DNA of 64,000 nt, taken from assembly GCA_947039455.1 (NCBI GenBank), contig CAMQZB010000001.1, positions 15,877-79,876 of the forward strand, given 5' to 3'. Origin of the DNA: an uncultured Clostridia bacterium. GTDB taxonomy: Bacteria > Bacillota > Clostridia > Christensenellales > CAMQZB01. The position numbers and the translations under genes were made by a program. Numbering within the stretch: the stretch's first letter is position 1; every line of letters starts with the position of its first letter. Of the stretch, positions 1 to 64,000 are shown in pieces. The notes below the pieces were generated by a model that had not been told where the DNA came from, searched no databases, and saw only the letters and a program-made list of their open reading frames with translations.

Positions 1-450
1 GGATTGTTCTTTGCCACTGAAAAAGGAATGTGCTTACGATGTGAATCTGATGACGTACCGCAACAAGGCAGAGTGTCAATTGGAGTTAAAGGAATTAACC
101 TAAATCCAGGTGATAAAGTTGTTTCGACTGCTATTATTGGAAACAGTGGCGAGATTTATGTAGTAACAAATGAGGGGTTAGCAAAACGAGTAATTTTGTC
201 TAATATCCCAATTACTGCAAGATACAGAAAAGGCGTAAAACTTATGGAATTTAAGAACAAAAATTCCGACTACGTAGTTTCAGCTGGTCACGTTAAAATA
301 CCTAAAAACATTGCAATAATCGGTGATACTAGTGATGTAACAGTAGAAAATACTGAAAATATCCCAATCGAAAAACGTGAAACTAAAGGCAAACCAGTAG
401 CTGATGTGAAATACTTCGACCACGTAGCCCTAGTAGTAGAAGTACTGTAA
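1..450 (+). CDS. C-terminal fragment of a type IIA topoisomerase A subunit (GyrA/ParC C-terminal domain); 5' end lies outside the window
   Basis: The reading frame is open to the window edge. Repeated blade-like segments (QGRVSIGVKGINL, YVVTNEGLAKRV, RKGVKLMEF) resemble the GyrA/ParC CTD. gyrA and parC cannot be told apart by eye. Confidence 0.55.
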   Translation, partial: GLFFATEKGMCLRCESDDVPQQGRVSIGVKGINLNPGDKVVSTAIIGNSGEIYVVTNEGLAKRVILSNIPITARYRKGVKLMEFKNKNSDYVVSAGHVKIPKNIAIIGDTSDVTVENTENIPIEKRETKGKPVADVKYFDHVALVVEVL

Positions 451-511
451 AAAGGTATCTATGTAGTTGTTTTTGAAATTGTTAAAACAAACAATTTTGG
501 TGATTAATATT

Positions 512-714
512 ATGAATATTGGAATTAGAATAAACAATTAAGAATAGAGAAGGGCGTAAGTCAAAAGACTGTGGCGGAAGCTGTTGGTGTAAATAAACGA
601 GCAGTGATATTTTGGGAGCAGGGAGTTAATGAGCCAAAAGCAAGTTATATTGCAAATCTAGCAACCTATTTTGGAGTTAGTTCAGATTATTTATTAGGAC
701 TTAAAGAGTATTAA
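512..714 (+). pseudogene. Small XRE-family HTH regulator interrupted by a -1 frameshift near codon 6-9
   Basis: ATG at 512 gives MNIGIRINN then stop. The adjacent frame continues NKQLRIEKGVSQKTVAEAVGVNKRAVIFWEQGVNEPKASYIANLATYFGVSSDYLLGLKEY, a canonical Cro/C1 HTH, but has no start codon of its own (TAG at 526-528). Confidence 0.5.
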
Positions 715-737
715 ACTACAATAATTTAACAAAAAGA

Positions 738-774
738 AAAGGCACTGTTTCAGTTGAAACAGTGCCTTATTTTA
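738..774. terminator. Bidirectional intrinsic terminator between the HTH remnant (+) and pyrE (-)
   Basis: Perfect 11-bp stem ggcactgtttc/gaaacagtgcc (741-751 and 756-766), with an A-run on one side and a T-run on the other. Confidence 0.8.
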
Positions 775-795
775 TGTTTTAATAGTGGTTTTAGG

Positions 796-1440
796 CTATA
801 AATCTAACCAAGAAGGGTCTTGTGGATTCTTTTGGAAAGCAGTAACCATAATTTTTTCTTTAGGAGTTATGTAACCGTGTTCACAAGCAACTTCAGTTAA
901 AGTAGTGAAGTTTGAAAGAGAGATGTTAGTAATATTAGCCTCTTGCAATCTTGTGATACCTTTCGCCATTTCGTAAGTAAAGATAGACACAATACCAAGA
1001 ACAACAGCACCAGCATCTCTTAAAGCCTCAACAACTTCAAGACATGAACCGCCAGTTGAAATTAAATCTTCAACAACAACAACCTTTTTTCCTTTAACTT
1101 GAAAGCCTTCAATTTGGTTTTGTCTACCGTGTGATTTAGCACCGCCACGAACGTAACCCATAGGTAAATCTAAGATTTCTGAAACGATAGCAGCGTGAGG
1201 AATGCCAGCAGTGGAAGTACCCATAACACCTTCACAATCACCGAAGTATTCTTTGATAGTAGAAGCGATAGAGTTTTCAATTAAACCACGAGTTGAGGGA
1301 TACGCAAGTGTTAAACGGTTGTCGCAGTAGATTGGTGACTTAATTCCTGAAGCCCAAGTGAAAGGTTCAGAAGGACTAAGGAACACAGCTTTTATTTCAA
1401 GTAACGCTTTAGCTACTTCAGTTGCAATATTTTTATTCAT
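796..1440 (-). CDS. pyrE: Orotate phosphoribosyltransferase
   Basis: PRTase motif VVVVEDLISTGGS, last position in the pyr operon. Start moved to the second Met (1440), which follows AAGGAG by 8 nt. Confidence 0.9.
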   Translation of the reverse strand: MNKNIATEVAKALLEIKAVFLSPSEPFTWASGIKSPIYCDNRLTLAYPSTRGLIENSIASTIKEYFGDCEGVMGTSTAGIPHAAIVSEILDLPMGYVRGGAKSHGRQNQIEGFQVKGKKVVVVEDLISTGGSCLEVVEALRDAGAVVLGIVSIFTYEMAKGITRLQEANITNISLSNFTTLTEVACEHGYITPKEKIMVTAFQKNPQDPSWLDL

Positions 1441-1531
1441 ATAAAATTCTCCTTTTAAGTACAAGAAATTAAGCTTTGAAAATCATAATTAGTGATAAAA
1501 ACAAAACTATATTTACTAATAAAATAACTAA

Positions 1532-2227
1532 TTAACCAACAAATTCAGCAATACATTGACGGTAAGCTGCAAGGGGATTAGTAGCACCAGTAATACTACG
1601 ACCAACCACAATGAAAGTACTTCCAAGGTCGCTAGCGATTTTTGGAGTAGTAACACGCATTTGATCGTCAGCAGAGTCACCAGCAAGACGGATACCTGGA
1701 GTCACGGAAATGAAGTTGTCCATTTTCGCAATAATAGGTGCCTCAAGTGGAGAACAAACCACGCCGTCAAGACCAGCAAGTTGTGCATTTTCAGCGTATT
1801 TTTTCACAGTATCAGCCATAGAAGCGTTAATAAGAAGTTCATCTTTCAAGGCGAAATCTGAAGTGGAAGTAAGTTGAGTAACAGCAATTAGAAGTGGAGT
1901 TTTTCCACCTTTTGCACCCTCAATTAAACCTTGTTTCGCTTGTTTCATCATTTCAATACCGCCACTAGCGTGAAGATTAGTGATATCAACGCCAAGCTTG
2001 GCAAGGTTTCGCATAGTTCTTTTTACAGTATTTGGAATATCGTAAAGTTTCAAATCTAGGAAGATTTTGAACCCACGTTCTTTCAGTTCAGTAACAAGAG
2101 TAGGGCCTTCTTTGTAGAAAAGCTCCATACCAACTTTAATGTAAGGTTTTTCCTCAGTAAAGTTAGCTAAAAAAGTGTTAAGTTCTAAACGTGATGAAAA
2201 ATCACAAGCAATAATTACGTCTTTCAT
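1532..2227 (-). CDS. pyrF: Orotidine 5'-phosphate decarboxylase
   Basis: DLKLYDIPNTV motif, 231 aa, operon context. Confidence 0.9.
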   Translation of the reverse strand: MKDVIIACDFSSRLELNTFLANFTEEKPYIKVGMELFYKEGPTLVTELKERGFKIFLDLKLYDIPNTVKRTMRNLAKLGVDITNLHASGGIEMMKQAKQGLIEGAKGGKTPLLIAVTQLTSTSDFALKDELLINASMADTVKKYAENAQLAGLDGVVCSPLEAPIIAKMDNFISVTPGIRLAGDSADDQMRVTTPKIASDLGSTFIVVGRSITGATNPLAAYRQCIAEFVG

Positions 2228-3135
2228 TTGAAGGACCTCCCAATAATATCATTTAAATTTTGTATATTTAGTTCTTTCATAACAACAGGTAAATTTTCGA
2301 TAATGTTTTTACAAGCGAAAGGCTCGATCAGATTAGCAGAACCAATCATCACAGCGGAAGCGCCAGCCATCATCATTTCAATAACGTCATAAGCGGAAGA
2401 AACACCGCCCATGCCAACAACAGGAATAGAAACAGCGTTAGCCACTTCGTAAACCATACGCAAAGCCACAGGAAAAATACCAGGGCCAGAGTAACCACCT
2501 TTAGTAACGGAAATAATCGGCTTGCCCGTTTTAGTATTAATACGCATGCCAAGAAGCGTATTAATCAATGAAATCCCGTCCGCCCCAGCATTCTCACAAG
2601 CTTTCGCCATAGCAACAATGTCAGTAACATTAGGAGATAACTTAACCAAAATAGGTTTAGTAGAAATCTTTTTCACCGCAACAACTAAATCGTGTGCAGT
2701 GGTAGGATCAACTCCAAAAGCCATACCGCCGCCTTTTACGTTAGGACAGCTTATGTTCAATTCGATAGCAAAAACATCTTCACAATCATTGAATTTAGCC
2801 ACAGCGGAAGTGTAATCTTCAACTGAATGACCGCCTACATTAGCAATAAGTTTTCCAGAAAAGTGTTTCTTGCAGTGTGGTATTTCATCAGATATAACTT
2901 TGTCAACACCAGGGTTTTGCAAACCCACAGCATTAATCAAACCGCTAGGACATTCAGCGATACGAGGCAACGGATTGCCGTATCGTGAAGCGATAGTGCT
3001 ACCTTTAAGGGATATAGAACCAAGACAGTTGATATCGTAAAATTCAGCGAACTCATAGCCGAACCCAAAAGTTCCACTAGCAGGAATTACAGGATTTTTC
3101 AATTCATAACCGAATAAATTAATTTTAGTATTCAT
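2224..3135 (-). CDS. pyrD: Dihydroorotate dehydrogenase B, catalytic subunit
   Basis: Class 1B features (NISCPNV catalytic Cys, GGV/GG FMN-binding C-terminus). ATGA overlap with pyrF. Confidence 0.9.
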   Translation of the reverse strand: MNTKINLFGYELKNPVIPASGTFGFGYEFAEFYDINCLGSISLKGSTIASRYGNPLPRIAECPSGLINAVGLQNPGVDKVISDEIPHCKKHFSGKLIANVGGHSVEDYTSAVAKFNDCEDVFAIELNISCPNVKGGGMAFGVDPTTAHDLVVAVKKISTKPILVKLSPNVTDIVAMAKACENAGADGISLINTLLGMRINTKTGKPIISVTKGGYSGPGIFPVALRMVYEVANAVSIPVVGMGGVSSAYDVIEMMMAGASAVMIGSANLIEPFACKNIIENLPVVMKELNIQNLNDIIGRSFK

Positions 3136-3136
3136 A

Positions 3137-3859
3137 TTAAAAAATCACCTCCGAAGCCTTAAACACAGGACCTTCCTTGCAAACACGAGCATAGCCTTTT
3201 GTAGTTTGAATAGTACAACCCATGCAAGCACCAAAGCCACAACCCATGCGAGCCTCAAGAGAAAGTTCCCCCATATCGGAATGAGAAGCCAAGGCTTTTA
3301 GCATAACCATAGGACCGCAAGCAAAGTATTTATCGTAAGCAATGTTAGAACGCTTTAAGCACTCAACAACGTTACCAGCGAACCCAAAAGAGCCGTCATC
3401 AGTAGCAATAGTTACGTTAGCAATCTTCTTAAATTCCTCAACATAAAACATCTCGTCTTTGTTCCTAAACCCCAAAATCACATTAGCAGTAATCCCTTTT
3501 TCAGCAAAATCATTAGCTAAATTAAATAGTGGAGCGATACCGATACCACCGCCAATAAGCAGTGGGGAAGTAACATTAGAAATGTCAAAAGTATTCCCAA
3601 GTTCAGATAGAACATCAAACACAGTCCCAAAACCAACTTCCGTCATATCAGAAGTGCCAGCCCCAAGAACCTTATATAGTAAAGTCAAGGTATTGTCTTT
3701 ATAACGAGCAACGGAGAAAGGACGACGAAGGTATTTGTTAGGCAGTTGAAGTTCGATAAATTGTCCTGAACGAAGAATTGTATCACCAGTTAAAATCATT
3801 TCAAAAGTGTCGTGTCCAACAGAAGTGTTGGACAGCACAGTCATTTTAATTTGTTTCAT
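3137..3859 (-). CDS. pyrK: Dihydroorotate dehydrogenase B, electron-transfer (FAD/2Fe-2S) subunit
   Basis: C-terminal Cys cluster CGFGACMGC...C, 240 aa, directly upstream of pyrD. Confidence 0.85.
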   Translation of the reverse strand: MKQIKMTVLSNTSVGHDTFEMILTGDTILRSGQFIELQLPNKYLRRPFSVARYKDNTLTLLYKVLGAGTSDMTEVGFGTVFDVLSELGNTFDISNVTSPLLIGGGIGIAPLFNLANDFAEKGITANVILGFRNKDEMFYVEEFKKIANVTIATDDGSFGFAGNVVECLKRSNIAYDKYFACGPMVMLKALASHSDMGELSLEARMGCGFGACMGCTIQTTKGYARVCKEGPVFKASEVIF

Positions 3860-3868
3860 AAAACCTCT

Positions 3869-6800
3869 CTAGCTAATAGTTGAGATACCCATAGTAATTT
3901 CTTCAAGCACATTAAGAAGTACTGCAACGGTATCTAAAGAAGTGAACACAGGCACGTTATTTTCCACCGCAGTGCGACGAATAATAACACCGTCATGTTG
4001 AGTATGAGAGTTACTTTCGCTACTAGTGTTTACGATGTAAGTAACATAACCTTTGCGAAGTGAAGTAAGAATTTCGTCACTACCTTCGCTGATTTTCTTT
4101 TTCTCACGAGTCTTGATACCATGTTCTTTCAAATAAGTTGCAGTACCAGCAGTTGCCTCGATGTTGAAACCAAGTTGATAGAAACGTTTAATCAAAGGAA
4201 GAGCAGCCTCTTTAGTAGAGTCATTTAGCGTAGCCAAAACAGTACCATAGTTAGAAACCTTCAACCCAGAAGCCTTCAATGCTTTGTAAACAGCACGAGT
4301 CAAACTCTTATCGTAACCAATAGCCTCTCCAGTAGATTTCATTTCAGGAGAAAGTACAGAGTCAAGACCTGATAGTTTAGAGTAAGAGAAAGTAGGAGCT
4401 TTCACGTAGAACTTTTCTTTATTAGGAAGAAGTCCAACATAACCAAGGTCTTTCAAAGAAGTACCAAGCATAACCTTAGTTGCAATATTAGCAATAGGAG
4501 CGCCAGTGGTTTTAGCTAAGAAAGGCACAGAACGGCTAGACCTAGGATTAACTTCGATAATGTATACTTTGTTGTTTCTATCAATAACAAATTGAATGTT
4601 GAAAGGACCAACGATACCGATAGCCATAGCTATGCGAGTGGAGTAGTCAACAATAGTATTACGAGTTTCAGCACTTAGAGAGAAGTCAGGGTAAACGCTC
4701 ATAGAGTCACCACTATGAACACCAGCACGCTCAATATGTTCCATGATGCCAGGGATAAATACATCAGTACCGTCACAAATCGCATCAACCTCACATTCTT
4801 TACCTACCACATATTTATCAATAAGCACAGGGTGTTTTTCGTTAATAGCAATAGCCTCTTTCACAAAAGGAGCTAGCGTTTCGTCATCGTAACAAATGTG
4901 CATCATACGACCACCAAGAACGAATGAAGGACGAACAAGAACAGGATAACCAATTTGGTTAGCAGTAGCAACCCCTTCTTCAACGCTGTAAACTCCCTTA
5001 CCCTCAGGCATAGGAATATTTACGCTATTAAGCACCTCAGCGAACAAATCTCTGTCCTCAGCTAAAGCGATAGAATGACTTGAAGTACCCATAATAGGCA
5101 CGCCAGCATTATGCAAATCTTCCGCTAAGTTAATAGCAGTTTGGCCACCAAGAGCAACAATAACGCCCTTAGGTTTTTCGTATGTAATAATATTCATAAC
5201 ATCTTCATAAGTCAAAGGTTCGAAGTAAAGCTTGTCTGAAAGGGTATGGTCAGTAGAAACTGTTTCAGGGTTATTGTTAATAATGATAGCCTCGAAACCC
5301 GCTTCTTGAATAGCCCAAACAGCGTGAACAGTAGAGTAGTCAAACTCAACCCCTTGCCCAATCCTAATAGGCCCAGACCCAAGAACAATTACTTTCTCTC
5401 TGTCGGATACGATAGACTCATTACCGTTAGAGTAAGTAGAGTATAGGTAAGGAACATAAGACTTAAATTCGTTACCGCAAGTATCGATACTTCTGTATAC
5501 AGGGAACAAGTGGTTTTCTTTACGCAAATTGAACATAGCGTATTCATCAGTACCCCAAAGTTTCGCAATTTCCTTATCTGAGAAACCCATAACCTTAGCA
5601 TCATAAAGAATTTCCATGTTGTTTACGTTGTCCGCAACTACTTTTTCCATAGCAGTAATAGATTGTAGCTTATCAAGGAAGAAGCGATCTATTTTAGTTA
5701 AGTGGTATAAGTAGTCAAGAGGAATATCACGACGAATAGCCTCAGTAAGAGCAAAAATTCTTTCATCGTTGTTAAGGATAATATAATCAATCAAATCGTG
5801 GTTAGACAATTTTCCTAATTTTTCAATCTCCATGTGGCAAACACCGATTTCAAGAGAGCGAACAGCCTTCAAGAAACTTTCCTCAATAGTTCTTCCGATA
5901 CTCATAACTTCGCCAGTAGCTTTCATTTGAGTTGAAAGACGGCGGTCAGCACTTTGGAACTTGTCGAAAGGAAAACGAGGGAATTTAGCTACAACGTAGT
6001 CAAGAGTAGGAGAGAAACTTGCGTTTAAATCTCCAATAGGAATTTCCTCAAGTTTAAGCCCACAAGCAATCTTTGCTGAAACACGAGCGATAGGAAAACC
6101 AGAAGCTTTTGAAGCTAAAGCGGAAGACCTAGAAACACGAGGATTAACTTCGATTACGAAATATTCAAAAGAAGTAGGGTCAAGAGAGTATTGAACGTTG
6201 CAACCACCCTCAATTTTCAGTTCTTTAATGATTTTCAAAGAAGATTGAGCAAGCATGTTGTATTCTTTAGAAGTCAAAGTTTGACAAGGAGCAACAACGA
6301 TTGAGTCGCCAGTGTGAATACCAACAGCGTCAACGTTTTCCATAGAACAAATTACGATTGCAGTATCGTTTTTATCACGCATAACTTCAAATTCGATTTC
6401 CTTGAAACCTTTGATAGATTTCTCAACAAGAACTTGATGAACAGGAGACAATTTCAAAGCGTTAATAGAAAGTTCTCTGATTTCTTTTTCGTTATCAGCA
6501 AAACCACCGCCAGTTCCACCAAGAGTGAAAGCAGGACGAAGGATAATAGGATAACCAATTTTATCCGCCGCCTGAACGATTTCTTCGATAGTGGAAGCAG
6601 TGTAAGATTCTAAAATAGGTTCGCCAATGCGGTTACATAAATCTGAGAAAAGTTGTCTATCTTCCGCTTGACTGATAGCGTCAAACTTAGTGCCAAGAAG
6701 CTCCACTTGACATTCTTCAAGTATTCCTTTGTTGTGGAGTTGCATACCAAGATTAAGCCCAGTTTGACCACCGATAGAGCAAAGTAATCCGTCAGGACGT

Positions 6801-7042
6801 TCGAAACGAATAATTTTAGCAATGTTTTCTAAATCAAGAGGTTCCATGTAAACTTTATCAGCGATTTTTGTGTCAGTCATGATAGTGGCAGGGTTGCTGT
6901 TAGCTAAAATAACTTCATAACCTTCTTCCATAAGTGCCAAGCACGCTTGAGTACCTGCATAGTCAAACTCAGCAGCTTGACCAATAACGATTGGACCTGA
7001 TCCAATAACCATTATTTTCTTAATATCTGTTCTCTTCGGCAT
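3869..7042 (-). CDS. carB: Carbamoyl-phosphate synthase large subunit
   Basis: 1057 aa with duplicated ATP-grasp halves (VIGSGPIVIGQAAEFDY and VLGSGPIRIGQGVEFDY). GGGAGG RBS inside the 3' end of carA. Confidence 0.95.
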   Translation of the reverse strand: MPKRTDIKKIMVIGSGPIVIGQAAEFDYAGTQACLALMEEGYEVILANSNPATIMTDTKIADKVYMEPLDLENIAKIIRFERPDGLLCSIGGQTGLNLGMQLHNKGILEECQVELLGTKFDAISQAEDRQLFSDLCNRIGEPILESYTASTIEEIVQAADKIGYPIILRPAFTLGGTGGGFADNEKEIRELSINALKLSPVHQVLVEKSIKGFKEIEFEVMRDKNDTAIVICSMENVDAVGIHTGDSIVVAPCQTLTSKEYNMLAQSSLKIIKELKIEGGCNVQYSLDPTSFEYFVIEVNPRVSRSSALASKASGFPIARVSAKIACGLKLEEIPIGDLNASFSPTLDYVVAKFPRFPFDKFQSADRRLSTQMKATGEVMSIGRTIEESFLKAVRSLEIGVCHMEIEKLGKLSNHDLIDYIILNNDERIFALTEAIRRDIPLDYLYHLTKIDRFFLDKLQSITAMEKVVADNVNNMEILYDAKVMGFSDKEIAKLWGTDEYAMFNLRKENHLFPVYRSIDTCGNEFKSYVPYLYSTYSNGNESIVSDREKVIVLGSGPIRIGQGVEFDYSTVHAVWAIQEAGFEAIIINNNPETVSTDHTLSDKLYFEPLTYEDVMNIITYEKPKGVIVALGGQTAINLAEDLHNAGVPIMGTSSHSIALAEDRDLFAEVLNSVNIPMPEGKGVYSVEEGVATANQIGYPVLVRPSFVLGGRMMHICYDDETLAPFVKEAIAINEKHPVLIDKYVVGKECEVDAICDGTDVFIPGIMEHIERAGVHSGDSMSVYPDFSLSAETRNTIVDYSTRIAMAIGIVGPFNIQFVIDRNNKVYIIEVNPRSSRSVPFLAKTTGAPIANIATKVMLGTSLKDLGYVGLLPNKEKFYVKAPTFSYSKLSGLDSVLSPEMKSTGEAIGYDKSLTRAVYKALKASGLKVSNYGTVLATLNDSTKEAALPLIKRFYQLGFNIEATAGTATYLKEHGIKTREKKKISEGSDEILTSLRKGYVTYIVNTSSESNSHTQHDGVIIRRTAVENNVPVFTSLDTVAVLLNVLEEITMGISTIS

Positions 7043-8129
7043 AAGTGTTTCCTCCCATTTTGTTCATATATTCCAAGAATTTATCAAATTCCGTGTCATA
7101 TTTGTTAGTGTTAATAATGTTATCAGGGTAAAATTGAATACCGATAACCATATTTTCCTCATCGATAACACCCTCAATGTCGTTATCCATAAGATTGATT
7201 TTGTTCACTTTCAAAGTAGTGTTTTCTATTGATAGTGGGTCGATAGAGAAACGATGATTTTGCACATATGTACCTACTTTTTCAGTAATAGTATCTTTAA
7301 CTGGGTGGTTAGCACCGCTGTGAGGAACTTTCATTGGAGAAACTTTTCCACCGTAAGACATGGCGATAAGAGAAGCCCCAAGAGCGATACCAAAAATCGG
7401 AAGTTTTCCACGAAGTTTAGCAAGTAGTTTAGCAATCTCAGGATAATCTGAAGGATTATCAACACCGCTAGAAACAAGAAGCCCGTCGGGATTGTGGCTT
7501 AAAATATCTTCGTAAGTGGAAGTTAGTGGAGCGACTATAACATTGCAACCAGCATTGTTTAGTTGTTTAATGAAAGAGTTTTTGATACCAAAATCAAGAG
7601 CAACTACGTTGTAAACAGGGTTTTTAGTTCTTGAATGAAAAGTAGGGCGTAAAAGATGTTTTTCGGCAAGTCTTTTCTCTACTTTGTAACCTTTAATTTC
7701 AGCTAAAGCCATTTCGATGTTAGCATCAGCGGAAGTAATCATACAAACCATAGAGCCGTTGTTACGAAGTTCTTTCACGATCATGCGAGTGTCAAGATTA
7801 GAAATACCAGCTGAATCGGAAGTTTCCATAACTTCCCCAAGAGTACGAGTGAATCTAAAGTTTGAAGGCTTGTGGTTGTATTCAGTAACAACAAGACCAG
7901 AAGTAGCAACATTTCTTGACTCATAGTCCTCATCGGACATACCACAGTTGCCAATAAGTGGATAATTCATCACCAAAATTTTACCTAAGTTACTGCTGTC
8001 AGTAACGATTTCTTGATAACCAATCATTGATGTGTTAAACACCATTTCCGCAACAACTGTCTTTTGACTACCGAATCCAGTGCCAAGGAAAGTTTTGCCG
8101 TTTTCAAGAATTAATATTCTGTCGTTCAT
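7020..8129 (-). CDS. carA: Carbamoyl-phosphate synthase small subunit homolog with a degenerate glutaminase site
   Basis: Full-length CarA architecture and operon position. The class-I GATase motifs read GIALGAS (expected GICLGHQ) and QFYPD (expected QxHPE). See the corresponding finding. Confidence 0.85.
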   Translation of the reverse strand: MNDRILILENGKTFLGTGFGSQKTVVAEMVFNTSMIGYQEIVTDSSNLGKILVMNYPLIGNCGMSDEDYESRNVATSGLVVTEYNHKPSNFRFTRTLGEVMETSDSAGISNLDTRMIVKELRNNGSMVCMITSADANIEMALAEIKGYKVEKRLAEKHLLRPTFHSRTKNPVYNVVALDFGIKNSFIKQLNNAGCNVIVAPLTSTYEDILSHNPDGLLVSSGVDNPSDYPEIAKLLAKLRGKLPIFGIALGASLIAMSYGGKVSPMKVPHSGANHPVKDTITEKVGTYVQNHRFSIDPLSIENTTLKVNKINLMDNDIEGVIDEENMVIGIQFYPDNIINTNKYDTEFDKFLEYMNKMGGNTYAEENRY

Positions 8130-8149
8130 ATTTCTTCCTCCTAAATTAA

Positions 8150-9361
8150 TTAATCTACAAAATTTCTATAAACTATTTCACCGTTAATCAGTGTTAAACA
8201 GTTTTTACCAAAGTAAGTTTCTCCAATAAATGGAGTGTTGGAACTTTTACTAACAATCTCACAAGCAGTGAAAGTGTGAGAGTTATTTATATCAAGCAAA
8301 GCCAAGTCCGCCGTGGCCCCTTCTTCAATAGAAGTGAAAGGCAAGTTAAACCTAGTTGCAGGATTTTCTGAAGTAATTTCAATAAATTGTTTGTGAGAAA
8401 TTAATCCGTTTTTCACAAAATGAGTATATATAAGGGGCAAAGCAGTTTCCAATCCAGTGATACCGTTAGGCGATTTCTCGCTGTTTTTCTCCTCCGCCGT
8501 GTGTGGTGCATGGTCAGTAGCAATCATTGAAGCCGTACTTGATATAAGTGCGTTAACAGCAGCTTGTACATTCTCACTTGACCGCAAAGGTGGGTTCATT
8601 TGATAGTTATTATTTGGAATACCGTTGTCATTGTTAAGTAATAAATGGTGTGGAGTAACTTCGCAAGTCACGTTCAAACCTTCTTTTTTCGCATTGCTAA
8701 TGAGCCTAAAACTCTCAGCAGTTGATATATGGCAAAAGTGATATTTACAAGGGTGAGAACGAAGCAATTCGATTTCTTTTTCACAAGCTAAGTATTCCGC
8801 CTTTTCGCTAGTACCGTATCCAGTTAGTTCCGCATGAGAAGCAATAACAATATTGTTTTTACCTGCAATGTCCATAGCCTCCGCTAAAATTTCGTAATTA
8901 TTTACACCAACACCGTCGTCTGTAAAGCCTTTTACGTAACTAGACAATTCCGCCAAATCACTTATTTTCTCACCTTTCTCACCAACAGTAACGCTAGCGA
9001 AAGGATAGCAGTGAACAAGAGAATCAGTTGCAAGAATATCAAGCTGAACTTTCAAATTCGCCACAGAATCAGGAGTAGGATTTAAGTTCGGCATAGTCAT
9101 AATTGTACCAAAACCGCCCTTCACCGCAGCAAGAGTACCTGTTTTCACAGTTTCCTTGTGGCAAAACCCAGGTTCACGTAAATGCACATGAACATCAACC
9201 CCAGCGGGTATCAACCACATTTCCTTACAATCAATAACAGGAACATCACAAGCGTGAAGAGCATCTCCAATTTTGTCAATCTTTCCTGAAGATATAGCAA
9301 CATCTTTTTTCACTAAGTTGTTTTCACCTTCAAGTATTAAAACATTTTTTAGTATAATCAT
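8150..9361 (-). CDS. pyrC: Dihydroorotase
   Basis: DVHVHLREPG and ATDHAPH metal-binding motifs, 403 aa. Confidence 0.9.
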   Translation of the reverse strand: MIILKNVLILEGENNLVKKDVAISSGKIDKIGDALHACDVPVIDCKEMWLIPAGVDVHVHLREPGFCHKETVKTGTLAAVKGGFGTIMTMPNLNPTPDSVANLKVQLDILATDSLVHCYPFASVTVGEKGEKISDLAELSSYVKGFTDDGVGVNNYEILAEAMDIAGKNNIVIASHAELTGYGTSEKAEYLACEKEIELLRSHPCKYHFCHISTAESFRLISNAKKEGLNVTCEVTPHHLLLNNDNGIPNNNYQMNPPLRSSENVQAAVNALISSTASMIATDHAPHTAEEKNSEKSPNGITGLETALPLIYTHFVKNGLISHKQFIEITSENPATRFNLPFTSIEEGATADLALLDINNSHTFTACEIVSKSSNTPFIGETYFGKNCLTLINGEIVYRNFVD

Positions 9362-10236
9362 AAATTCCCCTCCAAAACCATTGTGATAATCGCCATACGA
9401 GTGAAAACCCCGTTAGTCATTTGAGTCAAAATCCGAGATTTCTCACACTCAACAACATCGTCCGCAATCTCAATTCCACGATTAACAGGAGCAGGGTGCA
9501 TGATGATAGCATTGTCTTTCATTTTAGCAACTCGCTCAGTTGTCATGCCAAAGTCCTTGTGAAAAGAGCTAGCATTCATAGTTTCATGGTGTTCATGTCT
9601 TTCAAATTGCACACGAAGAAGATTGATAATATCGCAAGTTTCAAGTGCAGTATCAATAGAAATGCTTTTTGCAGTATCGTCAGCAAAGTCAGGTGGACAG
9701 CAAATGAAAACCTCCATACCAAGGCGTTTCATAACTTCCGCATTGCCGTGAGCAACACGAGAGTGCTTGATGTCACCCATAAGGCAAATCTTCAAACCTT
9801 GAAATTTTCCAAAGTTTTCGTAAATAGACATAAGGTCAAGAAGTGTTTGAGAAGGGTGATTGATTTTTCCGTCGCCACCGTTAAAGATTGGAACGCCGAT
9901 GTTTTCAAGTTGGTTGTAATACTTATCATCGCCGTGACGAATAACTAAACCGTCAACACCAAGACATTCAAAAGTTTTGCAAGTATCGTAAAGTGTTTCC
10001 CCTTTTTTCACTGAAGAACAATCAGTGTTAAAATCGATAGGAGTAATTCCAAGGTTCAGCATAGCCATGTGAAAACTGTAAAGAGTTCTTGTGGAGTTCT
10101 CAAAAAACAAGTTAGCCATTTTAACATTGGGGAAACTTTTCTTCTTACCATTTTTGAAAGCAATAGCAAGATCAATAATTTCTTGTATTTTTTTTGTTGA
10201 AACATTTTCTAGTGTAAGTAAACCATTCATAATCAT
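9358..10236 (-). CDS. pyrB: Aspartate carbamoyltransferase catalytic subunit
   Basis: ENSTRT and HPSQTLLD motifs. First gene of the operon, ATGA overlap with pyrC. Confidence 0.9.
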   Translation of the reverse strand: MIMNGLLTLENVSTKKIQEIIDLAIAFKNGKKKSFPNVKMANLFFENSTRTLYSFHMAMLNLGITPIDFNTDCSSVKKGETLYDTCKTFECLGVDGLVIRHGDDKYYNQLENIGVPIFNGGDGKINHPSQTLLDLMSIYENFGKFQGLKICLMGDIKHSRVAHGNAEVMKRLGMEVFICCPPDFADDTAKSISIDTALETCDIINLLRVQFERHEHHETMNASSFHKDFGMTTERVAKMKDNAIIMHPAPVNRGIEIADDVVECEKSRILTQMTNGVFTRMAIITMVLEGNL

Positions 10237-10262
10237 TTTCTCCTAAACTTTGAAATTTTGCC

Positions 10263-10297
10263 CAAAAAAAAACACAGTTAATAAAAATAACTGTGTT
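10263..10297 (-). terminator. Intrinsic terminator / attenuator in the pyr leader
   Basis: On the minus strand: 10-bp stem aacacagtta/taactgtgtt, 7-nt loop, then a run of 8 U. It ends 27 nt upstream of the pyrB ATG. Confidence 0.8.
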
Positions 10298-10306
10298 TTG
10301 GAAATA

Positions 10307-10390
10307 CTAATATAAAAAGGAAATGCGACCACTGCGAAAAATCAAACTAGTCTTGAAATCGTTGAAATTGTAGACGTATTGGTTTTTCAT
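10307..10390 (-). CDS. Candidate 27-codon pyr leader peptide (MKNQYVYNFNDFKTSLIFRSGRISFLY)
   Basis: AAGGAG sits 7 nt upstream of the ATG. The stop lies 9 nt before the 5' arm of the attenuator stem. The 3' half of the ORF is U-rich. Coding status is not demonstrable from sequence alone. Confidence 0.35.
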   Translation of the reverse strand: MKNQYVYNFNDFKTSLIFRSGRISFLY

Positions 10391-10419
10391 TGGCATTCTC
10401 CTTAAATTTTACTCCTAAT

Positions 10420-10448
10420 ATTGTACCTAATATTTGGGAATATAGCAA
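10420..10448 (-). promoter_or_regulatory. Sigma-A type promoter of the pyr operon
   Basis: Minus strand reads TTGCTA, a 17-nt spacer, then TACAAT. Confidence 0.6.
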
Positions 10449-10464
10449 CTAAAAAAGTGTAGTT

Positions 10465-11205
10465 TTAGAAAATAATTTTAGCTAATTTAAATTCAGCCAC
10501 AGCGTTAATGGAATTATCATGAAGATAAGACACAACGATGTGAGAAACTGAGTTGTCAGCATTGACAATTTCGCAGTATTTAATAGTCAAAATCGAATGC
10601 AAAGGAGCTTCCGCCTTAAAGTGCAAATTCATTTCCGTTATGTAACCGCAAGCGATGTTAGGAACAAAGTCCGCAAGTATATCACCGTAATTAGAGTTTG
10701 TAAGATGCATATTTAAATCACATTGACTGTAAGTAACAGTGTGAGAGCCAACAACGGAAAGACCGTCTTTAGGAATCATTACTCTCTTTTTCAGCGTACT
10801 TTCAAGTGGTGGTGCATAACCATAGTTAGATAAATCCACCGAATTAATTTTCAAAAGACTGCGAGTGTTCACATCAATCAACGCCCAAACCCCAGTGCCT
10901 TCCATAACCACTTTGCCATTTAAAATAACATTGTAAGAACGAATAGAAGTGAATCCCGTGGTAGCCTCAGTAGGCCAAGTGTTAACAGTAATTTCTTCAG
11001 ATTGTGTAATTTTATCCCGTACAATAATATTTAGTTTGCTAATAACAAAAGCCATACCAGAATTAAATAAATCGTCATAAGAAGGTTTTTTGCTAACCAT
11101 TTGCTCCATAGCGGATTCTTGAATATATTTAATTAATTCAGTAGGACGAATATTTCCGTTAGGGTAGCAGTCCTTGTAAGCCACAATATATTTAGAAGTA
11201 TGCAT
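10465..11205 (-). CDS. Acyl-ACP thioesterase (double hot-dog, FatA/B-like)
   Basis: Length of 246 aa and overall resemblance to bacterial acyl-ACP thioesterases (two hot-dog halves; N-terminal YPNGNIRPTELIKYIQESAMEQ). Assigned by eye. Confidence 0.6.
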   Translation of the reverse strand: MHTSKYIVAYKDCYPNGNIRPTELIKYIQESAMEQMVSKKPSYDDLFNSGMAFVISKLNIIVRDKITQSEEITVNTWPTEATTGFTSIRSYNVILNGKVVMEGTGVWALIDVNTRSLLKINSVDLSNYGYAPPLESTLKKRVMIPKDGLSVVGSHTVTYSQCDLNMHLTNSNYGDILADFVPNIACGYITEMNLHFKAEAPLHSILTIKYCEIVNADNSVSHIVVSYLHDNSINAVAEFKLAKIIF

Positions 11206-11293
11206 AAAAAAATCTCCTTAGTAAATCATAAAAACCGAATCATTATCTAGTGTAAATTAGGTACAAAAAAACACTGTATATATAATGTTAATA

Positions 11294-12808
11294 TTAAAAC
11301 CAATTATTTGATATGAAATTTACAGTTTCAACCTGTGAATCTTCATCTAATTCAGTGGGTGCTTCTTCAGCTAATTCCGACTGTATTTCTTCCGTAAATT
11401 CATTCTGTGTTTCTTCAATTAATTCAATTTTATCATCAGCATAAAGCAAACGAAGAATGTATGAAAAAAGAAGAAGGAATGAAATCAAACCTAACCAACC
11501 GCCAATAACCATACGATTATCAGTGTAGTCGAAAGATTTGTGTGCAATAATCATTAAAAGCCCAGTGTTCATGAAAACGGTGATAATGCACATAATAGTA
11601 GTGGCGAACAAATGCCAATCGAACTTCCTAACAAGAAGAATAATCAAAGCAATTATAGCACCAAACATATAACGTTCATGCATTTTAAATGAGAATACAA
11701 ACACAGTAGTAATGACAAATGCCGCCATAAGTGGAACGCTCCAAACAGAAGGTTTCTTGTATAAGTAGTAAGCTGTAAAAGCACATGGAACAGCGATTGA
11801 TAAGAAGTTGAACATACCGAATAATATAGTATTAGGAAGTTCCGCAAAGTTCAAATTTAAGATACCCCAAACATTGAAAGCATTTAGAGTATAGTAAGAG
11901 TAATTGCTAACTTGATTGAAGTAAATCTCAAACGGGAATAAAATATTACCAGATAGAATAATTTTATAAGTGAAAGGAATGTTGATAATCAAAAAGAAAA
12001 TCGCACCGTACAAAAACCCCATCATAGAAGGAATAAAAGTTTCATTATGTTTAATCCAACGGAAAACGTAGTACATTCCGATAGCAGGAGCAAGGAAAAT
12101 AAATTGTATTTTAAAGCACATACCAATCATACAAACGAAAATAGCAATCAAGTCCTTTTCCTTTAGCATATAGTAAAATGCAATAATAAAAATCATAGAA
12201 GTGATACCGTCAACTTGTCCCCACATGGCGCTATTAAGTATAACCGCAGGGCAAAGGAAGTAAAAAGCTGAAATAGCCATAGCGTAAAAAGATTTTTTAG
12301 TAACCAATTTAGCGATTTTAAAAATAAATATAGTAGCAAACACATCGCAAATAATAGCAGGCAATCTTTGCAAGAAAAGCATACCAAGTTCACTAACATC
12401 AAATGTTTTAGAAAGAAATCCAATGAAAGATAACACGTACATATATAAAGGTGTGTAGTCGTGTAGCCTATTGATATTAGAAGGATCGCCATTCAAGAAA
12501 TAGAAATCGGAAAGGGGATTATTTATTAAAGATTCCGTCCAAGGAATAAAGAAAGTAGTCACATCAGGGTGAACAAGAGGGCTATAAGCATAAGTTAATC
12601 GAACTACAAGACCGACTAAAATTATAGTAGAAAAAACAACGTAAAAAATATAAGGGAATTTTTGTTCAAAATTATCCTTTTCAAAACGGTGTAATATTGC
12701 TAACCCAACTAAAAATATAGCGGTATAAATTAAAATAATTAATAATAATTTTTCAGGGGATTTCCCATCAATATATAAAGTATCCATAATATAAATAATT
12801 ATCTCCAA
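11294..12808 (-). CDS. Polytopic membrane protein, putative GT-C type glycosyl/mannosyltransferase; start codon uncertain
   Basis: More than 10 predicted TM segments. An N-terminal loop motif (HDYTPLYMYVLSFIG) resembles Gpi18/PMT/ArnT-like enzymes. Acidic C-terminal tail. Confidence 0.4.
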   Translation of the reverse strand: MEIIIYIMDTLYIDGKSPEKLLLIILIYTAIFLVGLAILHRFEKDNFEQKFPYIFYVVFSTIILVGLVVRLTYAYSPLVHPDVTTFFIPWTESLINNPLSDFYFLNGDPSNINRLHDYTPLYMYVLSFIGFLSKTFDVSELGMLFLQRLPAIICDVFATIFIFKIAKLVTKKSFYAMAISAFYFLCPAVILNSAMWGQVDGITSMIFIIAFYYMLKEKDLIAIFVCMIGMCFKIQFIFLAPAIGMYYVFRWIKHNETFIPSMMGFLYGAIFFLIINIPFTYKIILSGNILFPFEIYFNQVSNYSYYTLNAFNVWGILNLNFAELPNTILFGMFNFLSIAVPCAFTAYYLYKKPSVWSVPLMAAFVITTVFVFSFKMHERYMFGAIIALIILLVRKFDWHLFATTIMCIITVFMNTGLLMIIAHKSFDYTDNRMVIGGWLGLISFLLLFSYILRLLYADDKIELIEETQNEFTEEIQSELAEEAPTELDEDSQVETVNFISNNWF

Positions 12809-12892
12809 AATTCAAATTTCCAATCAATATTTTACCATTTAATTGTTAATATGGCAAGTTAAATAATAACATGAGAAAAAATAGTAAAATAA

Positions 12893-12921
12893 TTGACAAG
12901 AAGATAATAGAAGTATATAAT
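12893..12921 (+). promoter_or_regulatory. Sigma-A type promoter of the ribU leader
   Basis: TTGACA, a 17-nt spacer, then TATAAT. Confidence 0.7.
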
Positions 12922-12934
12922 GAAGATAACATTT

Positions 12935-13072
12935 AAATAAAACAAATTGTCTTCAGGGCAGGGTGCAATTCCCGATCGGCGGTGATAGTCCGCAAGCTAG
13001 CATAAAAATGCTGGCAGATTTGGTTAAATACCAAAACCGACAGTTAAAGTCTGGATGAAAGAAGGCGTGATT
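12935..13072 (+). promoter_or_regulatory. FMN riboswitch (RFN element)
   Basis: Matches the conserved RFN core: cttcagggcagggtgcaattcccgatcggcggt...agtccgcaagc...gatttggttaaataccaaaaccgacagttaaagtctggatgaaagaagg. It sits upstream of a riboflavin transporter gene. Confidence 0.9.
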
Positions 13073-13230
13073 TAGGCAAAATAATGAAAATAAGGGCATT
13101 TTCTATAATACCAATATAAATTATAGAAAACGCAACAAACACAATCATTAAAATTATCTTAATCACCTGCAAGACAAAAATACAGTCTTTTAGGTGTAAT
13201 AATAATTTTAAGGAGGGTGTTTTTTTTATT

Positions 13231-13896
13231 ATGAAAAATACAAAAACCCAAAAGCTTACAATCATAGCAATGCTGTCAACCCTAGCATTTATCAGCGTAT
13301 TAATGTTCCGATTACCAATATCAGTGCTACCATTTTTAAAGTACGATCCAAAGGATATAATAATCGTAATCGCAGGATTTATCTATACCCCAATGACAGC
13401 AGTAGTGATTTCAGTAATCGTTTCCACTTTAGAAATGGTAACAATAAGTGACACATTATTTATAGGATTTATCATGAATATTTTGTCAACCTGTGCTTTT
13501 ACGGTGCCGGCAAGCATAATATATCATAGACGGAAATCAATGAAAAGTGCAATATTAGGACTAGGAGTAGGAATTGTAGCTATGGTAATCGTAATGACCG
13601 CATGGAATTATTTCCTAACACCGCTGTACGCAAAAATACCACGAGAAGAAGTAATAGCAATGCTAGCACCGATAATCGTGCCATTTAACTTAATAAAAGG
13701 CGGACTAAATGCAGCAATCACAATGTTAGTATATAAACAAGCCTCAAGTGCGTTGAAAAGTGCAAACCTAATCCCAAAAACCAGTGAAAAATCAAGTAGT
13801 GTTACAAAAGAAACCAACTGGATAGTATTAATAAGTAGCGGAATAATTGTGGTTTCACTAATATTTATAATATTGGTGATGAAAGGAATACTATAA
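13231..13896 (+). CDS. ribU: Riboflavin transporter, ECF S-component
   Basis: Six-TM small membrane protein with a RibU-like N-terminus (LTIIAMLSTLAFISVLMFRLP...FLKYDPKD), preceded by the FMN riboswitch. Confidence 0.8.
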   Translation: MKNTKTQKLTIIAMLSTLAFISVLMFRLPISVLPFLKYDPKDIIIVIAGFIYTPMTAVVISVIVSTLEMVTISDTLFIGFIMNILSTCAFTVPASIIYHRRKSMKSAILGLGVGIVAMVIVMTAWNYFLTPLYAKIPREEVIAMLAPIIVPFNLIKGGLNAAITMLVYKQASSALKSANLIPKTSEKSSSVTKETNWIVLISSGIIVVSLIFIILVMKGIL

Positions 13897-14003
13897 CAGC
13901 TATGAAATATGCTTGACGAAAAGTAGTTGCAGGTGCTATATTTAATAAAGATAATAAAAGCAAGAAAAGTAAAGATAATAAATGAAAAAAATGTGAGGAT
14001 AAT

Positions 14004-14987
14004 ATGAAAATAAGAATAGGAATATACGGCTATGGAAATCTAGGCAGAGGAGTTGAATCTTCAGTGTTGCAAAATAAAGATATGGAGTTGGTGGGAGTAT
14101 TTACAAGACGTCTACCAAAAAACGTAACGACTTTATTTGACACACCAGTTTATAATGCAAAAGACATTGGCACTTTTAAAGACAAAATTGACGTATTAAT
14201 TGTATGCGGTGGATCAGCAACTGATTTGCCAATTCAAACGCCATTCTTGGCGGAAATGTTCAACGTAGTTGACAGCTTCGATACTCACGCAAATATCCCT
14301 GCGCATTTTGATAATGTAGACAGATCTTCAAGACTTTGCGGAACAACAAGTATGATTTCAGTGGGTTGGGATCCAGGAATTTTCTCACTAGGCAGACTAT
14401 ATTCTGAAACAATCCTTCCAGAAGGAAACACATATACATTCTGGGGTGAAGGTGTAAGCCAAGGTCACTCTGATGCAATCAGAAGAATCGAAGGCGTAGC
14501 TGATGCAAAACAATACACAATCCCAGTGCCAGCAACGGTTGAAAAAGTTCGTGCAGGCTCAACTGATACGTTCTCAGCAAGAGAAATGCATACAAGAGAG
14601 TGTTATGTAGTAGTGAAAGACGGCGCAGATAAATCACGTATCGAAAGAGAAATCATTCATATGCCAAACTACTTTGAAAACCATAAAACAACAGTAGCGT
14701 TTGTGTCACAAGAAGTATTAAACAAAGATTTCAGTGGCTACCCACACGGCGGATCAGTTATCCGTGCGGGAAAAACTGGAGTAGACGGAAAATCTACAGG
14801 AATAATCGAATGTTCATTGAAACTAGACAGCAATCCTGAATTTACAGCATCAGTGTTAGTAGCATATGCAAGAGCGTTAACAAGACTACACAACGACGGA
14901 GTAATCGGCTGTCTAACAGTCTACGATATCCCACCAAAATACCTAACAACAAAATCCGACCAAGAAATAATCAAAAACCTACTATAA
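14004..14987 (+). CDS. ddh: meso-Diaminopimelate D-dehydrogenase
   Basis: N-terminal IRIGIYGYGNLGRGVE closely resembles the Ddh Rossmann start. 327 aa. Confidence 0.8.
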   Translation: MKIRIGIYGYGNLGRGVESSVLQNKDMELVGVFTRRLPKNVTTLFDTPVYNAKDIGTFKDKIDVLIVCGGSATDLPIQTPFLAEMFNVVDSFDTHANIPAHFDNVDRSSRLCGTTSMISVGWDPGIFSLGRLYSETILPEGNTYTFWGEGVSQGHSDAIRRIEGVADAKQYTIPVPATVEKVRAGSTDTFSAREMHTRECYVVVKDGADKSRIEREIIHMPNYFENHKTTVAFVSQEVLNKDFSGYPHGGSVIRAGKTGVDGKSTGIIECSLKLDSNPEFTASVLVAYARALTRLHNDGVIGCLTVYDIPPKYLTTKSDQEIIKNLL

Positions 14988-14992
14988 AACAC

Positions 14993-15026
14993 AAACCCTT
15001 GCAAAAACTTGCAAGGGTTTTTTTTA
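14993..15026. terminator. Bidirectional intrinsic terminator (ddh / SLOG gene)
   Basis: 12-bp stem aaacccttgcaa/ttgcaagggttt, 4-nt loop, T-run. Confidence 0.8.
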
Positions 15027-15473
15027 TATCTCAATAACCTTTACCCGCCCCAAAGCGTATTTCTGTGTGGTCCAAGCACCGCCCGTTGTGTAAGTAATAT
15101 GTGTAATAGCAAAACACGAATTTTTAACCATCCATTCATTACGTTTGGAAATGGCGAATCTATATGGAACTTGCTCAAGTTCAGGGAAAATTATATTATC
15201 AAATAATTTTGTTTTAAGAATATTGTTAAGCTTTTCTTGTGCATTAATGCAAATATATGGTGTGATATAGTATGATTTTATAGAATAAATTGCTTTTAAA
15301 TCAAATATTAACCGAGCCATCGCACTGTCAAAATTACCATATCCGCCGCAAAAGAATGTATCTATATTTTCATTAACAATAAGGTCAATAATAGTCTTTT
15401 TTGCTTTATTAAGCAACTCAGTGGTAATATGGCATTTGCTATTTCCAATAAAAATACAAGTTTTTTCCTTCAT
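15024..15473 (-). CDS. SLOG-family protein (DUF1273/YpsA-like)
   Basis: Pattern TCIFIGNS...FFCGGYGNFDSAMARLIFDLK...KRNEWMV...TGGAWTTQKYA matches the YpsA/DUF1273 layout. Start moved to Met5 after a GAGGGGA RBS. Confidence 0.55.
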   Translation of the reverse strand: MKEKTCIFIGNSKCHITTELLNKAKKTIIDLIVNENIDTFFCGGYGNFDSAMARLIFDLKAIYSIKSYYITPYICINAQEKLNNILKTKLFDNIIFPELEQVPYRFAISKRNEWMVKNSCFAITHITYTTGGAWTTQKYALGRVKVIEI

Positions 15474-15608
15474 AAATCCCCTCACTACTGTAATATATAG
15501 CAGTATAACACATTCAGCAACATTTGTAAAGTGCTAAATATAGCAGTAATAATTTTTAATAAATTAACTATACTACTAGTGCTATCAATAGCAGTTCGGA
15601 GGTAGGTT

Positions 15609-15872
15609 ATGAAATTAGAAGATGCAGTAATTGCAAGAATTGAGGAGTTGAAAGGAATTCACGGATACACGCAATATAGATTATCGGAAGAATCAGGTGT
15701 GCCACAAACTACACTTATTTCTATTAAAAGAAAAAGAAGCAAAGATGTTGGAATTAGCAATATTTGGAAAATTAGTAGTGGTTTTGGAATAACTGTAATT
15801 GACTTTTTTAGTTCGCCATTATTTGAAAATATTGAACAAGATATAATAAAAAATATCAGCGAAATTAAATAA
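15609..15872 (+). CDS. XRE-family HTH protein
   Basis: HTH core GYTQYRLSEESGVPQTTLISIKR. 87 aa. Divergent from the SLOG gene. Confidence 0.7.
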   Translation: MKLEDAVIARIEELKGIHGYTQYRLSEESGVPQTTLISIKRKRSKDVGISNIWKISSGFGITVIDFFSSPLFENIEQDIIKNISEIK

Positions 15873-15878
15873 ATTATT

Positions 15879-15910
15879 AAACTCAAATTGTTATAATTTG
15901 AGTTTTTTAT
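15879..15910 (+). terminator. Intrinsic terminator
   Basis: 11-bp stem aaactcaaatt/aatttgagttt followed by a T-run. Confidence 0.8.
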
Positions 15911-16037
15911 TTTACAAAGTTTGGTTAACCTTACGGTAACTTGTAATTTTTTCTAAAGTGTGATAAAATATATGAAACCAAAAGAAAGAATATATTGTTT
16001 ATATTATTGAAGGGTGAAATGATAATGGGGGCGCGAA

Positions 16038-16589
16038 ATGTTTATAGTTTGTGGCATTGCAATAGATTCCAAAAACAGCGAAAAGTTTCAAGAAGTTTAT
16101 AACAGCTACGCAGGCAAGATGTTTGCGGTGGCTTTAAACTTGACGAAAAACAAGCAAGATGCGGAAGATGTTTTACAACAAACTTTGATTAGCGTATACA
16201 AAAACATATCGAAAATCGATAGTGTAACAAGCAGTCAAACCTCATGCTATTTAGTGAAAGCAACAAAAAATACTGCAATAAATCTTATGAAAAAACGTGG
16301 AAAAGATACAACGATGTGTATTGATTACATGGAAATTCAAAGTAAAACCAACGTTGAGAACGATGTGGAAATCAACTCTGACGTGGAAAAAGTTTATCAG
16401 CGTATTTTGTCACTTGATATGAAATATCGTGACGTGTTGACCTTGCATTATCTAAATCATTTCAAAACCCGTGAGATAGCAAAAATACTAAAAATCCCCA
16501 ACAACACAGTGAAAACCCGACTTGTTCGAGGAAGAAATATCTTGCTGTCTAAATTTTATAATGGAGAATTAAACAATGAAACAAAATAA
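16038..16589 (+). CDS. ECF-type sigma-70 family sigma factor
   Basis: Region 2 (AEDVLQQTLISVYKNI) and region 4 HTH (TREIAKILKIPNNTVKTRLVRGR). 183 aa. Confidence 0.8.
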   Translation: MFIVCGIAIDSKNSEKFQEVYNSYAGKMFAVALNLTKNKQDAEDVLQQTLISVYKNISKIDSVTSSQTSCYLVKATKNTAINLMKKRGKDTTMCIDYMEIQSKTNVENDVEINSDVEKVYQRILSLDMKYRDVLTLHYLNHFKTREIAKILKIPNNTVKTRLVRGRNILLSKFYNGELNNETK

Positions 16590-18054
16590 TAAAAACAATA
16601 TTAATAAAGAAGAAAATCAACTACTAGAACAAGCCTTTGATAAGTATGGAAAAGAGCTTGACGCTAGTTTTAAAGCGGTTCAACCTGAACAAGTTCCACA
16701 AGCAGTAAAGGATAAATTTCAACAAAAAAAGAAGAAACCAATCTTTAATTTCACCAAACTAAAACTAGGAATAGCAACCTCCCTTATGGCAGTTTTAATA
16801 GTCCTAGTATCAGTAATCAGCTTTGGAAACAGCGGAATTGACGGTGACGGATTAGTCTATGCAAGCGTGTATCCTGACGGATTGACTTCAACGGAATATC
16901 GTAAATACGCTAATGATTTCCAAGATAATGAAGATTATAAAACTAATGTAAACGATTTCGCAATGGCAACAGCATCTAAACTTTTAGGAGATAATGAAAG
17001 CAACGAAATTTACTCTCCACTAAGCTTATATTTCGCAATGACACTTTTAACAAGTGGTGCTGATGGTGAAACCCTAGAAGAACTTTTAGCTGTAATGAAC
17101 GAAACAACAGTTGATGAATTAGTGGATAATGCAAACACAATGTATAATGTGCTATACACAAATAACGACACATCAAAAACGCAAATTGCTAATTCATTGT
17201 GGATAGCGGATAATTTAAATTTCCAAAAAAACTATCTTGATTATGCGGAAAAGTTATTTGCTTCGATATATAATGTAGATTTTTCCGACCCCAAAACATT
17301 AGAACTTCAAAACCAATGGATAGAAGAAAACACAAATGGCACTTTAGATACTACCGATAGAAGAATTGACGCCAACGCAATTATTTCTATAATCAACACG
17401 ATATATTACTACTCAGAATGGAACGAAGAATTTGTTTCTGATGATAATATTGACGGTCAATTCACACTTGATAATGGCGAAATTATCGATACGGAATTTA
17501 TGACAAGGTACTTTAAAAAGAGTGCTACATTTTATGAAAATGAGAAATTTCAACGCTCATCATATGGACTTGATTTAAAGGACGGATCGAACGTGGTTTT
17601 CGTTCTTCCAAAAGACGGATATAATGTTTATGACTTACTAGAAACTGAAGATAGTTTAAATGAAAGTTTCTTTGGTGGAACAAAGTATAAAGGTGAATTA
17701 ACATATGAAATTCCAAAATTCACAGCAAAAAGCGAGTTTGATATTATTGAAACCATGAAAGAGCTAGGAGTGGAAAAAGCATTTGACGCTGATAATGCTG
17801 AATTTCAAAACATGTTAGCAGGAATTGAAACGGGCAGTGTATCAAAAATCAGTCAAAAAGCAAGTTTTTCTATTGACGAAAACGGCGTAGAAGCATCATC
17901 ATACACGGAAGTTGCACTGCGTGGTACTGGCGGACCTATCGCATCAATCTACAAATGCGACATGATACTTAACAAACCATTTTTGTACGGTATCGAAAAA
18001 GATGGTGTACTAATGTTCGTTGGAGTATGCAACAATCCAAATGAAATTAACTGA
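16576..18054 (+). CDS. Membrane-anchored serpin in anti-sigma position (short cytoplasmic N-terminus, one TM segment, extracytoplasmic serpin domain)
   Basis: 14-nt overlap with the sigma gene. TM segment LGIATSLMAVLIVLVSVISFG. Serpin hallmarks YSPLSLYFAMTLLTSGADGETLEEL, hinge ENGVEASSYTE and C-terminal NKPFLYGIEK...GVCNNP. Confidence 0.75.
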   Translation: MKQNNKNNINKEENQLLEQAFDKYGKELDASFKAVQPEQVPQAVKDKFQQKKKKPIFNFTKLKLGIATSLMAVLIVLVSVISFGNSGIDGDGLVYASVYPDGLTSTEYRKYANDFQDNEDYKTNVNDFAMATASKLLGDNESNEIYSPLSLYFAMTLLTSGADGETLEELLAVMNETTVDELVDNANTMYNVLYTNNDTSKTQIANSLWIADNLNFQKNYLDYAEKLFASIYNVDFSDPKTLELQNQWIEENTNGTLDTTDRRIDANAIISIINTIYYYSEWNEEFVSDDNIDGQFTLDNGEIIDTEFMTRYFKKSATFYENEKFQRSSYGLDLKDGSNVVFVLPKDGYNVYDLLETEDSLNESFFGGTKYKGELTYEIPKFTAKSEFDIIETMKELGVEKAFDADNAEFQNMLAGIETGSVSKISQKASFSIDENGVEASSYTEVALRGTGGPIASIYKCDMILNKPFLYGIEKDGVLMFVGVCNNPNEIN

Positions 18055-18136
18055 AAACATAAATCAAACTAACGTAGTAAAAAACACAAACTAAATCACC
18101 GAAAAAGCACTAAACTAAAAGAACGTAGCATATAAT

Positions 18137-18175
18137 AAAATGATGTTATTACAAAAGTAGTAACATCATTTTATA
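18137..18175 (+). terminator. Strong hairpin between the two serpin genes (terminator or 5'-UTR structure)
   Basis: 16-bp stem with 1 mismatch (aaaatgatgttattac/gtagtaacatcatttt), aaaa loop, then ttttat. It ends about 15 nt before the RBS of the next gene. Confidence 0.6.
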
Positions 18176-18202
18176 GATAAAACAGCAAGGAGAACGGAAA
18201 AA

Positions 18203-19414
18203 ATGAAGAATGACGTATTAGTATATCAAGCGGTATACCCAGATGATTTAACAGAAAATCAAGTAAATGAAACAAAAGCGGTATTGTCTAACATGCCCAA
18301 TTACATAAGAACGGTAAACGAATTTGCCCTGTCAACCGCAGCGGAATTGCTAGGTAGTGAACAAGGAAACGAAATATTTTCCCCTATTAGTTTATACTTT
18401 GCAATGGCAATTTTAACATCAGGAGCGGAAGGAAATACCCTTGAAGAATTGCTTGATGTTATGCACGGATCAAGCGTTGACCAAATCAACCAAAACGCCC
18501 ACGCAATGTATAATGCACTGTATATTAACAACGAAAAATCTAAATGTCAAATAGCAAATTCCCTTTGGCTAGATAAAACATTGACCTTTGCTGAACAGTA
18601 TTTAAACTACGCAAAAAACCTGTATAGTTCCCTTTACAGCGTAGATTACACAGACGATAACACAGCTAAATTGCAAAACAAATGGATAACGGAAAACACA
18701 AACAGCGTACTTGATGTATCCGAGAGAACAGTGCCAAAAGACACGGTTTTAACTATCCTAAACACAGTATATTTTAAATCCGCTTTCTACGATAATTTCG
18801 ACGAAAGAGCAACAGCAGTTGGGAAATTTGAACTAGCTGACGGTAGCGAAGTAGATGTTGATTACATGAAAAAATACTTCTATAGCGATGGCGAATTTAC
18901 CGATGGCGAAAAGTATTTGAGAACATCACACAACCTATATTTCAAAGACGATTCAAAAGCGATTTTTATACTACCAAAAGACGGATATACAGTTGATGAC
19001 CTAATAAAATCACAAGACACCCTTCAAGAATGTTTCTATGGCGGTGAAGATTTGTACGGTGAGTTGACCTATGAAATACCAAAATTCACAGCAAAAAGTG
19101 AGTACGGAATAGTGGATGCAATGAAAGCACTTGGAGTTCATGACGCATTTTGCGAATCTGCAAATTTCAGTAATATGATGTCTAACAGCGAAGGTGTGAT
19201 GGTGTCTGATATCTCACAACAAGCCAGTTTTGAGATAGACGAATACGGCGTGGAAGCGGCAGCATTCACGGAAATCCGCATGGTGAGAACCTCAATGCCA
19301 ATGCCACCAGAAAACAAATGCGAAATGATTTTCAACAAACCTTTCTTATACGGTATTGAAAAGAACGGAATTCTAATGTTTTTAGGAGTTTGTAACAACC
19401 CAAAAGAGATGTAA
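18203..19414 (+). CDS. Serpin paralog without signal peptide or TM segment
   Basis: Collinear with the ectodomain of 16576..18054 (FSPISLYFAMAILTSGAEGNTLEEL, hinge EYGVEAAAFTE, NKPFLYGIEK). In-frame stop at 18161-18163 and AAGGAGA RBS fix the start. Confidence 0.8.
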   Translation: MKNDVLVYQAVYPDDLTENQVNETKAVLSNMPNYIRTVNEFALSTAAELLGSEQGNEIFSPISLYFAMAILTSGAEGNTLEELLDVMHGSSVDQINQNAHAMYNALYINNEKSKCQIANSLWLDKTLTFAEQYLNYAKNLYSSLYSVDYTDDNTAKLQNKWITENTNSVLDVSERTVPKDTVLTILNTVYFKSAFYDNFDERATAVGKFELADGSEVDVDYMKKYFYSDGEFTDGEKYLRTSHNLYFKDDSKAIFILPKDGYTVDDLIKSQDTLQECFYGGEDLYGELTYEIPKFTAKSEYGIVDAMKALGVHDAFCESANFSNMMSNSEGVMVSDISQQASFEIDEYGVEAAAFTEIRMVRTSMPMPPENKCEMIFNKPFLYGIEKNGILMFLGVCNNPKEM

Positions 19415-19452
19415 ATTATTTACAAAAATGTATAATTATAGATAAATAACCC

Positions 19453-19490
19453 AAAAAAGAGTAAAATTTCGATATTTTACTCTTTTTTTA
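19453..19490 (+). terminator. Intrinsic terminator
   Basis: Stem gagtaaaat/attttactc with A-run and T-run flanks. Confidence 0.75.
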
Positions 19491-19620
19491 ATGTAAAATA
19501 TTTGTGTTTATTACTTTATTATGATAAACTGTAAAAGGAAAATTAAAAATCAAAATTTACAAAAAAAGAAGTAAAAAGAGATTAAGGGAAAAGGAAATTA
19601 CATTTAGGAGGATTTATTCA

Positions 19621-21153
19621 ATGGAAAATACAATTTGGGCAATATTGCCACCATTGATTGCGATAGCGTTAGCATTGATGACAAAAGAAGTTTTGTCTTC
19701 ATTAATGATCGGAATTTTAGCAGGAGCATTAATGTTTGCAAATTTCAACGTAATTCAAGCAATGGAAACAACATTTAATATTATGGGAACGAAGATTGGT
19801 GACAATGCTTCAATAATATTATTCTTGGCATTTCTAGGAATTATCGTAGTATTAGTAACAAAAGCAGGTGGCGCAAGAGCATACGGAAATTGGGCAGGAC
19901 GAAAGATAAAAAGCAAACGAGGAGCGTTGTTAGCAACATCAGCGCTAGGAGCAATCATCTTCGTTGACGATTATTTCAACTGCCTAACAGTGGGAACAGT
20001 AATGCGTCCAGTGACTGATGCACACAATGTTTCACGAGCAAAATTAGCATATATAATTGACTCAACAGCAGCACCGATTTGCATAATAGCACCAATCTCA
20101 AGTTGGGCAGTAGCAGTAGGTGTAGCGATAGAAGACGTAGGAGCAGAAGTAGGAATTACAAACGGTTTCTCAGCATTCTTGTCAACGATACCGTACAATT
20201 TATATGCAATTTTAACAATAACAATGGTAATTTTGTTGTCAGTATTCTTATTTGACTTTAGCAAAATGAAAAAAATGAACGATTCACACGAAAACGGCGA
20301 AGATCAAACGGAAGTAGTTCACAAGCTAGACGAGGTAGAAATATCATCTAAAGGCACAGTGTTAGACCTAATATTACCGATATTAGTATTAATAATTTCA
20401 TGTATAGCAATGATGGTATACACAGGAATTTCAAGCCTAAACCTTGATGGCGAAGCAATAACATTAATCAGCATTTTCGGAGCAACAAACGTAAATATAT
20501 CAATCGTAATCGCAGCATTTATAACAATAGTCTTTGCGATGTTGATGTATATTCCAAGAAAAGTAATCACATTCGGCGAATTTATGGCATCAATAACAGA
20601 AGGCATAAAATCAATGGTACCAGCGATTTGCATACTAACATTAGCATGGACATTGTCAGGAATATGTGACGGAGATTACCTAATGACAGGAGCGTATGTA
20701 GGCGGAATAATCAAAACAAGCGGAATCAGCTTGATATTTATCCCAGCGATAATCTTTGCAGTAGCAGGTGCTTTAGCATTTGCAACAGGCACATCATGGG
20801 GAACCTTTGGAATACTAATTCCGATTATAGTATCAATATTTGCAGAAAGTGGACAAGCAGGCGAATTGCTAATAATCACATTGTCAGCAACGCTAGCAGG
20901 ATCAGTATTCGGAGATCACATATCACCAATATCCGATACAACAATCTTGTCATCAACAGGAGCAGAGTGCAACCATATCGACCACGTAAAAACGCAAATG
21001 CCATACGCATTCGTAGTAGCAGCAGCGTGTTTTATTGGATATATCGTTGCAGGAATAGTGCAAAATTGGTACGTTCCATTATTAGTTTCAATGGGAATAA
21101 TGATAGTAACATTGTTAGTAATTAAGAAAAGAGAAGCAACAAAAACAAACTAA
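19621..21153 (+). CDS. NhaC-family Na+/H+ antiporter-like transporter
   Basis: 510-aa polytopic protein with an NhaC-type N-terminus (IWAILPPLIAIALALMTKEV). Confidence 0.65.
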   Translation: MENTIWAILPPLIAIALALMTKEVLSSLMIGILAGALMFANFNVIQAMETTFNIMGTKIGDNASIILFLAFLGIIVVLVTKAGGARAYGNWAGRKIKSKRGALLATSALGAIIFVDDYFNCLTVGTVMRPVTDAHNVSRAKLAYIIDSTAAPICIIAPISSWAVAVGVAIEDVGAEVGITNGFSAFLSTIPYNLYAILTITMVILLSVFLFDFSKMKKMNDSHENGEDQTEVVHKLDEVEISSKGTVLDLILPILVLIISCIAMMVYTGISSLNLDGEAITLISIFGATNVNISIVIAAFITIVFAMLMYIPRKVITFGEFMASITEGIKSMVPAICILTLAWTLSGICDGDYLMTGAYVGGIIKTSGISLIFIPAIIFAVAGALAFATGTSWGTFGILIPIIVSIFAESGQAGELLIITLSATLAGSVFGDHISPISDTTILSSTGAECNHIDHVKTQMPYAFVVAAACFIGYIVAGIVQNWYVPLLVSMGIMIVTLLVIKKREATKTN

Positions 21154-21183
21154 ATAAAAATATTGGCAAAAATAGCCAAAAAA

Positions 21184-21214
21184 AAGGAATTGCATTGCAG
21201 TTCCTTTTATTTTG
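21184..21214 (+). terminator. Intrinsic terminator
   Basis: Stem aaggaattgc/gcagttcctt followed by a T-run. Confidence 0.7.
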
Positions 21215-21391
21215 TGTTACAATATATAAATAGAGTATAATCATAATAGCAAGTAAAAAATTGGTAAAAATATTTATGTATAAAAACGAGAAAATGTGAT
21301 ATGAAATCAAGAGTTATTGTGTTATTTATGTATAAGGGAAAAAACAAATAGTTACTAGAGAATTATTTGAGAGAAAATACGAGGTAGAGAT

Positions 21392-23647
21392 ATGAATAAA
21401 TTAGCGAAATTAATAGTAAGGGGCCGTTTTATAGTTCTAGCAATCTTCATAGTGGCAGTAGTACTGTCAGTGATTGCGATACCAAAAGTTGGGCAAAACA
21501 CTGATATAACATCATACCTACCAGAGGGAATGGATACAGTTGAAGGGTTGGAGCTGATGAAAGAAGAGTTCGGAATGGACTCAACAATAGTCTTAACAAT
21601 CAAAGACAAATCTATTGACGAAATGAACGAAATAATCGCAAATATCATGACAGTAGATAATATCGGTGACGTAATGTGGCTAGGATTGTTTGCGGATTTA
21701 GAAACTAAAGACATAGAAACGTTAGATCCAAAGCTACTTGAAATGTTCTATGTAAACGACACTTTTGTAATATTCATAACCCTAGCAATCAGCAGTACCG
21801 ACCCAGCAGCAATCACAGCACTAAACGAAATAGAGAGTTTCTGTAGCGGAAATTACTTCCTTGGGGGCTCAGCAGTACAGTCGAAAGACATGATAGAAAG
21901 TTCCATGGGGGAAAGCGTAACCTACGTAACAGTGGGAATAATCATAATTTTAATAATCTTATTGTTGACAACAAAGTCATACATAGAGCCATTTATTTTC
22001 TTAATCACAATCGGAATAGCAATAGTAATAAACATGGGAACGAACATAATTTTTGGTGAAATATCAATTATAACATTCGCCGCCGCCGCAATATTACAGC
22101 TAGCCCTAGCCATGGATTATTCAGTATTTATGATGCACGCGTTCCAAGAAGAAAAAGAGAAATGCGGAGATTCAATGTTAGCAATGCAAGCTGCGATACC
22201 AAAAACATTCAAGTCGGTATTTTCATCAGCATTAACAACAATAGGCGGATTTTTAGCATTATTCTTCATGAGATTTACAATCGGAATGGACTTAGGCGCA
22301 GTACTAGCAAAAGGCGTTTTCTTGTCACTAATAACAGTAATTTTCTTACAACCAGTACTAATCTTAATTTTCGATAAATTACTAGAAAAAACAAGCCATA
22401 AACTAAGATTTCCAAAGTTCAACAAATTAGCATACAAAACAATATCAGCAAGAAAAATAATATCAATAATCGGACTTGTGGTGTTAATACCAGCACTAAT
22501 CGGATCACAAATGGTGCAGTATAACTACCTAAAAATGGCAGAAATACCAGAACCAGTAAATGAAGCACACGCAACCCAACTAGAAATGGGCTCACAAATA
22601 ATAGTAATTGTACCAGATACCAAAATGTCAGTGCAGTATTCATTCTTGCAACAAGCAAATAATGTTGAAGGAATTAATCAAGTAATAGGAAAATACTCAT
22701 TCGTACCGCCTATATTCGCACCAGCAATTCCTGAAATGTTGCATGACGCATTCACAAGTGAGAACAATTATACTTACTATATGATCATGTTAGAAGGCAG
22801 TGATGAAGACCCAACAACCCAAGGAATATTAAGTGAAATAAGAGATATATGTGACTCAACATTCTCAAGTTTCTACATCACAGGAAACGCGCAAGCCATA
22901 AGTGATTTAGCATCAATTACCCCAACGGATTTAATGGTGGTAAACGTAGTATCAGCAGTGATAATTTTCTTAATATTGTTGTTAACAATGAAGAAATTCG
23001 GACTAAGTTTGCTAATTCTAATAATCGTAGAATTAGGAATATTCATAAACCTATCAATCACAGCGATTTCAGGCACATCAATAAACTTCATGTCCTATAT
23101 AATTATAAGTGCAATTCAACTTGGAGCAACGGTAGATTATGCAATTTACCTTGTGAATAAGTATTTAGAGAACCGCAAAACAATGGGAAATGCATTGTCA
23201 GTATATCGATCAATAGTTGATTCAACACAAACGATTTTAACCTGTATGTTAATTCTAGCATCAGCGTGTCTGTCAGTGTATTTCATAACATCAAACTTGA
23301 TTGTAGGAGAAATTACTTTGCTAATCGCAAGGGGTGCAGGGCTATCAGCAGTGCTAGTTTTAGTGCTATTGCCAGCCAGCTTATTAGTATTTGGAAATAT
23401 CAACGATAGCTATAAAAGCAAGCGAGTTGGAAAGGTGAAAAAGCAACCTAAAACTAAAGAAATTCAAGAAAATGAAGTTGATTTAATTGAAGAAAATAAT
23501 GAAACAAAGCAAATGGAAAAAGCAAGATTACAAGAAGAAAAACGTCAACGAAAGATTGATGAGCAACGAGCTTTTGAAGAGAAATTAATTGAAGACGATA
23601 AATTAAGAAACCAAAGTGAAACTAAGGAGAATACTAACAATGACTAA
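21392..23647 (+). CDS. MMPL/RND-superfamily membrane transporter (YdfJ-like) with a Lys/Glu-rich C-terminal tail
   Basis: Two blocks of about 6 TM segments separated by soluble loops. MMPL-like N-terminus (LAKLIVRGRFIVLAIFIVAVVLSV...TSYLPEG). Confidence 0.65.
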   Translation: MNKLAKLIVRGRFIVLAIFIVAVVLSVIAIPKVGQNTDITSYLPEGMDTVEGLELMKEEFGMDSTIVLTIKDKSIDEMNEIIANIMTVDNIGDVMWLGLFADLETKDIETLDPKLLEMFYVNDTFVIFITLAISSTDPAAITALNEIESFCSGNYFLGGSAVQSKDMIESSMGESVTYVTVGIIIILIILLLTTKSYIEPFIFLITIGIAIVINMGTNIIFGEISIITFAAAAILQLALAMDYSVFMMHAFQEEKEKCGDSMLAMQAAIPKTFKSVFSSALTTIGGFLALFFMRFTIGMDLGAVLAKGVFLSLITVIFLQPVLILIFDKLLEKTSHKLRFPKFNKLAYKTISARKIISIIGLVVLIPALIGSQMVQYNYLKMAEIPEPVNEAHATQLEMGSQIIVIVPDTKMSVQYSFLQQANNVEGINQVIGKYSFVPPIFAPAIPEMLHDAFTSENNYTYYMIMLEGSDEDPTTQGILSEIRDICDSTFSSFYITGNAQAISDLASITPTDLMVVNVVSAVIIFLILLLTMKKFGLSLLILIIVELGIFINLSITAISGTSINFMSYIIISAIQLGATVDYAIYLVNKYLENRKTMGNALSVYRSIVDSTQTILTCMLILASACLSVYFITSNLIVGEITLLIARGAGLSAVLVLVLLPASLLVFGNINDSYKSKRVGKVKKQPKTKEIQENEVDLIEENNETKQMEKARLQEEKRQRKIDEQRAFEEKLIEDDKLRNQSETKENTNND

Positions 23648-25391
23648 AAAAATCATATCAATTATATTAGCAATTAGCGTAGTGTTAGCATTCAGTGGCT
23701 GTGGACTTTTTCCTGAAAAAGTTCCACCAACGCCACGCCCAACAGTAGATCCTAATGCACCAATTTACATGAATGGAGTGGGAGTTTTCACTCTTTACAA
23801 CATTGAAACGGAAGAATTAGAAGAAGGATATCAAACTGTTTCAAGTGGAGGAAGCAAAGAGTATAACGTGAGAACCCAAGTAACTCTTGACATGAAAAAC
23901 AACAAAAATAACAAGATAGTATTTGATATAAAAGACAGGTTCAACCCATATAAAACCATAGCGGAAATATCATATGATGGAAGTCGTGAATTGATTACTG
24001 TTGACTTGTCGGGGCTTGGATTAACATCATTCAAAAAGCACGGGTTTGACCTAAATGCGTTTCTAAAAACAGTAGATTTCGCAAGTTTAACACCACCTGA
24101 ATTTGAAGATATGTTGCCAGACGGCGTGGAGATTGAAATTGACTTTGAGAAAGTAGACATGATGGATTACCTAATGAGTATTCTTTATTCAATCGATACA
24201 ACAGCGTTAGTAATCAATGAAGAAAGCATAGCAAAAATCGCTGAAGAAAACGGAACAGTATTTGAAGCGAAAGAGCCATTTGATATTACTGTAGGAGTGT
24301 ATTCTAAGGACAATATGTTCGAAAACATGCAAGTAACCTACGAAAAATCAGGTGCAAAAGTAGCGAATATAACTTTTACTGAACTGAAATTTGTTGAAGG
24401 CGAGCAAGTGGTGGATTTCAAAGATTACGGAATTAACATTGAAGAAAACGATCCATTTGAGATTATGAAAACAGCCTTTGAAGATATAGAAATCGGCGAA
24501 GGGTTCACAATAGAATACCAGTTAAACAACGGATACAGAGTGGACGATAAAGGTAATATTCTAACAATCCAAAACCGACTAAATCTAGTGAAACGATCCG
24601 TTACAGAAATGGAAGTTGACGTATATCAAAAAGTACTTGGAAACGGTGGATACAACCATATTTTGAGTGTAACAACTTTCGATTTTGAAGAGTGGAAAGT
24701 AACCTTGAAAGAGGGGTTAGCCTATGTTGTGGCGAATCCAACAGCGGAAGCGTCAATTAAAACTTTAATAGGATACATAGATCCGTTCATGGTTTTCAGT
24801 GACGATATTCGTGACGCATTAACAGCAAAAAGCGAAGCGGAGAATACAACTGTAATGGAAAGTATATCCTCCCTTTACGCTGGACTTGCAATCGCCCAAA
24901 CAACGGAGAATACTGAAATCAAAGGGTCTATTTTAGCTAAAGAATTTAATGAAATGCAGTCAATAATATTAAATGAGTTGAAAGACAACGGCTACGATTA
25001 CAATCCAACCACAGAAAATATCAATAACGCAATTACACGAAAAGTAATGACAAAAATCGCCGAAGATTTAAAAGACGTAGTAAACGGCTCAAGTACTGAT
25101 ACAATACTAGGCGGAATTATATCAGGCATACTAGGTTCTCAAGTAGGCAGTGGTTCAATCGACGCAATATACAAAGAACTGACAAAACAAGTTTCAGGTA
25201 TGCTAAAAAGTGTGCTTGACGGAATATTGCCATTGCCTGAAATCGCCGAAGGAAGCCTAACCGCAAACTTCGATGTGGACGGTCTAAAAAATATAAAACT
25301 AATCGGTTCAAACAACAAACCTGACCAAGAAAACCGCCATTTCAATTTCACCCTAACCCCCAACCTAACAAAAACCCAAAACATCGCATAA
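23640..25391 (+). CDS. Lipoprotein of unknown function, translationally coupled to the MMPL gene
   Basis: Lipobox LAFSGC after the MTKKIISIILAISVV signal. Its ATG overlaps the MMPL stop (ATGACTAA). AAGGAG RBS. Confidence 0.7.
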   Translation: MTKKIISIILAISVVLAFSGCGLFPEKVPPTPRPTVDPNAPIYMNGVGVFTLYNIETEELEEGYQTVSSGGSKEYNVRTQVTLDMKNNKNNKIVFDIKDRFNPYKTIAEISYDGSRELITVDLSGLGLTSFKKHGFDLNAFLKTVDFASLTPPEFEDMLPDGVEIEIDFEKVDMMDYLMSILYSIDTTALVINEESIAKIAEENGTVFEAKEPFDITVGVYSKDNMFENMQVTYEKSGAKVANITFTELKFVEGEQVVDFKDYGINIEENDPFEIMKTAFEDIEIGEGFTIEYQLNNGYRVDDKGNILTIQNRLNLVKRSVTEMEVDVYQKVLGNGGYNHILSVTTFDFEEWKVTLKEGLAYVVANPTAEASIKTLIGYIDPFMVFSDDIRDALTAKSEAENTTVMESISSLYAGLAIAQTTENTEIKGSILAKEFNEMQSIILNELKDNGYDYNPTTENINNAITRKVMTKIAEDLKDVVNGSSTDTILGGIISGILGSQVGSGSIDAIYKELTKQVSGMLKSVLDGILPLPEIAEGSLTANFDVDGLKNIKLIGSNNKPDQENRHFNFTLTPNLTKTQNIA

Positions 25392-25396
25392 TATTA

Positions 25397-25432
25397 AAAG
25401 CATTCTTGTAAAACAAGAATGCTTTTTTTTGT
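25397..25432 (+). terminator. Intrinsic terminator
   Basis: 12-bp stem aaagcattcttg/caagaatgcttt followed by a T-run. Confidence 0.85.
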
Positions 25433-25450
25433 TTTTTTGGGATTGGTTGT

Positions 25451-25507
25451 TAAGGAAAATGGAGCTCCGCCCCAAACCCCGCAAGGGGCTGACCCCCTTG
25501 ACCCTCT
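25451..25507 (-). repeat. GC-rich repeat element, copy 3 (G-rich strand is the minus strand)
   Basis: The reverse complement reads agagggtcaagggggtcagccccttgcggggtttggggcggagctcc, closely matching 46525-46580 and 46708-46763. Confidence 0.75.
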
Positions 25508-25734
25508 CTATGTATGGGAATTTTACTAGGAAAGTAGGGGCATATTTTTTCTTCGCAATTATGATAAAGCCAAACAAAAACTCAACAAAAACCAAAATCC
25601 AAACCCTAAAACCCCCTTAATAAATCACGGAACTTATAAAGCAAGTAAAGAAAAACTTTAGTCTAACTCGTTCACTTATTTTTATAGAGAGCAAGCAACA
25701 AAACTCGTTTATCTCGGACTGAACTCATGTCCAA

Positions 25735-25793
25735 GAGGGTTTCAAAAGGGACGGTAACGTGCCCTTTGCGGGGGCGTCGGGGGCAGAGCCCTG
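25735..25793 (+). repeat. GC-rich repeat element, diverged copy 4
   Basis: agagggtttcaaaagggacggtaacgtgccctttgcgggggcgtcgggggcagagccc shares the gggt..aaggg..ccctttgcgggg..gggg..gagc order with the other copies. It is inverted relative to copy 3. Confidence 0.5.
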
Positions 25794-25879
25794 ACAAAAA
25801 CGTGAAGACCTTGATAAACAAAACAACCTTAGTCAGGTAGCAAGAATAGATTTATCAAAGAACTTTACTCACGAACAAA

Positions 25880-25919
25880 CAAAATCAAAAAGGAGATATA
25901 TCAACCGATATATCTCCCT
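25880..25919 (-). terminator. Intrinsic terminator of the tandem-HTH gene
   Basis: 11-bp stem ggagatatatc/gatatatctcc, followed by tttttgatttt on the minus strand. Confidence 0.8.
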
Positions 25920-25935
25920 ATAAAATACAATAAAA

Positions 25936-26361
25936 TTATTCTCTACCAACCAAATAATCAAGCGAACAATCCAAATAATCCGCCATAATCACAAGTGTAG
26001 AAACTTTCGCTTCGCTACCTTTTGACCAGCGGTAAAAATGGGCAGACTTAATAGATGTGTCTTTGCAAATACGATATTGCGTAACTTTTTCTTTGTGCAA
26101 AACTGCCTTAATTTGATTGTAAAAAGCAGGACAATCCAAGAAAGTAGTTTTAAAATCCTTATCATTTCTTCCCACTAAATAATCAAGCGTGCATTGAAAT
26201 AAATTGCAAAGACTTAATGCGTTGGACAATAAAAGCGAACCGTTATTTTGTCCCCAACGAGAAATAACTGAAGGCGAAACCCCAATCTTTAAACCTAATT
26301 CAACTGAATTAATTCCAATCTCTGACATCAACAAATCTAATCTTTCTTCAAAAGTACTCAT
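25936..26361 (-). CDS. Regulator with two tandem XRE-type HTH domains
   Basis: Two repeats each end in LDYLVGR (INSVELGLKIGVSPSVISRWGQ... and VTQYRICKDTSIKSAHFYRWSKG...). Confidence 0.7.
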   Translation of the reverse strand: MSTFEERLDLLMSEIGINSVELGLKIGVSPSVISRWGQNNGSLLLSNALSLCNLFQCTLDYLVGRNDKDFKTTFLDCPAFYNQIKAVLHKEKVTQYRICKDTSIKSAHFYRWSKGSEAKVSTLVIMADYLDCSLDYLVGRE

Positions 26362-26409
26362 AATTTTTCACCTCTCTATAAAATTATGCTACTTTAACGC
26401 ACATTTTAT

Positions 26410-26670
26410 TTGCTTTTTGTGTTTTGTTGTAGTATTATTAAAATAAATAATACAAAAGAGGGGGCAAATTATGGCAATAGCAGAATTATACCAATTTTTA
26501 TACAACCATCTGGGGAAGAAGTGTTTGACTTGACGTTAAACGGCGATTGTGAAATAGAACTGCGTTTAGTAAATTCGCAAAGATTTAAAATTAAAGTAAC
26601 TGATATCGTTCAAACAAAATATTCAATGCAAGAAGAAAGAGCTAAAGAATGTCTTGGAAAATTTAGGTAA
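26410..26670 (+). CDS. Hypothetical ORF; true start unclear, possibly frameshifted
   Basis: The only strong RBS (AGAGGGGG) serves an ATG at 26471 in another frame, giving a 20-codon ORF that ends at 26533. The long frame has no credible start near that RBS. Confidence 0.25.
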   Translation: MLFVFCCSIIKINNTKEGANYGNSRIIPIFIQPSGEEVFDLTLNGDCEIELRLVNSQRFKIKVTDIVQTKYSMQEERAKECLGKFR

Positions 26671-26756
26671 TTAAATTCAATAGATAAATAGCAAGATTGC
26701 ATCTAGCATAATTTACCAATTTTTGCATAGAATAGTCTTGTGCATAAGGGGGATTT

Positions 26757-27485
26757 ATGGTAAATTATGTAATTAGTGACAATAAAATTGAAACAATAGA
26801 AAAAATCAAAAACGGTATTGAACGCCTAGCAAAAGAACTAAATTGCAACATGGTTTGTTCAACTGTTGATGACCGTGAATTTATAAATTTAGAAGTGCCT
26901 GAAAAAGTGGAGGACTACTTCAAAACCGAATTTTTAGAGATGTTTGCTAGCAAAATTCTCTATATTAATAAAGACCAGTATTATAGAGATATGCTAAAAT
27001 TAAATTGCAATAAAAATGTTCATTCCTTTATGTTGTTGAAAACTTTGATTTTCGCTGACTTTCATTATGTAAAAGAAGCGTTTAAAAAGGAAATAGAAAA
27101 GTTTCACGAATTTTCTATTGACGGTATCGAAAATTTCATTTTACGAAAAAACAAAGAAGGGTGGAAAACTATTGCCCTTGAAACCAACCGAAATTTAGCT
27201 ACCATTGCAAGTAGAAAAACTTTTCGCCAATTTATAAGATACCTAATCGAGAACTTAAACAACTCTCAAGGTGCAGTAAATCTAATGAGCGACGAAATCC
27301 CATATCTAGTGACAAATGACCTGAAAAAACTAGAATATTCTTTTTCTGAACTTGAAGACCTTTCCAACGATCAACTGATTTTAGCTACTTTAATAGAACA
27401 TTTTCCAGCGAAAGTCAACGTATTTTCAAAAAATTTATCGGAAGAATTAACTTATACTTTAGAAATTTTGTACGATTTGCAATAA
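26757..27485 (+). CDS. Hypothetical protein, possibly YtxC-like (assigned by position upstream of thrS)
   Basis: 242-aa soluble protein immediately upstream of the thrS T-box, as ytxC is in B. subtilis. Assignment rests on synteny only. Confidence 0.4.
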   Translation: MVNYVISDNKIETIEKIKNGIERLAKELNCNMVCSTVDDREFINLEVPEKVEDYFKTEFLEMFASKILYINKDQYYRDMLKLNCNKNVHSFMLLKTLIFADFHYVKEAFKKEIEKFHEFSIDGIENFILRKNKEGWKTIALETNRNLATIASRKTFRQFIRYLIENLNNSQGAVNLMSDEIPYLVTNDLKKLEYSFSELEDLSNDQLILATLIEHFPAKVNVFSKNLSEELTYTLEILYDLQ

Positions 27486-27517
27486 AAAAATAATTCGTCA
27501 AAAAACTGTAAAGTTGC

Positions 27518-27546
27518 TTGACAAAACCTAATAATGAGTATATAAT
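27518..27546 (+). promoter_or_regulatory. Sigma-A promoter of the thrS leader
   Basis: TTGACA, a 17-nt spacer, then TATAAT. Confidence 0.8.
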
Positions 27547-27552
27547 TAATTT

Positions 27553-27797
27553 AATTAAATGAACATATCAAGCGGACAAATAGCAGTTGAAAAGTTTAGT
27601 TTTAGAGAAAAGTGCCACGGCTGAAAGTACTTACTAAAATCAACGATAGCGAAACTACCGATTTTGAGTTCGAAGTACTTGCAAATACTTCTTGAAATTT
27701 GCGAAATTAAGGTTGAGTTTTCTCAACGAATTAAGGTGGAACCACGAATTATCGTCCTTATTTTATGTCACGTGATATAGAATAAGGACTTTTTTTA
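27553..27797 (+). promoter_or_regulatory. T-box riboswitch with Thr specifier (ACU at 27654-27656) and terminator/antiterminator
   Basis: AGAGA motif at 27603. Specifier-loop context GAA-ACU-A. T-box sequence gaattaaggtggaaccacg (27728-27746). Terminator stem gtccttatt/aataaggac followed by T7 (27754-27797). Confidence 0.9.
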
Positions 27798-27822
27798 TTA
27801 TTGTCTAGGAGGACTTGAAAAA

Positions 27823-29763
27823 ATGTTATTGAATTTAAAAGACGGAAACAAAATAGAAGTTGAAAATGGCTTAAACGCTTTTGACTGTATAAAGAATGTT
27901 GGTGACGGACTAGTGAAAACTGCCGTTGCGGTGAAGATTGATGGTGTATTAAAGGACTTGCGTGAAGTGATTTCTGCTGATTGCGACTTTGAAATCATAA
28001 CATTCCAACACCCTGATGGAAGAGAAATTTTTCACCACAGCACAGCTCATTTATTAGCGGAAGCTGTGAAGATTTTATATCCAACAGCTAAACTTGGAAT
28101 AGGACCTGCAATCGAAGCTGGGTTCTACTATGACATCGAGTTTGACCACCAAATTAACGAAGAAGAACTTGACAAAATTCAAGCAACTATGAAAAAATTA
28201 GTTAAAAAAGCCGAGCGTATTGAGCGTTTCGAACTCCCTAAAAAAGAAGCAATCGCACTTATGGAAGAACGCAACGAGCCATACAAAGTAGAGCTTATTA
28301 GCGAACTACCTGAAAACGAAGTTTTGACTTTCTACAAACAAGGCGATTATGTTGATTTCTGCCGTGGACCACATTTAATGAGTACATCAGCAATGAAAGC
28401 TGTGAAACTACTTCAAATTACTGGAGCATACTGGAGAGGTAACGATAAAAACAAAATGTTAACGCGTATTTACGGTACATCATACGACAATAAAGAAGCT
28501 CTTGAAGCCCATTTATTAGTACTTGAAGAAGCAAAATCTCGTGACCACAACAAACTTGGTCGTGAAATGAAAGTATTTACAACTGACGAAAACGTAGGGC
28601 AAGGTTTACCGTTAATTATGCCAAACGGTGCGAAAATCATGCAAACATTAATTAGATTTGTTGAAGACGAAGAAGAACGTCGTGGCTATGTTATGACAAG
28701 AACGCCTTTCATGGCAAAATCTGATTTATATAAAATTTCAGGACATTGGTCACATTATAAAGACGGAATGTTCGTTATGGGAGACGAGGAGAAAGAGGAA
28801 GAAGTGATGGCACTTCGTCCAATGACTTGCCCGTTCCAATACCTAATCTATAAAACCGATTTGCATTCATACAGAGACCTTCCAATCAGATACGGTGAGA
28901 CTTCAACTCTATTCAGAAACGAGAGTTCTGGTGAGATGCACGGGCTTATTCGTGTACGTCAATTCACAATTTCAGAAGGACATTTAGTTGTTCGCCCTGA
29001 TCAATTAGCTGAAGAATTCAAAGGCGTTTTAGACTTGATTTATTACCTACTTGACTGTATCGGACTACGTGATGATGTATCTTTCCGTTTCAGTAAATGG
29101 GATAAAAACAACCGTGATAAATACGAAGGCGAAGCTAGCGAGTGGGAAGATGTTCAAGCGAAAATGAAAGTAATTCTTGACGAAATCGGTCTTGATTACT
29201 ACGAAGCTGACGGCGAAGCTGCTTTCTATGGCCCTAAACTTGATATCCAAGCGAAAAATGTTTACGGAAAAGAAGACACGATTATTACTATACAACTTGA
29301 CTTCATGGCAGGCAAAAAATTCGGCATGGAATACGTTGATGCGGAAGGTAACAAAAAATCTCCTTACGTTATTCACAGAACTAGTATCGGTTGTTACGAA
29401 CGTACAATGGCTTTGCTAATCGAGAAATATTACGGTGCATTACCACTTTGGTTGATGCCTACTCAAGTTGCCGTTTTGTCACTAACTGATAGAACAGCGG
29501 ATGAAGCAAGTGCAACGGCAGCAGCGTTACAACGTGCAGGAATCAGAGTGAAACTTGACAACAGAAGCGAGAAATTAGGTAAGAAAATCAGAGAAGCTCA
29601 GCTTGAAAAAACTCCTTACATGGTTGTTATCGGCGACAAAGACGTTGAAAGTAATGTAGTTTCAGTAAGAAACAGAAAGCTAGGGGACATCGGTCAAATG
29701 TCTTTAGAAGAATTCATTGCTAAAATCCAAGATGAAATCAAAACTTTCAACAAAGAAGTTTAG
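27823..29763 (+). CDS. thrS: Threonine--tRNA ligase
   Basis: 646 aa with TGS, editing and class II core motifs (HRTSIGCYERTMALLIE). Preceded by the Thr T-box. Confidence 0.95.
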   Translation: MLLNLKDGNKIEVENGLNAFDCIKNVGDGLVKTAVAVKIDGVLKDLREVISADCDFEIITFQHPDGREIFHHSTAHLLAEAVKILYPTAKLGIGPAIEAGFYYDIEFDHQINEEELDKIQATMKKLVKKAERIERFELPKKEAIALMEERNEPYKVELISELPENEVLTFYKQGDYVDFCRGPHLMSTSAMKAVKLLQITGAYWRGNDKNKMLTRIYGTSYDNKEALEAHLLVLEEAKSRDHNKLGREMKVFTTDENVGQGLPLIMPNGAKIMQTLIRFVEDEEERRGYVMTRTPFMAKSDLYKISGHWSHYKDGMFVMGDEEKEEEVMALRPMTCPFQYLIYKTDLHSYRDLPIRYGETSTLFRNESSGEMHGLIRVRQFTISEGHLVVRPDQLAEEFKGVLDLIYYLLDCIGLRDDVSFRFSKWDKNNRDKYEGEASEWEDVQAKMKVILDEIGLDYYEADGEAAFYGPKLDIQAKNVYGKEDTIITIQLDFMAGKKFGMEYVDAEGNKKSPYVIHRTSIGCYERTMALLIEKYYGALPLWLMPTQVAVLSLTDRTADEASATAAALQRAGIRVKLDNRSEKLGKKIREAQLEKTPYMVVIGDKDVESNVVSVRNRKLGDIGQMSLEEFIAKIQDEIKTFNKEV

Positions 29764-29882
29764 AAACTAAAACGGAATTTAGAATACTAACAAAAAGAAG
29801 TTTAGAATACAAGAAATGGAATTTAGAGTACTCAAAAAAAGTGTTTAAGATACTAACAAAAAATAATTTAGATTATTCAAAT
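29755..29882 (+). repeat. Six phased degenerate repeats (consensus about AATTTAGAATACTAACAAAAA), period 19-23 bp
   Basis: TTTAG/TTTAA cores at 29759, 29778, 29801, 29822, 29844 and 29867. The first copy overlaps the thrS stop codon. Confidence 0.6.
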
Positions 29883-29991
29883 AACAAACTACTAAATCAT
29901 AAATAACATAACCTAAATAGCGGGGTTCTGTCCTTATATAAGGCTGTCAATAAAATTATTTCATTTCTACCAAAATACTAAGAGTTTTTAG

Positions 29992-30020
29992 TTGACAACC
30001 CACATTATTTATGTTAATAT
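29992..30020 (+). promoter_or_regulatory. Sigma-A promoter of the infC-rpmI-rplT operon
   Basis: TTGACA, a 17-nt spacer, then TAATAT. Confidence 0.75.
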
Positions 30021-30026
30021 ACTATT

Positions 30027-30172
30027 ATTGATAAAGAAGGAACTGCCCGTTTCTCACCGAAAGACCTTGTAAGATGTGTTTTGTCGGTCACTATTTTTAA
30101 AACTTGATTGTATTAAACAATCATAACGCGAAATTATTTGCGGGCAAGAAATTCTTGTCCGCATTTTTTTGT
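30027..30172 (+). promoter_or_regulatory. Probable ribosomal protein L20 leader with intrinsic attenuator
   Basis: Leader of about 195 nt between promoter and infC, with a GC-rich terminator (gcgggcaag/cttgtccgc followed by T7 at 30139-30172). This is the arrangement of the Firmicute L20-autoregulated infC leader. The motif itself was not verified. Confidence 0.55.
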
Positions 30173-30221
30173 ATTTAAAAGCACTAGCTTTTAAAAATAT
30201 ATTTCAAGGGAGAACAGACTT

Positions 30222-30743
30222 ATTAATATTAAGCATCAAATTAATGAAGCAATTAGAGAAAGCGAAATTCGACTAGTTGGTGAAGATGGCGAGCAAATCG
30301 GCATAATTGCTACAGAAGAAGCACAACGCATGGCTGATGACAAAACTTTAGATTTAGTAAAAATATCGCCAACTGCAAATCCTCCAGTTTGTAAAATTAT
30401 GAACTACGGAAAATACAAGTTTGATATTTTGAAAAAAGAAAAAGAACAAAGAAAAAATCAAAAGACTAGTGAGGCTAAAGAGCTTTCATTGTCTGCAACG
30501 ATTGATCTTCATGACCTTGAAACAAAGGCAAAACACTGCATCAAATTCTTTAACGATTTTGATAAAGTAAAAATCGCAATTCGCATGAAAGGTCGTCAAC
30601 AAGCACGTCCTCAATTAGCAGTGGACGTAATGTATAAATTCCACGAACTAGTAGGCGAATATTGCACTATTGAACTTAAGCCAAAGCAAGAAGGTAGAAA
30701 TATCTTTATGGTCTTGGCTAGGAATAAAGAAGTTAAGAAATAA
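30222..30743 (+). CDS. infC: Translation initiation factor IF-3 with an AUU start codon
   Basis: The frame extends upstream of the listed Met to ATT at 30222, preceded by AAGGGAGA. The N-terminus [22 protein letters not shown] is canonical IF-3. 173 aa. Confidence 0.9.
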
Positions 30744-30772
30744 ATTTAACGATAATTAGGAGGAGCAAGATA

Positions 30773-30973
30773 ATGCCAAAACAAAAATCACATAGCGCTT
30801 CAAAAAAGCGTTTCAGCTTTACAGCTACTGGAAAGATTAAAAGAGCGAAAGCTTTCAAAAATCATATCTTGAACAAGAAATCAAGAAAGACAAAAAGAAA
30901 CCTACGTCATGGTGGATATGTTGATGCAACTTGTGCAAAAACAGTTAAACGCATGATTCCTTATAAGGCATAA
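30773..30973 (+). CDS. rpmI: 50S ribosomal protein L35
   Basis: 66-aa basic protein beginning [14 protein letters not shown]. Confidence 0.95.
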
Positions 30974-30989
30974 TTGGAGGCAAAATAAA

Positions 30990-31346
30990 ATGGCTAGAAT
31001 TAAAAGAGCGGTAAACGCAGTTAAGAAAAGAAGAAAAATTTTAAAACTATCAAAAGGTTACTTTGGTGGTAAGAGTAAATTATACAGAACGGCTCGTCAA
31101 GCGGTTATGAAATCTCAAGAGTATGCTTATGTAGGCAGAAAATTGAAGAAAAGAGATTTCCGTGCATTGTGGATCACAAGAATCAACGCAGCGACTCGTC
31201 TAAATGATATGTCATACAGCACATTCATTAATGGTTTGAAGAAAGCAGAAATCACTTTAGATAGAAAGATTTTGGCTGAAATCGCTGTTTCTGATCCAGC
31301 TGGCTTCACAGTTCTTGTTGAAAAAGCAAAAGCTGCTTTGAAGTAA
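30990..31346 (+). CDS. rplT: 50S ribosomal protein L20
   Basis: [26 protein letters not shown]. 118 aa. Confidence 0.95.
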
Positions 31347-31368
31347 TAGATAGAAATTAAGTTTATTT

Positions 31369-31396
31369 GCAGTCAATTTATGTTGACTGCTTTTTA
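31369..31396 (+). terminator. Intrinsic terminator after rplT
   Basis: Stem gcagtcaa/ttgactgc followed by T5. It lies inside the N-terminal extension of the listed ORF 31367. Confidence 0.75.
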
Positions 31397-31402
31397 ACTA
31401 TT

Positions 31403-32167
31403 ATGAGAGAGATTTTATCGAAAAACAACGAACTTGTAAAGTCTGATGCGAAGTTACTAACTAAGAAAGCAAGAGACGCACAAGGTTTGTTCATACTAGA
31501 GGGAATAAAACTTATATCCGAAGCGAAAGCGGAGGGATATGAGGTTATTCGAGTATACGTTGACAGCAATGATTTAGAGAAATATCAAGAGGTTTTGAAT
31601 ACATATTCAGAAATGGACATAATATCCACAAAAGCGGAAGTTATGGAGAAACTCACTGATGCAAAATCTAATCAAGGCATAATTGGCATAGCGAAAAAAC
31701 TAGTAAAAACAAGACAAAATCCACAAGGATTGTCTTTAATACTAGAAAATTTGCAAGACCCAAAGAACGTAGGCGCATTGCTAAGAACCGCAGCTGCTAC
31801 CAACTTTGTTGACGTATATCTAATAAATTCCGCCGACCCATATTCAGCAAAAAGCGTTCGATCTTCAATGAGCGGATTGTTCAAAGTGAATTTGTATCAA
31901 ATGGAGCTTGAAGAAGTTTTGTTGAAACTTTCTCACTGCGAAATTTTGTGTGGTGATATGGACGGAATAGATATTTTCAAATGCGATTTGCCTAGTTATA
32001 ATATTGCGATAGCGGTAGGAAACGAGGGAAATGGTGTATCGGACAACCTAGTAAAAGGCGCAACAAAAACAGTGTCAATACCAATGGAAAACGGTTTAGA
32101 GAGTTTGAATGTAGCAATTTCAGGCAGTATATTAATGTATGAAACAAGAAGAAAGCAAAGTTTATAA
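31403..32167 (+). CDS. SpoU/TrmH-family RNA 2'-O-methyltransferase (YsgA/RlmB-like)
   Basis: LENLQDPKNVGALLRTA and VGNEGNGVS motifs. Start moved downstream of the rplT terminator. Same position as ysgA in B. subtilis. Confidence 0.8.
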   Translation: MREILSKNNELVKSDAKLLTKKARDAQGLFILEGIKLISEAKAEGYEVIRVYVDSNDLEKYQEVLNTYSEMDIISTKAEVMEKLTDAKSNQGIIGIAKKLVKTRQNPQGLSLILENLQDPKNVGALLRTAAATNFVDVYLINSADPYSAKSVRSSMSGLFKVNLYQMELEEVLLKLSHCEILCGDMDGIDIFKCDLPSYNIAIAVGNEGNGVSDNLVKGATKTVSIPMENGLESLNVAISGSILMYETRRKQSL

Positions 32168-32225
32168 CGTAAAGAATATATAATAAACAATTATAAAATA
32201 AATACTCTATGGGAGGATTAAGATT

Positions 32226-32951
32226 ATGTCAGGACATAGCAAGTGGGCTAATATTAAGCACAGAAAAGCAAAAGGCGATGCCGCAAAAGCTAATATTTTC
32301 ACAAAAATTGGACGTGAAATCGCAGTAGCAGTTAAACTTGGTGGACCAGATCCAACAATAAACACGAAACTTGGTGATATAATTCAAAAGGCAAAAAAAT
32401 GCAATATGCCTAATGATACAATCAAAAGTGGAATAAAAAAAGCATCTGGAGAGCTTGGTGCAATCAACTATGAAGAGTTGACGTACGAAGGCTACGGAGT
32501 TGACGGCGTTGCAGTAATCGTTGAAACCTTGACTGATAATAAAAACAGATCTAGTAGTGATATTAGATGGTTATTTGATAAGCATAACGGACAAATGGGT
32601 GCAACAGGTTGCGTAAGTTTCATGTTTGACAGAAAGGGAATTATCATAGTAGAAAAAGCGGGAAGTCCTGATTTTGATACAATGATGGATTACTGTTTGG
32701 AAGCGGGAGCGGACGACATAGCTGAGGTTGAAGACTTCTATGAAATCACAACTGATATCACAGCGTATCACACAGTGTGCGTATTTTTAAAAAGCCATGC
32801 AATCAAAATTGAGTCATCTCAACTTGAATGGATTCCACAAAATACAGTAACGATCCCAGATCATAGCATAGATAAATTCGAAAAAATGATAGATAGATTA
32901 GACGACCTAGACGACGTCCAAAACATCTGGCACAACGCGGATAACGAATAG
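32226..32951 (+). CDS. yebC: YebC/PmpR-family transcriptional regulator
   Basis: MSGHSKWANIKHRKAKGDAAKA is a canonical N-terminus. 241 aa. Confidence 0.9.
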   Translation: MSGHSKWANIKHRKAKGDAAKANIFTKIGREIAVAVKLGGPDPTINTKLGDIIQKAKKCNMPNDTIKSGIKKASGELGAINYEELTYEGYGVDGVAVIVETLTDNKNRSSSDIRWLFDKHNGQMGATGCVSFMFDRKGIIIVEKAGSPDFDTMMDYCLEAGADDIAEVEDFYEITTDITAYHTVCVFLKSHAIKIESSQLEWIPQNTVTIPDHSIDKFEKMIDRLDDLDDVQNIWHNADNE

Positions 32952-32984
32952 AAATAAATATATAATACATATAACATAATGATT

Positions 32985-33027
32985 AAAAGCTATGAAATGC
33001 AAAAACGTATTTCATAGCTTTTTTTAT
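32985..33027 (+). terminator. Intrinsic terminator
   Basis: 12-bp stem aagctatgaaat/atttcatagctt followed by a T-run. Confidence 0.8.
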
Positions 33028-33268
33028 AAATAAATCATGGATAATTAATTATATGTTGTTAAGTTACATATGTAATGCAAATAAATGTTTTATTTTCAAT
33101 TGCCTATTGACAATGGTAAATTTTAGGAGTATGCTATTAATAGATAGAAAATTCACAATATAACATAGGGTGAAATTGTGGAAGAATAAATATAAATTTT
33201 ACGTAGATTGACAATTAAATAGAGAAATACAAAAAGAAAAAACATTATAATATGTAGGGGTACGAATT

Positions 33269-36200
33269 ATGAAATGTATTAGAAGAGCAGTTGTTATTAC
33301 AACATGTATGGTATTTGTATTATCAGCAATTTTAGGGATAGTTATAGTTGTGGATAACGTTAGATATGATTATGAAAACGTAATCATGTCTGACAAAGTG
33401 GACTTCAGTGAAGGGTATAATGATATGGGGCAAGTGGCCGAAACCAGCTTGAACAACCCCATAATCAATGATCTTTCACCGAATTTACAACAATTCTCAA
33501 AAGATGAAGCCGATCAGGTAAATGATTCGGCTAATTTTGCGTTATCTGAAATGATGGCGGGATCAAATGAACTTATCGAGAGTAGTGAAAAAACATTGGA
33601 AAGATTGAACCAAAATGTTCCAGTGCCAAGATACAGTGGAGAGTATTTAGCAGAGTCAGCTCCAGCATTTAGCTGGCAAGATCCTAGTATTGTGAAAACA
33701 CCTCTACAAGGTACAGGAACTGAGATCGATCCATTTCAAATTTGGACTGGTGCGGATTTAGCACAAATGGTTCCAATGATTGCGGCTACACATGAAACAG
33801 GTAATAAAAAAGAATGGAATTATTTAGCATTTTATAAGCTAATGGACGATATAGATTTAGGTGAGCATGAATGGGAATCAATTGGTAGAGATAAGAAAGA
33901 ATTCCATGGTACTTTTTTAGGCAACAATAAAACAATTAGTAATTTATACTGTACATCTATTGGGGTGCAAAACGGGCTCAACGGGATTTATGGAGAAATG
34001 GGCTTATTTGGTACAACTTCATATTATGCAACAATAAAAGATTTAATAGTAGAGAATCCGTACATATTATATGCCTACGATGCAGGAGCTATAGTTACAA
34101 CTTCAAATGGTTTTCTAAAAAACTGTCACGTTGTTGGTGGTGAATTTAGATTAATCAAAGGTAATACAAAAGGTGATGATTGGAGTTATAATCATAATGG
34201 TTATGTAGGTGGATTAGTTGGTCAATCGACAGAACATGTAAATATTCAAAATTGTACTAACAGCAGTGATATTATAGGGTATCTAGGTGAAGATATGGAT
34301 CAGGCGACGGAATATATTGCAGGTGGTATAATTGGATCAGCCTACACTAGTTACGATTATATTGATTCGTATATATATAACTGTGCTAATAGTGGTAATT
34401 TAATTGATATGTCTGATGCCGGTGGAATTGCAGGTAATGCGTATCAAGGTAAAATGAGTTCTAGATTTTGGATAGAAAAATGTTATAACAAAGGTGATCT
34501 GCAAGCTGGTCGATCTATAGGTGGAATTGTTGCCAGTTTATATATGGAAACCACTATTCTTAATTCTGTTAATGTGGGAAATATAATTGGTATCAACCTT
34601 TACTATTATTCTGAAAACAATCAATCAACTTTAGGTGGAATAGTTGGTGATGCTAATGGCGTAGGGCAGTGGAACACGCCAAGTAAAGATTATATATTTA
34701 TTGAAAATTGTTTCAATGCTGGAAATATTACCAGTCAGAATAAATTTTCAGGTGGAATTTTAGGAACTTTGTCAGGTCAATGGATAATTGATAATACTGT
34801 ACCTGTGGAAGATATGATAGGTAGAAAAGTGAAAAACTGTTATAATTCTGGTATTATGATGGCTGGTGATGGTTCTACGCGAGAAGGCGGAGTAATAGGA
34901 TGTATAGCCCATGTAATTGGTAGTGAGACGTCAGAGCTGTTTAACAGTATGGAAAACTGTTATTATTTAGAAGGCACAAGTCCTAGGGGTGTTGCAAATT
35001 CTTCTTACGGTGATAGTATAGCTTATGTAGTAGCAATCGACGGATCTATAATAAACGGACCAGCGGGATATCCAGTTGAATTAGTAACAGCATTAAATCA
35101 GTGGAAAACAACTGAATATGATAAATTTACTTGGAAAGACAAAGGTACGGCTTCAGTAACAGATACATACTTATATATGGGAACAAAAACATACTGGAAA
35201 GACCCTGAAAACGTAGCAACAAACTTCCAAAGCGGTAACGGTAGTGAAAACAGCCCATACTTAATATCAACCCAGCAACAACTTTCTTTGTTGGCACATA
35301 ACATAAATCTATCAATAAAGAATACTTCTCACTATAAATTAGTAAGCAATATAGACTTATCAGCCCATGAATGGGAGCCAATAGGTAAAAGCAAATCAAC
35401 TCCATTTGGCGGAACATTTGACGGAAATAATATGATAATCACAGGAATGTCAATAACAGACGCCACGGATTATTCAGGATTATTTGGTTATGTAACAGGG
35501 CCTAAAATTGATAATGTACAAATAATCAATGCTGAAGTTACAGGTGGATCACAAGTAGGTGGATTAGTAGGTGAAAACACATCTGCAACAATAAGAAACA
35601 GTTCATATACAGGAAAAGTCACAGGAACTAACAACGTTGGCGGATTAGTAGGCGTAAGCAAAGGACTAATCGCAAATAGTTATTCAGCAGGAACAGTAAG
35701 TGGAACATCAAATGTAGGCGGATTTATTGGAAGCAATAGCAATAAGATAAATAACTGTTACAGTTCATCAACCGCTAAGGGAACAAGTGCAGTTGGTGGA
35801 TTCATTGGAAACAATACAAACGCAGCAGTGTCAAATTCATACTGGATAAACACAGCAACCAATAGCATAGGATCTGGAACAGCAACAAATGAAACTGTTA
35901 AAACTTTCAAAACGGGTGGTACATTTACCACTCCATTCACAACGCCAATTTATGGAAAAACTATACCAACGAATTTGTTTACAGCGTTAAACCAAGGCGG
36001 ATTAGTGGTAGTAAATCCAACTGAATATAAAGAATGGACAAATGGAACAAATGGATTTGCATTACACACAACAAGATTTCAACAATCAGTTTTGAATTTT
36101 GCAGCAAACCAAGAAAGTTTAAATACAACAACTTTTAGCAATGAAATATATAACAAAGCAGTTGGCAACATAACATATCAAACAAGCTCAATAGTTGGTG

Positions 36201-39200
36201 GAACAGGTGCTGGAGCAATGTCCTATTCAATAAAACCAACAACATCAATTACAGGCAATATGTTTATGGACGATACAAATAAATTAACAATTCCACATGC
36301 AGGAATATATAATATTACAGCAACGAAAGCCCAAGGAACAGTAGACGGAAAAATATATGCACCAAGAGAATTTACATATACAGCAACAGTAAATAAAGCA
36401 ACAGACAACGCATTTACTGAAACGTCAATTGTAGGTTGGACTTATGGTGAATTTGAGTACGTAAAAAACAGCCCTGTTTACACAACAAAATACGGAAATA
36501 ACGTAGTAATCAGTTATGAAACAGCAAGCGGAAGTTCATTATTAAAAACTCCTTCAAATGCAGGACGATATAAAGTAGTTGGCAAAGTAGATGAGAATCC
36601 GAACTTCAACGCAGTCTCAGCAGTTGCAATTGATTTTGAAATAACAAAAGCAAACTACGATATGAGTAAAGCCAACCTTAAGGATATTTCAAAAACTTAT
36701 AACGGAAAAGTACAAACAATAAATTCACATACACTGCCTACAGGCGCGGACGAAATAAAATTAGTTGCAGAGTATACTGATGGAATAACAAACGTAGGTG
36801 AAAAAAGCATTACAGCAACATTTAGTACAACTTCAAACAACTATTTCACACCAGCCATAAGCACAGCAAAACTAACAATTACACCAGCAGAAACACCAAA
36901 TATTACCACATTGGGACTTGACGCAACAAGAGTTTATGGAGCAAAACTAAGTGATTTTAAATTTACTGGTGGTGTTATAAAAGGAACAAATATTGACGCA
37001 ATTAATGGAAGCGGTTGGGCTTGGAGTAGTGAAACCCCAGAAACAATTTTTCCAACTGTTGGAAACAAAGGCCACGTAGCAAAATACAATGTTCCAATAG
37101 TAGATGAGCGTAATTATCTATGGAATAATTTGCCACAAGACTATATATATTCTAACGGTGTAATAACAAAAACTATCGCCCCAATTATCACAAATGCAAC
37201 AATAAAAACTCCAACAATTACAATATTCAACGACAATTACGATGGAAAAACTCACTCTATTGATATTATCGGAGCGGAAACAGTAAACAGACAAGAGCTT
37301 ACATATCAATACAAAGTAGGTAGTGGAAATTTTTCAGAAACCAACCCAACATTTAAAAATCAAGGCGTATACCTAATAAATTACCAAATAACAGCGCCAA
37401 ATCACAGTACAATTACAGGTAGCGAAACAATCAAAATTTCTCTGAAACCGCTTGAATGGATATCAGGAACAGCAAATTTACGTATTTACAACGGAAATGA
37501 TCAAGGGACAGTGAAAATTGCACCTACATTAAGTGGCGAAATTGAGAATGAAACAGTAGAAATAACTATTGGTGAAATCACATTTGCAACAGCCAATGCA
37601 GGAAACCAAGCTGTGACAGCTACAGGTTATGGAATTGAGGGGGATATATCAAAAAACTACACAATTAAAGTACAACCAATATTTGAAAACCAAGAGATTC
37701 TACCAAAAGAAATCGATGCCGTTTGGGGTGAAAATAATGTAGTAACAGACTTTATTTACAACACAAAACAACAAAACCCAACAGCAACAGCGGATACAGA
37801 AGTGAGTATATTCGGAACAAAAGAAGAAGTTTCATTGACATATACAATCAATGAAAAATCTGACGGAATAGTTTCAGGAATTCACAATGCAATCGCAACA
37901 ATCAGCAATGATCCAAATGGAAATTACCTATTGAAAAATACAAATATTGACTATAATATCCTTGATGCAGACATCAATAAAGTAGAAATCCAAGGAAGAA
38001 TTAACCCAGCTGTAACAGCTGAACAGTCCGTATTATTAACAAAAGAGCATACTTCAAACTACGGTGATTTAACGGTTGTGTGGAGTAAATCAACTGATAA
38101 TGGAGCAACATATACACAAGTTTTAGCTGATGATGAAACCTTCGTTGCAAACACACTTTACAGAGCAACAGTAACAGCTGAAGCAAATGTGAACTATAAT
38201 TTTGCAACTAATATTACAGTAGAGATTGATGATAAAACTGATGTAATAGTAACAAACCAGCAAAATTTAATAAAAATCACAATGGATTATGAAGCTCTTG
38301 ACCTACTTAAACAATCTAGCATTACATTAGGAGGAATAACTGGTGGTGCAGAAACTGAACTTTCGGGATTAACAATCGGCAAAGGAAACATTGACACAAA
38401 ATTAAACAAATTTAACTTACCATTAACAGGTGGAAATACGGAAAAAACAGTAGCTATTACAGGATCAACAGCTGTGGGAACTCATGAAAACGACGTGCTT
38501 ACAGTAACGACTGCAGGTGAAATGTTGATTACCGTGACTGCTGAAGAAACTGATGAATATGAAGAAAAAATAGTAACATATGTTATAGAAATCACAAAAG
38601 GAAGCAACGCAATTGCATTTACTGATGTGAACAAAAAACTATATATCTTCGACAATCACTATACAAATGAACTAATAAATAAATCAACAGCAAAAACCAA
38701 CAACATAGAATTTACAAGTAGTGATGCAGGAATTACTGTATCAAAAGAAGGAAAACTTGACATAGTAGATTTCCCAACAGCCGTAACAACAATTACAGCA
38801 GTCCTTGCTGAAAATGAGTTGTGGTATAGTAACACAGATACCTACGAAGTTAATGTCCCATCTGACAAACTAGTTCTAAATGTAGAAATAAAACCAACAG
38901 CAACGGATTTATATTACCAAGATACATTAAGTGAAAGTAGCATATCAGGTGGTGTTATAAAATCTGAAGGCGAAACAGTTGAAGGCACATGGATTTGGAT
39001 TATAGACTATGAAAACCTAACAGCAATAGCCGATGAAAACACATATAAAGCAACATTTGTGCCATCATATAACCCAAGTAAATATGAAACGATGACTGCT
39101 GATATTCCAGTAAAAGTAAAAAATAGAACAGTTTTATCTATCGAAAAAATTGAAGATATAACTACTAAACCGCTAGGAACTGAATTTGCCGATCTACAAT

Positions 39201-42001
39201 TACCAACAGAAGTTCAGGTAACTGTTTCAAGTTTAGACAGTGTCAAGGGCGAAGCGTGGAACGTAAAAACTCCAGTCAGTTATACTGCTGGAATTTATCA
39301 ACCATCAATGAGCGGAATACAAACTATCAACGGAACAATCACAACAGTTGAAGGACTTGTTGCAGACAGCGTAACTGGTTTTGAAGTTAAAGTAAGCCTA
39401 GGGGAAGCGGTAGTAGGATATGTTCCAGAATTCAACGGTGATACAGTAGTTAAATACGACGGAAAAGCACATAATCTTGAAATAAAAAACTCTCCAAACA
39501 CAGAAAAATTTGTTGAAAGCGTAACAATATTATATACAACAGCGGATAACGAAGTGGTAACTGAACCAATTAATGCAGGCACTTATACGGCAACTGCAAG
39601 ATTTAAAATGAAGGGCGATTACGCGGAAATTGCTCCTAAAGAAATTATAATAGCTATCAACCCTGCTGAACTTATAGTTAATAAAACTGAAGTAGCATTA
39701 GAGAAAGAATACGACGGAAGCAAGGTTTTAGACAAGGAGAAATTCACTGAAGAAAACTACGAAATCGATGGATTAGTTGATACTGATTCTGTGGAACTTG
39801 AAGTAGTTAGAGCAAGATTTAATACTAAAAATGCCGATGCAAAAACAGTAGAAGTTACATATGAACTTTCAGGTGCAAACGCGTCAAACTATGTTTTAGA
39901 AAATGAAAAAGCAACATTTGACGGTGCAATTTCACCATTACAAATTAGTTTCACTGATGAAATATCAGTAGACAGTCAAGCTATCGACGAAGAAGCTCCA
40001 TTGTTTATGCAATATAGTTTAGGTGGTGAATTAGAAGATGAGAAAGTGAATCTTGAAATTGAATATAAAGACGTAACAAAAGAAATAGGCACGCAAGAAG
40101 TAGAAATTTCCGATATTAAAATAGCAGCAATTGGCTACAACGCAATCAACTATGCCGCCCCTGTAATACCAACTGATGTAACAGTTGATATCACAGGACT
40201 AAGCGGAATTAATATTGCTATGGAAAATCTAACTCGTGAATACGGCACAATCAAAGTTGAAGGGGAAACAGTGGAAATAACTGTTGACCCAATGGAGTAT
40301 TCAGCAAGTGACAAAGACACAAATGTTGATATTTTTGGAACAATGGTGCTGATTATTGACAACACGGATTTATCCACTGGAAAATATTTAAACCAAGGCG
40401 AGCATATGGTGAAATATAATTTCACAGCCAATAATGGAGTAGAAGAAAATGGAAGAATAGCTCTTACAATCACACAAAAAGAGTTATCTTTAGAAGAAAT
40501 TAAGATCAGCCTATTTAAATATGCCGACGGAAGTTGTGTAATACCATTCACAGGCGGAGAAATAATTGCAAGCACAATCATGACAAATGATGTAGTAAAA
40601 AGTATGATTACAGTTACTTCAAGCGAAGTGACTGGTGAAGTAGACGTAACTTCAAAAAGAATATTGCAAGGTGCTGATGCGGGTAATTATACAATTGCAG
40701 TAGGCGAAGAAGTTTCACTTGGACAGTTCAAAATCATTCCAGGAACTGAAAATGAGTCAATTGATAAAATCATACCGCTTTTCCCAAATTCAGTTGATTA
40801 TCTAGACATCGAAGCAATTGAAAATGCAATGAAAGAATCTCTAATTTCATCATCAATGACGGCTGAAGAAGTAGAAATATTTAGCGATCTATACTATGAA
40901 ATCTATGCCCCTGAAAAAGTTAAAGCATCATTAGGCGGAAGAGAAGTAGTAATCTCAGCAAAAGGCAAATTATCTGAAGAAATCCCAACAAGAACAGCGA
41001 AAACATCTGTTGAAAATCATGGCGAAGTATATGGAATTATTTCAAGTATCGGCTTAACTGGAAACGAAATTGACGTAACAATCAACACAGCAATTTCAAA
41101 TATTTCAGGCTATGACTTTGAGAACAAGAACTTAGATATCCTAGATGAAAAAATAGTCAAAAACGCATTCAAAGTTTCTATTAAATGTAATGCGGTAGAA
41201 AAACAAGTAATTCAAGATAAAAACGTGGTTATTAAGTTGAAAGTAGGCAACGAAGTTAACGGATATAACCCTGATATTTATATTTCAAATGCTCAAAATG
41301 AAATAGTAGAAAAAGCCGAAAATATTAAATTTATAACTGAAAACGGAGAAACTTTCGCATTATTCTCAGCTAGCCAAGTTGGCGAAGTATTCGTAGTTGC
41401 AAGCGAAGAACAAGAAAGTAGTGGTTCGTCAAGAAGGAAAAAATCTCGTAAAACACCATACTGGACAAAAATTTTAGAAGAGCTTGACAAAACTAATGAG
41501 GAAGAAATGTATATTTCAGCGATTCTTGGTGACGATTTAGTACCAGATAACGTTTTAGAAGAACACAAATCAAAAGATATGACAATCGAATTGGAGTTCA
41601 CAGAAGGCGCAATAATCATCACAGCGGAAATGTCTGATGGAGTTGAGTATATACTTTCTGCATACACTTACGAAGACCTAATGAACTTATTTGCGGTGGA
41701 TGAAGATGGAAAACCGATTCCTGAACCAGAAGCTGATGAACCAGAAAGCAACCCGTTTGCTTTTGCATTGTGGATGATACTGTTGATATTGGTATTAATG
41801 ATAATAATCACAATTATTATTGTAGTACGTAAAGAAAAACAAAGAAAGCTAGCTGAATTACTTGAACAAGAAAACACTCTAAAACTAGCATCACAAGAAG
41901 TAGTTGATATAAGCGACGAAGAAAAAACTGAAATAGAAGAAGAAGAAGAAGAAGAAGAAGAAGAAGAAGAAGAAGAAGAAGAAACTAAAGAAGATAAATA
42001 A
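33269..42001 (+). CDS. Giant (2910 aa) surface protein: N-terminal hydrophobic anchor/signal, GLUG-type beta-helix repeats, many MBG/Ig-like repeats, C-terminal TM helix and acidic tail
   Basis: GLFG motifs (EMGLFGTT, YSGLFGYV). Tandem repeats of about 22 aa, VGGLVG/VGGFIG. Recurring YNGK/YDGK strands. C-terminal FAFALWMILLILVLMIIITIIIVV followed by RKEKQRK and E16. No LPXTG motif seen. Confidence 0.85.
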   Translation: MKCIRRAVVITTCMVFVLSAILGIVIVVDNVRYDYENVIMSDKVDFSEGYNDMGQVAETSLNNPIINDLSPNLQQFSKDEADQVNDSANFALSEMMAGSNELIESSEKTLERLNQNVPVPRYSGEYLAESAPAFSWQDPSIVKTPLQGTGTEIDPFQIWTGADLAQMVPMIAATHETGNKKEWNYLAFYKLMDDIDLGEHEWESIGRDKKEFHGTFLGNNKTISNLYCTSIGVQNGLNGIYGEMGLFGTTSYYATIKDLIVENPYILYAYDAGAIVTTSNGFLKNCHVVGGEFRLIKGNTKGDDWSYNHNGYVGGLVGQSTEHVNIQNCTNSSDIIGYLGEDMDQATEYIAGGIIGSAYTSYDYIDSYIYNCANSGNLIDMSDAGGIAGNAYQGKMSSRFWIEKCYNKGDLQAGRSIGGIVASLYMETTILNSVNVGNIIGINLYYYSENNQSTLGGIVGDANGVGQWNTPSKDYIFIENCFNAGNITSQNKFSGGILGTLSGQWIIDNTVPVEDMIGRKVKNCYNSGIMMAGDGSTREGGVIGCIAHVIGSETSELFNSMENCYYLEGTSPRGVANSSYGDSIAYVVAIDGSIINGPAGYPVELVTALNQWKTTEYDKFTWKDKGTASVTDTYLYMGTKTYWKDPENVATNFQSGNGSENSPYLISTQQQLSLLAHNINLSIKNTSHYKLVSNIDLSAHEWEPIGKSKSTPFGGTFDGNNMIITGMSITDATDYSGLFGYVTGPKIDNVQIINAEVTGGSQVGGLVGENTSATIRNSSYTGKVTGTNNVGGLVGVSKGLIANSYSAGTVSGTSNVGGFIGSNSNKINNCYSSSTAKGTSAVGGFIGNNTNAAVSNSYWINTATNSIGSGTATNETVKTFKTGGTFTTPFTTPIYGKTIPTNLFTALNQGGLVVVNPTEYKEWTNGTNGFALHTTRFQQSVLNFAANQESLNTTTFSNEIYNKAVGNITYQTSSIVGGTGAGAMSYSIKPTTSITGNMFMDDTNKLTIPHAGIYNITATKAQGTVDGKIYAPREFTYTATVNKATDNAFTETSIVGWTYGEFEYVKNSPVYTTKYGNNVVISYETASGSSLLKTPSNAGRYKVVGKVDENPNFNAVSAVAIDFEITKANYDMSKANLKDISKTYNGKVQTINSHTLPTGADEIKLVAEYTDGITNVGEKSITATFSTTSNNYFTPAISTAKLTITPAETPNITTLGLDATRVYGAKLSDFKFTGGVIKGTNIDAINGSGWAWSSETPETIFPTVGNKGHVAKYNVPIVDERNYLWNNLPQDYIYSNGVITKTIAPIITNATIKTPTITIFNDNYDGKTHSIDIIGAETVNRQELTYQYKVGSGNFSETNPTFKNQGVYLINYQITAPNHSTITGSETIKISLKPLEWISGTANLRIYNGNDQGTVKIAPTLSGEIENETVEITIGEITFATANAGNQAVTATGYGIEGDISKNYTIKVQPIFENQEILPKEIDAVWGENNVVTDFIYNTKQQNPTATADTEVSIFGTKEEVSLTYTINEKSDGIVSGIHNAIATISNDPNGNYLLKNTNIDYNILDADINKVEIQGRINPAVTAEQSVLLTKEHTSNYGDLTVVWSKSTDNGATYTQVLADDETFVANTLYRATVTAEANVNYNFATNITVEIDDKTDVIVTNQQNLIKITMDYEALDLLKQSSITLGGITGGAETELSGLTIGKGNIDTKLNKFNLPLTGGNTEKTVAITGSTAVGTHENDVLTVTTAGEMLITVTAEETDEYEEKIVTYVIEITKGSNAIAFTDVNKKLYIFDNHYTNELINKSTAKTNNIEFTSSDAGITVSKEGKLDIVDFPTAVTTITAVLAENELWYSNTDTYEVNVPSDKLVLNVEIKPTATDLYYQDTLSESSISGGVIKSEGETVEGTWIWIIDYENLTAIADENTYKATFVPSYNPSKYETMTADIPVKVKNRTVLSIEKIEDITTKPLGTEFADLQLPTEVQVTVSSLDSVKGEAWNVKTPVSYTAGIYQPSMSGIQTINGTITTVEGLVADSVTGFEVKVSLGEAVVGYVPEFNGDTVVKYDGKAHNLEIKNSPNTEKFVESVTILYTTADNEVVTEPINAGTYTATARFKMKGDYAEIAPKEIIIAINPAELIVNKTEVALEKEYDGSKVLDKEKFTEENYEIDGLVDTDSVELEVVRARFNTKNADAKTVEVTYELSGANASNYVLENEKATFDGAISPLQISFTDEISVDSQAIDEEAPLFMQYSLGGELEDEKVNLEIEYKDVTKEIGTQEVEISDIKIAAIGYNAINYAAPVIPTDVTVDITGLSGINIAMENLTREYGTIKVEGETVEITVDPMEYSASDKDTNVDIFGTMVLIIDNTDLSTGKYLNQGEHMVKYNFTANNGVEENGRIALTITQKELSLEEIKISLFKYADGSCVIPFTGGEIIASTIMTNDVVKSMITVTSSEVTGEVDVTSKRILQGADAGNYTIAVGEEVSLGQFKIIPGTENESIDKIIPLFPNSVDYLDIEAIENAMKESLISSSMTAEEVEIFSDLYYEIYAPEKVKASLGGREVVISAKGKLSEEIPTRTAKTSVENHGEVYGIISSIGLTGNEIDVTINTAISNISGYDFENKNLDILDEKIVKNAFKVSIKCNAVEKQVIQDKNVVIKLKVGNEVNGYNPDIYISNAQNEIVEKAENIKFITENGETFALFSASQVGEVFVVASEEQESSGSSRRKKSRKTPYWTKILEELDKTNEEEMYISAILGDDLVPDNVLEEHKSKDMTIELEFTEGAIIITAEMSDGVEYILSAYTYEDLMNLFAVDEDGKPIPEPEADEPESNPFAFALWMILLILVLMIIITIIIVVRKEKQRKLAELLEQENTLKLASQEVVDISDEEKTEIEEEEEEEEEEEEEEEETKEDK
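41936..41983 (+). repeat. (GAA)16 microsatellite encoding poly-Glu in the cytoplasmic tail
   Basis: 48 nt of perfect GAA repeats, in frame with the ORF. Confidence 0.95.
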
Positions 42002-42009
42002 TAGCAAAT

Positions 42010-42040
42010 AAAAAAAACACCTGAAAAGGTGTTTTTTTTA
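42010..42040. terminator. Bidirectional intrinsic terminator
   Basis: Stem acacct/aggtgt with a gaaa loop. A8 upstream and T8 downstream. Confidence 0.8.
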
Positions 42041-42085
42041 TAATCAGTTGCAAAGAGCTCATGATTTTTTAAACAAGTTAAAATG

Positions 42086-42424
42086 CTAGATCATTAAAGC
42101 AATTTTAGAGTAGTTATATTTTTTAGTTCTACTAATGGCAGTGCATATATCAACTAAATGCCAAATACCAAAAGTCAGCCAACCAACTAGAAGTTTAGCA
42201 ATACCGCTACCAATTTGTCCAAGAATGAATCTATCAACCCCAAGTGAACCCAAAAAAATTGATAAAAGCAAAACAGTAATAGGTGATTTAGCCTCAAGAG
42301 CAAGGATTTCGTCCACACGCTCATCGGGAGCATTAGTAAGCTTATTTTTGATAACTACCAAATGATCAGGTGCAACTTGACCCGATAATTGGGTCATAAT
42401 AATTGAAATGTTTTCTTGTGTCAT
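42086..42424 (-). CDS. TM2 domain-containing membrane protein
   Basis: GVDRFILGQIGSGIAKLL resembles the TM2 motif. Two TM helices. 112 aa. Confidence 0.65.
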   Translation of the reverse strand: MTQENISIIMTQLSGQVAPDHLVVIKNKLTNAPDERVDEILALEAKSPITVLLLSIFLGSLGVDRFILGQIGSGIAKLLVGWLTFGIWHLVDICTAISRTKKYNYSKIALMI

Positions 42425-42440
42425 AATATTTCCTCCTATG

Positions 42441-42512
42441 TATAGAAAATTCTATACAATAATATTAACATAGAATTTTCTATATGTCAAGTAGTATAAT
42501 AGAATATTCTAT
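42441..42512. promoter_or_regulatory. Three palindromic operator-like sites (ATAGAA-NN-TTCTAT) in the divergent TM2/XRE promoter region
   Basis: tatagaaaattctata (42441-42456), atagaattttctatat (42470-42485), atagaatattctat (42499-42512). The last overlaps a TATAAT box (42495-42500). Confidence 0.65.
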
Positions 42513-42549
42513 ATAATCTTGTTAATAATACTAAAGCAGGAGGGCGAGT

Positions 42550-42783
42550 ATGGTTAGCAAAATAAACGAGAATATGGAAATGGAGTTTAAGGAAATATTA
42601 GAAGAATTGATGATCAACCAAAATTACACACAAACGGAGTTAGCGGTGTTAATTGGAGTAAAGCAAAGTCAAGTGAGCGAATGGTTGAAAGGAAAGGCAA
42701 AACCGGGGTATGATACATTGCGAAAAATGGCGTTAAATTTAAATTGCACAGCTGAATATTTGCTTGGAATATCCGATATATAA
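42550..42783 (+). CDS. XRE-family HTH regulator
   Basis: HTH YTQTELAVLIGVKQSQVSEWLKG. 77 aa. Confidence 0.75.
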   Translation: MVSKINENMEMEFKEILEELMINQNYTQTELAVLIGVKQSQVSEWLKGKAKPGYDTLRKMALNLNCTAEYLLGISDI

Positions 42784-42925
42784 AGAAAAGTGCATATAAA
42801 TAAATGCGAATTTCTCAATTGGATAACATCACAAGCAGTATATTGAGTAGCAGTGTAAAGGAATGAAAACTGTTGACAAAAAACGTTAAAAATGGTTTAA
42901 TTAATCAAAGACAGGAGGGTAGCAT

Positions 42926-44170
42926 ATGAATGAAATTATGAAAGTATTAGAAAGTGTAAAAAACGGAATTAGTGCGATAGCGTATTTATCAAATGAGAAA
43001 AGAAACGAAATTCTTGATATATGTGGGGAATCGTTAACAAGTGAAATGGCGGAAATTCTGAAAGCTAATATAGTAGACGTGGAAATAGCAAAAAACAGTG
43101 AAAAACCACAGTCATTTATTGATAGATTATCCCTTGATAAAAACCGTATTCAAACAATGGTGGAAGGGCTAAAACAGCTGAAAAATATCATGTCGCCTGT
43201 GGGGGAAGAAATCAGTTCATGGTCAACGGAAAGCCAACTTGAAATAAGGAAAATCACAGTTCCGCTAGGAGTTTTTTGCATAATATTCGAAGCTCGCCCA
43301 AACGTAGTTGCGGACACCGTAGGGCTAGCAATTAAAAGCGGAAACGGAATAGTTTTGCGTGGAAGTAAAGATGCGATAAATTCAAATATAGCAATAGTAA
43401 AAGCGATAAAAAACGGTATAGAGAAAGCAGGAATTAACAGTGATTTCATTGGTTTAATTGAAGATACAACCCATGATGGAGTGAATTTTCTTATGAAACA
43501 GCGTGATAAAATTGATGTAATAATTCCACGTGGCGGAAGTGGATTGATTAAAAACGTAGTGGAAAATTCTCTAATTCCAACTATTGAAACAGGACTTGGA
43601 AACTGCCATATTTATATAAATAAAGATTGTGACAGAGATTTAGCTAAAAAAATCACTACAAGCGGAAAAATCTCACGTGTTTCAGTGTGTAATTCGCTAG
43701 AAAGCCTTGTGATTGATAGAGAAATTTCCGTTGAATTACTACCAATATTGCTTGAAGATTTAATAGCAAATGGCGTAGAAATTCGTGGTGATGAAGAAGT
43801 GAAATTACTGTGTAAAAAAGCAAAAATAGCTACCCATGAGGACTATTTCAGGGAGTATAATGACTATATAATGTCCGTTAAAATTGTAGAAAATCTTGAC
43901 AAAGCAATAGAGTGGATAAACAAGCACAGCACACATCATTCCGAATCGATAATTTCAAACAATAAAACAGCGGTGGAAAAGTTCAATGAGCGTATAGATT
44001 CAGCTTGCGTTTTTCATAATACATCAACACGTTTTAGTGACGGATTTCAGTTCGGTTTTGGAGCGGAAGTAGGAATTTCCACACAAAAATTACACGCAAG
44101 AGGACCAATGGGCGTACGTGAATTAACAACATATAAATACACAATAACAAGCAAAGGCGAAGTGCGTTAG
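42926..44170 (+). CDS. proA: Gamma-glutamyl phosphate reductase
   Basis: 414-aa aldehyde dehydrogenase fold with catalytic VCNSLESL and C-terminal HARGPMGVRELTTYK. Confidence 0.9.
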   Translation: MNEIMKVLESVKNGISAIAYLSNEKRNEILDICGESLTSEMAEILKANIVDVEIAKNSEKPQSFIDRLSLDKNRIQTMVEGLKQLKNIMSPVGEEISSWSTESQLEIRKITVPLGVFCIIFEARPNVVADTVGLAIKSGNGIVLRGSKDAINSNIAIVKAIKNGIEKAGINSDFIGLIEDTTHDGVNFLMKQRDKIDVIIPRGGSGLIKNVVENSLIPTIETGLGNCHIYINKDCDRDLAKKITTSGKISRVSVCNSLESLVIDREISVELLPILLEDLIANGVEIRGDEEVKLLCKKAKIATHEDYFREYNDYIMSVKIVENLDKAIEWINKHSTHHSESIISNNKTAVEKFNERIDSACVFHNTSTRFSDGFQFGFGAEVGISTQKLHARGPMGVRELTTYKYTITSKGEVR

Positions 44171-44300
44171 AACTACCAAAATCACCAAATTTATCAAAAA
44201 ACACCCCAAAAACCCTCCAAAACATACAAAAAATACCTAAAACATACAAAAAACACCCTAAAAATACACAAAAAAACAAACTATAACTTAAATATCATCT
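44171..44300 (+). repeat. 130-nt G-free C/A-rich tract directly after the proA stop codon
   Basis: No G on the plus strand between 44171 and 44300. Internal near-repeats aaaacatacaaaaaa. Confidence 0.9.
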
Positions 44301-44323
44301 GATTATTTTACACAGTGTAATAC

Positions 44324-44352
44324 TTGACATAGTTCATGTTTTGGAGTAAGAT
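44324..44352 (+). promoter_or_regulatory. Sigma-A promoter upstream of mrp
   Basis: TTGACA, a 17-nt spacer, then TAAGAT. Confidence 0.6.
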
Positions 44353-44486
44353 ACTATATGAATTAAAGATAAAATAAAAAATGAAAAATATAAGATAAGA
44401 TATGAAAAACCATATTAAAAATACAAAGATATAATATAAAAAGATTAATATATAAAGATAATAAAAACATAAAGTGAGGACGGAAA

Positions 44487-45308
44487 ATGAGTGAATGTAA
44501 TAGTGATTGCGGAAGTTGCAGTTCTAATTGTGCGGATAGAACGAAAGAGAGTAATTTTGAAAAAACTCATGAACTTAGCAACGTAAAAAAAGTTATAGGA
44601 ATAGTAAGTGGCAAAGGCGGAGTAGGAAAATCATCAGTAACATCAATGCTAGCCACTTTAACAAGAAGAATGGGATTTAATACAGCAATTCTTGATGCGG
44701 ATATCACAGGCCCATCAATTCCAAAAGCATTTGGAATAAAAGGTCATGCGGAAGGAAGCGAAGCAGGGCTAATTCCAATGTTATCGAAAACGGGAATAGA
44801 AGTAATGTCAACGAATTTATTGCTTGAAAACGAAACTGATCCAGTTGTTTGGAGAGGTCCAGTAATTGCAGGAATGGTGAAGCAATTTTGGACTGATGTA
44901 ATCTGGAATGAAGTTGATTTCATGTTTATCGATATGCCACCAGGAACAGGCGATGTGCCGTTGACAGTGTATCAATCAATTCCAGTTGACGGAATAATTA
45001 TTGTAACATCACCACAAGAACTTGTTGGAATGATAGTTGAAAAAGCTGTGAACATGGCCAATAAAATGAATATAAAAGTACTTGGAATTGTTGAAAATTT
45101 GTCTTACTTTGTATGTCCAGACAATGGCAAAAAATACAACATTTTCGGAAAAAGCAAAGTAGAAGAAGTGGCGCAAAAGCATAAAATTAAAAACTTAGCA
45201 AAACTTCCAATCAAACCAGAAATAGCGGAACTTTGCGACAGCGGAAATATAGAATTATTTGAGGGCGATGAGTTGAACGGAATGGTTTCAATGATCACAA
45301 GTTTATAA
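44487..45308 (+). CDS. Mrp/NBP35-family P-loop ATPase (Fe-S cluster carrier-like)
   Basis: Deviant Walker A SGKGGVGKSS. N-terminal CNSDCGSCSSNC. See the finding on the C-terminal CxxC motif. Confidence 0.85.
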   Translation: MSECNSDCGSCSSNCADRTKESNFEKTHELSNVKKVIGIVSGKGGVGKSSVTSMLATLTRRMGFNTAILDADITGPSIPKAFGIKGHAEGSEAGLIPMLSKTGIEVMSTNLLLENETDPVVWRGPVIAGMVKQFWTDVIWNEVDFMFIDMPPGTGDVPLTVYQSIPVDGIIIVTSPQELVGMIVEKAVNMANKMNIKVLGIVENLSYFVCPDNGKKYNIFGKSKVEEVAQKHKIKNLAKLPIKPEIAELCDSGNIELFEGDELNGMVSMITSL

Positions 45309-45312
45309 AATT

Positions 45313-45783
45313 ATGAGTGAATTAACTAGAGTAGAAAAAGCGGTGGAGTTGTTTAAATCGGGGTATAATTGTAGCCAAGCGGTGGCGATAGCATTTGCGG
45401 ATAAACTAGAAATGGATGAAAAAACCATAGCGAAATTAACATCAGGCTATGGTGGCGGAATGGGAAGATTGCGAGAAACTTGCGGAACGATTTCAGGTGC
45501 GGTGTTCGTGGTGAGCAGTCTTTATGGCTACGATGACAAGGATGCAACAACTGAAAAAGCTAGATTATATGAACAAATAACAAACATAGGCGAGAAGTTC
45601 AAAAGTGAATTCACAACATTAAAATGTGGTGAGTTATTGGCTAATATAAAAACAACAATCGGCTCAATGCCAGAAGCGCGTACTGCAAAATATTATAAAG
45701 TCCGCCCATGCGTACACTTTGTAGTAAAATCAACTGAACTAGTAGAAGAACTTATAAATCAAATGGAATCACCAAAAATCTAA
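45313..45783 (+). CDS. C_GCAxxG_C_C family protein
   Basis: GYNCSQAV, TCGTISGAV, LKCGELL and RPC motifs in the family order. 156 aa. Confidence 0.7.
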   Translation: MSELTRVEKAVELFKSGYNCSQAVAIAFADKLEMDEKTIAKLTSGYGGGMGRLRETCGTISGAVFVVSSLYGYDDKDATTEKARLYEQITNIGEKFKSEFTTLKCGELLANIKTTIGSMPEARTAKYYKVRPCVHFVVKSTELVEELINQMESPKI

Positions 45784-45804
45784 CAAAAAATCAACTAAAA
45801 TCTA

Positions 45805-45845
45805 TAAAAAAACAGCCCAGTATCAATACCGAGCTGTTTTTTTTG
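45805..45845 (+). terminator. Probable intrinsic terminator
   Basis: Imperfect stem acagc...gctgt with an A7 flank and a T-run of about 8. Confidence 0.5.
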
Positions 45846-46174
45846 TATTTGTTAATAGTGTTATTACACTTAAAATTGTTATGAAATTTACATTAGCGTT
45901 AATAGAATTATAAACGCAATAAGAATTGTAATTTTGTTTACACGCCCAAGGGCGTATATTTAATTATTGAGCTCGCTAGGTGCTATAATTATAATTGTAA
46001 TGAAATTATATTATGAATTTTAATTATTGAAGAAAAACTTAATGAAGTTTTTTTTTCAATAAGTTTGTGTTAATCAGTCTGCTTTAATTCCTATGGGCAT
46101 GCATGAAATCACATTGTGAAAAATTATGATATAGTTTTAAAAAAATAAAAATAATAATCAAATGAGGTGAAAAA

Positions 46175-46444
46175 ATGAGCATGATAAAACAAATGAAATT
46201 TGGAAACATTGGCAGTATGGAAAGTTTTCGAGTAGCAACAAAAACAGCTGCGATTTATGGGAAAATTGATAAAGCACATGAAAAATTAGTAGCAACTCTC
46301 AATGAAGAACAAAAAACTTTTTTAAAAACTCTAATTGATAATATCGAAGAGCAACAATGTGAAGAAAATGCCGATATATACCAATACGCTTTCTCAATAG
46401 GTCTAGGTCTAGGCTACGAATCAGGAATAATAATCCAAGAGTAA
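46175..46444 (+). CDS. Small hypothetical helical protein
   Basis: GAGGTG RBS. 89 aa. No recognisable catalytic motif. Confidence 0.45.
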   Translation: MSMIKQMKFGNIGSMESFRVATKTAAIYGKIDKAHEKLVATLNEEQKTFLKTLIDNIEEQQCEENADIYQYAFSIGLGLGYESGIIIQE

Positions 46445-46447
46445 AAC

Positions 46448-46583
46448 CAAACTCCAACAACTCCCAAACACCCCCTTAATAAACCACACCCAAACCATTC
46501 CCCAAAAAAACCACCCCCCAAAAAGCGGGTCAAGGGGCTCAGCTCCTTGTGGGGTTTGGGGTGAAACCCCATGTAACTTAACC
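46448..46583 (+). repeat. Direct repeat unit A (C/A-rich arm plus GC-rich core 46525-46580)
   Basis: Matches unit B at a +183 bp offset. Both ends are near-identical and the central ~30 nt diverge. Confidence 0.9.
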
Positions 46584-46631
46584 AAACCCAAACCCAAACC
46601 CAAACCCAAACCCAAACCCAAACCCAAACCC
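46584..46631 (+). repeat. (AAACCC)8 hexanucleotide microsatellite
   Basis: Eight perfect units. The complement is (GGGTTT)8. Confidence 0.95.
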
Positions 46632-46766
46632 AAACTCCAACAACTCCCAAACACCCCCTTAATAAACCACACCCCAACAAACCCTAAAAAAAAACACCCC
46701 CCAAAAAGCGGGTCAAGGGGCTCAGCTCCTTGTGGGGCTTGGGGTGAAACCCCATGTAACTTACCT
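46631..46766 (+). repeat. Direct repeat unit B (C/A-rich arm plus GC-rich core 46708-46763)
   Basis: See unit A. The core differs by 1 nt (ggggtttgggg versus ggggcttgggg). Confidence 0.9.
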
Positions 46767-46823
46767 ATAACCACCATAAAAAAAACACCACCAAAAAAAA
46801 CAAAATAAATTTACTGTATATAC

Positions 46824-46854
46824 TTGACATATTGTGTGTGATACAGTATACTGT
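46824..46854 (+). promoter_or_regulatory. Sigma-A promoter of the padR operon, overlapped by a 12-bp perfect palindrome
   Basis: TTGACA (46824), a 17-nt spacer, then TATACT (46847). Palindrome ACAGTATACTGT at 46843-46854. Confidence 0.65.
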
Positions 46855-46879
46855 GTGTAACACTATAAGGAGGTGGCGA

Positions 46880-47218
46880 ATGAATCATAATGAAATAGTG
46901 GCAGGACTGACGCAAGAATTCCGACGCGGAACATTGATATTGGTAGTGCTAGGACAAATGAGAGAGCCAACTTATGGGTATATACTTGTGAAAAAGCTAG
47001 CTGAATGTGAAATACAAATTGAAGCAAACACATTGTATCCATTGATGAGACGATTGGAAGGGCAGGGATTGCTTGAAAGTCGATGGGAAACGGAAGAAGC
47101 AAAACCGAGAAAGTATTACTTATTGTCGGAGGACGGCAAAATAGTTTATGAAAAACTGAAAGCTAGTTGGGAGAAATACGCTAGCAATGTTGATAATTTA
47201 TTAAAAGGGGAAATATAA
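46880..47218 (+). CDS. PadR-family transcriptional regulator
   Basis: YGYILVKKL...TLYPLMRRLEGQGLLESRWE...RKYY winged-helix signature. Start moved to the Met after AAGGAGG. Confidence 0.85.
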   Translation: MNHNEIVAGLTQEFRRGTLILVVLGQMREPTYGYILVKKLAECEIQIEANTLYPLMRRLEGQGLLESRWETEEAKPRKYYLLSEDGKIVYEKLKASWEKYASNVDNLLKGEI

Positions 47219-48228
47219 TGAAAAACGATTTATTGGAACGCTATATTTATGCAGTGGCAAAAAGATTGCCTAAAAAGCAACGTGAGGAAGTGTCTAGAGA
47301 ACTTCAGGAATTACTGAACGACTTAGTTGAAGCAAGATGTGGCGAAATGACACCTACTGAAAAAGACATCAAAGTAGTGTTGACAGAGTTTGGCACGGTG
47401 TCAGAAGTAGTGGCAAAATATCGTGACGATAGCGGTCGATTAATTGGCGAACCGTACTATACCACTTACTTGTATGTGATGAAAATAGTATTAATAGTAT
47501 CGCTGTCAATAGCAGTTGCTGCTGTAGCAATTATATCATTGATAGACGGATTTTCGGGTGAATTATCAATACTAGAATTGTTTGGAAGAATAATTGCATG
47601 GCCTATTGAAGCTGTGGTTGGAAGCTTTGCAACTGTAACTATTGTGTTTGCGGTACTAGATTATTTCAAAGTGAACATAACAAAAGAAGTTGATGCAATT
47701 GAAATGTTACCTAAAGTGCCAAAACAAGCAACAAAGAAATTCGGAATATCAAAAGGCGAAACAATTACTGAACTTGTATTAACATTGGTATTCGTTGTAG
47801 GCTTTATGACAGCGCCATTATGGTTATCGCAAGCTTTGTCAACTAGCGGATCATCATTTATGGAAGCACATGCAACAAGAGCGATTGTTTGGATAGAGCA
47901 GTCAATGATGTTTGTTATGATGTTAATCGTGCTTGATTTAATACAAAATATATTCGCAATAAAAGAAAAGTTGTACAACAAAACGTATTTGATTGTATCA
48001 ATAGTAACAACAGCTATTGGAACAGTGATTGCTGTTATATGGGGAATGAGTGTGGAAATGTTCATAAAAATCAATGGCGTTTTCGTAAGCGAAGGGGTGC
48101 AGTTAATTTTCATCACTCTTCTAATTATTGGTGCATTGGGGCAATTAGCTCATGTAGTTTATCGTTATATGCATGATAACAAAGTAGGTGTGTATAATTT
48201 AAATAAACCAACAAATAACAACAAATAA
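47218..48228 (+). CDS. Membrane protein with a PadR-associated N-terminal helical (HAAS/DUF1700-like) domain
   Basis: N-terminus LLERYIYAVAKRLPKKQREEVSRELQELLND, then about 6 TM segments. TAATG overlap with padR. Confidence 0.55.
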   Translation: MKNDLLERYIYAVAKRLPKKQREEVSRELQELLNDLVEARCGEMTPTEKDIKVVLTEFGTVSEVVAKYRDDSGRLIGEPYYTTYLYVMKIVLIVSLSIAVAAVAIISLIDGFSGELSILELFGRIIAWPIEAVVGSFATVTIVFAVLDYFKVNITKEVDAIEMLPKVPKQATKKFGISKGETITELVLTLVFVVGFMTAPLWLSQALSTSGSSFMEAHATRAIVWIEQSMMFVMMLIVLDLIQNIFAIKEKLYNKTYLIVSIVTTAIGTVIAVIWGMSVEMFIKINGVFVSEGVQLIFITLLIIGALGQLAHVVYRYMHDNKVGVYNLNKPTNNNK

Positions 48229-48249
48229 ACAACAATAAATAACAACAAT

Positions 48250-48288
48250 AAACCTCAATAGAATTAATCTATTGAGGTTTTAATTTTA
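48250..48288. terminator. Bidirectional intrinsic terminator
   Basis: 11-bp stem aacctcaatag/ctattgaggtt followed by ttttaatttt. Confidence 0.75.
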
Positions 48289-48308
48289 TATATTATTAAT
48301 AATAATTA

Positions 48309-48929
48309 TTACTTCAAGAAAATACTTTTTTCGATAATATCCATAACGTAAACATCAACAAGTTTATCGAATTTAGCGTCATCATATTCACCTTCGAACA
48401 TAGCTTTCAAACCCATGAAGTTGGTGATACCCATAAGCACATAAGACAAGGTTTCAACATCAACAAATTCTGCTATTTCATCGCATTCTGATAGATGTTT
48501 AGTGTAAGTTTCCGCAAATGACATATAGTAATCTTTGAATATTTTTTTATCAACAGAAAGACTTCCCCAAATAATATCGTATACGTGAGGATTTTCGTAA
48601 ACATATTTCACGAAAGTTTTAATACCAACACGCTCTTTATCACGACGAGAAGATTCCTTAATAATAGCATCACGTAAAACGTCCTTGATCTCACGCTTAT
48701 AGCTTTGCACTAAAAGACGATAGACAGCAAGACGATCGGTGAAGTATATGTAAAAAGTCCCAACGGCAACACCAGCCTCATGACAAATGTCCCGAATAGA
48801 GGTGTCATAGAACCCCTTTTTGATGAACATTTTTTGAGCTGATTCTGCAATCTTCACTAATTTTTCTTTACCTAATAATGTTTTAGGCGTGTTTACGCCC
48901 TCAATGTTTTTTGTTAAAATTATTTCCAT
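48309..48929 (-). CDS. TetR/AcrR-family regulator
   Basis: HTH FYDTSIRDICHEAGVAVGTFYIYF. Start moved to Met17 because a promoter lies inside the longer ORF. Confidence 0.8.
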   Translation of the reverse strand: MEIILTKNIEGVNTPKTLLGKEKLVKIAESAQKMFIKKGFYDTSIRDICHEAGVAVGTFYIYFTDRLAVYRLLVQSYKREIKDVLRDAIIKESSRRDKERVGIKTFVKYVYENPHVYDIIWGSLSVDKKIFKDYYMSFAETYTKHLSECDEIAEFVDVETLSYVLMGITNFMGLKAMFEGEYDDAKFDKLVDVYVMDIIEKSIFLK

Positions 48930-48935
48930 GAAATA

Positions 48936-48964
48936 ACTATAATACATTTTTTGACAATTTGCAA
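48936..48964 (-). promoter_or_regulatory. Promoter of the TetR gene, possibly producing a leaderless mRNA
   Basis: Minus strand reads TTGCAA, a 17-nt spacer, TATAGT, then only 6 nt before the ATG at 48929. No RBS. Confidence 0.5.
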
Positions 48965-48989
48965 TAGTTTTTAGCAAAAAATGCTAAAA

Positions 48990-49008
48990 TTATGAATATT
49001 TTTCATAA
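48990..49008. promoter_or_regulatory. Operator-like palindrome A (TTATGAA-N5-TTCATAA)
   Basis: Perfect 7-bp inverted arms, upstream of the tetR promoter. Confidence 0.6.
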
Positions 49009-49065
49009 AAAAGAAAAGATTGTTAAATTTTTTTCAAAAAAAACAAATTATTTTTCAAAAAGGTA

Positions 49066-49094
49066 TTGACAAACGTAAAAGAAAGGGGTATTAT
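49066..49094 (+). promoter_or_regulatory. Sigma-A promoter of the maoC-bcd-etfBA operon
   Basis: TTGACA, a 17-nt spacer, then TATTAT. Confidence 0.75.
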
Positions 49095-49107
49095 AGAAGT
49101 AGATGTA

Positions 49108-49128
49108 ATTATGAATATAGTTCATAAT
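49108..49128. promoter_or_regulatory. Operator-like palindrome B (ATTATGAA-N5-TTCATAAT)
   Basis: Perfect 8-bp inverted arms, 14 nt downstream of the -10 box. Confidence 0.65.
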
Positions 49129-49146
49129 TAATATAAGGAGAGCATT

Positions 49147-49551
49147 ATGAAGTACTCAGAAATTTCTATTGGAATGAAAGACAGTCTTTCAAAAACTTTT
49201 TCAGAAGCCGACATCGTTATGTTTGCTGGCGTATCATTGGATGTAAATCCATTGCATATGAATGAAGAGTTTGCAAAAACAACAGTATTTGGCAAAAGAA
49301 TTTGTCACGGAATGTTGTCTTGTGGATTAATATCTGCGTGCCTAGCAAACAAATTGCCAGGTGCTGGAACAATCTACTTGGGTCAAGAAGTAAAATTCAC
49401 TGCACCAGTATTTATTGGTGACACAGTAACAGCTGAGCTTGAAATAGTTGAGATGAGAGATGATAAACATATTATCAAACTTTCTACAAACTGTTTTAAT
49501 CAAGACGGAAAACAAGTTATAGCAGGAACAGCAACTGTAAAGTTGCCATAA
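49147..49551 (+). CDS. MaoC-like (R)-specific enoyl-CoA hydratase (PhaJ-type)
   Basis: 134-aa single hot-dog with DVNPLHMNEEFAKTTVFGKRICHGML (hydratase 2 motif). Confidence 0.8.
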   Translation: MKYSEISIGMKDSLSKTFSEADIVMFAGVSLDVNPLHMNEEFAKTTVFGKRICHGMLSCGLISACLANKLPGAGTIYLGQEVKFTAPVFIGDTVTAELEIVEMRDDKHIIKLSTNCFNQDGKQVIAGTATVKLP

Positions 49552-49571
49552 TTTTATTAGAGGTGTATTAA

Positions 49572-50711
49572 ATGAGTAAAGTTTATAAGTATGATTTATT
49601 CAATCAAATGATTGAAGAATTCGCATTAAGAGAAGTTAAACCAATAGCTGAAGAAGTTGATGAAGAAGAAAGATTTCCAACTGAAACAGTAGCAAAAATG
49701 TCTAAGATTGGACTTATGGGAACAATCGTGCCAAAGCAATACGGCGGAATGGGCGGAGATTATCAAATGTATGTCAAAGCCGTTGCTGAACTTAGTAAAC
49801 ATTGCGGAACTACAGGAGTAATCTTGTCAGCGCATATGTCACTATGTGTAGCACCGATTCTTGACTTTGGAACAGAAGAACAAAAAATGAGATACTTACC
49901 AAGAATGTCAACAGGTGAATGGATCGGAGCATTTGGTTTAACAGAGCCAAACGCAGGAACTGATGCAAGTAACCAACAAACTATCGCAGTTGAACATGAC
50001 GATCATTGGGTAATCAACGGATCAAAAATCTTCATCACAAATGCAGGTTATGCAGAAGTGTACGTTATCGTTGCGGTAACAGCACGTGAAGGCAGAAAAG
50101 TTGAAATGACTACTTTCTTAATGGAAGCGTCAATGCCTGGATTTACTATTGGTAAGAAAGAAAAGAAAATGGGAATTCGTGGTTCATCAACTTGCGAGCT
50201 AATTTTCAAAGACGTAATCGTACCAAAAGAGAACATGCTTGGAAAACGTGGTGAAGGATTCAAAATCGCAATGAAAACTCTTGACGGAGGCCGTATCGGA
50301 ATCGCAGCTCAAGCACTAGGCTTAGCAGAAGGCGCGTTAAACGAAACAGTTTCATACGTTAAAGAAAGAAAACAATTCGGTCGTCCTATTGCACAACTAC
50401 AAAACACGCAATTCACATTAGCTGATATGTCAGTTAGAGTAGAAGCCTCAAGATTGTTAGTAGAAAGAGCGATGAATGCAAAACAAAACAAAGATAGAGC
50501 GTTGTCAGTATATGCTGCTGAAGCTAAATTATTTGCTTCTGAAACAGCGTCATATGTAACATCAAAAGCGGTGCAATTGCACGGTGGATATGGATATACA
50601 AGAGAATATCCAGTTGAACGTATGATGAGAGATGCAAAGATTACTGAAATCTACGAAGGTACTAGCGAAGTGCAAAAGATGGTTATATCTGGCGCATTAT
50701 TGAAGAAGTAG
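49572..50711 (+). CDS. bcd: Short-chain (butyryl-CoA type) acyl-CoA dehydrogenase
   Basis: 379 aa. GLTEPNAGTDA and the catalytic-base context YEGTSEVQ. Followed by etfBA. Confidence 0.85.
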   Translation: MSKVYKYDLFNQMIEEFALREVKPIAEEVDEEERFPTETVAKMSKIGLMGTIVPKQYGGMGGDYQMYVKAVAELSKHCGTTGVILSAHMSLCVAPILDFGTEEQKMRYLPRMSTGEWIGAFGLTEPNAGTDASNQQTIAVEHDDHWVINGSKIFITNAGYAEVYVIVAVTAREGRKVEMTTFLMEASMPGFTIGKKEKKMGIRGSSTCELIFKDVIVPKENMLGKRGEGFKIAMKTLDGGRIGIAAQALGLAEGALNETVSYVKERKQFGRPIAQLQNTQFTLADMSVRVEASRLLVERAMNAKQNKDRALSVYAAEAKLFASETASYVTSKAVQLHGGYGYTREYPVERMMRDAKITEIYEGTSEVQKMVISGALLKK

Positions 50712-50723
50712 GAGATAATTAAT

Positions 50724-51509
50724 ATGAGAATAGCAGTATGTATTAAACAAGTTCCAAATACAACTGAGATCAAAATTGATCCAGTAACAAATACATTGAA
50801 GAGAGATGGTGTACCATCAATCATGAACCCAGACGACAAAGCAGCACTAGAGAGCGCATTAGTATTAAAAGACAAATACAATGCAGAAGTAGTTGTAGTA
50901 ACAATGGGTCCTCCACAAGCTGAGTTGATATTGCGTGAAGCAATGTCAATGGGTGCTGACGAAGCGTTCCTAGTAACAGATAGAGCATTTGCTGGATCTG
51001 ACACATGGGCAACTTCAACTATCCTAGCAGCAGCTTTGAAAAAAGTAGGCTATGATATTATTATCGGAGGCCGTCAAGCAATCGATGGAGATACAGCGCA
51101 AGTTGGACCTCAAATCGCTGAGCATCTTGATATCCCACAAGTAACTTATGTTGTAGAAATCGACATTGACGAGAAAAATAATGTATGTAGAGTTAAAAAA
51201 GAATTCGAAGACAGATATCAAATCGTTGAAGTAAAAGGCAAAGCATTGTTCACAGTATTGTCAGGAATGAATGAGCCAAGATATATGTTAGTAGGGGGAA
51301 TCGTAGACCAAGAAGAAAAAGCAATCACAGTGATAACAGTTAATGATATCGAAGTTGATCGTGGAAACATTGGACTATTGGGTTCACCAACAAAAGTTAA
51401 ATCATCATTCAGCAAAACAGTTGACTCAAACAAAGAGTTAATTGAGCTTAGCCCACAAGAAGCGGCTAAAGTAATCGCTGACAAACTTGCTGAAAAGCAT
51501 ATCATATAG
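50724..51509 (+). CDS. etfB: Electron transfer flavoprotein beta subunit
   Basis: MRIAVCIKQVPNT is a canonical start. 261 aa. Confidence 0.9.
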   Translation: MRIAVCIKQVPNTTEIKIDPVTNTLKRDGVPSIMNPDDKAALESALVLKDKYNAEVVVVTMGPPQAELILREAMSMGADEAFLVTDRAFAGSDTWATSTILAAALKKVGYDIIIGGRQAIDGDTAQVGPQIAEHLDIPQVTYVVEIDIDEKNNVCRVKKEFEDRYQIVEVKGKALFTVLSGMNEPRYMLVGGIVDQEEKAITVITVNDIEVDRGNIGLLGSPTKVKSSFSKTVDSNKELIELSPQEAAKVIADKLAEKHII

Positions 51510-51520
51510 AGGAGACTAGA

Positions 51521-52501
51521 ATGAGTAAAGATATTTTCGTTTATATAGAGCAAAGAGATAGAGTAATTCAAAATGTAAGTTTTGAGTTAATTGGCGAGGC
51601 TCGTCGTCTTGTAGCCGTTTCAGGCGGTAATGTATGTGGTGTGTTAGTTGGAAACAACATAGCAAGCCTAGCAAAAGAAGTAGTAGCAAACGGAGCTGAT
51701 AAAGTTTTCGTAGTTGATAACAAAGAGTTAGAATACTATACTACTGAATGTTACGCACAAGCAGTGACAGCGGTTGTTAGAAAACATTCACCAAACGCAA
51801 TGTTGTTTGGCGCATCAACAATCGGACGTGACTTAGCACCAAGAATTTCAGCAAGAGTTCATACAGGACTTACAGCTGATTGTACTGATTTGAAAATTGA
51901 TGAAGAAGGCAACTTGTTTATGACAAGACCTGCATTTGGCGGAAGTTTATTCGCAACAATTGCATGCCCAGATCACAGACCACAAATGTCAACAGTACGT
52001 CCTGGCGTTATGAAAAAAGTAGAGTATGATACAAACCGTGCAGGTGAAATAATCACTGAAGACGTTGCAATCGATGCTACAAAATTCGCAGTGAAAATAG
52101 TTGAAGAAGTTAAAGAAACTAAAGCAGCTGTAAAAATCGAAGACTCTAAAATCTTAGTATCAATGGGTCGTGGATTAGAGAATAACCTAGCACAAGTGAA
52201 AAACTTCGCAACAGTTATTGGTGGAACAGTTTCATGTTCAAGAGCCGTAGTAGATGCTGGAGTATGGAAATCTGACAGACAAGTTGGTCAAACAGGAAAA
52301 ACAGTTCGCCCTGATGTGTATTTCGCAATGGGAATTTCTGGAGCGGTACAACATATCGCAGGAATGGACGGATCTGACTTGATAATTGCAATCAACAAAG
52401 ACAAAACTGCAGCGATATTCAATACTGCACACCTTGGAATTGTAGGCGATGCAACAGCGATTATGCCAGAGCTAGAGAAAGAAATCTTAGCAAGAAAGTA
52501 A
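51521..52501 (+). CDS. etfA: Electron transfer flavoprotein alpha subunit
   Basis: C-terminal FAD motif AIGISGAVQHIAGM. 326 aa. Confidence 0.9.
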   Translation: MSKDIFVYIEQRDRVIQNVSFELIGEARRLVAVSGGNVCGVLVGNNIASLAKEVVANGADKVFVVDNKELEYYTTECYAQAVTAVVRKHSPNAMLFGASTIGRDLAPRISARVHTGLTADCTDLKIDEEGNLFMTRPAFGGSLFATIACPDHRPQMSTVRPGVMKKVEYDTNRAGEIITEDVAIDATKFAVKIVEEVKETKAAVKIEDSKILVSMGRGLENNLAQVKNFATVIGGTVSCSRAVVDAGVWKSDRQVGQTGKTVRPDVYFAMGISGAVQHIAGMDGSDLIIAINKDKTAAIFNTAHLGIVGDATAIMPELEKEILARK

Positions 52502-52717
52502 ACTTATAAGGAATTATAAGGGAACTATAAAAAACAGAGTTAATTTTAAAATTGATTACTAGTATACTGAAATATAGCAGTAAATTTTTTTTCATATTAT
52601 CTAAAAGAGGCTTGCCTAATGGGAGATTGTAAAACGCAATTTTCCATGGGCGAAATTCTTTAAAATGATAGTAGAAAAATAATATGAAAGTTTTTCATGT
52701 TATTTTTCATTTTAGTA

Positions 52718-52746
52718 TTGACAAACTCAATTTTGTGTGTTAAAAT
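52718..52746 (+). promoter_or_regulatory. Extended -10 sigma-A promoter upstream of the thiolase operon
   Basis: TTGACA, a 17-nt spacer ending in TGT, then TAAAAT. Confidence 0.65.
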
Positions 52747-52827
52747 TTTATCGAAACAGATTACAGTTGTAAAGAACAATGAAATAGTCATTGCACTTAC
52801 ATAAATCTTCTTTTTTTTCCACAAAAA

Positions 52828-52894
52828 TGTGAACATAATTCATTACATAATATGGCAGATTTTTTTTGCACATAATTATGAACATAATTCAACA
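52828..52894. promoter_or_regulatory. Two further operator-like sites C and D related to TTATGAA-N5-TTCATAA
   Basis: Site C: atgtgaa-cataa-ttcatta (52827-52845). Site D: ttatgaa-cataa-ttcaaca (52876-52894). Confidence 0.5.
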
Positions 52895-52918
52895 ATTTTA
52901 GACAATAGGAGAAAAAAG

Positions 52919-54124
52919 ATGAGTAAAGTATTTTTAGTTAGTGGTAAAAGAACTGCAATTGGTTCAATGCTAGGTGGTTTAAAATCAGTTTCGCCAGCAG
53001 ACATGGGCGCGGAAGTAGTAAAAGCGTTAATATCTGACAGCAAAGTAAACCCAGCTAATATAGATGAAGTTATCATGGGAAATATACTATGTGCAGGACT
53101 AGCACAAGGTGTAGCACGTCAAGTATCAATCAAAGCAGGAATTCCACAAGAAGTACCAGCGTATTCATTGAATATGATATGCGGAAGCGGAATGAAAGCA
53201 GTGTTGAACGCATACGGAAACATCAAAGCAGGTCTACATCATATAGTAGTTGCAGGTGGAACTGAATCAATGTCATCAGCTCCAATGTTGATACCATCAA
53301 AAGTTAGAACAGGAACAAAATTCGGAAATTTCCAAGTGGTAGATCACATGGTAAATGACGCTCTAACTGACGCATTCACAGGAGTGCATATGGGAGTAAC
53401 AGCTGAGAACATCGCTGAAAAATATTCTATTACAAGAGAAGCACAAGACAATTTCGCAGCTTATTCACAAGCGAAAGCAATCAAAGCAGTTGATGCAGGA
53501 TTGTTTAAAGAAGAAATCGTTCCAATCAATGTTAAAGAAGGCAGAAACGAGTTTGTATTTGATACAGACGAGTATCCAAACAGAAAATCAACTGCTGAAA
53601 AACTTGGAACACTTCGTCCAGCTTTCAAAAAAGATGGATCAGTAACAGCTGGAAACGCATCAGGAATTAACGACGGTGCAAGTGCAGTGTTGTTAGCAAG
53701 TGAAGAAGCAGTAGCAAAATATAACTTAAACCCAATTTGTGAAATCGTAGGAGTTGGACAAGGGGGAGTAGACCCACAAGTAATGGGACTAGGACCAGTA
53801 CCAGCAGTTAAAATGGCATTGAAAAATGCGGGATTAACTCTTCAAGATATGGAGATACTTGAACTTAACGAGGCATTTGCCGCACAAAGTATTGGCGTAG
53901 TAACAGAATTAGCTGAACACTACGGAATGAGCATGGAAGATATATTCGCAAGAACAAATCCACGTGGAGGAGCGATTGCCCTAGGACATCCAGTAGGAGC
54001 TTCAGGAAACAGAATATTAGTAACACTTGTTCATGAAATGAAACAAAACAAAAACAAACTTGGTTTAGCATCATTGTGTATCGGTGGTGGAATGGGAACA
54101 GCAGTTGTAGTAAAATTCAACTAA
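52919..54124 (+). CDS. Acetyl-CoA C-acetyltransferase (thiolase II)
   Basis: Catalytic NMICGSGMKA (Cys), GNASGINDGA and CIGGGMG. Start moved to MSKVFLVSGKRTAIG after AGGAG. Confidence 0.9.
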   Translation: MSKVFLVSGKRTAIGSMLGGLKSVSPADMGAEVVKALISDSKVNPANIDEVIMGNILCAGLAQGVARQVSIKAGIPQEVPAYSLNMICGSGMKAVLNAYGNIKAGLHHIVVAGGTESMSSAPMLIPSKVRTGTKFGNFQVVDHMVNDALTDAFTGVHMGVTAENIAEKYSITREAQDNFAAYSQAKAIKAVDAGLFKEEIVPINVKEGRNEFVFDTDEYPNRKSTAEKLGTLRPAFKKDGSVTAGNASGINDGASAVLLASEEAVAKYNLNPICEIVGVGQGGVDPQVMGLGPVPAVKMALKNAGLTLQDMEILELNEAFAAQSIGVVTELAEHYGMSMEDIFARTNPRGGAIALGHPVGASGNRILVTLVHEMKQNKNKLGLASLCIGGGMGTAVVVKFN

Positions 54125-54208
54125 CAAAAACGAAATATAAATAATTGATTTATATAATATAAAAACATATTGAAAACAGAAAAATTGGATTAATGAGGAG
54201 ACAAGATT

Positions 54209-54928
54209 ATGAGATTAAAAAACAAAGTAGCTATAGTTACAGGTGGATCAAGAGGATTAGGACAAGCAATGGCGGAGTTATTCGCAGCTGAAGGCGCAAA
54301 AGTTATCGCAGTAGATATGGGCGATATGGTTTATGAATGTGCAAACGTTGAGTACTATAAACTTAACGTAACAGACAGAGACGCTTGTAAATCATTCTAT
54401 GATTGGGCAATTGCAAAATACGGACAAATCGACGTTCTAGTAAATAATGCTGGAGTAACTCGTGATTCAATGACAAGAAAAATGACAGACGAAATGTTTG
54501 ATTTCGTACTTGATGTAAACTTGAAAGGCGTATTTAACCTAACTAGATATATCGGACCACAAATGGAAGAAATCGGTGGCGGATCTATCATTAACATCTC
54601 ATCAGTAGTAGGCGTATTCGGAAATATCGGACAAGCAAACTATGCAGCTACAAAATCTGGCGTAATCGGAATGACAAAATCATGGGCAAAAGAATTTGCT
54701 AGAAAAGGTGTTCCAGTAAGAGTAAATGCACTTGCACCAGGATACACAATGACAGACATGATGAAAACAGTACCAGAAGATTTGTTGAAACAATTCGCTG
54801 GACAAACTATGTTAAAAAGACTTGGAGAGCCAGAAGATATTGCTAAAGCAACATTGTTCTTAGCATCTGATGATTCATCATATGTTACAGGACACGTACT
54901 TGAAGTAACAGGCGGAATGAGACTTTAG
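54209..54928 (+). CDS. SDR-family 3-oxoacyl reductase (FabG/PhaB-like)
   Basis: TGGSRGLG, NNAG and S...YAATK motifs. 239 aa. Confidence 0.8.
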   Translation: MRLKNKVAIVTGGSRGLGQAMAELFAAEGAKVIAVDMGDMVYECANVEYYKLNVTDRDACKSFYDWAIAKYGQIDVLVNNAGVTRDSMTRKMTDEMFDFVLDVNLKGVFNLTRYIGPQMEEIGGGSIINISSVVGVFGNIGQANYAATKSGVIGMTKSWAKEFARKGVPVRVNALAPGYTMTDMMKTVPEDLLKQFAGQTMLKRLGEPEDIAKATLFLASDDSSYVTGHVLEVTGGMRL

Positions 54929-54961
54929 AATAACACAGTAATTGATAATATGGAGGACAAA

Positions 54962-55975
54962 ATGGTGAATGTAGGAATAGTTGGAGTTGGAACATACTTC
55001 CCAAAATCATACAAAACAGCAAGCGACATTGCGGAAGCAACAAACGGAGTTTGGAGTGCAGATGCAGTTGAGAACAAGCTAGGAATAAAGAAAGTATTTA
55101 TTCCAGGCCCTGAAGACGGCACACAAGAAATGGGTGCAAAAGCGGGCTTGAAATGTTTAGAAAACACAGGAGTTGACCCAAAGGAAATCGACGTAGTTCT
55201 TTGCATAGGCGAAGAGTGGAAAGAGTATCCTTTGACAACATCAGCACTATACATTCAAGATCGTATCGGAGCAGTAAACGCTTGGGGCATTGATGTAGCA
55301 AATAGATGTTGCACATGCGTATCAGCTATGAAAATTGCAAAAGATATGTTGATTGCCGATGATGAAATCAATACTATCATGGTAGTTGGCGGATACAGAA
55401 ACGGTGACTTCGTTGATTACACAGACAAGAATATGTCTATGATGTTCAACTTGTCAGCAGGTGGTGGAGCTATAATCTTGAAAAAGAACTATGGCAAAAA
55501 CTTACTTCTAGGATCAAAAGTAATTGCAGACGGAAGTTTAGCAAGAACAGCAGGAGTAGAGATTGGCGGAACAGTTAATCCAATAACTGCTGATAACCTA
55601 GAAGCGTCAAGAAAATCCCTAAGATTACTAGACCCAGTTAAAATGAAAACTCGTTTAAACGAAGTTTCAATGCCAAACTGGTTTAAATGTATAGATGAGA
55701 GTTTGAAACAAGCTAAGATGACAAGAGCAGATATCGACTATCTTGATGTATTGCACATGAAGAAAAGCGGACATATCGGAATGCTTAATGATCTTGGAAT
55801 GACTGAAGACCAATCAATCTACCTAGAAGATTATGGACACGTTGGACAAATTGACCAAATCCTATCACTAGAACTTGGATTAAAAGAAGGAAAAGTGAAA
55901 GACGGCTCAGTAGTATGTATGATCGCAGCCGGAATAGGATATGTTTGGTCAGCAAATATAATTAAGTGGGGGTAA
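54962..55975 (+). CDS. Thiolase-fold condensing enzyme (KAS III / archaeal-type HMG-CoA synthase-like); alternative start at 54950
   Basis: VGIVGVGTYFPK N-terminus, GEEW, and DVANRCCTC (candidate nucleophile Cys). GGAGG 5 nt upstream of 54962. Confidence 0.65.
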   Translation: MVNVGIVGVGTYFPKSYKTASDIAEATNGVWSADAVENKLGIKKVFIPGPEDGTQEMGAKAGLKCLENTGVDPKEIDVVLCIGEEWKEYPLTTSALYIQDRIGAVNAWGIDVANRCCTCVSAMKIAKDMLIADDEINTIMVVGGYRNGDFVDYTDKNMSMMFNLSAGGGAIILKKNYGKNLLLGSKVIADGSLARTAGVEIGGTVNPITADNLEASRKSLRLLDPVKMKTRLNEVSMPNWFKCIDESLKQAKMTRADIDYLDVLHMKKSGHIGMLNDLGMTEDQSIYLEDYGHVGQIDQILSLELGLKEGKVKDGSVVCMIAAGIGYVWSANIIKWG

Positions 55976-55982
55976 AAAAACT

Positions 55983-56873
55983 ATGGATTTAGGATTATTT
56001 TTACAAACAATAGTTAACAGTTTCCAAGGAATAGCAATGTACTCACTTGCAACCTTTGGGATTGTACTAATATTCCGTACTTCAGCAACAACAAACTTTG
56101 CTCAAGGAGCTATAGCAACATTCGGTTGTTATGTAGCAACACAATTCGGTGTAATAAACGGAATGAATCTTTGGGTATCGTTAGTACTTGGAATGTTGAC
56201 CGCATTTGCATTAGGCGTAATTATCGATAACTTTATCATAAGACGAGGAAAAGATGTAAACGCAGCAGGAAAGCAAATGATAACTATGGGATTGCTACTA
56301 GTATTTACAAATATAATACCAGTTATATTCTCAATGATAACTATCACAACACCAGCAACTAAGAACTTTGCAACAGGAAGTTTTAACTTTACGTTATTAG
56401 GGCAAGATATTTATTGGCCATATCAATCAATGATATGCGTACTTCTAGCGGTAGTATTGCTTGGAGCAGTATTTGCAGCATTGAAGTTCACAAAATGGGG
56501 ACTTGGAGTGCGTGCAACAGCGTCTAACGAAACTGTAGCAAAAATGATGGGCGTAAATACAAAGGTAATCACAGCATTAAGTTGGGCGATTGCCGGAGCA
56601 CTAGCAACAGTAGCAGCGTGTTCAATGCAAACAGTACTAAACCCAGCAATGATGGGAAAAGCTCAAACATACGGATTCTTAGCCTGCGTGCTTGGAGGAT
56701 TGTCAAGCTTTATAGCACCAATTATTGGAGCAATCATAATTCCAGTAGTAATAAACTTCGCAGCAATATACACATCAGCATGGGCTGAACTAATCATGTT
56801 CTGCATCGTATTGCTTCTAATTCTTATTAGACCAAATGGACTATTCGGCAAGAAGTTCATAAAGAAGGTGTAA
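55983..56873 (+). CDS. Branched-chain amino acid-type ABC permease (LivH family)
   Basis: 296-aa polytopic protein with a LivH-like layout. First of the permease pair. Confidence 0.75.
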   Translation: MDLGLFLQTIVNSFQGIAMYSLATFGIVLIFRTSATTNFAQGAIATFGCYVATQFGVINGMNLWVSLVLGMLTAFALGVIIDNFIIRRGKDVNAAGKQMITMGLLLVFTNIIPVIFSMITITTPATKNFATGSFNFTLLGQDIYWPYQSMICVLLAVVLLGAVFAALKFTKWGLGVRATASNETVAKMMGVNTKVITALSWAIAGALATVAACSMQTVLNPAMMGKAQTYGFLACVLGGLSSFIAPIIGAIIIPVVINFAAIYTSAWAELIMFCIVLLLILIRPNGLFGKKFIKKV

Positions 56874-56874
56874 A

Positions 56875-57945
56875 ATGATTAAAAATAAAATGAAAAATCC
56901 TTTAGTAGCGAAAATTGCTAAAGTATCAAAACATCCATATGCAACATTCATATACTTTGGATTAGCAACAGTAGTATTGTTATTACTTCAAATGTTTACT
57001 CCATTGATAAAATACTCATTTGTAGGCGCACTTGCACAAACAATGTGTTATGCAATCGTAGCCGTGGGGTTCTCGTATCTATTAGGATATGCAGGATTAT
57101 CATCACTAGGAACAGCGGGTTTCGTAGGACTAGGTTCATACATTACAGTTTATATGCTACGCACATATTCTGGAATGAACTATTTCGTAGTGATGTTAAT
57201 TGTGTTAGTAGTATCTATTATAATCGGATTAATAGTAGGATTTATCTCACTAAGAATTGAAGGAATTTTCCTTGCAATCGTAACTCTAGGATTATCTGAG
57301 GTATTCTATCAAGTATTTATGAACGCAACAGAGTTTACAGGTGGATCAAACGGAACATCATTCACAGGTGAAGTAAATATCTTCCCAGGAATAAGTTTAG
57401 GCCGTGAGGGTGTCTTTATAATGATAGCTGTATTCTTAACGGCAATGATCATAATGACATTCAACCTAGTAAACAGCCCAACAGGCAGAGCAATGCTAGC
57501 AATGAAAAACTCAACATCAGCAGCGCAAGCAATGGGAATTTCACTTCTAAAATACAGACTACTTGCATTTATCTTAGCAACAATTTACGCAGCAATCGCT
57601 GGTTCATTGCTAATGACATTTAACAAGTATACCGATCCAAAGAGTTGGACGATAATGTTCTCTCTAAACATCTTAGCAGCGTGTTTGTTGGGTGGCACAA
57701 GATCAATTTGGGGTATATTTATCGGTACGTTCTTCGTATTCGGTTTAACGCCTATGTTCCTAAACGACATAGTATTCTTGAGAAACAATCCATGGTTGTT
57801 GTCAACAATTATAGGTGTAGTACTAATTTTAGTTCTTATGTTCTATAAAGGTGGATTAATGCAATTATTACACGATATTAAGAAATTTGTAAATAACAAA
57901 ATAAGTAAGAGAAGGGAGTTTAAGTATGGAAAAGATGAAATCTAA
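56875..57945 (+). CDS. Branched-chain amino acid-type ABC permease (LivM family)
   Basis: 356-aa polytopic protein. GYAGLSSLGTAGFVGLGSY motif. Confidence 0.75.
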   Translation: MIKNKMKNPLVAKIAKVSKHPYATFIYFGLATVVLLLLQMFTPLIKYSFVGALAQTMCYAIVAVGFSYLLGYAGLSSLGTAGFVGLGSYITVYMLRTYSGMNYFVVMLIVLVVSIIIGLIVGFISLRIEGIFLAIVTLGLSEVFYQVFMNATEFTGGSNGTSFTGEVNIFPGISLGREGVFIMIAVFLTAMIIMTFNLVNSPTGRAMLAMKNSTSAAQAMGISLLKYRLLAFILATIYAAIAGSLLMTFNKYTDPKSWTIMFSLNILAACLLGGTRSIWGIFIGTFFVFGLTPMFLNDIVFLRNNPWLLSTIIGVVLILVLMFYKGGLMQLLHDIKKFVNNKISKRREFKYGKDEI

Positions 57946-59395
57946 TAGCAAAATAAATACTCTCGCATCAAAAATTGAGCAATTAAAACATAAACTTGAT
58001 TTGAACAAAGCACTTGTAGAGTTAGAGCAAAGCAAACTTGACGACGTACGTAAAAGTAAAGTTGATAGTTTTAAATTTAAATTATCAAAAAATCTTTTAA
58101 AACTTGAAAGAGAGTCAATTCCTGCTGAAGAATTGTTTAATGTTGAAAATCAAAAAAACTTTGTTAAATTTGATAAAAAGTTAGACCTTGAATACAGAGC
58201 AAAAAGACAAACTTTAAGAAGAGATGAGAACCTTGTAGATAAACAAAACAATGTAACAGGCGAACTTTCTAGCAAAGCTCAAGCTGAGCTAGTAGCTTTC
58301 AAAGGAGAACTTGACGCAAAGAAAATTGCACATGTTGAAGCATTAAGAGCAAAGTTCAAACAATTACAAGAACCAAAAACAACACAAGAACTAGCGCAAG
58401 CAGTTTCAGCTTATGAAAAAGCTCAAAGTGAGGCAGATGACGCAGCAAAAGCATTTGACCTAGAACTTATAGCTAAACATAACGAGAAAATAGAAGGGTA
58501 CAAAGCAAAAGTAGACGTAAAAATTACAGCAATGCAAAAAGGGTACGATGAATCTAAATCCGAGTTAAACGCTTTACAAAAAGAAGATCAAAAAAGTCAA
58601 TATCAACTTGCTGATGATACAATTTTAAAACTTGAACATCTAACAATGCAATTCGGTGGACTAAAAGCGGTAAATGATTTATCATTTGAAGTTAAGAAAG
58701 GCGAGATATTCGGTTTAATAGGACCAAACGGAGCGGGAAAAACAACAGTGTTTAACTGCATCACTCAATTCTATAAACCAACTTCAGGCGACGTTTGGTA
58801 TAAAGATGCCAAAGATCAAGTACATTATTTAAATGATTATGTAGTGCATAACGTTATTCGTTATGGAATCGTTAGAACATTCCAAAACGTAGAAGTTATT
58901 GCTGAATTAAGTATTTTAGAAAACCTTTTGATCGCAGCTCATACTCAGTATAAAACAAGTATTTTTGCACAAATGATAAATTCTCCACATTTAAAACGTG
59001 AAGAAATATTATTAAGAAGAAAAGCACAAAAGATTTTAAAATATCTAAAACTTGACGACATACAAGACGTACCACCAGTTGGAATGCCTTACGGTGTGTT
59101 AAAGAAAATAGAGCTTGCCCGTACACTAATGGCAGGAGCAAACTTGATTATCCTTGACGAGCCGGCGGCAGGTCTAAACGATCAAGAAACTTTAGAGCTA
59201 GCAGAGATAATCAAAGATATTAAAAACGAATATAAAGTAACAATCTTCCTAGTAGAACATGATATGGGACTTGTTATGGATATTTGCGATCACATCTGTG
59301 CAATATCTTTTGGTAGCAAACTTGCATACGGAACACCTTCAGAGATTCAATCTAACAAAAAAGTACAAGAAGCATATCTTGGAAGTGAGGACTAA
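57926..59395 (+). CDS. LivG-type ABC ATPase with a ~235-aa N-terminal coiled-coil-like extension
   Basis: Walker [10 protein letters not shown] is at about residue 268 of 489. The signature-motif position reads [11 protein letters not shown]. Walker [12 protein letters not shown]. The N-terminal region is K/E/Q/A-rich. Confidence 0.8.
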
Positions 59396-59396
59396 T

Positions 59397-60170
59397 ATGG
59401 GAATAGCATTAAAATTAGATAAATTATCAGTTTCTTACGGAGCAATAGCAGCCTTGAAAGAGGTGACTATTGAGGTAGAAGAAGGTTCAATAGTAGCACT
59501 GCTTGGTGCAAACGGTGCAGGTAAATCTACACTGTTACGTACAGTTTCTGGAATAGTTAAAGCAAGTGGTGGAGACATCACATTGTTTGATAAAAGCATA
59601 TTAGGAATTGAGCCATACAAAATTGCATACGCAGGAGTAATTCAGTCACCAGAAGGTCGTATGATTTTAAACGGACTTACTGTTGAAGATAATCTTCTAG
59701 TAGGAACTTATGGTCTAAAAAAACAAGAAACAACTTATTTTGAAGAAGGGCAAAAAATAACGAGAGTTATGAGTGTCAAAGAACAAAAAAAGAGAAATTT
59801 CGAAAGAGTATATAAATACTTCCCAATCTTGAAAGACAGAAAATCTCAACAAGCAAGTACATTGTCAGGAGGCGAGCAACAAATGCTAGCAATCGGACGT
59901 GCACTAATGGCAAGTCCAAAAGTGTTACTACTTGATGAGCCATCATTGGGATTAGCCCCTCTTATTGTTCGTGATATTTTTTCTATCATCGACCAAATTA
60001 GACAAGAGGGAAACACGATTCTAATAGTAGAACAAAATGCGTACCAAACATTGAAAATTGCAAACTACGGATATGTTCTAGAACTTGGAAAAGTAACAAT
60101 AGAAGGACCAGCTAAAGAGCTTCTTTCAAATGAGAAGTTAATTGAAGCGTACCTAGGTGGAAAACACTAA
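59397..60170 (+). CDS. LivF-type ABC ATPase
   Basis: GANGAGKST, LSGGEQQMLAIGRAL, LLLDEPSLGLAP. Start moved to the ATG after GAGG, 2 nt past the livG stop. Confidence 0.85.
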   Translation: MGIALKLDKLSVSYGAIAALKEVTIEVEEGSIVALLGANGAGKSTLLRTVSGIVKASGGDITLFDKSILGIEPYKIAYAGVIQSPEGRMILNGLTVEDNLLVGTYGLKKQETTYFEEGQKITRVMSVKEQKKRNFERVYKYFPILKDRKSQQASTLSGGEQQMLAIGRALMASPKVLLLDEPSLGLAPLIVRDIFSIIDQIRQEGNTILIVEQNAYQTLKIANYGYVLELGKVTIEGPAKELLSNEKLIEAYLGGKH

Positions 60171-60229
60171 AAAATAGCCATTAAGTCCAAAGAAATTGGA
60201 TTTATAATATAAAATGGAGGAAATGAATT

Positions 60230-61531
60230 ATGAAAAAATTAATAGCAATCGTATTAATTATCGCAATGCTAGTATCAACAGTAGCATGTGGCGGTGGAGC
60301 TGGTGAAATCACTATCGGCGCATCAATCACAAGCACAGGCCCTTATGCAGCAGTAGGTGTACCTTACGGTAACTTCTACAAAGCGTATGTTGATTACATC
60401 AACGCTCATCCAGAGAGTTATCCAGAAATGGGTGGGAAAACTCTAAATGCAATCGTTTATGACGATGCAGGTGATGGTGCTCAAGGAAAACAATACATCG
60501 AAAAACTTATCAATGATGATAAAGTTGATGCATTAGTAGGTATTCTTGGAACATGGAACGTAGTAGCTGCTCAAGAAGTTCTTGAGACTGCTGGTATTCC
60601 ATCAGTTTACTTCGGTACTGGATCATCAGCACAAATGTATGAGCCAGCAGAAGGCGACCAAAGATATATGATGGGTGTTCAACCTTTGTACAAAACTGAA
60701 GGAAGACTTATGTACCTTCGTGCAATTACAGAGTTCGAAGACGTAAAAACTATTGGTGTTATCCACTCTGACGCAGATGACGGAATTTCATTGAAAGACG
60801 GAATCATGGCGCAAATGGAAGAAGATAAACGTGAAAACAAACCTACAGTAATTTTCCAACAAATTTCATCATCAGCAACTAAAACAGATATCACTTCTCA
60901 AGTAGCTGCAATTGAAGGTTGTGACGTAATTATCGCTGCTGGTAACCAAGCACCATTCCAAGCAATCTACAAAGCAACTCAAGAAAATGTTTCAACAAAA
61001 GGTGTTCCAATTCTTACAACTTATGTAAACATTGCACCAACTAACATGCCTGAAGAAGCAATCGTAGAAGGTAACAGCGAAATTTTCGGTGCTTCATGGA
61101 TCGTATTTGGCGAAGAAGCAGGTTCATCAGATGAAGCAGACAGACGTCTTGCTGATTATGCTGAGTACTGTGCAGTAGTTGATTGGGATACAAAACATAT
61201 TCCAGCTGACCAAAAAGAAGCTTACAAAGCAAACGCATATGCAATGAGTTCATTCATCGCTATCCGTACATTCCTAGTAGGAATGGAAAGACTTACTGAA
61301 GGTGCATTAGAATTCACTCCAGAAAACTACTTGAAAGTTATGGAAGCTGAACGTGTTCCAATCGCAATCTCAGGATCAGCAAAATACGAAAACGGACAAC
61401 GTATCGGACTAGATTCATTGTCATTCGTAAAATTCGTACCAACTGCTGGAGAAGCAGCTGCTAAAGGTACTTTCGTAGAAATGGATGCTATGCAATCAAT
61501 CGACGATCTTATCTCTAAATTAGTAGGTTAA
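60230..61531 (+). CDS. ABC substrate-binding lipoprotein (type 1 PBP, Liv/amide-urea family)
   Basis: Lipobox VSTVACGG. 433 aa. Last gene of the transporter block. Confidence 0.7.
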   Translation: MKKLIAIVLIIAMLVSTVACGGGAGEITIGASITSTGPYAAVGVPYGNFYKAYVDYINAHPESYPEMGGKTLNAIVYDDAGDGAQGKQYIEKLINDDKVDALVGILGTWNVVAAQEVLETAGIPSVYFGTGSSAQMYEPAEGDQRYMMGVQPLYKTEGRLMYLRAITEFEDVKTIGVIHSDADDGISLKDGIMAQMEEDKRENKPTVIFQQISSSATKTDITSQVAAIEGCDVIIAAGNQAPFQAIYKATQENVSTKGVPILTTYVNIAPTNMPEEAIVEGNSEIFGASWIVFGEEAGSSDEADRRLADYAEYCAVVDWDTKHIPADQKEAYKANAYAMSSFIAIRTFLVGMERLTEGALEFTPENYLKVMEAERVPIAISGSAKYENGQRIGLDSLSFVKFVPTAGEAAAKGTFVEMDAMQSIDDLISKLVG

Positions 61532-61583
61532 TCTAAAGCCAATCTATTATTTGTGAAAGCAAATAAAATAAGTTATCATATTG

Positions 61584-61613
61584 TTGATTGGGGAGGGCGA
61601 CCTCCCCTTGATA
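61584..61613 (+). terminator. GC-rich hairpin without a U-tract (possible terminator or stabiliser)
   Basis: ggggagg-gcga-cctcccc, flanked by tattgt...acaata. Confidence 0.4.
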
Positions 61614-61802
61614 CAATAAATTATTTATTTATCAAAAACAACCAAATAAATACATACTAAAAACTAAAGAATATTGTATAATTGATGCAATATAAATCAG
61701 AAAAATCAAATGAAAAACAGTTTCTTGTTTTATTAAGTAAAAGCAAGCAAAAATTATCGAATAATTTCTCAAAAAAATATTATTAACAGGAGATTTATAT
61801 AC

Positions 61803-63113
61803 ATGGCAAAAATAATAACAGCTGAAAAAGCTCTAGAATTAGTAAAAGACGGTGATTATATAGTGGTGGGAATGGCTTCAAGCGAACCGCTAGAATTTTG
61901 TTCAAATCTGCACAAAATTGCACCAAGAATTGATCAAATCACACTAACAAACTGCCTAGCAATGAAAGCTTATGATTTTATGACTGATGAATCAATTAGA
62001 AGTAAATTCAATGTAGAAAGCTGGTTTTTTGATGGAACATCAAGAAAGAATTTCCAACAAGGAAACTTTTCATTCATACCAAACCACTTGCATTTCGCAT
62101 CATCAAAAAGATTAGTTCACAAAAGCCCTGACATCACAATAGTAAGTGCATCAATGCCTGATAAACACGGATATGTATCAGTAGCGCTAGCAAATGTGTA
62201 TGAGCAAGAGCATTTGAAACGTGCCAAAATCTCAATCCTAGAGATTAATCCAAATATTCCAAGAACATTCGGAGACGTGTCAGTGCATATTGACGACATC
62301 GACTATCTAGTTGAATGTAGTTACCAACCACCAATTATTCCTGAAGGCGTATCAAACGATAAAGACAAAAAAATCGGAGCATACATTGCTGATTACATTA
62401 AAGACGGCGACTGTCTACAAGTAGGCATAGGCGGAATTCCTGACGCAGTAGTAGCATCTTTATTCGACAAAAAAGACCTTGGTGTACATACCGAAATGAT
62501 GACAACAGGTCTTATGAAACTAGCAAAAGCTGGCGTAGTAAACGGTTCAAAAAAGCAAACACACGTAGGCAAAATAGTAGCATGTTTCGCTGCAGGAACA
62601 CAAGAATTATATGAATATATGGACGATAACCCATCAATTTTAATAATGGACGGCGCATATGTAAACGATTCATGGGTAATTTCTCAAAATGACAATCAAG
62701 TATCAATAAACACAACTTTGGAAATCGATTTAGTTGGACAATGTTGTTCAGAATCAATCGGTTCACGTCAATTCTCAGGAACAGGCGGACAAACTGATAC
62801 AGCGGTTGGCGCGAAAATGTCTAAAAACGGACGCTCATTTATTGCATTATATTCAACAGCAATGGTGAAAAATAAAGCAACAGGTGAAAGAGAAGAAAAG
62901 AGTAAAATCGTAGCACAATTAACAGCTGGTGCAATAGTTTCATTGTCAAGAAACGACGTGGATTATGTAGTAACTGAGTATGGTTGCGTATGCTTAACAG
63001 GAACATCATGTGCTGAGCGTGTGGAATTACTAATCTCAATCGCACACCCAGATTTCCGTGATCAACTATGGAACGACGCAATCAAATGCGGAGTAGCGGT
63101 TAAAAGGGTATAA
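61803..63113 (+). CDS. Acetyl-CoA hydrolase/transferase family CoA-transferase (butyryl-CoA:acetate or 4-hydroxybutyrate type)
   Basis: 436 aa. N-terminus ITAEKALELVKDGDYIVVGMASSEP. GIGGIPDAV and EMMT(T)G motifs. Confidence 0.75.
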   Translation: MAKIITAEKALELVKDGDYIVVGMASSEPLEFCSNLHKIAPRIDQITLTNCLAMKAYDFMTDESIRSKFNVESWFFDGTSRKNFQQGNFSFIPNHLHFASSKRLVHKSPDITIVSASMPDKHGYVSVALANVYEQEHLKRAKISILEINPNIPRTFGDVSVHIDDIDYLVECSYQPPIIPEGVSNDKDKKIGAYIADYIKDGDCLQVGIGGIPDAVVASLFDKKDLGVHTEMMTTGLMKLAKAGVVNGSKKQTHVGKIVACFAAGTQELYEYMDDNPSILIMDGAYVNDSWVISQNDNQVSINTTLEIDLVGQCCSESIGSRQFSGTGGQTDTAVGAKMSKNGRSFIALYSTAMVKNKATGEREEKSKIVAQLTAGAIVSLSRNDVDYVVTEYGCVCLTGTSCAERVELLISIAHPDFRDQLWNDAIKCGVAVKRV

Positions 63114-63117
63114 AATC

Positions 63118-63939
63118 ATGTCAGAATTTAATTTTAAAAACAATATAATACATTATGAAGTTTATGGAGAAGGGAAACCTCTAATTATTTTAAACGGAAT
63201 AATGATGACAACAAAAAGTTGGGAAATCTTTAAAACAGCATTTTCAAAAAACAATAAATTAATACTTGTTGACTTCCTTGATCAAGGAGCTAGCTGTCGA
63301 ATGACTGAAAGCTACACGCAAAAAGACCAAGTTGAAGTTCTTCGAGAATTATATAATGAATTAGGTATTGACAAAGCAAGCCTTTGTGGTATATCATATG
63401 GTGGAGAAGTAGCAATACAATTCGCAATAAAATACGGTGACTTAGTTGATAAACTAGTATTGTCAAACACAGCAGGAAGAACAAGCCCATGGCTACGTGA
63501 TATCGGAAACGCATGGAACGCAGCTGGAGAGAATGAAAACTGCGGACAACAGTACTATTTAACAGCAATTCCAGTTATATATTCACCGAAATTCTATGAA
63601 GATCGCCTTGATTGGATGAAAAATCGCGAGAAAATTCTAGTACCGTATTTCAATGACAAAACGGTAATGGCAACAATCAAACGTCTAGTAATCAGTGCGG
63701 AAAACTACAACGAAGTGAATAATTTAGAGAAAATAACAGCAAAAACATTGGTAATAAGTTGTGATGAAGACTATTTAACACCAATGAAAGAGCAAAACAT
63801 TTTGAAATCAAAAATTCCAAACAGCCAACTAGTAATAATACCAGAAGTGGGTCATGCGTCAATGTACGAAAAACCTGAATTATGGGCTACACTAGTTTTA
63901 GGATTTGTGAATTTGGATTGTAATATTAAACTTATATAA
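63118..63939 (+). CDS. Alpha/beta-fold hydrolase
   Basis: Nucleophile elbow GISYGG, C-terminal GHASMYEKP. 273 aa. 4-nt gap after the CoA-transferase gene. Confidence 0.7.
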   Translation: MSEFNFKNNIIHYEVYGEGKPLIILNGIMMTTKSWEIFKTAFSKNNKLILVDFLDQGASCRMTESYTQKDQVEVLRELYNELGIDKASLCGISYGGEVAIQFAIKYGDLVDKLVLSNTAGRTSPWLRDIGNAWNAAGENENCGQQYYLTAIPVIYSPKFYEDRLDWMKNREKILVPYFNDKTVMATIKRLVISAENYNEVNNLEKITAKTLVISCDEDYLTPMKEQNILKSKIPNSQLVIIPEVGHASMYEKPELWATLVLGFVNLDCNIKLI

Positions 63940-63960
63940 AATTTTAAGGAGGACGAATAA

Positions 63961-64000
63961 ATGATGAAGTTCGAGAAAAAAAGAGTAAATATAGGCAAAG
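63961..64000 (+). CDS. 5' end of an unidentified ORF running off the window
   Basis: AAGGAGG RBS 7 nt upstream of the ATG. Only 13 codons are visible. Confidence 0.3.
   Translation, partial: MMKFEKKRVNIGK

Follow-up and report, generated by a model that had tools for sequence, protein, structure and literature searches.

The cluster lies toward the end of a 64-kb stretch of DNA, referred to here as the window, and opens with a TetR gene on the minus strand, followed by MaoC-Bcd-EtfB-EtfA and then by thiolase-SDR-KAS III-like enzyme (Table 1). A first-pass annotation had listed a MaoC hydratase, Bcd, EtfB, EtfA, a thiolase, an SDR, a condensing enzyme, and a CoA-transferase, and Pfam and NCBIfam profile searches recovered all the named genes at their positions. 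Beyond that list we found the divergent TetR gene, a five-gene Liv-type ABC importer (55983-61531), and an alpha/beta hydrolase; the cluster extends some 2 kb beyond the window, where two further alpha/beta hydrolases are encoded. The annotation had also noted that 3-hydroxybutyryl-CoA dehydrogenase (Hbd) and crotonase (Crt) are missing from the cluster, and this extends to the whole window: no 3HCDH (Hbd) or ECH (crotonase) domain occurred in its 55 longer ORFs (nearly all of at least 100 aa), and tblastn with validated Hbd and Crt probes gave no match in the window or in 83 loci (~1.3 Mb).

Table 1. Genes and predicted regulatory sites of the cluster. Positions refer to the window; the last two genes lie beyond its end and are given as positions in L084. 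Both promoter-like sites were assigned by consensus match only.
Feature	Position	Strand	Basis or remark
TetR-family regulator	48309..48977	-	ORF 222 aa; start 48929 by gene callers = 206 aa
Predicted operator 1 (TGAATATTTTTCA)	48993..49005		tetR-maoC intergenic region, tetR side
Promoter-like site, maoC-bcd-etfBA operon	49066..49094	+	TTGACA, 17 nt, TATTAT; 11/12 consensus positions
Predicted operator 2	49112..49124		Core within palindrome ATTATGAA-N5-TTCATAAT, just downstream of -10 hexamer
MaoC, PhaJ-like (R)-specific enoyl-CoA hydratase	49147..49551	+	134 aa; Pfam MaoC_dehydratas, 100 bits
Butyryl-CoA dehydrogenase (Bcd type)	49572..50711	+	Three ACAD Pfam domains
EtfB, small subunit, bifurcating-type electron-transfer flavoprotein	50724..51509	+	PDB scores
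EtfA, large subunit	51521..52501	+	Pfam ETF + ETF_alpha; NCBIfam AcrA-type, 354 bits
Promoter-like site, thl-sdr-kas3-ABC operon	52718..52746	+	TTGACA, 17 nt, TAAAAT, TG extension
Predicted operator 3 (TGAACATAATTCA)	52830..52842		Upstream of thiolase gene
Predicted operator 4 (TGAACATAATTCA)	52879..52891		Upstream of thiolase gene
Acetoacetyl-CoA thiolase (PhaA/BktB-like)	52919..54124	+	Pfam Thiolase_N + Thiolase_C
NAD(H)-type 3-oxoacyl-CoA reductase / (R)-3-hydroxyacyl-CoA dehydrogenase (classical SDR)	54209..54928	+	PDB 4nbt
Orphan KAS III-fold enzyme (NF005308/PRK06840 family)	54950..55975	+	NCBIfam
ABC permease (LivH-like)	55983..56873	+	Pfam BPD_transp_2; syntenic in 38/39 loci
ABC permease (LivM-like)	56875..57945	+	Pfam BPD_transp_2
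ABC ATPase (LivG-like)	57926..59395	+	Pfam ABC_tran, residues 249-414, + BCA_ABC_TP_C
ABC ATPase (LivF-like), 257 aa	59397..60170	+	Pfam ABC_tran; gene call
Extracytoplasmic solute-binding protein (Peripla_BP_6)	60230..61531	+	Pfam, 92 bits
Family-I CoA-transferase, 4-hydroxybutyrate/butyryl-CoA:acetate type	61803..63113	+	PDB 3eh7
Alpha/beta-hydrolase esterase 1, cytoplasmic (GxSxG)	63118..63939	+	PDB 4q3l
PhaZ-like hydrolase	L084:10844-11728		NF050089, PDB 8ynv
Paralogous alpha/beta hydrolase	L084:11989-12807

Properties of the encoded proteins

The best solved relative of the MaoC protein was the (R)-specific enoyl-CoA hydratase of Aeromonas caviae (1iq6, E 1e-36), and PDB 5cpg was also matched (E 6e-35). 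Aligned with a reference sequence of A. caviae PhaJ, the protein had the same length and 48% identity without gaps, and the catalytic residues Asp32 and His37 as well as the pocket residues Leu66 and Val131 were conserved. With its catalytic and C4-C6 pocket residues kept, the hydratase is PhaJ-like, in agreement with its earlier assignment as R-specific. The SDR had been called FabG/PhaB-like and is one of the FabG/PhaB-type classical SDRs, which make (R)-3-hydroxyacyl thioesters; its best relative was the NAD-bound 'FabG' of Acholeplasma laidlawii (4NBT, E 1e-103), and it scored under the NCBIfam cutoffs of both FabG and PhaB. The TGxxxGxG and Y-x3-K motifs are present, and Asp36, located after strand beta-2 ('VIAVDM'), is predicted to mark a preference for NAD(H). 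The homology of the MaoC protein and the SDR thus supports R-stereochemistry in the predicted pathway. The thiolase exceeded the cutoff of TIGR01930 (454 bits), with Cys88 and the His and Cys motifs visible in the sequence; its ORF opens at GTG 52829, and gene callers give a protein of 401 aa.

Bcd matched butyryl-CoA dehydrogenase 9w60 (514 bits) and C. difficile Bcd (5ol2_C, 507 bits) in the PDB. EtfB scored 301, 271, and 213 bits against its bifurcating relatives 5ol2_B, CarD 6fah_B, and 4kpu_B, respectively, whereas non-bifurcating ETF-beta proteins gave only ~80-89 bits. Bcd and Etf thus come nearest to the C. difficile complex 5ol2 and, as first proposed, belong to the bifurcating type.

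The KAS III-like enzyme scored 466.7 bits against NF005308 (cutoff 315), whereas the FabH model TIGR00747 gave 103 bits, under its cutoff of 292. The FabH fold was recovered (TM ~0.8, identity ~20%), and both enzymes share the nucleophilic Cys as well as the first His. The invariant residues are Cys120, His269, His297, and a Glu88-Glu89 pair. His297 occupies the position of FabH Asn274, which is therefore replaced by an invariant His, and, as a further difference from FabH, the cluster has no ACP gene. HMG-CoA synthase and OleA are, together with FabH, related thiolase-fold enzymes, and the Glu-Glu pair lies at what we take to be the site of the catalytic Glu in HMG-CoA synthase. Identity is 72-82% across bacterial classes; this is the most conserved protein of the cluster, yet it has no step in the 3-hydroxybutyrate scheme proposed below.

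In the importer, the LivG-like ATPase carries a Lys/Glu-rich N-terminal extension of ~230 aa, and its residues 231-487 are covered by the NCBIfam LivG model. The solute-binding protein has a signal peptide and Cys20. LivJ/K was ruled out for it (28 bits against a cutoff of 477), no informative close relative was found in the PDB or NCBIfam, and the PDB gave only a weak N-terminal similarity to aromatic-acid binding proteins of R. palustris; its orthologues are typically just ~30% identical. The CoA-transferase matched PDB 3eh7 (E 2e-91) and scored 323 bits against TIGR03948, under the cutoff of 675, and by homology it is a member of the short-chain hydroxy-acid/butyrate family. Esterase 1 matched the metagenomic esterase MGS-M2 (PDB 4q3l, E 4e-75). 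The PhaZ-like hydrolase past the window end matched the PHB depolymerase 8ynv (E 5e-63) and reached 298.5 bits against NF050089, a model of intracellular short-chain PHA depolymerases, 1.5 bits short of the cutoff of 300; 8 of 10 orthologues tested matched this model and 6 exceeded the cutoff. The label 'PHA depolymerase' given by the HMM does not prove specificity. All three hydrolases contain GxSxG and lack signal peptides, and no extracellular depolymerase is encoded in the cluster.

Predicted regulation and distribution

The regulator carries a TetR_N domain (Pfam, E 5e-10) and gave weak NCBIfam matches to the acyl-CoA-responsive FadR and FasR. The operator pattern TGAAYATWDTTCA has four exact matches in the 64 kb, compared with 0.11 expected by chance, and all four lie within the two promoter regions and nowhere else. 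Related loci showed a 16-fold enrichment of TGAA-N5-TTCA in their equivalent promoter regions. Because the palindromic operator is confined to the two promoter regions, both operons probably form one TetR regulon, linked by a common predicted operator.

At least 80 species genomes contain the cluster, with 447 relatives detected, and its carriers belong to Clostridia, Erysipelotrichia, Acholeplasma, and Izemoplasmatales. That the same gene set occurs in the 80 species genomes retrieved puts the arrangement far beyond chance. We know of no report that the cultured carriers (Proteiniclasticum, Acholeplasma) use 3-hydroxybutyrate or PHB. Synteny was counted in the 39 related loci whose 10-kb flanks were complete. 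The ABC importer and the binding protein were present in 39/39, the TetR gene in 38/39, SDR, KAS III, CoA-transferase, and esterase each in 38/39, and the PHB-depolymerase-like hydrolase in 35/39. Thiolase (29/39), MaoC (23/39), Bcd (20/39), and Etf (18/39) were found less often; the thiolase and the MaoC-Bcd-Etf module are conserved less strictly than the rest of the cluster. The thiolase and Bcd-Etf genes absent from many loci may be located elsewhere in those genomes. Genes flanking the cluster were not conserved among the related loci.

A proposed role in (R)-3-hydroxybutyrate catabolism

The best-conserved partners are the importer, the CoA-transferase, and the esterases, so that R-stereochemistry is more simply explained if a compound of the (R)-3-hydroxybutyrate type enters at (R)-3-hydroxybutyryl-CoA; R-specific enzymes would be used because the substrate is R. 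Our preferred reading, to which we give an even chance, is a self-contained catabolic cluster that acts on short-chain (R)-3-hydroxyalkanoates and is controlled by TetR; when induced, it would take up (R)-3-hydroxybutyrate or its oligomers and dismutate them to acetate plus butyrate. Bacterial PHB breakdown would supply the likeliest substrates, namely (R)-3-hydroxybutyrate and small oligomers or esters of it.

By homology, the substrate would be imported through the binding-protein-dependent ABC system, and cytoplasmic esterases, including the homologue of the Bacillus-PhaZ-type PHB depolymerase, would cut ester bonds to release free 3-hydroxybutyrate, which the CoA-transferase would convert to (R)-3-hydroxybutyryl-CoA using acetyl-CoA or butyryl-CoA. 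In the oxidative branch, the NAD-type SDR would form acetoacetyl-CoA and the thiolase would split it into two acetyl-CoA, with ATP possible via acetate. In the reductive branch, the PhaJ-like hydratase would convert (R)-3-hydroxybutyryl-CoA to crotonyl-CoA, Bcd-EtfAB would reduce this to butyryl-CoA, probably with ferredoxin reduction, and butyrate would be freed by the CoA-transferase. The net reaction would be 2 3-hydroxybutyrate to 2 acetate plus butyrate, for which deltaG0' is -59 kJ/mol; a physiological precedent is found in Ilyobacter polytropus and I. delafieldii, whose fermentation of 3-hydroxybutyrate or PHB likewise yields acetate plus butyrate (PMC10096456, PMC3035301). As each step is reversible or shared, these enzymes could also take acetyl-CoA along the R route to butyrate. 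ATP-driven import of a monomer yielding at most ~1 ATP would be energetically poor, and oligomers or high-affinity scavenging must therefore be assumed.

Importer, CoA-transferase, hydrolases, and TetR regulator form a generic catabolic architecture, and a different imported ester or hydroxy/keto acid could undergo a beta-oxidation-like breakdown in which the KAS III-like enzyme performs a key C-C or acyl-transfer step. Candidates would be other short/medium 3-hydroxyalkanoates, acetoacetate esters, and lactone-type or aromatic-acid substrates. The esterases also show low-scoring similarity to meta-cleavage-product hydrolases and enol-lactonases, the binding protein's weak PDB matches are aromatic-acid binders, the low identity among its orthologues could mean varied ligands, and a KAS III enzyme without a step suggests chemistry beyond simple 3-hydroxybutyrate use. 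However, the acyl-CoA enzymes are all of a short-chain C4 type (PhaJ pocket Leu/Val, Bcd, acetoacetyl-CoA-type thiolase), the sole near-equivalog assignment among the hydrolases is to a short-chain PHA depolymerase, and no ring-cleavage, decarboxylase, or CoA-ligase genes were found with the cluster. We consider a different substrate unlikely, though the best-surviving alternative.

Next in probability, and in our opinion doubtful, is that the main role is de novo butyrate formation from acetyl-CoA, with thiolase, an NADH-dependent (R)-reductase, PhaJ, Bcd-Etf, and CoA-transferase in place of Hbd plus crotonase, and the transporter and hydrolases as incidental neighbours. The enzyme set is complete and, by its predicted operators, co-regulated, Hbd and Crt are absent from the window and the 83 loci searched, and in engineered butanol pathways crotonyl-CoA is successfully made through PhaB plus PhaJ (PMC7099781, PMC6652007). 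Yet the genes taken as incidental are kept most consistently (38-39/39 loci), thiolase (29/39) and Bcd/Etf (18-20/39) least consistently, and the CoA-transferase fell short of the butyryl-CoA:acetate equivalog cutoff (323 vs 675 bits). A central fermentation pathway does not, moreover, usually share an operon with a binding-protein-dependent importer and three esterases, all controlled by a TetR repressor. Thus, of the original proposal of a butyrate cluster built from R-specific enzymes, the R-type enzymes stand by homology, whereas a simple butyrate-synthesis operon does not fit the best-conserved partners; R-route butyrogenesis is possible, but as the main role less likely than (R)-3-hydroxybutyrate use.

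A cycle that stores poly- or oligo-3-hydroxybutyrate inside the cell with no PhaC synthase, in which thiolase (PhaA) and SDR (PhaB) supply (R)-3-hydroxybutyryl-CoA, the KAS III-like enzyme esterifies it, and PhaZ-like hydrolases mobilise the polymer, would suit the thl-sdr-kas3 order, which parallels phaA-phaB-phaC with the KAS III-like enzyme at the expected phaC place, the intracellular depolymerase family of the PhaZ homologue, the absence of a PhaC-type (GxCxG) alpha/beta hydrolase from the cluster, the existence of ester-forming KAS III-fold enzymes such as CerJ (among the weak PDB matches), and the replacement of the decarboxylation-linked Asn, but it leaves the invariant importer and CoA-transferase unexplained, phasin and PhaR genes were not found in the vicinity, we know of neither PHB granules in the carrier lineages nor a KAS III enzyme that polymerises hydroxyacyl-CoA, and we regard it as very improbable.

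Comparison with known systems

The clostridial butyrate (bcs) operon, thl-crt-hbd-bcd-etfB-etfA with a butyryl-CoA:acetate CoA-transferase, has in common with the cluster thiolase, Bcd, bifurcating-type EtfBA, a short-chain CoA-transferase, and the bcd-etfB-etfA order. In the cluster, however, Hbd and crotonase give way to an SDR of the classical type and a hot-dog hydratase (MaoC/PhaJ), so that the intermediate should be the R enantiomer, and the genes have as neighbours an importer, esterases, an orphan KAS III gene, and a TetR regulator that would control them. Like the PHB cycle of aerobes and Bacillus (phaA, phaB, phaJ, phaZ), the cluster has a PhaA-like thiolase, PhaB-type ketoreductase chemistry, a PhaJ-like hydratase, and a homologue of the Bacillus-type intracellular PHB depolymerase. 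Unlike that cycle, it lacks PhaC, phasin, and PhaR, its reductase is predicted to be NAD(H)-type rather than NADPH-type and is under the PhaB equivalog cutoff, and its genes accompany those for Bcd-Etf, an ABC importer, and a CoA-transferase in the genomes of strict anaerobes and of Mollicutes-like lineages.

The ethylmalonyl-CoA pathway (PhaA-PhaB-CroR) leads from acetyl-CoA through acetoacetyl-CoA and (R)-3-hydroxybutyryl-CoA to crotonyl-CoA. This pathway and the engineered butanol pathways with PhaB plus PhaJ (PMC7099781, PMC6652007) use the same three-step chemistry as the cluster enzymes, but they are assimilatory or synthetic and rely on Ccr or Ter, whereas the cluster has bifurcating-type Bcd-Etf in fermentative anaerobes. 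In the literature searched, we found no description of a natural cluster joining the R route to Bcd-Etf. The overall conversion predicted for the cluster is the same as that of Ilyobacter polytropus and I. delafieldii (PMC10096456, PMC3035301). For the Ilyobacter process we know of physiology and enzyme activities and of no gene cluster, and a further difference is that our cluster lacks an extracellular depolymerase. According to Janssen and Schink in 1993, Ilyobacter reportedly activates 3-hydroxybutyrate by CoA transfer, as proposed here for the cluster.

Gene content, conservation and regulation

The gene order was determined by ORF listing with Pfam and NCBIfam searches over the interval, and every gene that the first-pass annotation had named was found there. 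The interval also contains a regulator, five transporter genes and a hydrolase that it did not mention. The window is a section of an 81-kb metagenomic contig, and beyond its end lie two more alpha/beta hydrolase genes. The genes after these (DUF896, AraC and glycosidases) are unrelated, which puts the end of the cluster about 2 kb past that of the window.

Positions of the cluster genes and of other features in and just beyond the window (L083 and L084 are retrieved loci covering this organism's own contig)
Feature	Position	Strand	Remark
Acyl-ACP thioesterase gene	10465-11205		
FMN riboswitch	12945-13070		Rfam RF00050, 111.7 bits
ECF-transporter S component	13231-13896		
ECF-type sigma factor, then two tandem serpin genes	16038-19414		serpins of 492 and 403 aa
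Single ORF with Glug and YDG domains	33269-42001		2910 residues
ORF without Pfam match	47218-48228		336 aa
TetR regulator	48309-48977	minus	
MaoC hydratase	49147-49551		
Acyl-CoA dehydrogenase	49572-50711		
EtfB	50724-51509		
EtfA	51521-52501		
Gap between EtfA and thiolase genes			417 bp
Thiolase	52919-54124		
Classical SDR	54209-54928		
KAS III-like protein	54950-55975		
LivH-, LivM-, LivG-, LivF-like ABC components	55983-60170		
LivG-like ATPase	57926-59395		
Peripla_BP_6 binding protein	60230-61531		
Gap between binding-protein and CoA-transferase genes	61532-61802		270 bp, non-coding
CoA-transferase	61803-63113		acetyl-CoA hydrolase/transferase family
Alpha/beta hydrolase (esterase 1)	63118-63939		
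PhaZ-like hydrolase, just past window end	L083:19000-19884 = L084:10844-11728		
Both hydrolases beyond the window	L084:10844-12807		window equivalent ~63960-65925

We scanned the genome collection with the KAS III-like protein, the product of the best-conserved gene of the cluster, and obtained 447 relatives. The best 80 of these are 72-82% identical to the query and come from Christensenellales-like and other Clostridia, Erysipelotrichaceae, Proteiniclasticum, Acholeplasma and Izemoplasmatales; tblastn and ORF clustering showed that almost all of the 80 loci share the gene set of the cluster. Components were counted in the 39 loci with complete 10-kb flanks. The ABC genes and the binding protein were present in 39/39, and TetR, the SDR, the KAS III-like protein, the CoA-transferase and esterase 1 in 38/39 each, followed by a second, PhaZ-like hydrolase family (35/39), thiolase (29/39), MaoC (23/39), Bcd (20/39) and Etf (18/39). 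The genes emphasised by the first-pass annotation therefore form a variable periphery and those it omitted an invariant core. No conserved gene outside the cluster recurred in the related loci.

In the 64 kb there are exactly four copies of the palindrome core TGAAYATWDTTCA (0.11 expected by chance), two between tetR and maoC and two 5' of the thiolase gene; the longest form of the palindrome is ATTATGAA-N5-TTCATAAT. Strong promoter-like hexamers adjoin the sites. Related loci show a 16-fold enrichment of TGAA-N5-TTCA in their matching promoter regions, and in two of these loci it stands ahead of both operons. The likeliest explanation is repression of both operons by the TetR protein, through putative binding upstream of each. 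Such repression would make them one regulon, which supports regarding the MaoC-Bcd-Etf operon and the operon from thiolase and SDR to CoA-transferase as one functional system. An Rfam scan of the cluster returned no RNA element.

Several other features of the window were recorded. The LivG-like ATPase has a Lys/Glu-rich N-terminal extension of ~230 residues, probably a coiled coil, and its ABC domain starts at about residue 231; the extension is found in some related loci only, the others having an ordinary LivG of ~255 aa. The ORF without a Pfam match follows a PadR regulator directly and is immediately 5' of the cluster. The FMN riboswitch is 5' of the ECF-transporter S component, which presumably serves riboflavin uptake, and the 2910-residue ORF probably encodes a giant surface or adhesin-like protein. 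Bacteria seldom have serpins, and the tandem pair is notable in a gut-type Clostridia genome. The acyl-ACP thioesterase gene shows that, apart from the CoA-based cluster, the organism has an acyl-ACP (FAS II) metabolism.

Enzymes of the putative R-specific route

The first-pass annotation had proposed that R-specific enzymes replace 3-hydroxybutyryl-CoA dehydrogenase (Hbd) and crotonase (Crt) on the way from acetyl-CoA to butyrate. Genes for Hbd and Crt are indeed absent from the window: the 55 longer ORFs scanned across the 64 kb, nearly all of at least 100 aa, contained no 3HCDH or ECH Pfam domain. In addition, tblastn with Hbd and Crt probes, confirmed by Pfam as full-length family members, found no match in the window, nor in any of the 83 loci searched (~1.3 Mb). 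Because both searches were empty, the local absence is solid, and the cluster lacks the Hbd and crotonase of the canonical clostridial acetyl-CoA-to-butyrate cluster.

The acyl-CoA dehydrogenase is nearest to butyryl-CoA dehydrogenases, 9w60 (514 bits) and, second, 5ol2_C (507 bits), the Bcd subunit in the bifurcating complex of C. difficile, and the adjacent genes have the order bcd-etfB-etfA (49572-52501) of a Bcd-EtfAB complex. Bifurcating Etfs gave scores of 301, 271 and 213 bits with EtfB and non-bifurcating Etfs ~80-89 bits, which assigns the Etf to the bifurcating (second-FAD) group and not to the AMP-binding group. The Etf sequence also contains the motifs 'DGDTAQVGP' and 'RPAFGG', which we take to be marks of the bifurcating type. 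The complex is predicted to couple the NADH-dependent reduction of crotonyl-CoA to that of ferredoxin. The CoA-transferase scored 322.8 bits on the But equivalog TIGR03948, below the cutoff of 674.8, and falls within the broader 4-hydroxybutyrate CoA-transferase family (3eh7, E 2e-91).

The MaoC protein matched PF01575 with 100.4 bits (cutoff 27), and among proteins of solved structure it is nearest to two (R)-specific enoyl-CoA hydratases, 1iq6 (E 1e-36) and 5cpg. The hydratase-2 motif D-x-N-P-x-H is present as D32-V-N-P-L-H37, with Asp32 and His37 invariant across 30 orthologues. Aligned with Aeromonas caviae PhaJ, the protein was of equal length, gapless and 48% identical, and it kept the catalytic Asp and His of that reference. 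Also kept are the Leu and Val pocket residues that restrict PhaJ to short chains. From the likeness to 1iq6 and 5cpg we infer that the protein hydrates crotonyl-CoA with R stereospecificity.

The reductase had been described as FabG/PhaB-like. It is a classical SDR, and its scores were below the cutoffs of the PhaB models (NF042966, 189.7 bits, cutoff 436; TIGR01829, 235.6 bits, cutoff 302.1) as well as those of the FabG models (NF004198, 269.8 bits, cutoff 296; TIGR01830, 267.7 bits, cutoff 297.75). An acidic residue after strand beta-2 is the usual mark of NAD(H) preference in SDRs; here Asp36, in 'VIAVDM', is such a residue and speaks against the NADPH preference of PhaB. The nearest structure is 4NBT (E 1e-103), which PMC5264612 lists among NAD-bound dehydrogenases and gives as the Acholeplasma laidlawii 'FabG', deposited with a study of NADH-dependent FabG. 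Because of the 4NBT likeness, Asp36 and the sub-cutoff scores, we filed the protein outside the FabG and PhaB families, as a putative NAD-type 3-oxoacyl-CoA reductase / (R)-3-hydroxyacyl-CoA dehydrogenase. The cluster contains no ACP gene. FabG/PhaB-type SDRs yield the R alcohol, and we infer the same stereochemistry for this SDR.

The hydrolases and the KAS III-like protein

The PhaZ-like hydrolase gave a full-length match of 298.5 bits to NF050089 (curated cutoff 300), the NCBIfam model 'intracellular short-chain-length polyhydroxyalkanoate depolymerase' of the Bacillus PhaZ type, and among solved structures it matched 8ynv, a PHB depolymerase (E 5e-63). Ten cluster-linked orthologues drawn from different lineages were tested on NF050089, and eight matched, six above the cutoff (309-338 bits) and two at 286-294 bits. 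The hydrolase has the GxSxG box 'GWSTG' and no N-terminal signal sequence, and is predicted to hydrolyse PHB or 3-hydroxybutyrate oligomers. Esterase 1 is nearest to the metagenomic esterase MGS-M2 (4q3l, E 4e-75). All three alpha/beta hydrolases have a GxSxG serine box and none has a signal peptide, suggesting that they act inside the cell. No GxCxG alpha/beta hydrolase was found in the cluster, and nothing PhaC-like up to 10 kb downstream.

The second hydrolase beyond the window is a paralogue of esterase 1 (31% identical). In most relatives the PhaZ-like gene lies between the binding-protein and CoA-transferase genes, where this contig has the non-coding gap. Proteiniclasticum and some Christensenellales have a longer form (~345 aa) in divergent orientation, among minus-strand genes upstream of the core (retrieved loci L027, L031, L034, L051, L053, L060, L069, L070 and L081); two longer-form copies tested on NF050089 did not attain E 1e-40.

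The KAS III-like protein scored 466.7 bits on NF005308 (PRK06840; cutoff 315) and 103.2 bits on the FabH equivalog TIGR00747, below its cutoff of 292.1. NF005308 is named only '3-oxoacyl-ACP synthase', and all database relatives carry the same generic name. Alignment with E. coli FabH (HMMER and MAFFT) placed Cys112 at Cys120 and His244 at His269, while Asn274 is replaced by His297, so the Cys-His-Asn triad is not retained; His297 is present in 79/81 family members. An invariant Glu88-Glu89 pair lies within the motif GEEWKEYPLTTSA, and Glu89 would presumably fall at the position of the catalytic Glu in the HMG-CoA synthase motif, which we treat as a lead. The AlphaFold model (pLDDT 83.8) has the thiolase/KAS III fold: a Foldseek search with this predicted model returned FabH structures at E ~1e-24 (TM 0.77-0.82, ~20% identity), with BioZ, OleA and PqsD close behind. 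Two strongly conserved loops, one with the Glu-Glu motif, were modelled with low confidence.

The KAS III-like protein might carry out a non-decarboxylative Claisen or retro-Claisen step, move acyl groups between oxo-esters and CoA on 3-hydroxybutyrate oligomers, or be an acetoacetyl-CoA synthase in the manner of NphT7. That the protein, with its Cys-His-His and Glu-Glu residues, is a novel type of enzyme acting in the metabolism of 3-hydroxybutyrate esters is a long shot. Such an enzyme might cleave 3-hydroxybutyrate oligomers with CoA (thiolytically), which would conserve the ester-bond energy as thioester, or conversely might synthesise oligo- or poly-3-hydroxybutyrate independently of PhaC. 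Either activity, if true, would amount to an anaerobic PHB/ketone-body pathway, so far unrecognised, feeding butyrate production in gut and sediment bacteria.

The retrieved loci L018 and L040 have an additional KAS III-like gene, highly divergent (27% identical), just after the CoA-transferase gene. It lacks the His-His signature, and the L018 copy occupies the usual place of the esterase.

Candidate functions and known systems

A core of importer, esterases, CoA-transferase, SDR and thiolase, often with PhaJ and Bcd-Etf, fits fermentation of 3-hydroxybutyrate, and our best explanation, to which we give about an even chance, is that the cluster serves to take up and ferment (R)-3-hydroxybutyrate or small oligomers of it. 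The substrate would enter through the binding-protein-dependent importer, cytoplasmic esterases would hydrolyse its ester bonds, and CoA transfer would yield (R)-3-hydroxybutyryl-CoA. One branch would then proceed by oxidation and thiolysis to acetyl-CoA, and the other by dehydration and Bcd-Etf reduction to butyryl-CoA and butyrate. Natural PHB and 3-hydroxybutyrate are R, which would account for the R-specific enzymes. On this explanation the chemical route proposed in the first-pass annotation stands, but its direction and entry point do not.

The same enzymes could run from acetyl-CoA to butyrate, as had been proposed. Given the esterases and importer of the core, we consider this direction unlikely to be the main role. 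A weak point of 3-hydroxybutyrate fermentation as an explanation is the cost in ATP of importing a low-energy monomer. Another is that, to our knowledge, no cultured carrier is known to use 3-hydroxybutyrate; the cultured carriers include Proteiniclasticum ruminis DSM 24773, P. sediminis, Acholeplasma granularum and A. laidlawii.

Several other functions were rejected. For the lower beta-ketoadipate pathway (enol-lactonase, CoA-transferase and 3-oxoadipyl-CoA thiolase) scores were far under the cutoffs, and PhaJ, Bcd and PhaZ matched better. BioZ-like pimeloyl synthesis is opposed by the lack of bio genes and ACP, BioZ being a distant fold match only, and OleABCD-like lactone or olefin synthesis by the lack of OleC and an SDR that is not OleD-type. 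Ketogenesis through an HMG-CoA-synthase-like step would lack HMG-CoA lyase. Branched-chain amino-acid uptake by the transporter was rejected on a binding-protein score of 28 bits vs 477 on the LivJ/K model and the lack of an aminotransferase or keto-acid dehydrogenase, and caffeate-type CarABCDE respiration because Bcd and EtfB are nearer Bcd-Etf than CarC and CarD.

A natural R-route, with a PhaB-type reductase, PhaJ and bifurcating Bcd-Etf, would be overlooked by hbd/crt marker surveys of butyrate producers. Hundreds of uncultured species from gut, rumen, digester and sediment appear to have it, and it points to gut bacteria that could turn ketone bodies of the host, or PHB in the diet, into butyrate. 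As an enzyme target, the cluster offers a KAS III-fold enzyme that is very widespread and strongly conserved and whose active site is altered.

The physiology of anaerobic 3-hydroxybutyrate and PHB turnover has been known since the 1980s, and we are aware of no published genetic work on this route in fermentative anaerobes. Fermentation of (R)-3-hydroxybutyrate by the cluster, if true, would provide a gene-level basis for anaerobic turnover of this compound and of PHB fragments. Ilyobacter polytropus converts two 3-hydroxybutyrate to two acetate and one butyrate, as does the PHB fermenter I. delafieldii (PMC10096456, PMC3035301). In the literature library searched, we found no paper on a natural PhaB/PhaJ and Bcd-Etf cluster, nor on the cluster in Acholeplasma; R-route chemistry was found there in engineered butanol pathways. 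Each enzyme family is known, as is this chemistry, and the cluster is widespread and includes one uncharacterised, highly conserved enzyme. R-route chemistry also occurs in the ethylmalonyl-CoA pathway.

Follow-up and report, generated by a model that had tools for sequence, protein, structure and literature searches.

A conserved gene cluster joining an uncharacterised KAS III-fold enzyme to a Liv-type importer, perhaps for uptake and fermentation of (R)-3-hydroxybutyrate

The window (i.e., the whole stretch of 64,000 nucleotides analysed, from an uncultured Clostridia bacterium) carries an acyl-CoA operon in which a KAS III-fold enzyme and a Liv-type ABC importer are embedded (Table 1). For gene calls and for hydrolase 2 (L097:19000-19884) we used a locus, L097, that matches the window without a difference over 19,039 nt; the rest of hydrolase 2, plus a third hydrolase, lies past the window end. 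The KAS-like ORF spans 54950-55975 (+), the public gene call (P0001, 337 aa, 100% identical) beginning at 54962, and the thiolase starts at the ATG at 52919, not at the GTG at 52829 (401 aa in the gene call of L097). All features described by the initial annotation were recovered at their positions, including the motifs of the KAS-like protein (VGIVGVGTYFPK, PEDGTQEMG, GEEW, GHVG, and DVANRCCTC, the candidate nucleophile context), the tight spacing of the liv genes and the spacer, given as 270 nt, ahead of the CoA-transferase and hydrolase. The stem-loop within this spacer is possibly a partial terminator or a processing site; the terminator scan made no call there and no Rfam match was obtained.

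Table 1 Features of the cluster, with positions in the window
Feature	Position	Strand	Basis or remark
TetR-family repressor, FadR-like, divergently transcribed	48309..48929	-	PF00440 in L097
Operator-like palindrome TTATGAATATTTTTCATAA	48990..49008	.	tetR-maoC intergenic region
Promoter-like TTGACA-17-TATTAT	49066..49094	+	upstream of maoC; 11/12 consensus, consensus match only
Second operator-like palindrome TTATGAATATAGTTCATAA	49109..49127	.	just 3' of -10 hexamer
MaoC-type (R)-specific enoyl-CoA hydratase	49147..49551	+	PF01575
Short-chain acyl-CoA dehydrogenase (ACAD), Bcd/AcrC-like	49572..50711	+	NCBIfam
Electron-transfer flavoprotein beta subunit, EtfB	50724..51509	+	PF01012
Electron-transfer flavoprotein alpha subunit, EtfA	51521..52501	+	PF01012 + PF00766
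Second promoter-like TTGACA-17-TAAAAT, upstream TG	52718..52746	+	ahead of thiolase gene; 11/12 consensus
Third operator-like site TTATGAACATAATTCAACA	52876..52894	.	two mismatches to pattern
Acetoacetyl-CoA-type thiolase, PhaA/AtoB-like	52919..54124	+	TIGR01930, 454 bits, above cut-off
NAD(H)-type 3-ketoacyl/(R)-3-hydroxyacyl reductase, FabG/PhaB-like SDR	54209..54928	+	match to 4NBT
KAS III-fold enzyme, NF005308 (PRK06840), Cys116-His265-His293	54962..55975	+	NCBIfam, AF2, alignment
ABC permease, LivH/UrtB-type	55983..56873	+	PF02653; gap 7 nt after KAS-like gene
ABC permease, LivM/UrtC-type	56875..57945	+	PF02653; gap 1 nt after LivH
ABC ATPase, LivG-type	57926..59395	+	PF00005 + PF12399, residues 249-489; 20-nt overlap with LivM
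ABC ATPase, LivF-type	59397..60170	+	PF00005; gap 1 nt after LivG
Substrate-binding lipoprotein (Peripla_BP_6)	60230..61531	+	PF13458; lipobox ...STVAC; gap 59 nt after LivF
GC-rich stem-loop GGGGAGG-GCGA-CCTCCCC	61590..61607	+	within 271-nt spacer before CoA-transferase
Family-I CoA-transferase, 4-hydroxybutyrate / butyryl-CoA:acetate type	61803..63113	+	PF13336 + PF02550
Cytoplasmic alpha/beta-hydrolase 1, carboxylesterase type	63118..63939	+	GxSxG = GISYG; match to 4q3l
Alpha/beta-hydrolase 2, PHB-depolymerase-like, first 40 nt	63961..64000	+	continuation in L097

The best solved relative of the TetR protein is FadR of Sulfolobus acidocaldarius (6el2/6en8, 97.5 bits), an acyl-CoA-sensing regulator that represses an esterase and beta-oxidation cluster (PMC6449355). 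The pattern TTATGAA-N5-TTCATAA was matched five times in the window, at three sites, with 0.08 matches expected by chance, and a weaker copy with three mismatches was seen by eye at 52827-52845. Operator-like sites are present at both promoter-like sites, and the FadR-like protein would repress the cluster through them.

The KAS-like enzyme has a KAS III (FabH) fold of the thiolase-fold condensing type, yet it is not FabH. FabH models score 103-115 bits (cut-offs 249-292), in agreement with the earlier view that this is no housekeeping FabH, and the sole NCBIfam model passed is NF005308 (PRK06840; 466.7 bits vs. a cut-off of 315), an uncharacterised family for which our literature search found no paper and no experimental data on any member. 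HMMER alignment with solved FabH structures places Cys116 on FabH Cys112, the histidine of VLHMKK on His244 and that of YGHVG on Asn274, just where GHVG had been noticed before. Almost all of ~160 relatives carry His where FabH has Asn, and the resulting Cys116-His265-His293 triad is well kept in a 162-sequence alignment: all three residues occur in 81/81 close relatives and, among 79 distant ones, in 72, 69, and 75, respectively, with Ser replacing Cys in some distant members. In the same alignment Glu85, Lys87, Asp/Glu88, Arg146, Lys267, and Asp298 are conserved throughout NF005308, and several conserved charged residues are particular to this family alone. The AF2 model (pLDDT 95.7) resembles FabH and BioZ (TM ~0.87), and the best 50 structural neighbours listed are mostly condensing enzymes (e.g., FabH, BioZ, OleA, PqsD, and PqsBC). 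An HMG-CoA synthase or PksG-like identity, proposed from the N-terminus, was rejected, as Pfam assigns PF08545 and PF08541 but none of the HMG-CoA-synthase domains, HMGCS models match the N-terminal half only (37-48 bits vs. cut-offs of 244-353), and HMGCS is absent from the best 50 structural neighbours listed.

Among the partner enzymes, the SDR matches Acholeplasma laidlawii 'FabG' over its full length (4NBT, 349 bits, ~72% identity), a structure listed among NAD-bound dehydrogenases (PMC5264612); it carries Asp37 in VIAVD and scores 223 bits against the (3R)-hydroxyacyl-CoA dehydrogenase 2et6. Together with the MaoC protein (138.7 bits against the hydratase domain NF006045), it points to (R)-3-hydroxyacyl-CoA chemistry. 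Acryloyl-CoA reductase AcrC is the best NCBIfam match of the ACAD (476 bits, below the cut-off of 640), and EtfB contains IDGDTAQVGP, which we take to be a motif of bifurcating Etf proteins. The CoA-transferase matches the 4-hydroxybutyrate CoA-transferase 3eh7 (310 bits) and stays below the cut-off of TIGR03948 (322.8 vs. 674.8 bits). Hydrolase 1, in whose sequence no signal peptide was seen, is related to the metagenomic hydrolase MGS-M2 (4q3l, 255 bits), and hydrolase 2 to a 'poly(3-hydroxybutyrate) depolymerase' (PDB 8ynv, 216.5 bits, full length, ~42% identity); against NF050089 (intracellular scl-PHA depolymerase) hydrolase 2 is at, not clearly above, the cut-off of 300 (298.5 bits in L097, range 298-316). 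Hydrolase 2, the C4 monocarboxylate CoA-transferase, and the Bcd/AcrC-like ACAD may be taken as signs of a 3-hydroxybutyrate substrate.

None of the importer proteins reaches the cut-off of its equivalog model (LivJ, LivH, LivM, LivG, or LivF), with, e.g., 247.8 bits vs. 441 for the LivF-type ATPase and 27.8 vs. 477 for LivJ on the binding protein. The LivG-type ATPase has a K-, E-, L-, and A-rich N-terminal extension of ~230 aa; in most cluster relatives such extensions have 200-280 aa, with 20-27% identity there. 'LivHMGF' is the name of a transporter family, not of a substrate, and the branched-chain amino or keto acid first suggested as cargo has no backing, given that the LivJ model failed; moreover, neither aminotransferase nor keto-acid dehydrogenase genes are recurrent in ~170 loci. 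The binding protein (AF2 model, pLDDT 88) is only ~32% conserved between clusters, and its close homologs are mostly from Treponema and other spirochaetes. Its nearest structures, by sequence and by fold, are the aromatic-acid binders (p-coumarate and 4-hydroxybenzoate) of R. palustris, with E-values not separable from LivJ, and no separation of carboxylate from amino-acid binders is obtained among its structural neighbours. One could thus imagine an importer for hydroxycinnamates or phenylpropanoates of plant material, in which case the hydrolases would be cinnamoyl esterases, the CoA-transferase and ACAD/Etf would act as in caffeate respiration, and the side chain would be beta-oxidised by MaoC, SDR, and the KAS-like enzyme. 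The gut and rumen bacteria among the carriers would suit such a pathway, as would the set of CoA-transferase, ACAD, and EtfBA, which resembles CarA-E of Acetobacterium woodii. Nevertheless, we regard an aromatic acid as quite improbable, since the thiolase belongs with the acetoacetyl-CoA enzymes, the nearest relatives are short-chain enzymes for the ACAD and C4 enzymes for the CoA-transferase, and hydrolase 2 is PHB-depolymerase-like.

The cluster recurs in 80 species-representative genomes with a KAS-like gene 70-82% identical to ours, in Clostridia, Mollicutes-like Bacilli, and Treponema. The recurring set consists of TetR (63 genomes), thiolase (50), SDR (74, median identity 71%), the KAS-like enzyme (better conserved than any other protein here, median identity 74%), LivH (76), LivM (69), LivG (66), LivF (67), the binding protein (59), CoA-transferase (58), and alpha/beta-hydrolases (57), sometimes with MaoC (23) and ACAD-EtfBA; the PHB-depolymerase-like hydrolase is found in only 35 loci, many of these incomplete. 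These counts are lower bounds, as many contigs end early. At 40% identity the cluster is still present with a different gene order. Thus, the Liv-type importer is a true, conserved member of the acyl-CoA operon, as initially proposed, and that proposal is favoured both by this conservation among relatives and by the failure of the enzyme to classify as a clean FabH with an intact Cys-His-Asn triad. The public names ('3-oxoacyl-ACP synthase', 'branched-chain amino acid transport system substrate-binding protein') would instead have a housekeeping FabH, a FabG-type SDR, and a branched-chain amino acid importer as neighbours without shared function. This is already contradicted by the failed FabH and Liv equivalog models, the replacement of Asn by His, the linkage kept across phyla and through gene rearrangements, and the lack of fab/acp genes nearby, and we give it next to no credence.

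In relatives 30-45% identical to the KAS-like enzyme, the importer, SDR, MaoC, and hydrolases are kept and an acyl-CoA ligase replaces the CoA-transferase: the KAS-like gene adjoins a ligase gene in 47/80 loci, Liv-type importers occur in ~24, and TetR also recurs. Such an exchange of CoA-transferase for ligase between lineages would be expected if an imported free acid were turned into its CoA ester. The trio that recurs throughout the family comprises the KAS-like enzyme together with enzymes for CoA activation and for ester hydrolysis; in minimal archaeal-type loci nothing but ligase, importer, and KAS-like gene is present. From these minimal loci one might argue that the importer takes up malonate or a different dicarboxylate and that the KAS-like enzyme uses its CoA ester directly, by decarboxylating malonyl-CoA or by a condensation with acetyl-CoA, i.e., as a MatA substitute in a MatB/MatA-type route. 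The triad would suit decarboxylation, the basic residues are conserved, and the distant-locus ligase scores 357 bits against the malonyl-CoA synthase (MatB) model. However, this is below the cut-off of 558 and generic fatty-acid ligase models score higher, the CoA-transferase in the window is of the monocarboxylate C4 type, and the hydrolases are left without a role, so that we consider this route very unlikely.

Our preferred but tentative reading is that the ~16 kb cluster (48.3-64.8 kb) is a horizontally spread, inducible pathway by which a short-chain acid is taken up, activated with CoA, and fermented, and we infer its substrate, the direction in which it runs, and what the KAS-like enzyme does as follows. 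The Liv/HAAT-family importer (lipoprotein binding protein, two permeases, and two ATPases) would bring in a short-chain carboxylic acid, with (R)-3-hydroxybutyrate, related 3-hydroxyalkanoates, and their oligo-esters, all breakdown products of polyhydroxyalkanoates, as the favoured cargo. Ester bonds would be cleaved by the cytoplasmic alpha/beta-hydrolases, one of them PHB-depolymerase-like, and the acyl-CoA made by the 4-hydroxybutyrate-type CoA-transferase, or by an ANL acyl-CoA ligase in distant relatives. The NAD-dependent SDR would interconvert (R)-3-hydroxyacyl-CoA and 3-ketoacyl-CoA, and the Cys-His-His enzyme may perform a CoA-level carbon-carbon step on the 3-keto intermediate; we favour a thiolase-like or OleA-like Claisen or retro-Claisen reaction without decarboxylation, via a conserved acidic residue. 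Acetoacetyl-CoA would be split by the PhaA-like thiolase, while MaoC and Bcd/EtfBA could form a reductive branch to butyryl-CoA, from which the CoA-transferase frees butyrate. The sequence of uptake, CoA activation, and condensation or cleavage foreseen by the initial annotation fits the evidence, with the hydroxy acid as the favoured one of its candidate substrates. Biosynthetic partner genes (ACP, malonyl-transfer, aminotransferase, and PhaC) do not recur in the loci compared, in favour of this reading.

As all catabolic steps are covered without it, the 3-hydroxybutyrate model leaves the central KAS-like enzyme unexplained. Decarboxylating KAS I/II enzymes use a Cys-His-His triad, so malonyl-dependent condensation would fit, and the conserved Lys87, Arg146, and Lys267 could hold a malonyl carboxylate; the predominance of condensing enzymes among the 50 nearest folds listed points the same way. 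The enzyme would then extend the CoA ester of the imported short acid with malonyl-CoA or malonyl-ACP, or form acetoacetyl-CoA in an NphT7-like manner, and SDR, MaoC, and ACAD/Etf would complete a CoA-level elongation cycle of condensation, reduction, dehydration, and reduction, with the hydrolases as terminating thioesterases; the products would be butyrate, medium-chain acids, or, in wall-less Bacilli, precursors of lipids. We judge chain extension in either form to be less likely: ACP, FabD, and acetyl-CoA carboxylase genes are not recurrent in ~170 loci, NAD(H) and not NADPH is the cofactor type of the reductase, a high-affinity importer, FadR-like repressor, and esterases are typical catabolic features, the ATP cost of malonyl-CoA would seem wasteful in a fermentative route, and a conventional thiolase is already there in 50/80 loci.

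A task not covered by the thiolase would be gained if the enzyme were an acyltransferase like CerJ, ChlB3, or DpsC, moving acyl or 3-hydroxyacyl groups between an oxygen ester and CoA with no carbon-carbon step, e.g., a thiolysis of imported oligo-esters that yields acyl-CoA and saves the ester-bond energy. Loss of the FabH Asn is a hallmark of KAS III-like acyltransferases (e.g., ChlB3), DpsC has Ser instead of Cys, as do the distant members mentioned above, and the family-wide trio would suit such a role. However, the third triad residue of CerJ and DpsC is Asp, not His, in sequence the enzyme is marginally similar to CerJ, DpsC, and ChlB3 (E = 4e-5 to 6e-4), less so than to FabH, and transfer from oxygen ester to thioester would be thermodynamically uphill, which makes acyl transfer improbable.

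We return to (R)-3-hydroxybutyrate or its oligo-esters, perhaps bioplastic-derived, as the favoured substrate. The near-unchanged presence of the cluster in many anaerobic bacteria suggests that it is probably an undescribed route by which a small organic acid is taken up and fermented.

Judged from its sequence and predicted model, the 337-aa product of the KAS III-like gene is a KAS III-fold protein with a putative Cys-His-His triad, distinct from both FabH and HMG-CoA synthase. Its only Pfam matches are the FabH-type domains PF08545 and PF08541 (both above their cut-offs), and the only NCBIfam model that it passes is NF005308 (PRK06840), with 466.7 bits against a cut-off of 315 and a match spanning profile positions 3-336 of 339; a 40% identical relative passes the same model at 434 bits. 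NF005308 bears the name '3-oxoacyl-ACP synthase', we found no characterised member of it, and no study describing this family or its gene cluster appeared in the literature searched. The family is small, with only 107 clusters (50% identity) at E < 1e-30 among 1.8 billion representative proteins. In an AlphaFold model built from 39 relatives (pLDDT 95.7), the nearest solved structures are FabH (E. coli 1HN9, S. aureus 1ZOW) and BioZ, which have the same fold (TM 0.84-0.88) and the same Pfam domains at ca. 20% identity, followed by OleA, PqsD and PqsBC.

Aligned to the FabH structures, Cys116 corresponds to Cys112, His265 to His244 and His293 to Asn274, i.e., the nucleophilic cysteine, the first histidine and the Gly-rich oxyanion loop are common to both enzymes and the triad asparagine is lost. 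The initial annotation had read GHVG where FabH has GNTS, and this substitution is real and a property of the whole family: in an alignment of 162 sequences out of ca. 170 loci, the position is histidine in all 81 close and in 75 of 79 distant relatives, and Cys116, His265, His293 and Asp298 are nearly invariant. The FabH motif HQAN is replaced by H-x-K-[RK], and Lys87, Arg146, Lys267, Asp298 and an inserted Asn163 are conserved in the family and absent from FabH, as is Glu85, though position 85 varies in distant members. Position 88, three residues before that of FabH Phe87, is acidic (Glu or Asp) in 160 of 160 sequences. In the literature searched, we found no account of a KAS III-fold protein with such a Cys-His-His active site. 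Scores stay below the cut-off on every FabH model, e.g., TIGR00747 (103.2 bits against 292.1) and NF006829 (115 against 249), and together with the change from Asn to His this leads us to reject a housekeeping FabH. Thus, the initial view of an ambiguous thiolase-fold enzyme rather than a clean FabH stands, and its suggestion of an HMG-CoA-synthase/PksG-like identity is contradicted by Pfam, NCBIfam and fold comparison alike. The archaeal HMG-CoA-synthase models match only the N-terminal half (NF003274, 48.5 bits against 244; TIGR00748, 37.1 against 353), the HMGCS Pfam domains PF01154 and PF08540 have no match in the protein, and HMG-CoA synthase is absent among the 50 best fold matches listed. 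Glu84 and Glu85 precede Cys116 by 32 and 31 residues, a spacing similar to that between Glu79 and Cys111 in the Glu-Cys-His triad of HMGCS, but position 84 is Ser in distant members.

Loss of the triad asparagine is typical of KAS III-like acyltransferases such as CerJ, ChlB3 and DpsC, and some members of the present family use Ser as nucleophile, as DpsC does. An ester-to-CoA acyl transfer would also give the KAS-like enzyme a job of its own. However, the third residue here is His and not the Asp of CerJ and DpsC, the similarity to CerJ, ChlB3 and DpsC is only E = 4e-5 to 6e-4, and those enzymes serve in actinomycete polyketide tailoring whereas the KAS-like gene lies in a catabolic-type operon; we place the enzyme outside their Cys/Ser-His-Asp class (third residue His, E = 4e-5 or weaker) and consider such a transfer improbable.

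The genes from maoC to the end of the window are tightly packed in series on the + strand (see table), and all gene spacings reported initially agree with the ORFs of the window. The public contig L097, which shares 19,039 nt of identical sequence with the window, continues with two further alpha/beta-hydrolase genes; the product of the second is of a PcaD or proline-iminopeptidase-like kind, seldom seen in other loci. The longest thiolase ORF would begin with a GTG at 52829, adding 30 residues in a stretch that overlaps an operator-like site; the ATG used in the table has a good ribosome-binding site (AGGAG) and agrees with a public gene call of 401 aa. An AT-rich spacer of 271 nt between the genes for the binding protein and the CoA-transferase holds a GC-rich hairpin that may be a partial terminator setting the ratio of transporter to enzyme transcripts. 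Neither this spacer nor that of 417 nt gave an Rfam match (riboswitch or leader RNA) at E <= 1.

Positions of cluster genes, candidate regulatory sites and flanking features in the window; the last two hydrolase genes are placed on public contig L097
Feature	Position	Strand	Remark
Pyrimidine biosynthesis operon	1532-10236	-	aspartate carbamoyltransferase, dihydroorotase, carbamoyl-phosphate synthase small and large chains, dihydroorotate dehydrogenase
Two serpin genes	16576-18054, 18203-19414		adjacent
2,910-aa ORF	33269-42001		YDG and GLUG motifs
PadR-family regulator gene and membrane protein gene	46832-48228		1-base overlap
TetR gene	48309-48929		opposite direction to + strand operon
TTATGAA-N5-TTCATAA, two copies	48990-49008, 49109-49127		between tetR and maoC
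MaoC hydratase	49147-49551	+	
Short-chain acyl-CoA dehydrogenase (ACAD)	49572-50711	+	
EtfB	50724-51509	+	
EtfA	51521-52501	+	
Palindrome, weaker copy	52827-52845		
Palindrome, less perfect copy	52876-52894		upstream of thiolase gene
Thiolase	52919-54124	+	
SDR	54209-54928	+	
KAS III-like gene	54962-55975	+	
LivH	55983-56873	+	
LivM	56875-57945	+	
LivG	57926-59395	+	
LivG N-terminal extension	57926-58615		ca. 230 aa
LivF	59397-60170	+	
Lipoprotein binding protein	60230-61531	+	
Hairpin GGGGAGG-GCGA-CCTCCCC	61590-61607		
CoA-transferase	61803-63113	+	
Alpha/beta-hydrolase 1	63118-63939	+	
Alpha/beta-hydrolase 2	L097:19000-19884		begins at window 63961
Alpha/beta-hydrolase 3	L097:20145-20963		

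Further upstream, the window offers an ordinary housekeeping context in its pyrimidine operon, two genes for serpins (serine protease inhibitors), which are unusual in bacteria, and a single very long ORF whose product is probably a giant surface or adhesin-type protein. Immediately before the TetR gene sits a PadR-family regulator gene overlapping the start of a gene for a 336-aa multi-pass membrane protein, which has no Pfam match. Near the cluster on contig L095, which carries a KAS-like homolog of 40% identity, a PadR gene likewise precedes one that no Pfam domain matches.

We examined gene contexts in three orthologs from gut and environmental metagenomes and in 80 species-representative genomes. 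The recurrent set comprises TetR, thiolase, SDR, the KAS-like gene, LivH, LivM, LivG, LivF, the binding protein, the CoA-transferase and one to three hydrolases; the MaoC-ACAD-EtfBA module accompanies it in about a quarter of the loci. Carriers include Christensenellales, Oscillospiraceae, Proteiniclasticum, Anaerocolumna, Acholeplasma, Izemoplasmatales, Peloplasma and Erysipelotrichaceae, and a Treponema contig holds the same set with LivM and LivG fused into one protein of 686 aa. Compared with the window proteins, the KAS-like enzyme (median identity 74%) and the SDR (71%) are the best conserved and the binding protein (32%) the least. Clustering of the neighbouring ORFs brought out no other recurrent partner, i.e., no ACP, malonyl transferase, aminotransferase or PhaC. 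In ca. 170 loci no fab or acp gene recurs near the KAS-like gene, which, unlike that of FabH, keeps company with an importer and CoA-activating enzymes, and none of these loci contains a PhaC, phasin or PhaR gene. Readings in terms of biotin (BioZ/BioH) or mevalonate synthesis were dropped, since no other genes of either pathway recur. The cluster on L095 is rearranged and retains the same partners; its thiolase is of the SCP-x rather than the PhaA type, and a second, more FabH-like KAS III paralog (L095:6264-7271, - strand; 192 bits to NF006829, below the cut-off) adjoins a CoA-transferase there.

A more distant branch was sampled through 80 metagenomic loci at 30-45% identity to the KAS-like enzyme, many of them GC-rich and one representative deriving from an Anaerolineae MAG. 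An ANL-type acyl-CoA ligase adjoins the KAS-like gene in 47 of these 80 loci and a Liv-type importer occurs in ca. 24; alpha/beta-hydrolases, MaoC, a FabG-like SDR and TetR or another regulator (in some loci one that we take to be of the bacterio-opsin-activator type, as in haloarchaea) recur, and thiolase and ACAD are almost absent. The unit that travels as a whole therefore has at its core the importer, a ligase or CoA-transferase for CoA activation, the KAS-like enzyme and ester hydrolases. Exchange of the ligase for a CoA-transferase is what one would expect if the imported compound were a free carboxylic acid needing its CoA ester. The initial proposal that the importer is embedded in the acyl-CoA operon is thus borne out by its recurrence across the 80 species loci and the distant branch. 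Judging by these contexts, linkage of the KAS-like gene with the importer and CoA-handling partners is ancient, ranging over Firmicutes, Spirochaetes, Chloroflexi and probably haloarchaea, and we found no description of this near-obligate association (KAS-like enzyme, Liv importer, CoA-activating enzyme and ester hydrolases) in the literature searched. PRK06839, PRK06840 and PRK06841, matched by the ligase, the KAS-like enzyme and an SDR family, are consecutive NCBI cluster numbers, which may mean that these genes lie side by side in some early reference genome.

The ligase-bearing loci combine the same four families as OleABCD (KAS III-like enzyme, ANL ligase-like protein, alpha/beta-hydrolase and SDR), and OleA is itself a thiolase-fold KAS III-like enzyme (TM about 0.80, ca. 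14% identity). An Ole-type beta-lactone or olefin pathway was therefore considered and then set aside, as replacement of the ligase by a CoA-transferase in the window lineage favours CoA activation over beta-lactone synthesis. OleA, which also takes a catalytic Glu from its partner subunit, keeps the Asn of its Cys-His-Asn triad, where the KAS-like enzyme has His, and the window cluster differs further from OleABCD in its importer, thiolase, Bcd/Etf proteins, short-chain-type partner enzymes and classical SDR of 239 aa.

With two BPD_transp_2 permeases, two ATPases (one carrying a BCA_ABC_TP_C tail) and a Peripla_BP_6 binding protein, the importer fits the Liv/HAAT ABC family (TC 3.A.1.4). All of its components nevertheless score below the cut-offs of the branched-chain amino-acid equivalogs (LivJ 27.8 against 477, LivH 41 against 379, LivM 96 against 366, LivG 269 against 362, LivF 248 against 441), and a plain annotation as FabH plus an amino-acid transporter, although it corresponds to the labels these genes bear in public, seems to us extremely unlikely. 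LivG begins with a K/E/L/A-rich extension lacking a Pfam domain that is probably a coiled coil; extensions of 200-280 aa, only 20-27% identical, occur in most clusters of this type and are absent in L095. By sequence and by fold alike, the binding protein is best matched by aromatic-acid binders of Rhodopseudomonas palustris, whose CouP and 4-hydroxybenzoate uptake systems likewise combine Peripla_BP_6 and LivHMGF-type parts for a carboxylate that is then CoA-activated. This would suit a hydroxycinnamate pathway. However, identity to these binders is only 14-19%, the present transporter differs in the N-terminal extension of its LivG, the scores do not separate the aromatic-acid binders from LivJ, and Foldseek with a good AF2 model does not separate aromatic-acid, fatty-acid and amino-acid binders; we regard hydroxycinnamates as decidedly improbable substrates.

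The partner enzymes point to short-chain, (R)-configured CoA chemistry. Along its entire length the SDR shares ca. 72% identity with PDB 4NBT, the 'FabG' of Acholeplasma laidlawii, which Javidpour et al. reportedly studied in 2014 as an engineering part for fatty-acid production; to our knowledge, its native role and genomic context are not treated in the literature searched. As Acholeplasma granularum carries the cluster, 4NBT probably comes from an orthologous one. The SDR also resembles (3R)-hydroxyacyl-CoA dehydrogenase and has Asp37 at the end of its second strand, the usual mark of NAD(H) preference. The EtfB sequence holds a DGDTAQVGP motif, which we take to be that of bifurcating Etf proteins. 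A published table places 4NBT among NAD-bound dehydrogenases and cites an NADH-dependent FabG study (PMC5264612). The hydratase is of the (R)-specific MaoC type, the thiolase of the acetoacetyl-CoA type, and the ACAD most resembles the Etf-linked short-chain enzymes of clostridia. The CoA-transferase, with both AcetylCoA_hydro domains (N- and C-terminal), is closest to 4-hydroxybutyrate and butyryl-CoA:acetate transferases (310 bits to 3eh7; equivalog TIGR03948, 322.8 bits against 674.8). Hydrolase 1 lacks a signal peptide, matches a metagenomic hydrolase with 255 bits and reaches only 73 bits on the intracellular scl-PHA depolymerase model NF050089. Hydrolase 2 aligns over its full length to the solved poly(3-hydroxybutyrate) depolymerase 8ynv (ca. 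42% identity, 216 bits) and scores 298.5 bits on NF050089 against a cut-off of 300, with orthologs at 315.6 and 299.4.

Thiolase, Bcd-like ACAD, EtfB/EtfA and a butyryl-CoA:acetate-type CoA-transferase are shared with the clostridial butyrate pathway (Thl-Hbd-Crt-Bcd/EtfAB-But), whose (S)-specific Hbd and Crt are replaced in the window by an NAD-type FabG/PhaB-like SDR and MaoC, i.e., an (R) route; the KAS-like enzyme, importer and esterases come in addition. PHB mobilisation (PhaZ/PhaA/PhaB/PhaJ) has counterparts in the PhaA-like thiolase, PhaB-like reductase and PhaJ-like hydratase, and a candidate counterpart of PhaZ in hydrolase 2, whose model score is at the cut-off. However, the reductase here is of the NAD type, and the presence of an importer and a CoA-transferase suggests an external substrate rather than a storage polymer.

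The best solved relative of the TetR repressor is FadR of Sulfolobus acidocaldarius (97.5 bits), of which an acyl-CoA complex has been solved, and B. subtilis FadR (3whb) is weakly matched. The archaeal protein is an acyl-CoA-responsive repressor of a gene cluster for esterases and beta-oxidation that handles medium and long chains, and in which an ABC importer and a KAS III-like enzyme are not described (PMC6449355). Common to both systems are a homologous repressor and semi-palindromic operators (putative in the window) over esterases and acyl-CoA-processing enzymes. The palindrome TTATGAA-N5-TTCATAA stands twice before maoC, and imperfect copies precede the thiolase gene; the pattern has five matches at three sites against 0.08 expected by chance, each site lies close to a strong promoter-like match, and the palindrome is probably the TetR operator. 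From its presence at both promoter regions one would expect joint regulation of the MaoC-Etf and thiolase-to-transporter units.

Taken together, the high-affinity importer, acyl-CoA-type repressor, cytoplasmic esterases and ACP-free CoA activation, along with (R)-specific intermediates, a reductase of the NAD type, a thiolase, ACAD and CoA-transferase of C4 types and the PHB-depolymerase-like hydrolase, argue for a catabolic or fermentative role and not for lipid biosynthesis. We tentatively propose that the operon is an inducible system for catabolism or fermentation of (R)-3-hydroxybutyrate or related 3-hydroxyalkanoates; as a whole the model falls somewhat short of even chances, with its general catabolic outline held more firmly and the substrate less so. 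The compounds, possibly oligo-esters with a free carboxylate, would be imported, their esters hydrolysed, the acids converted by CoA transfer and oxidised to 3-ketoacyl-CoA, which would be cleaved to acetyl-CoA, and a reductive branch would lead via crotonyl-CoA to butyrate. For the KAS-like enzyme we favour a CoA-level, non-decarboxylative Claisen or retro-Claisen step, given that a malonyl-supplying gene never accompanies it and that its conserved acidic residue lies on what we take to be the loop bearing the catalytic Glu117 of OleA. Malonyl-dependent elongation would find an argument in the Cys-His-His triad, which decarboxylating KAS I/II enzymes use as well, and appears possible but unlikely; a cluster devoted to malonate use appears very unlikely indeed.

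The main weakness of the 3-hydroxybutyrate model lies in the KAS-like protein, which is the best conserved of the cluster although such catabolism has no need of a further carbon-carbon enzyme. As a long shot, this protein could be a new kind of ester/thioester acyltransferase, by which imported (R)-3-hydroxybutyrate oligo-esters would be cleaved by CoA instead of water, or built in reverse. If true, the enzyme would match PhaC/PhaZ in function on a thiolase fold and allow strict fermenters to conserve the ester-bond energy. This would also explain why the invariant core is formed by the KAS-like enzyme rather than by the thiolase, and why, from Firmicutes to haloarchaeal-looking loci, this core travels together with the importer, CoA activation and ester hydrolases.

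All parts of the cluster come from known superfamilies, and in its logic the operon is similar to known acid-uptake and beta-oxidation clusters. The cluster is widespread: a single ortholog of 82% identity has index entries in more than 1,100 data blocks, the contigs listed for it coming from human-gut metagenomes, and the range covers Clostridia, Acholeplasma and Izemoplasma-type Bacilli, and Treponema. Because its genes are publicly labelled FabH, FabG and 'branched-chain amino-acid transporter', metabolic reconstructions misplace them in lipid synthesis and amino-acid uptake. The predicted Cys-His-His triad on a KAS III fold defines a variant of the thiolase superfamily. Should the favoured 3-hydroxybutyrate model hold, the cluster would represent an unrecognised route by which anaerobes feed 3-hydroxybutyrate-type compounds, which could be PHA debris or possibly host ketone bodies, into acetate and butyrate, including an (R)-specific butyrate branch that searches for the usual Hbd and Crt genes would miss.
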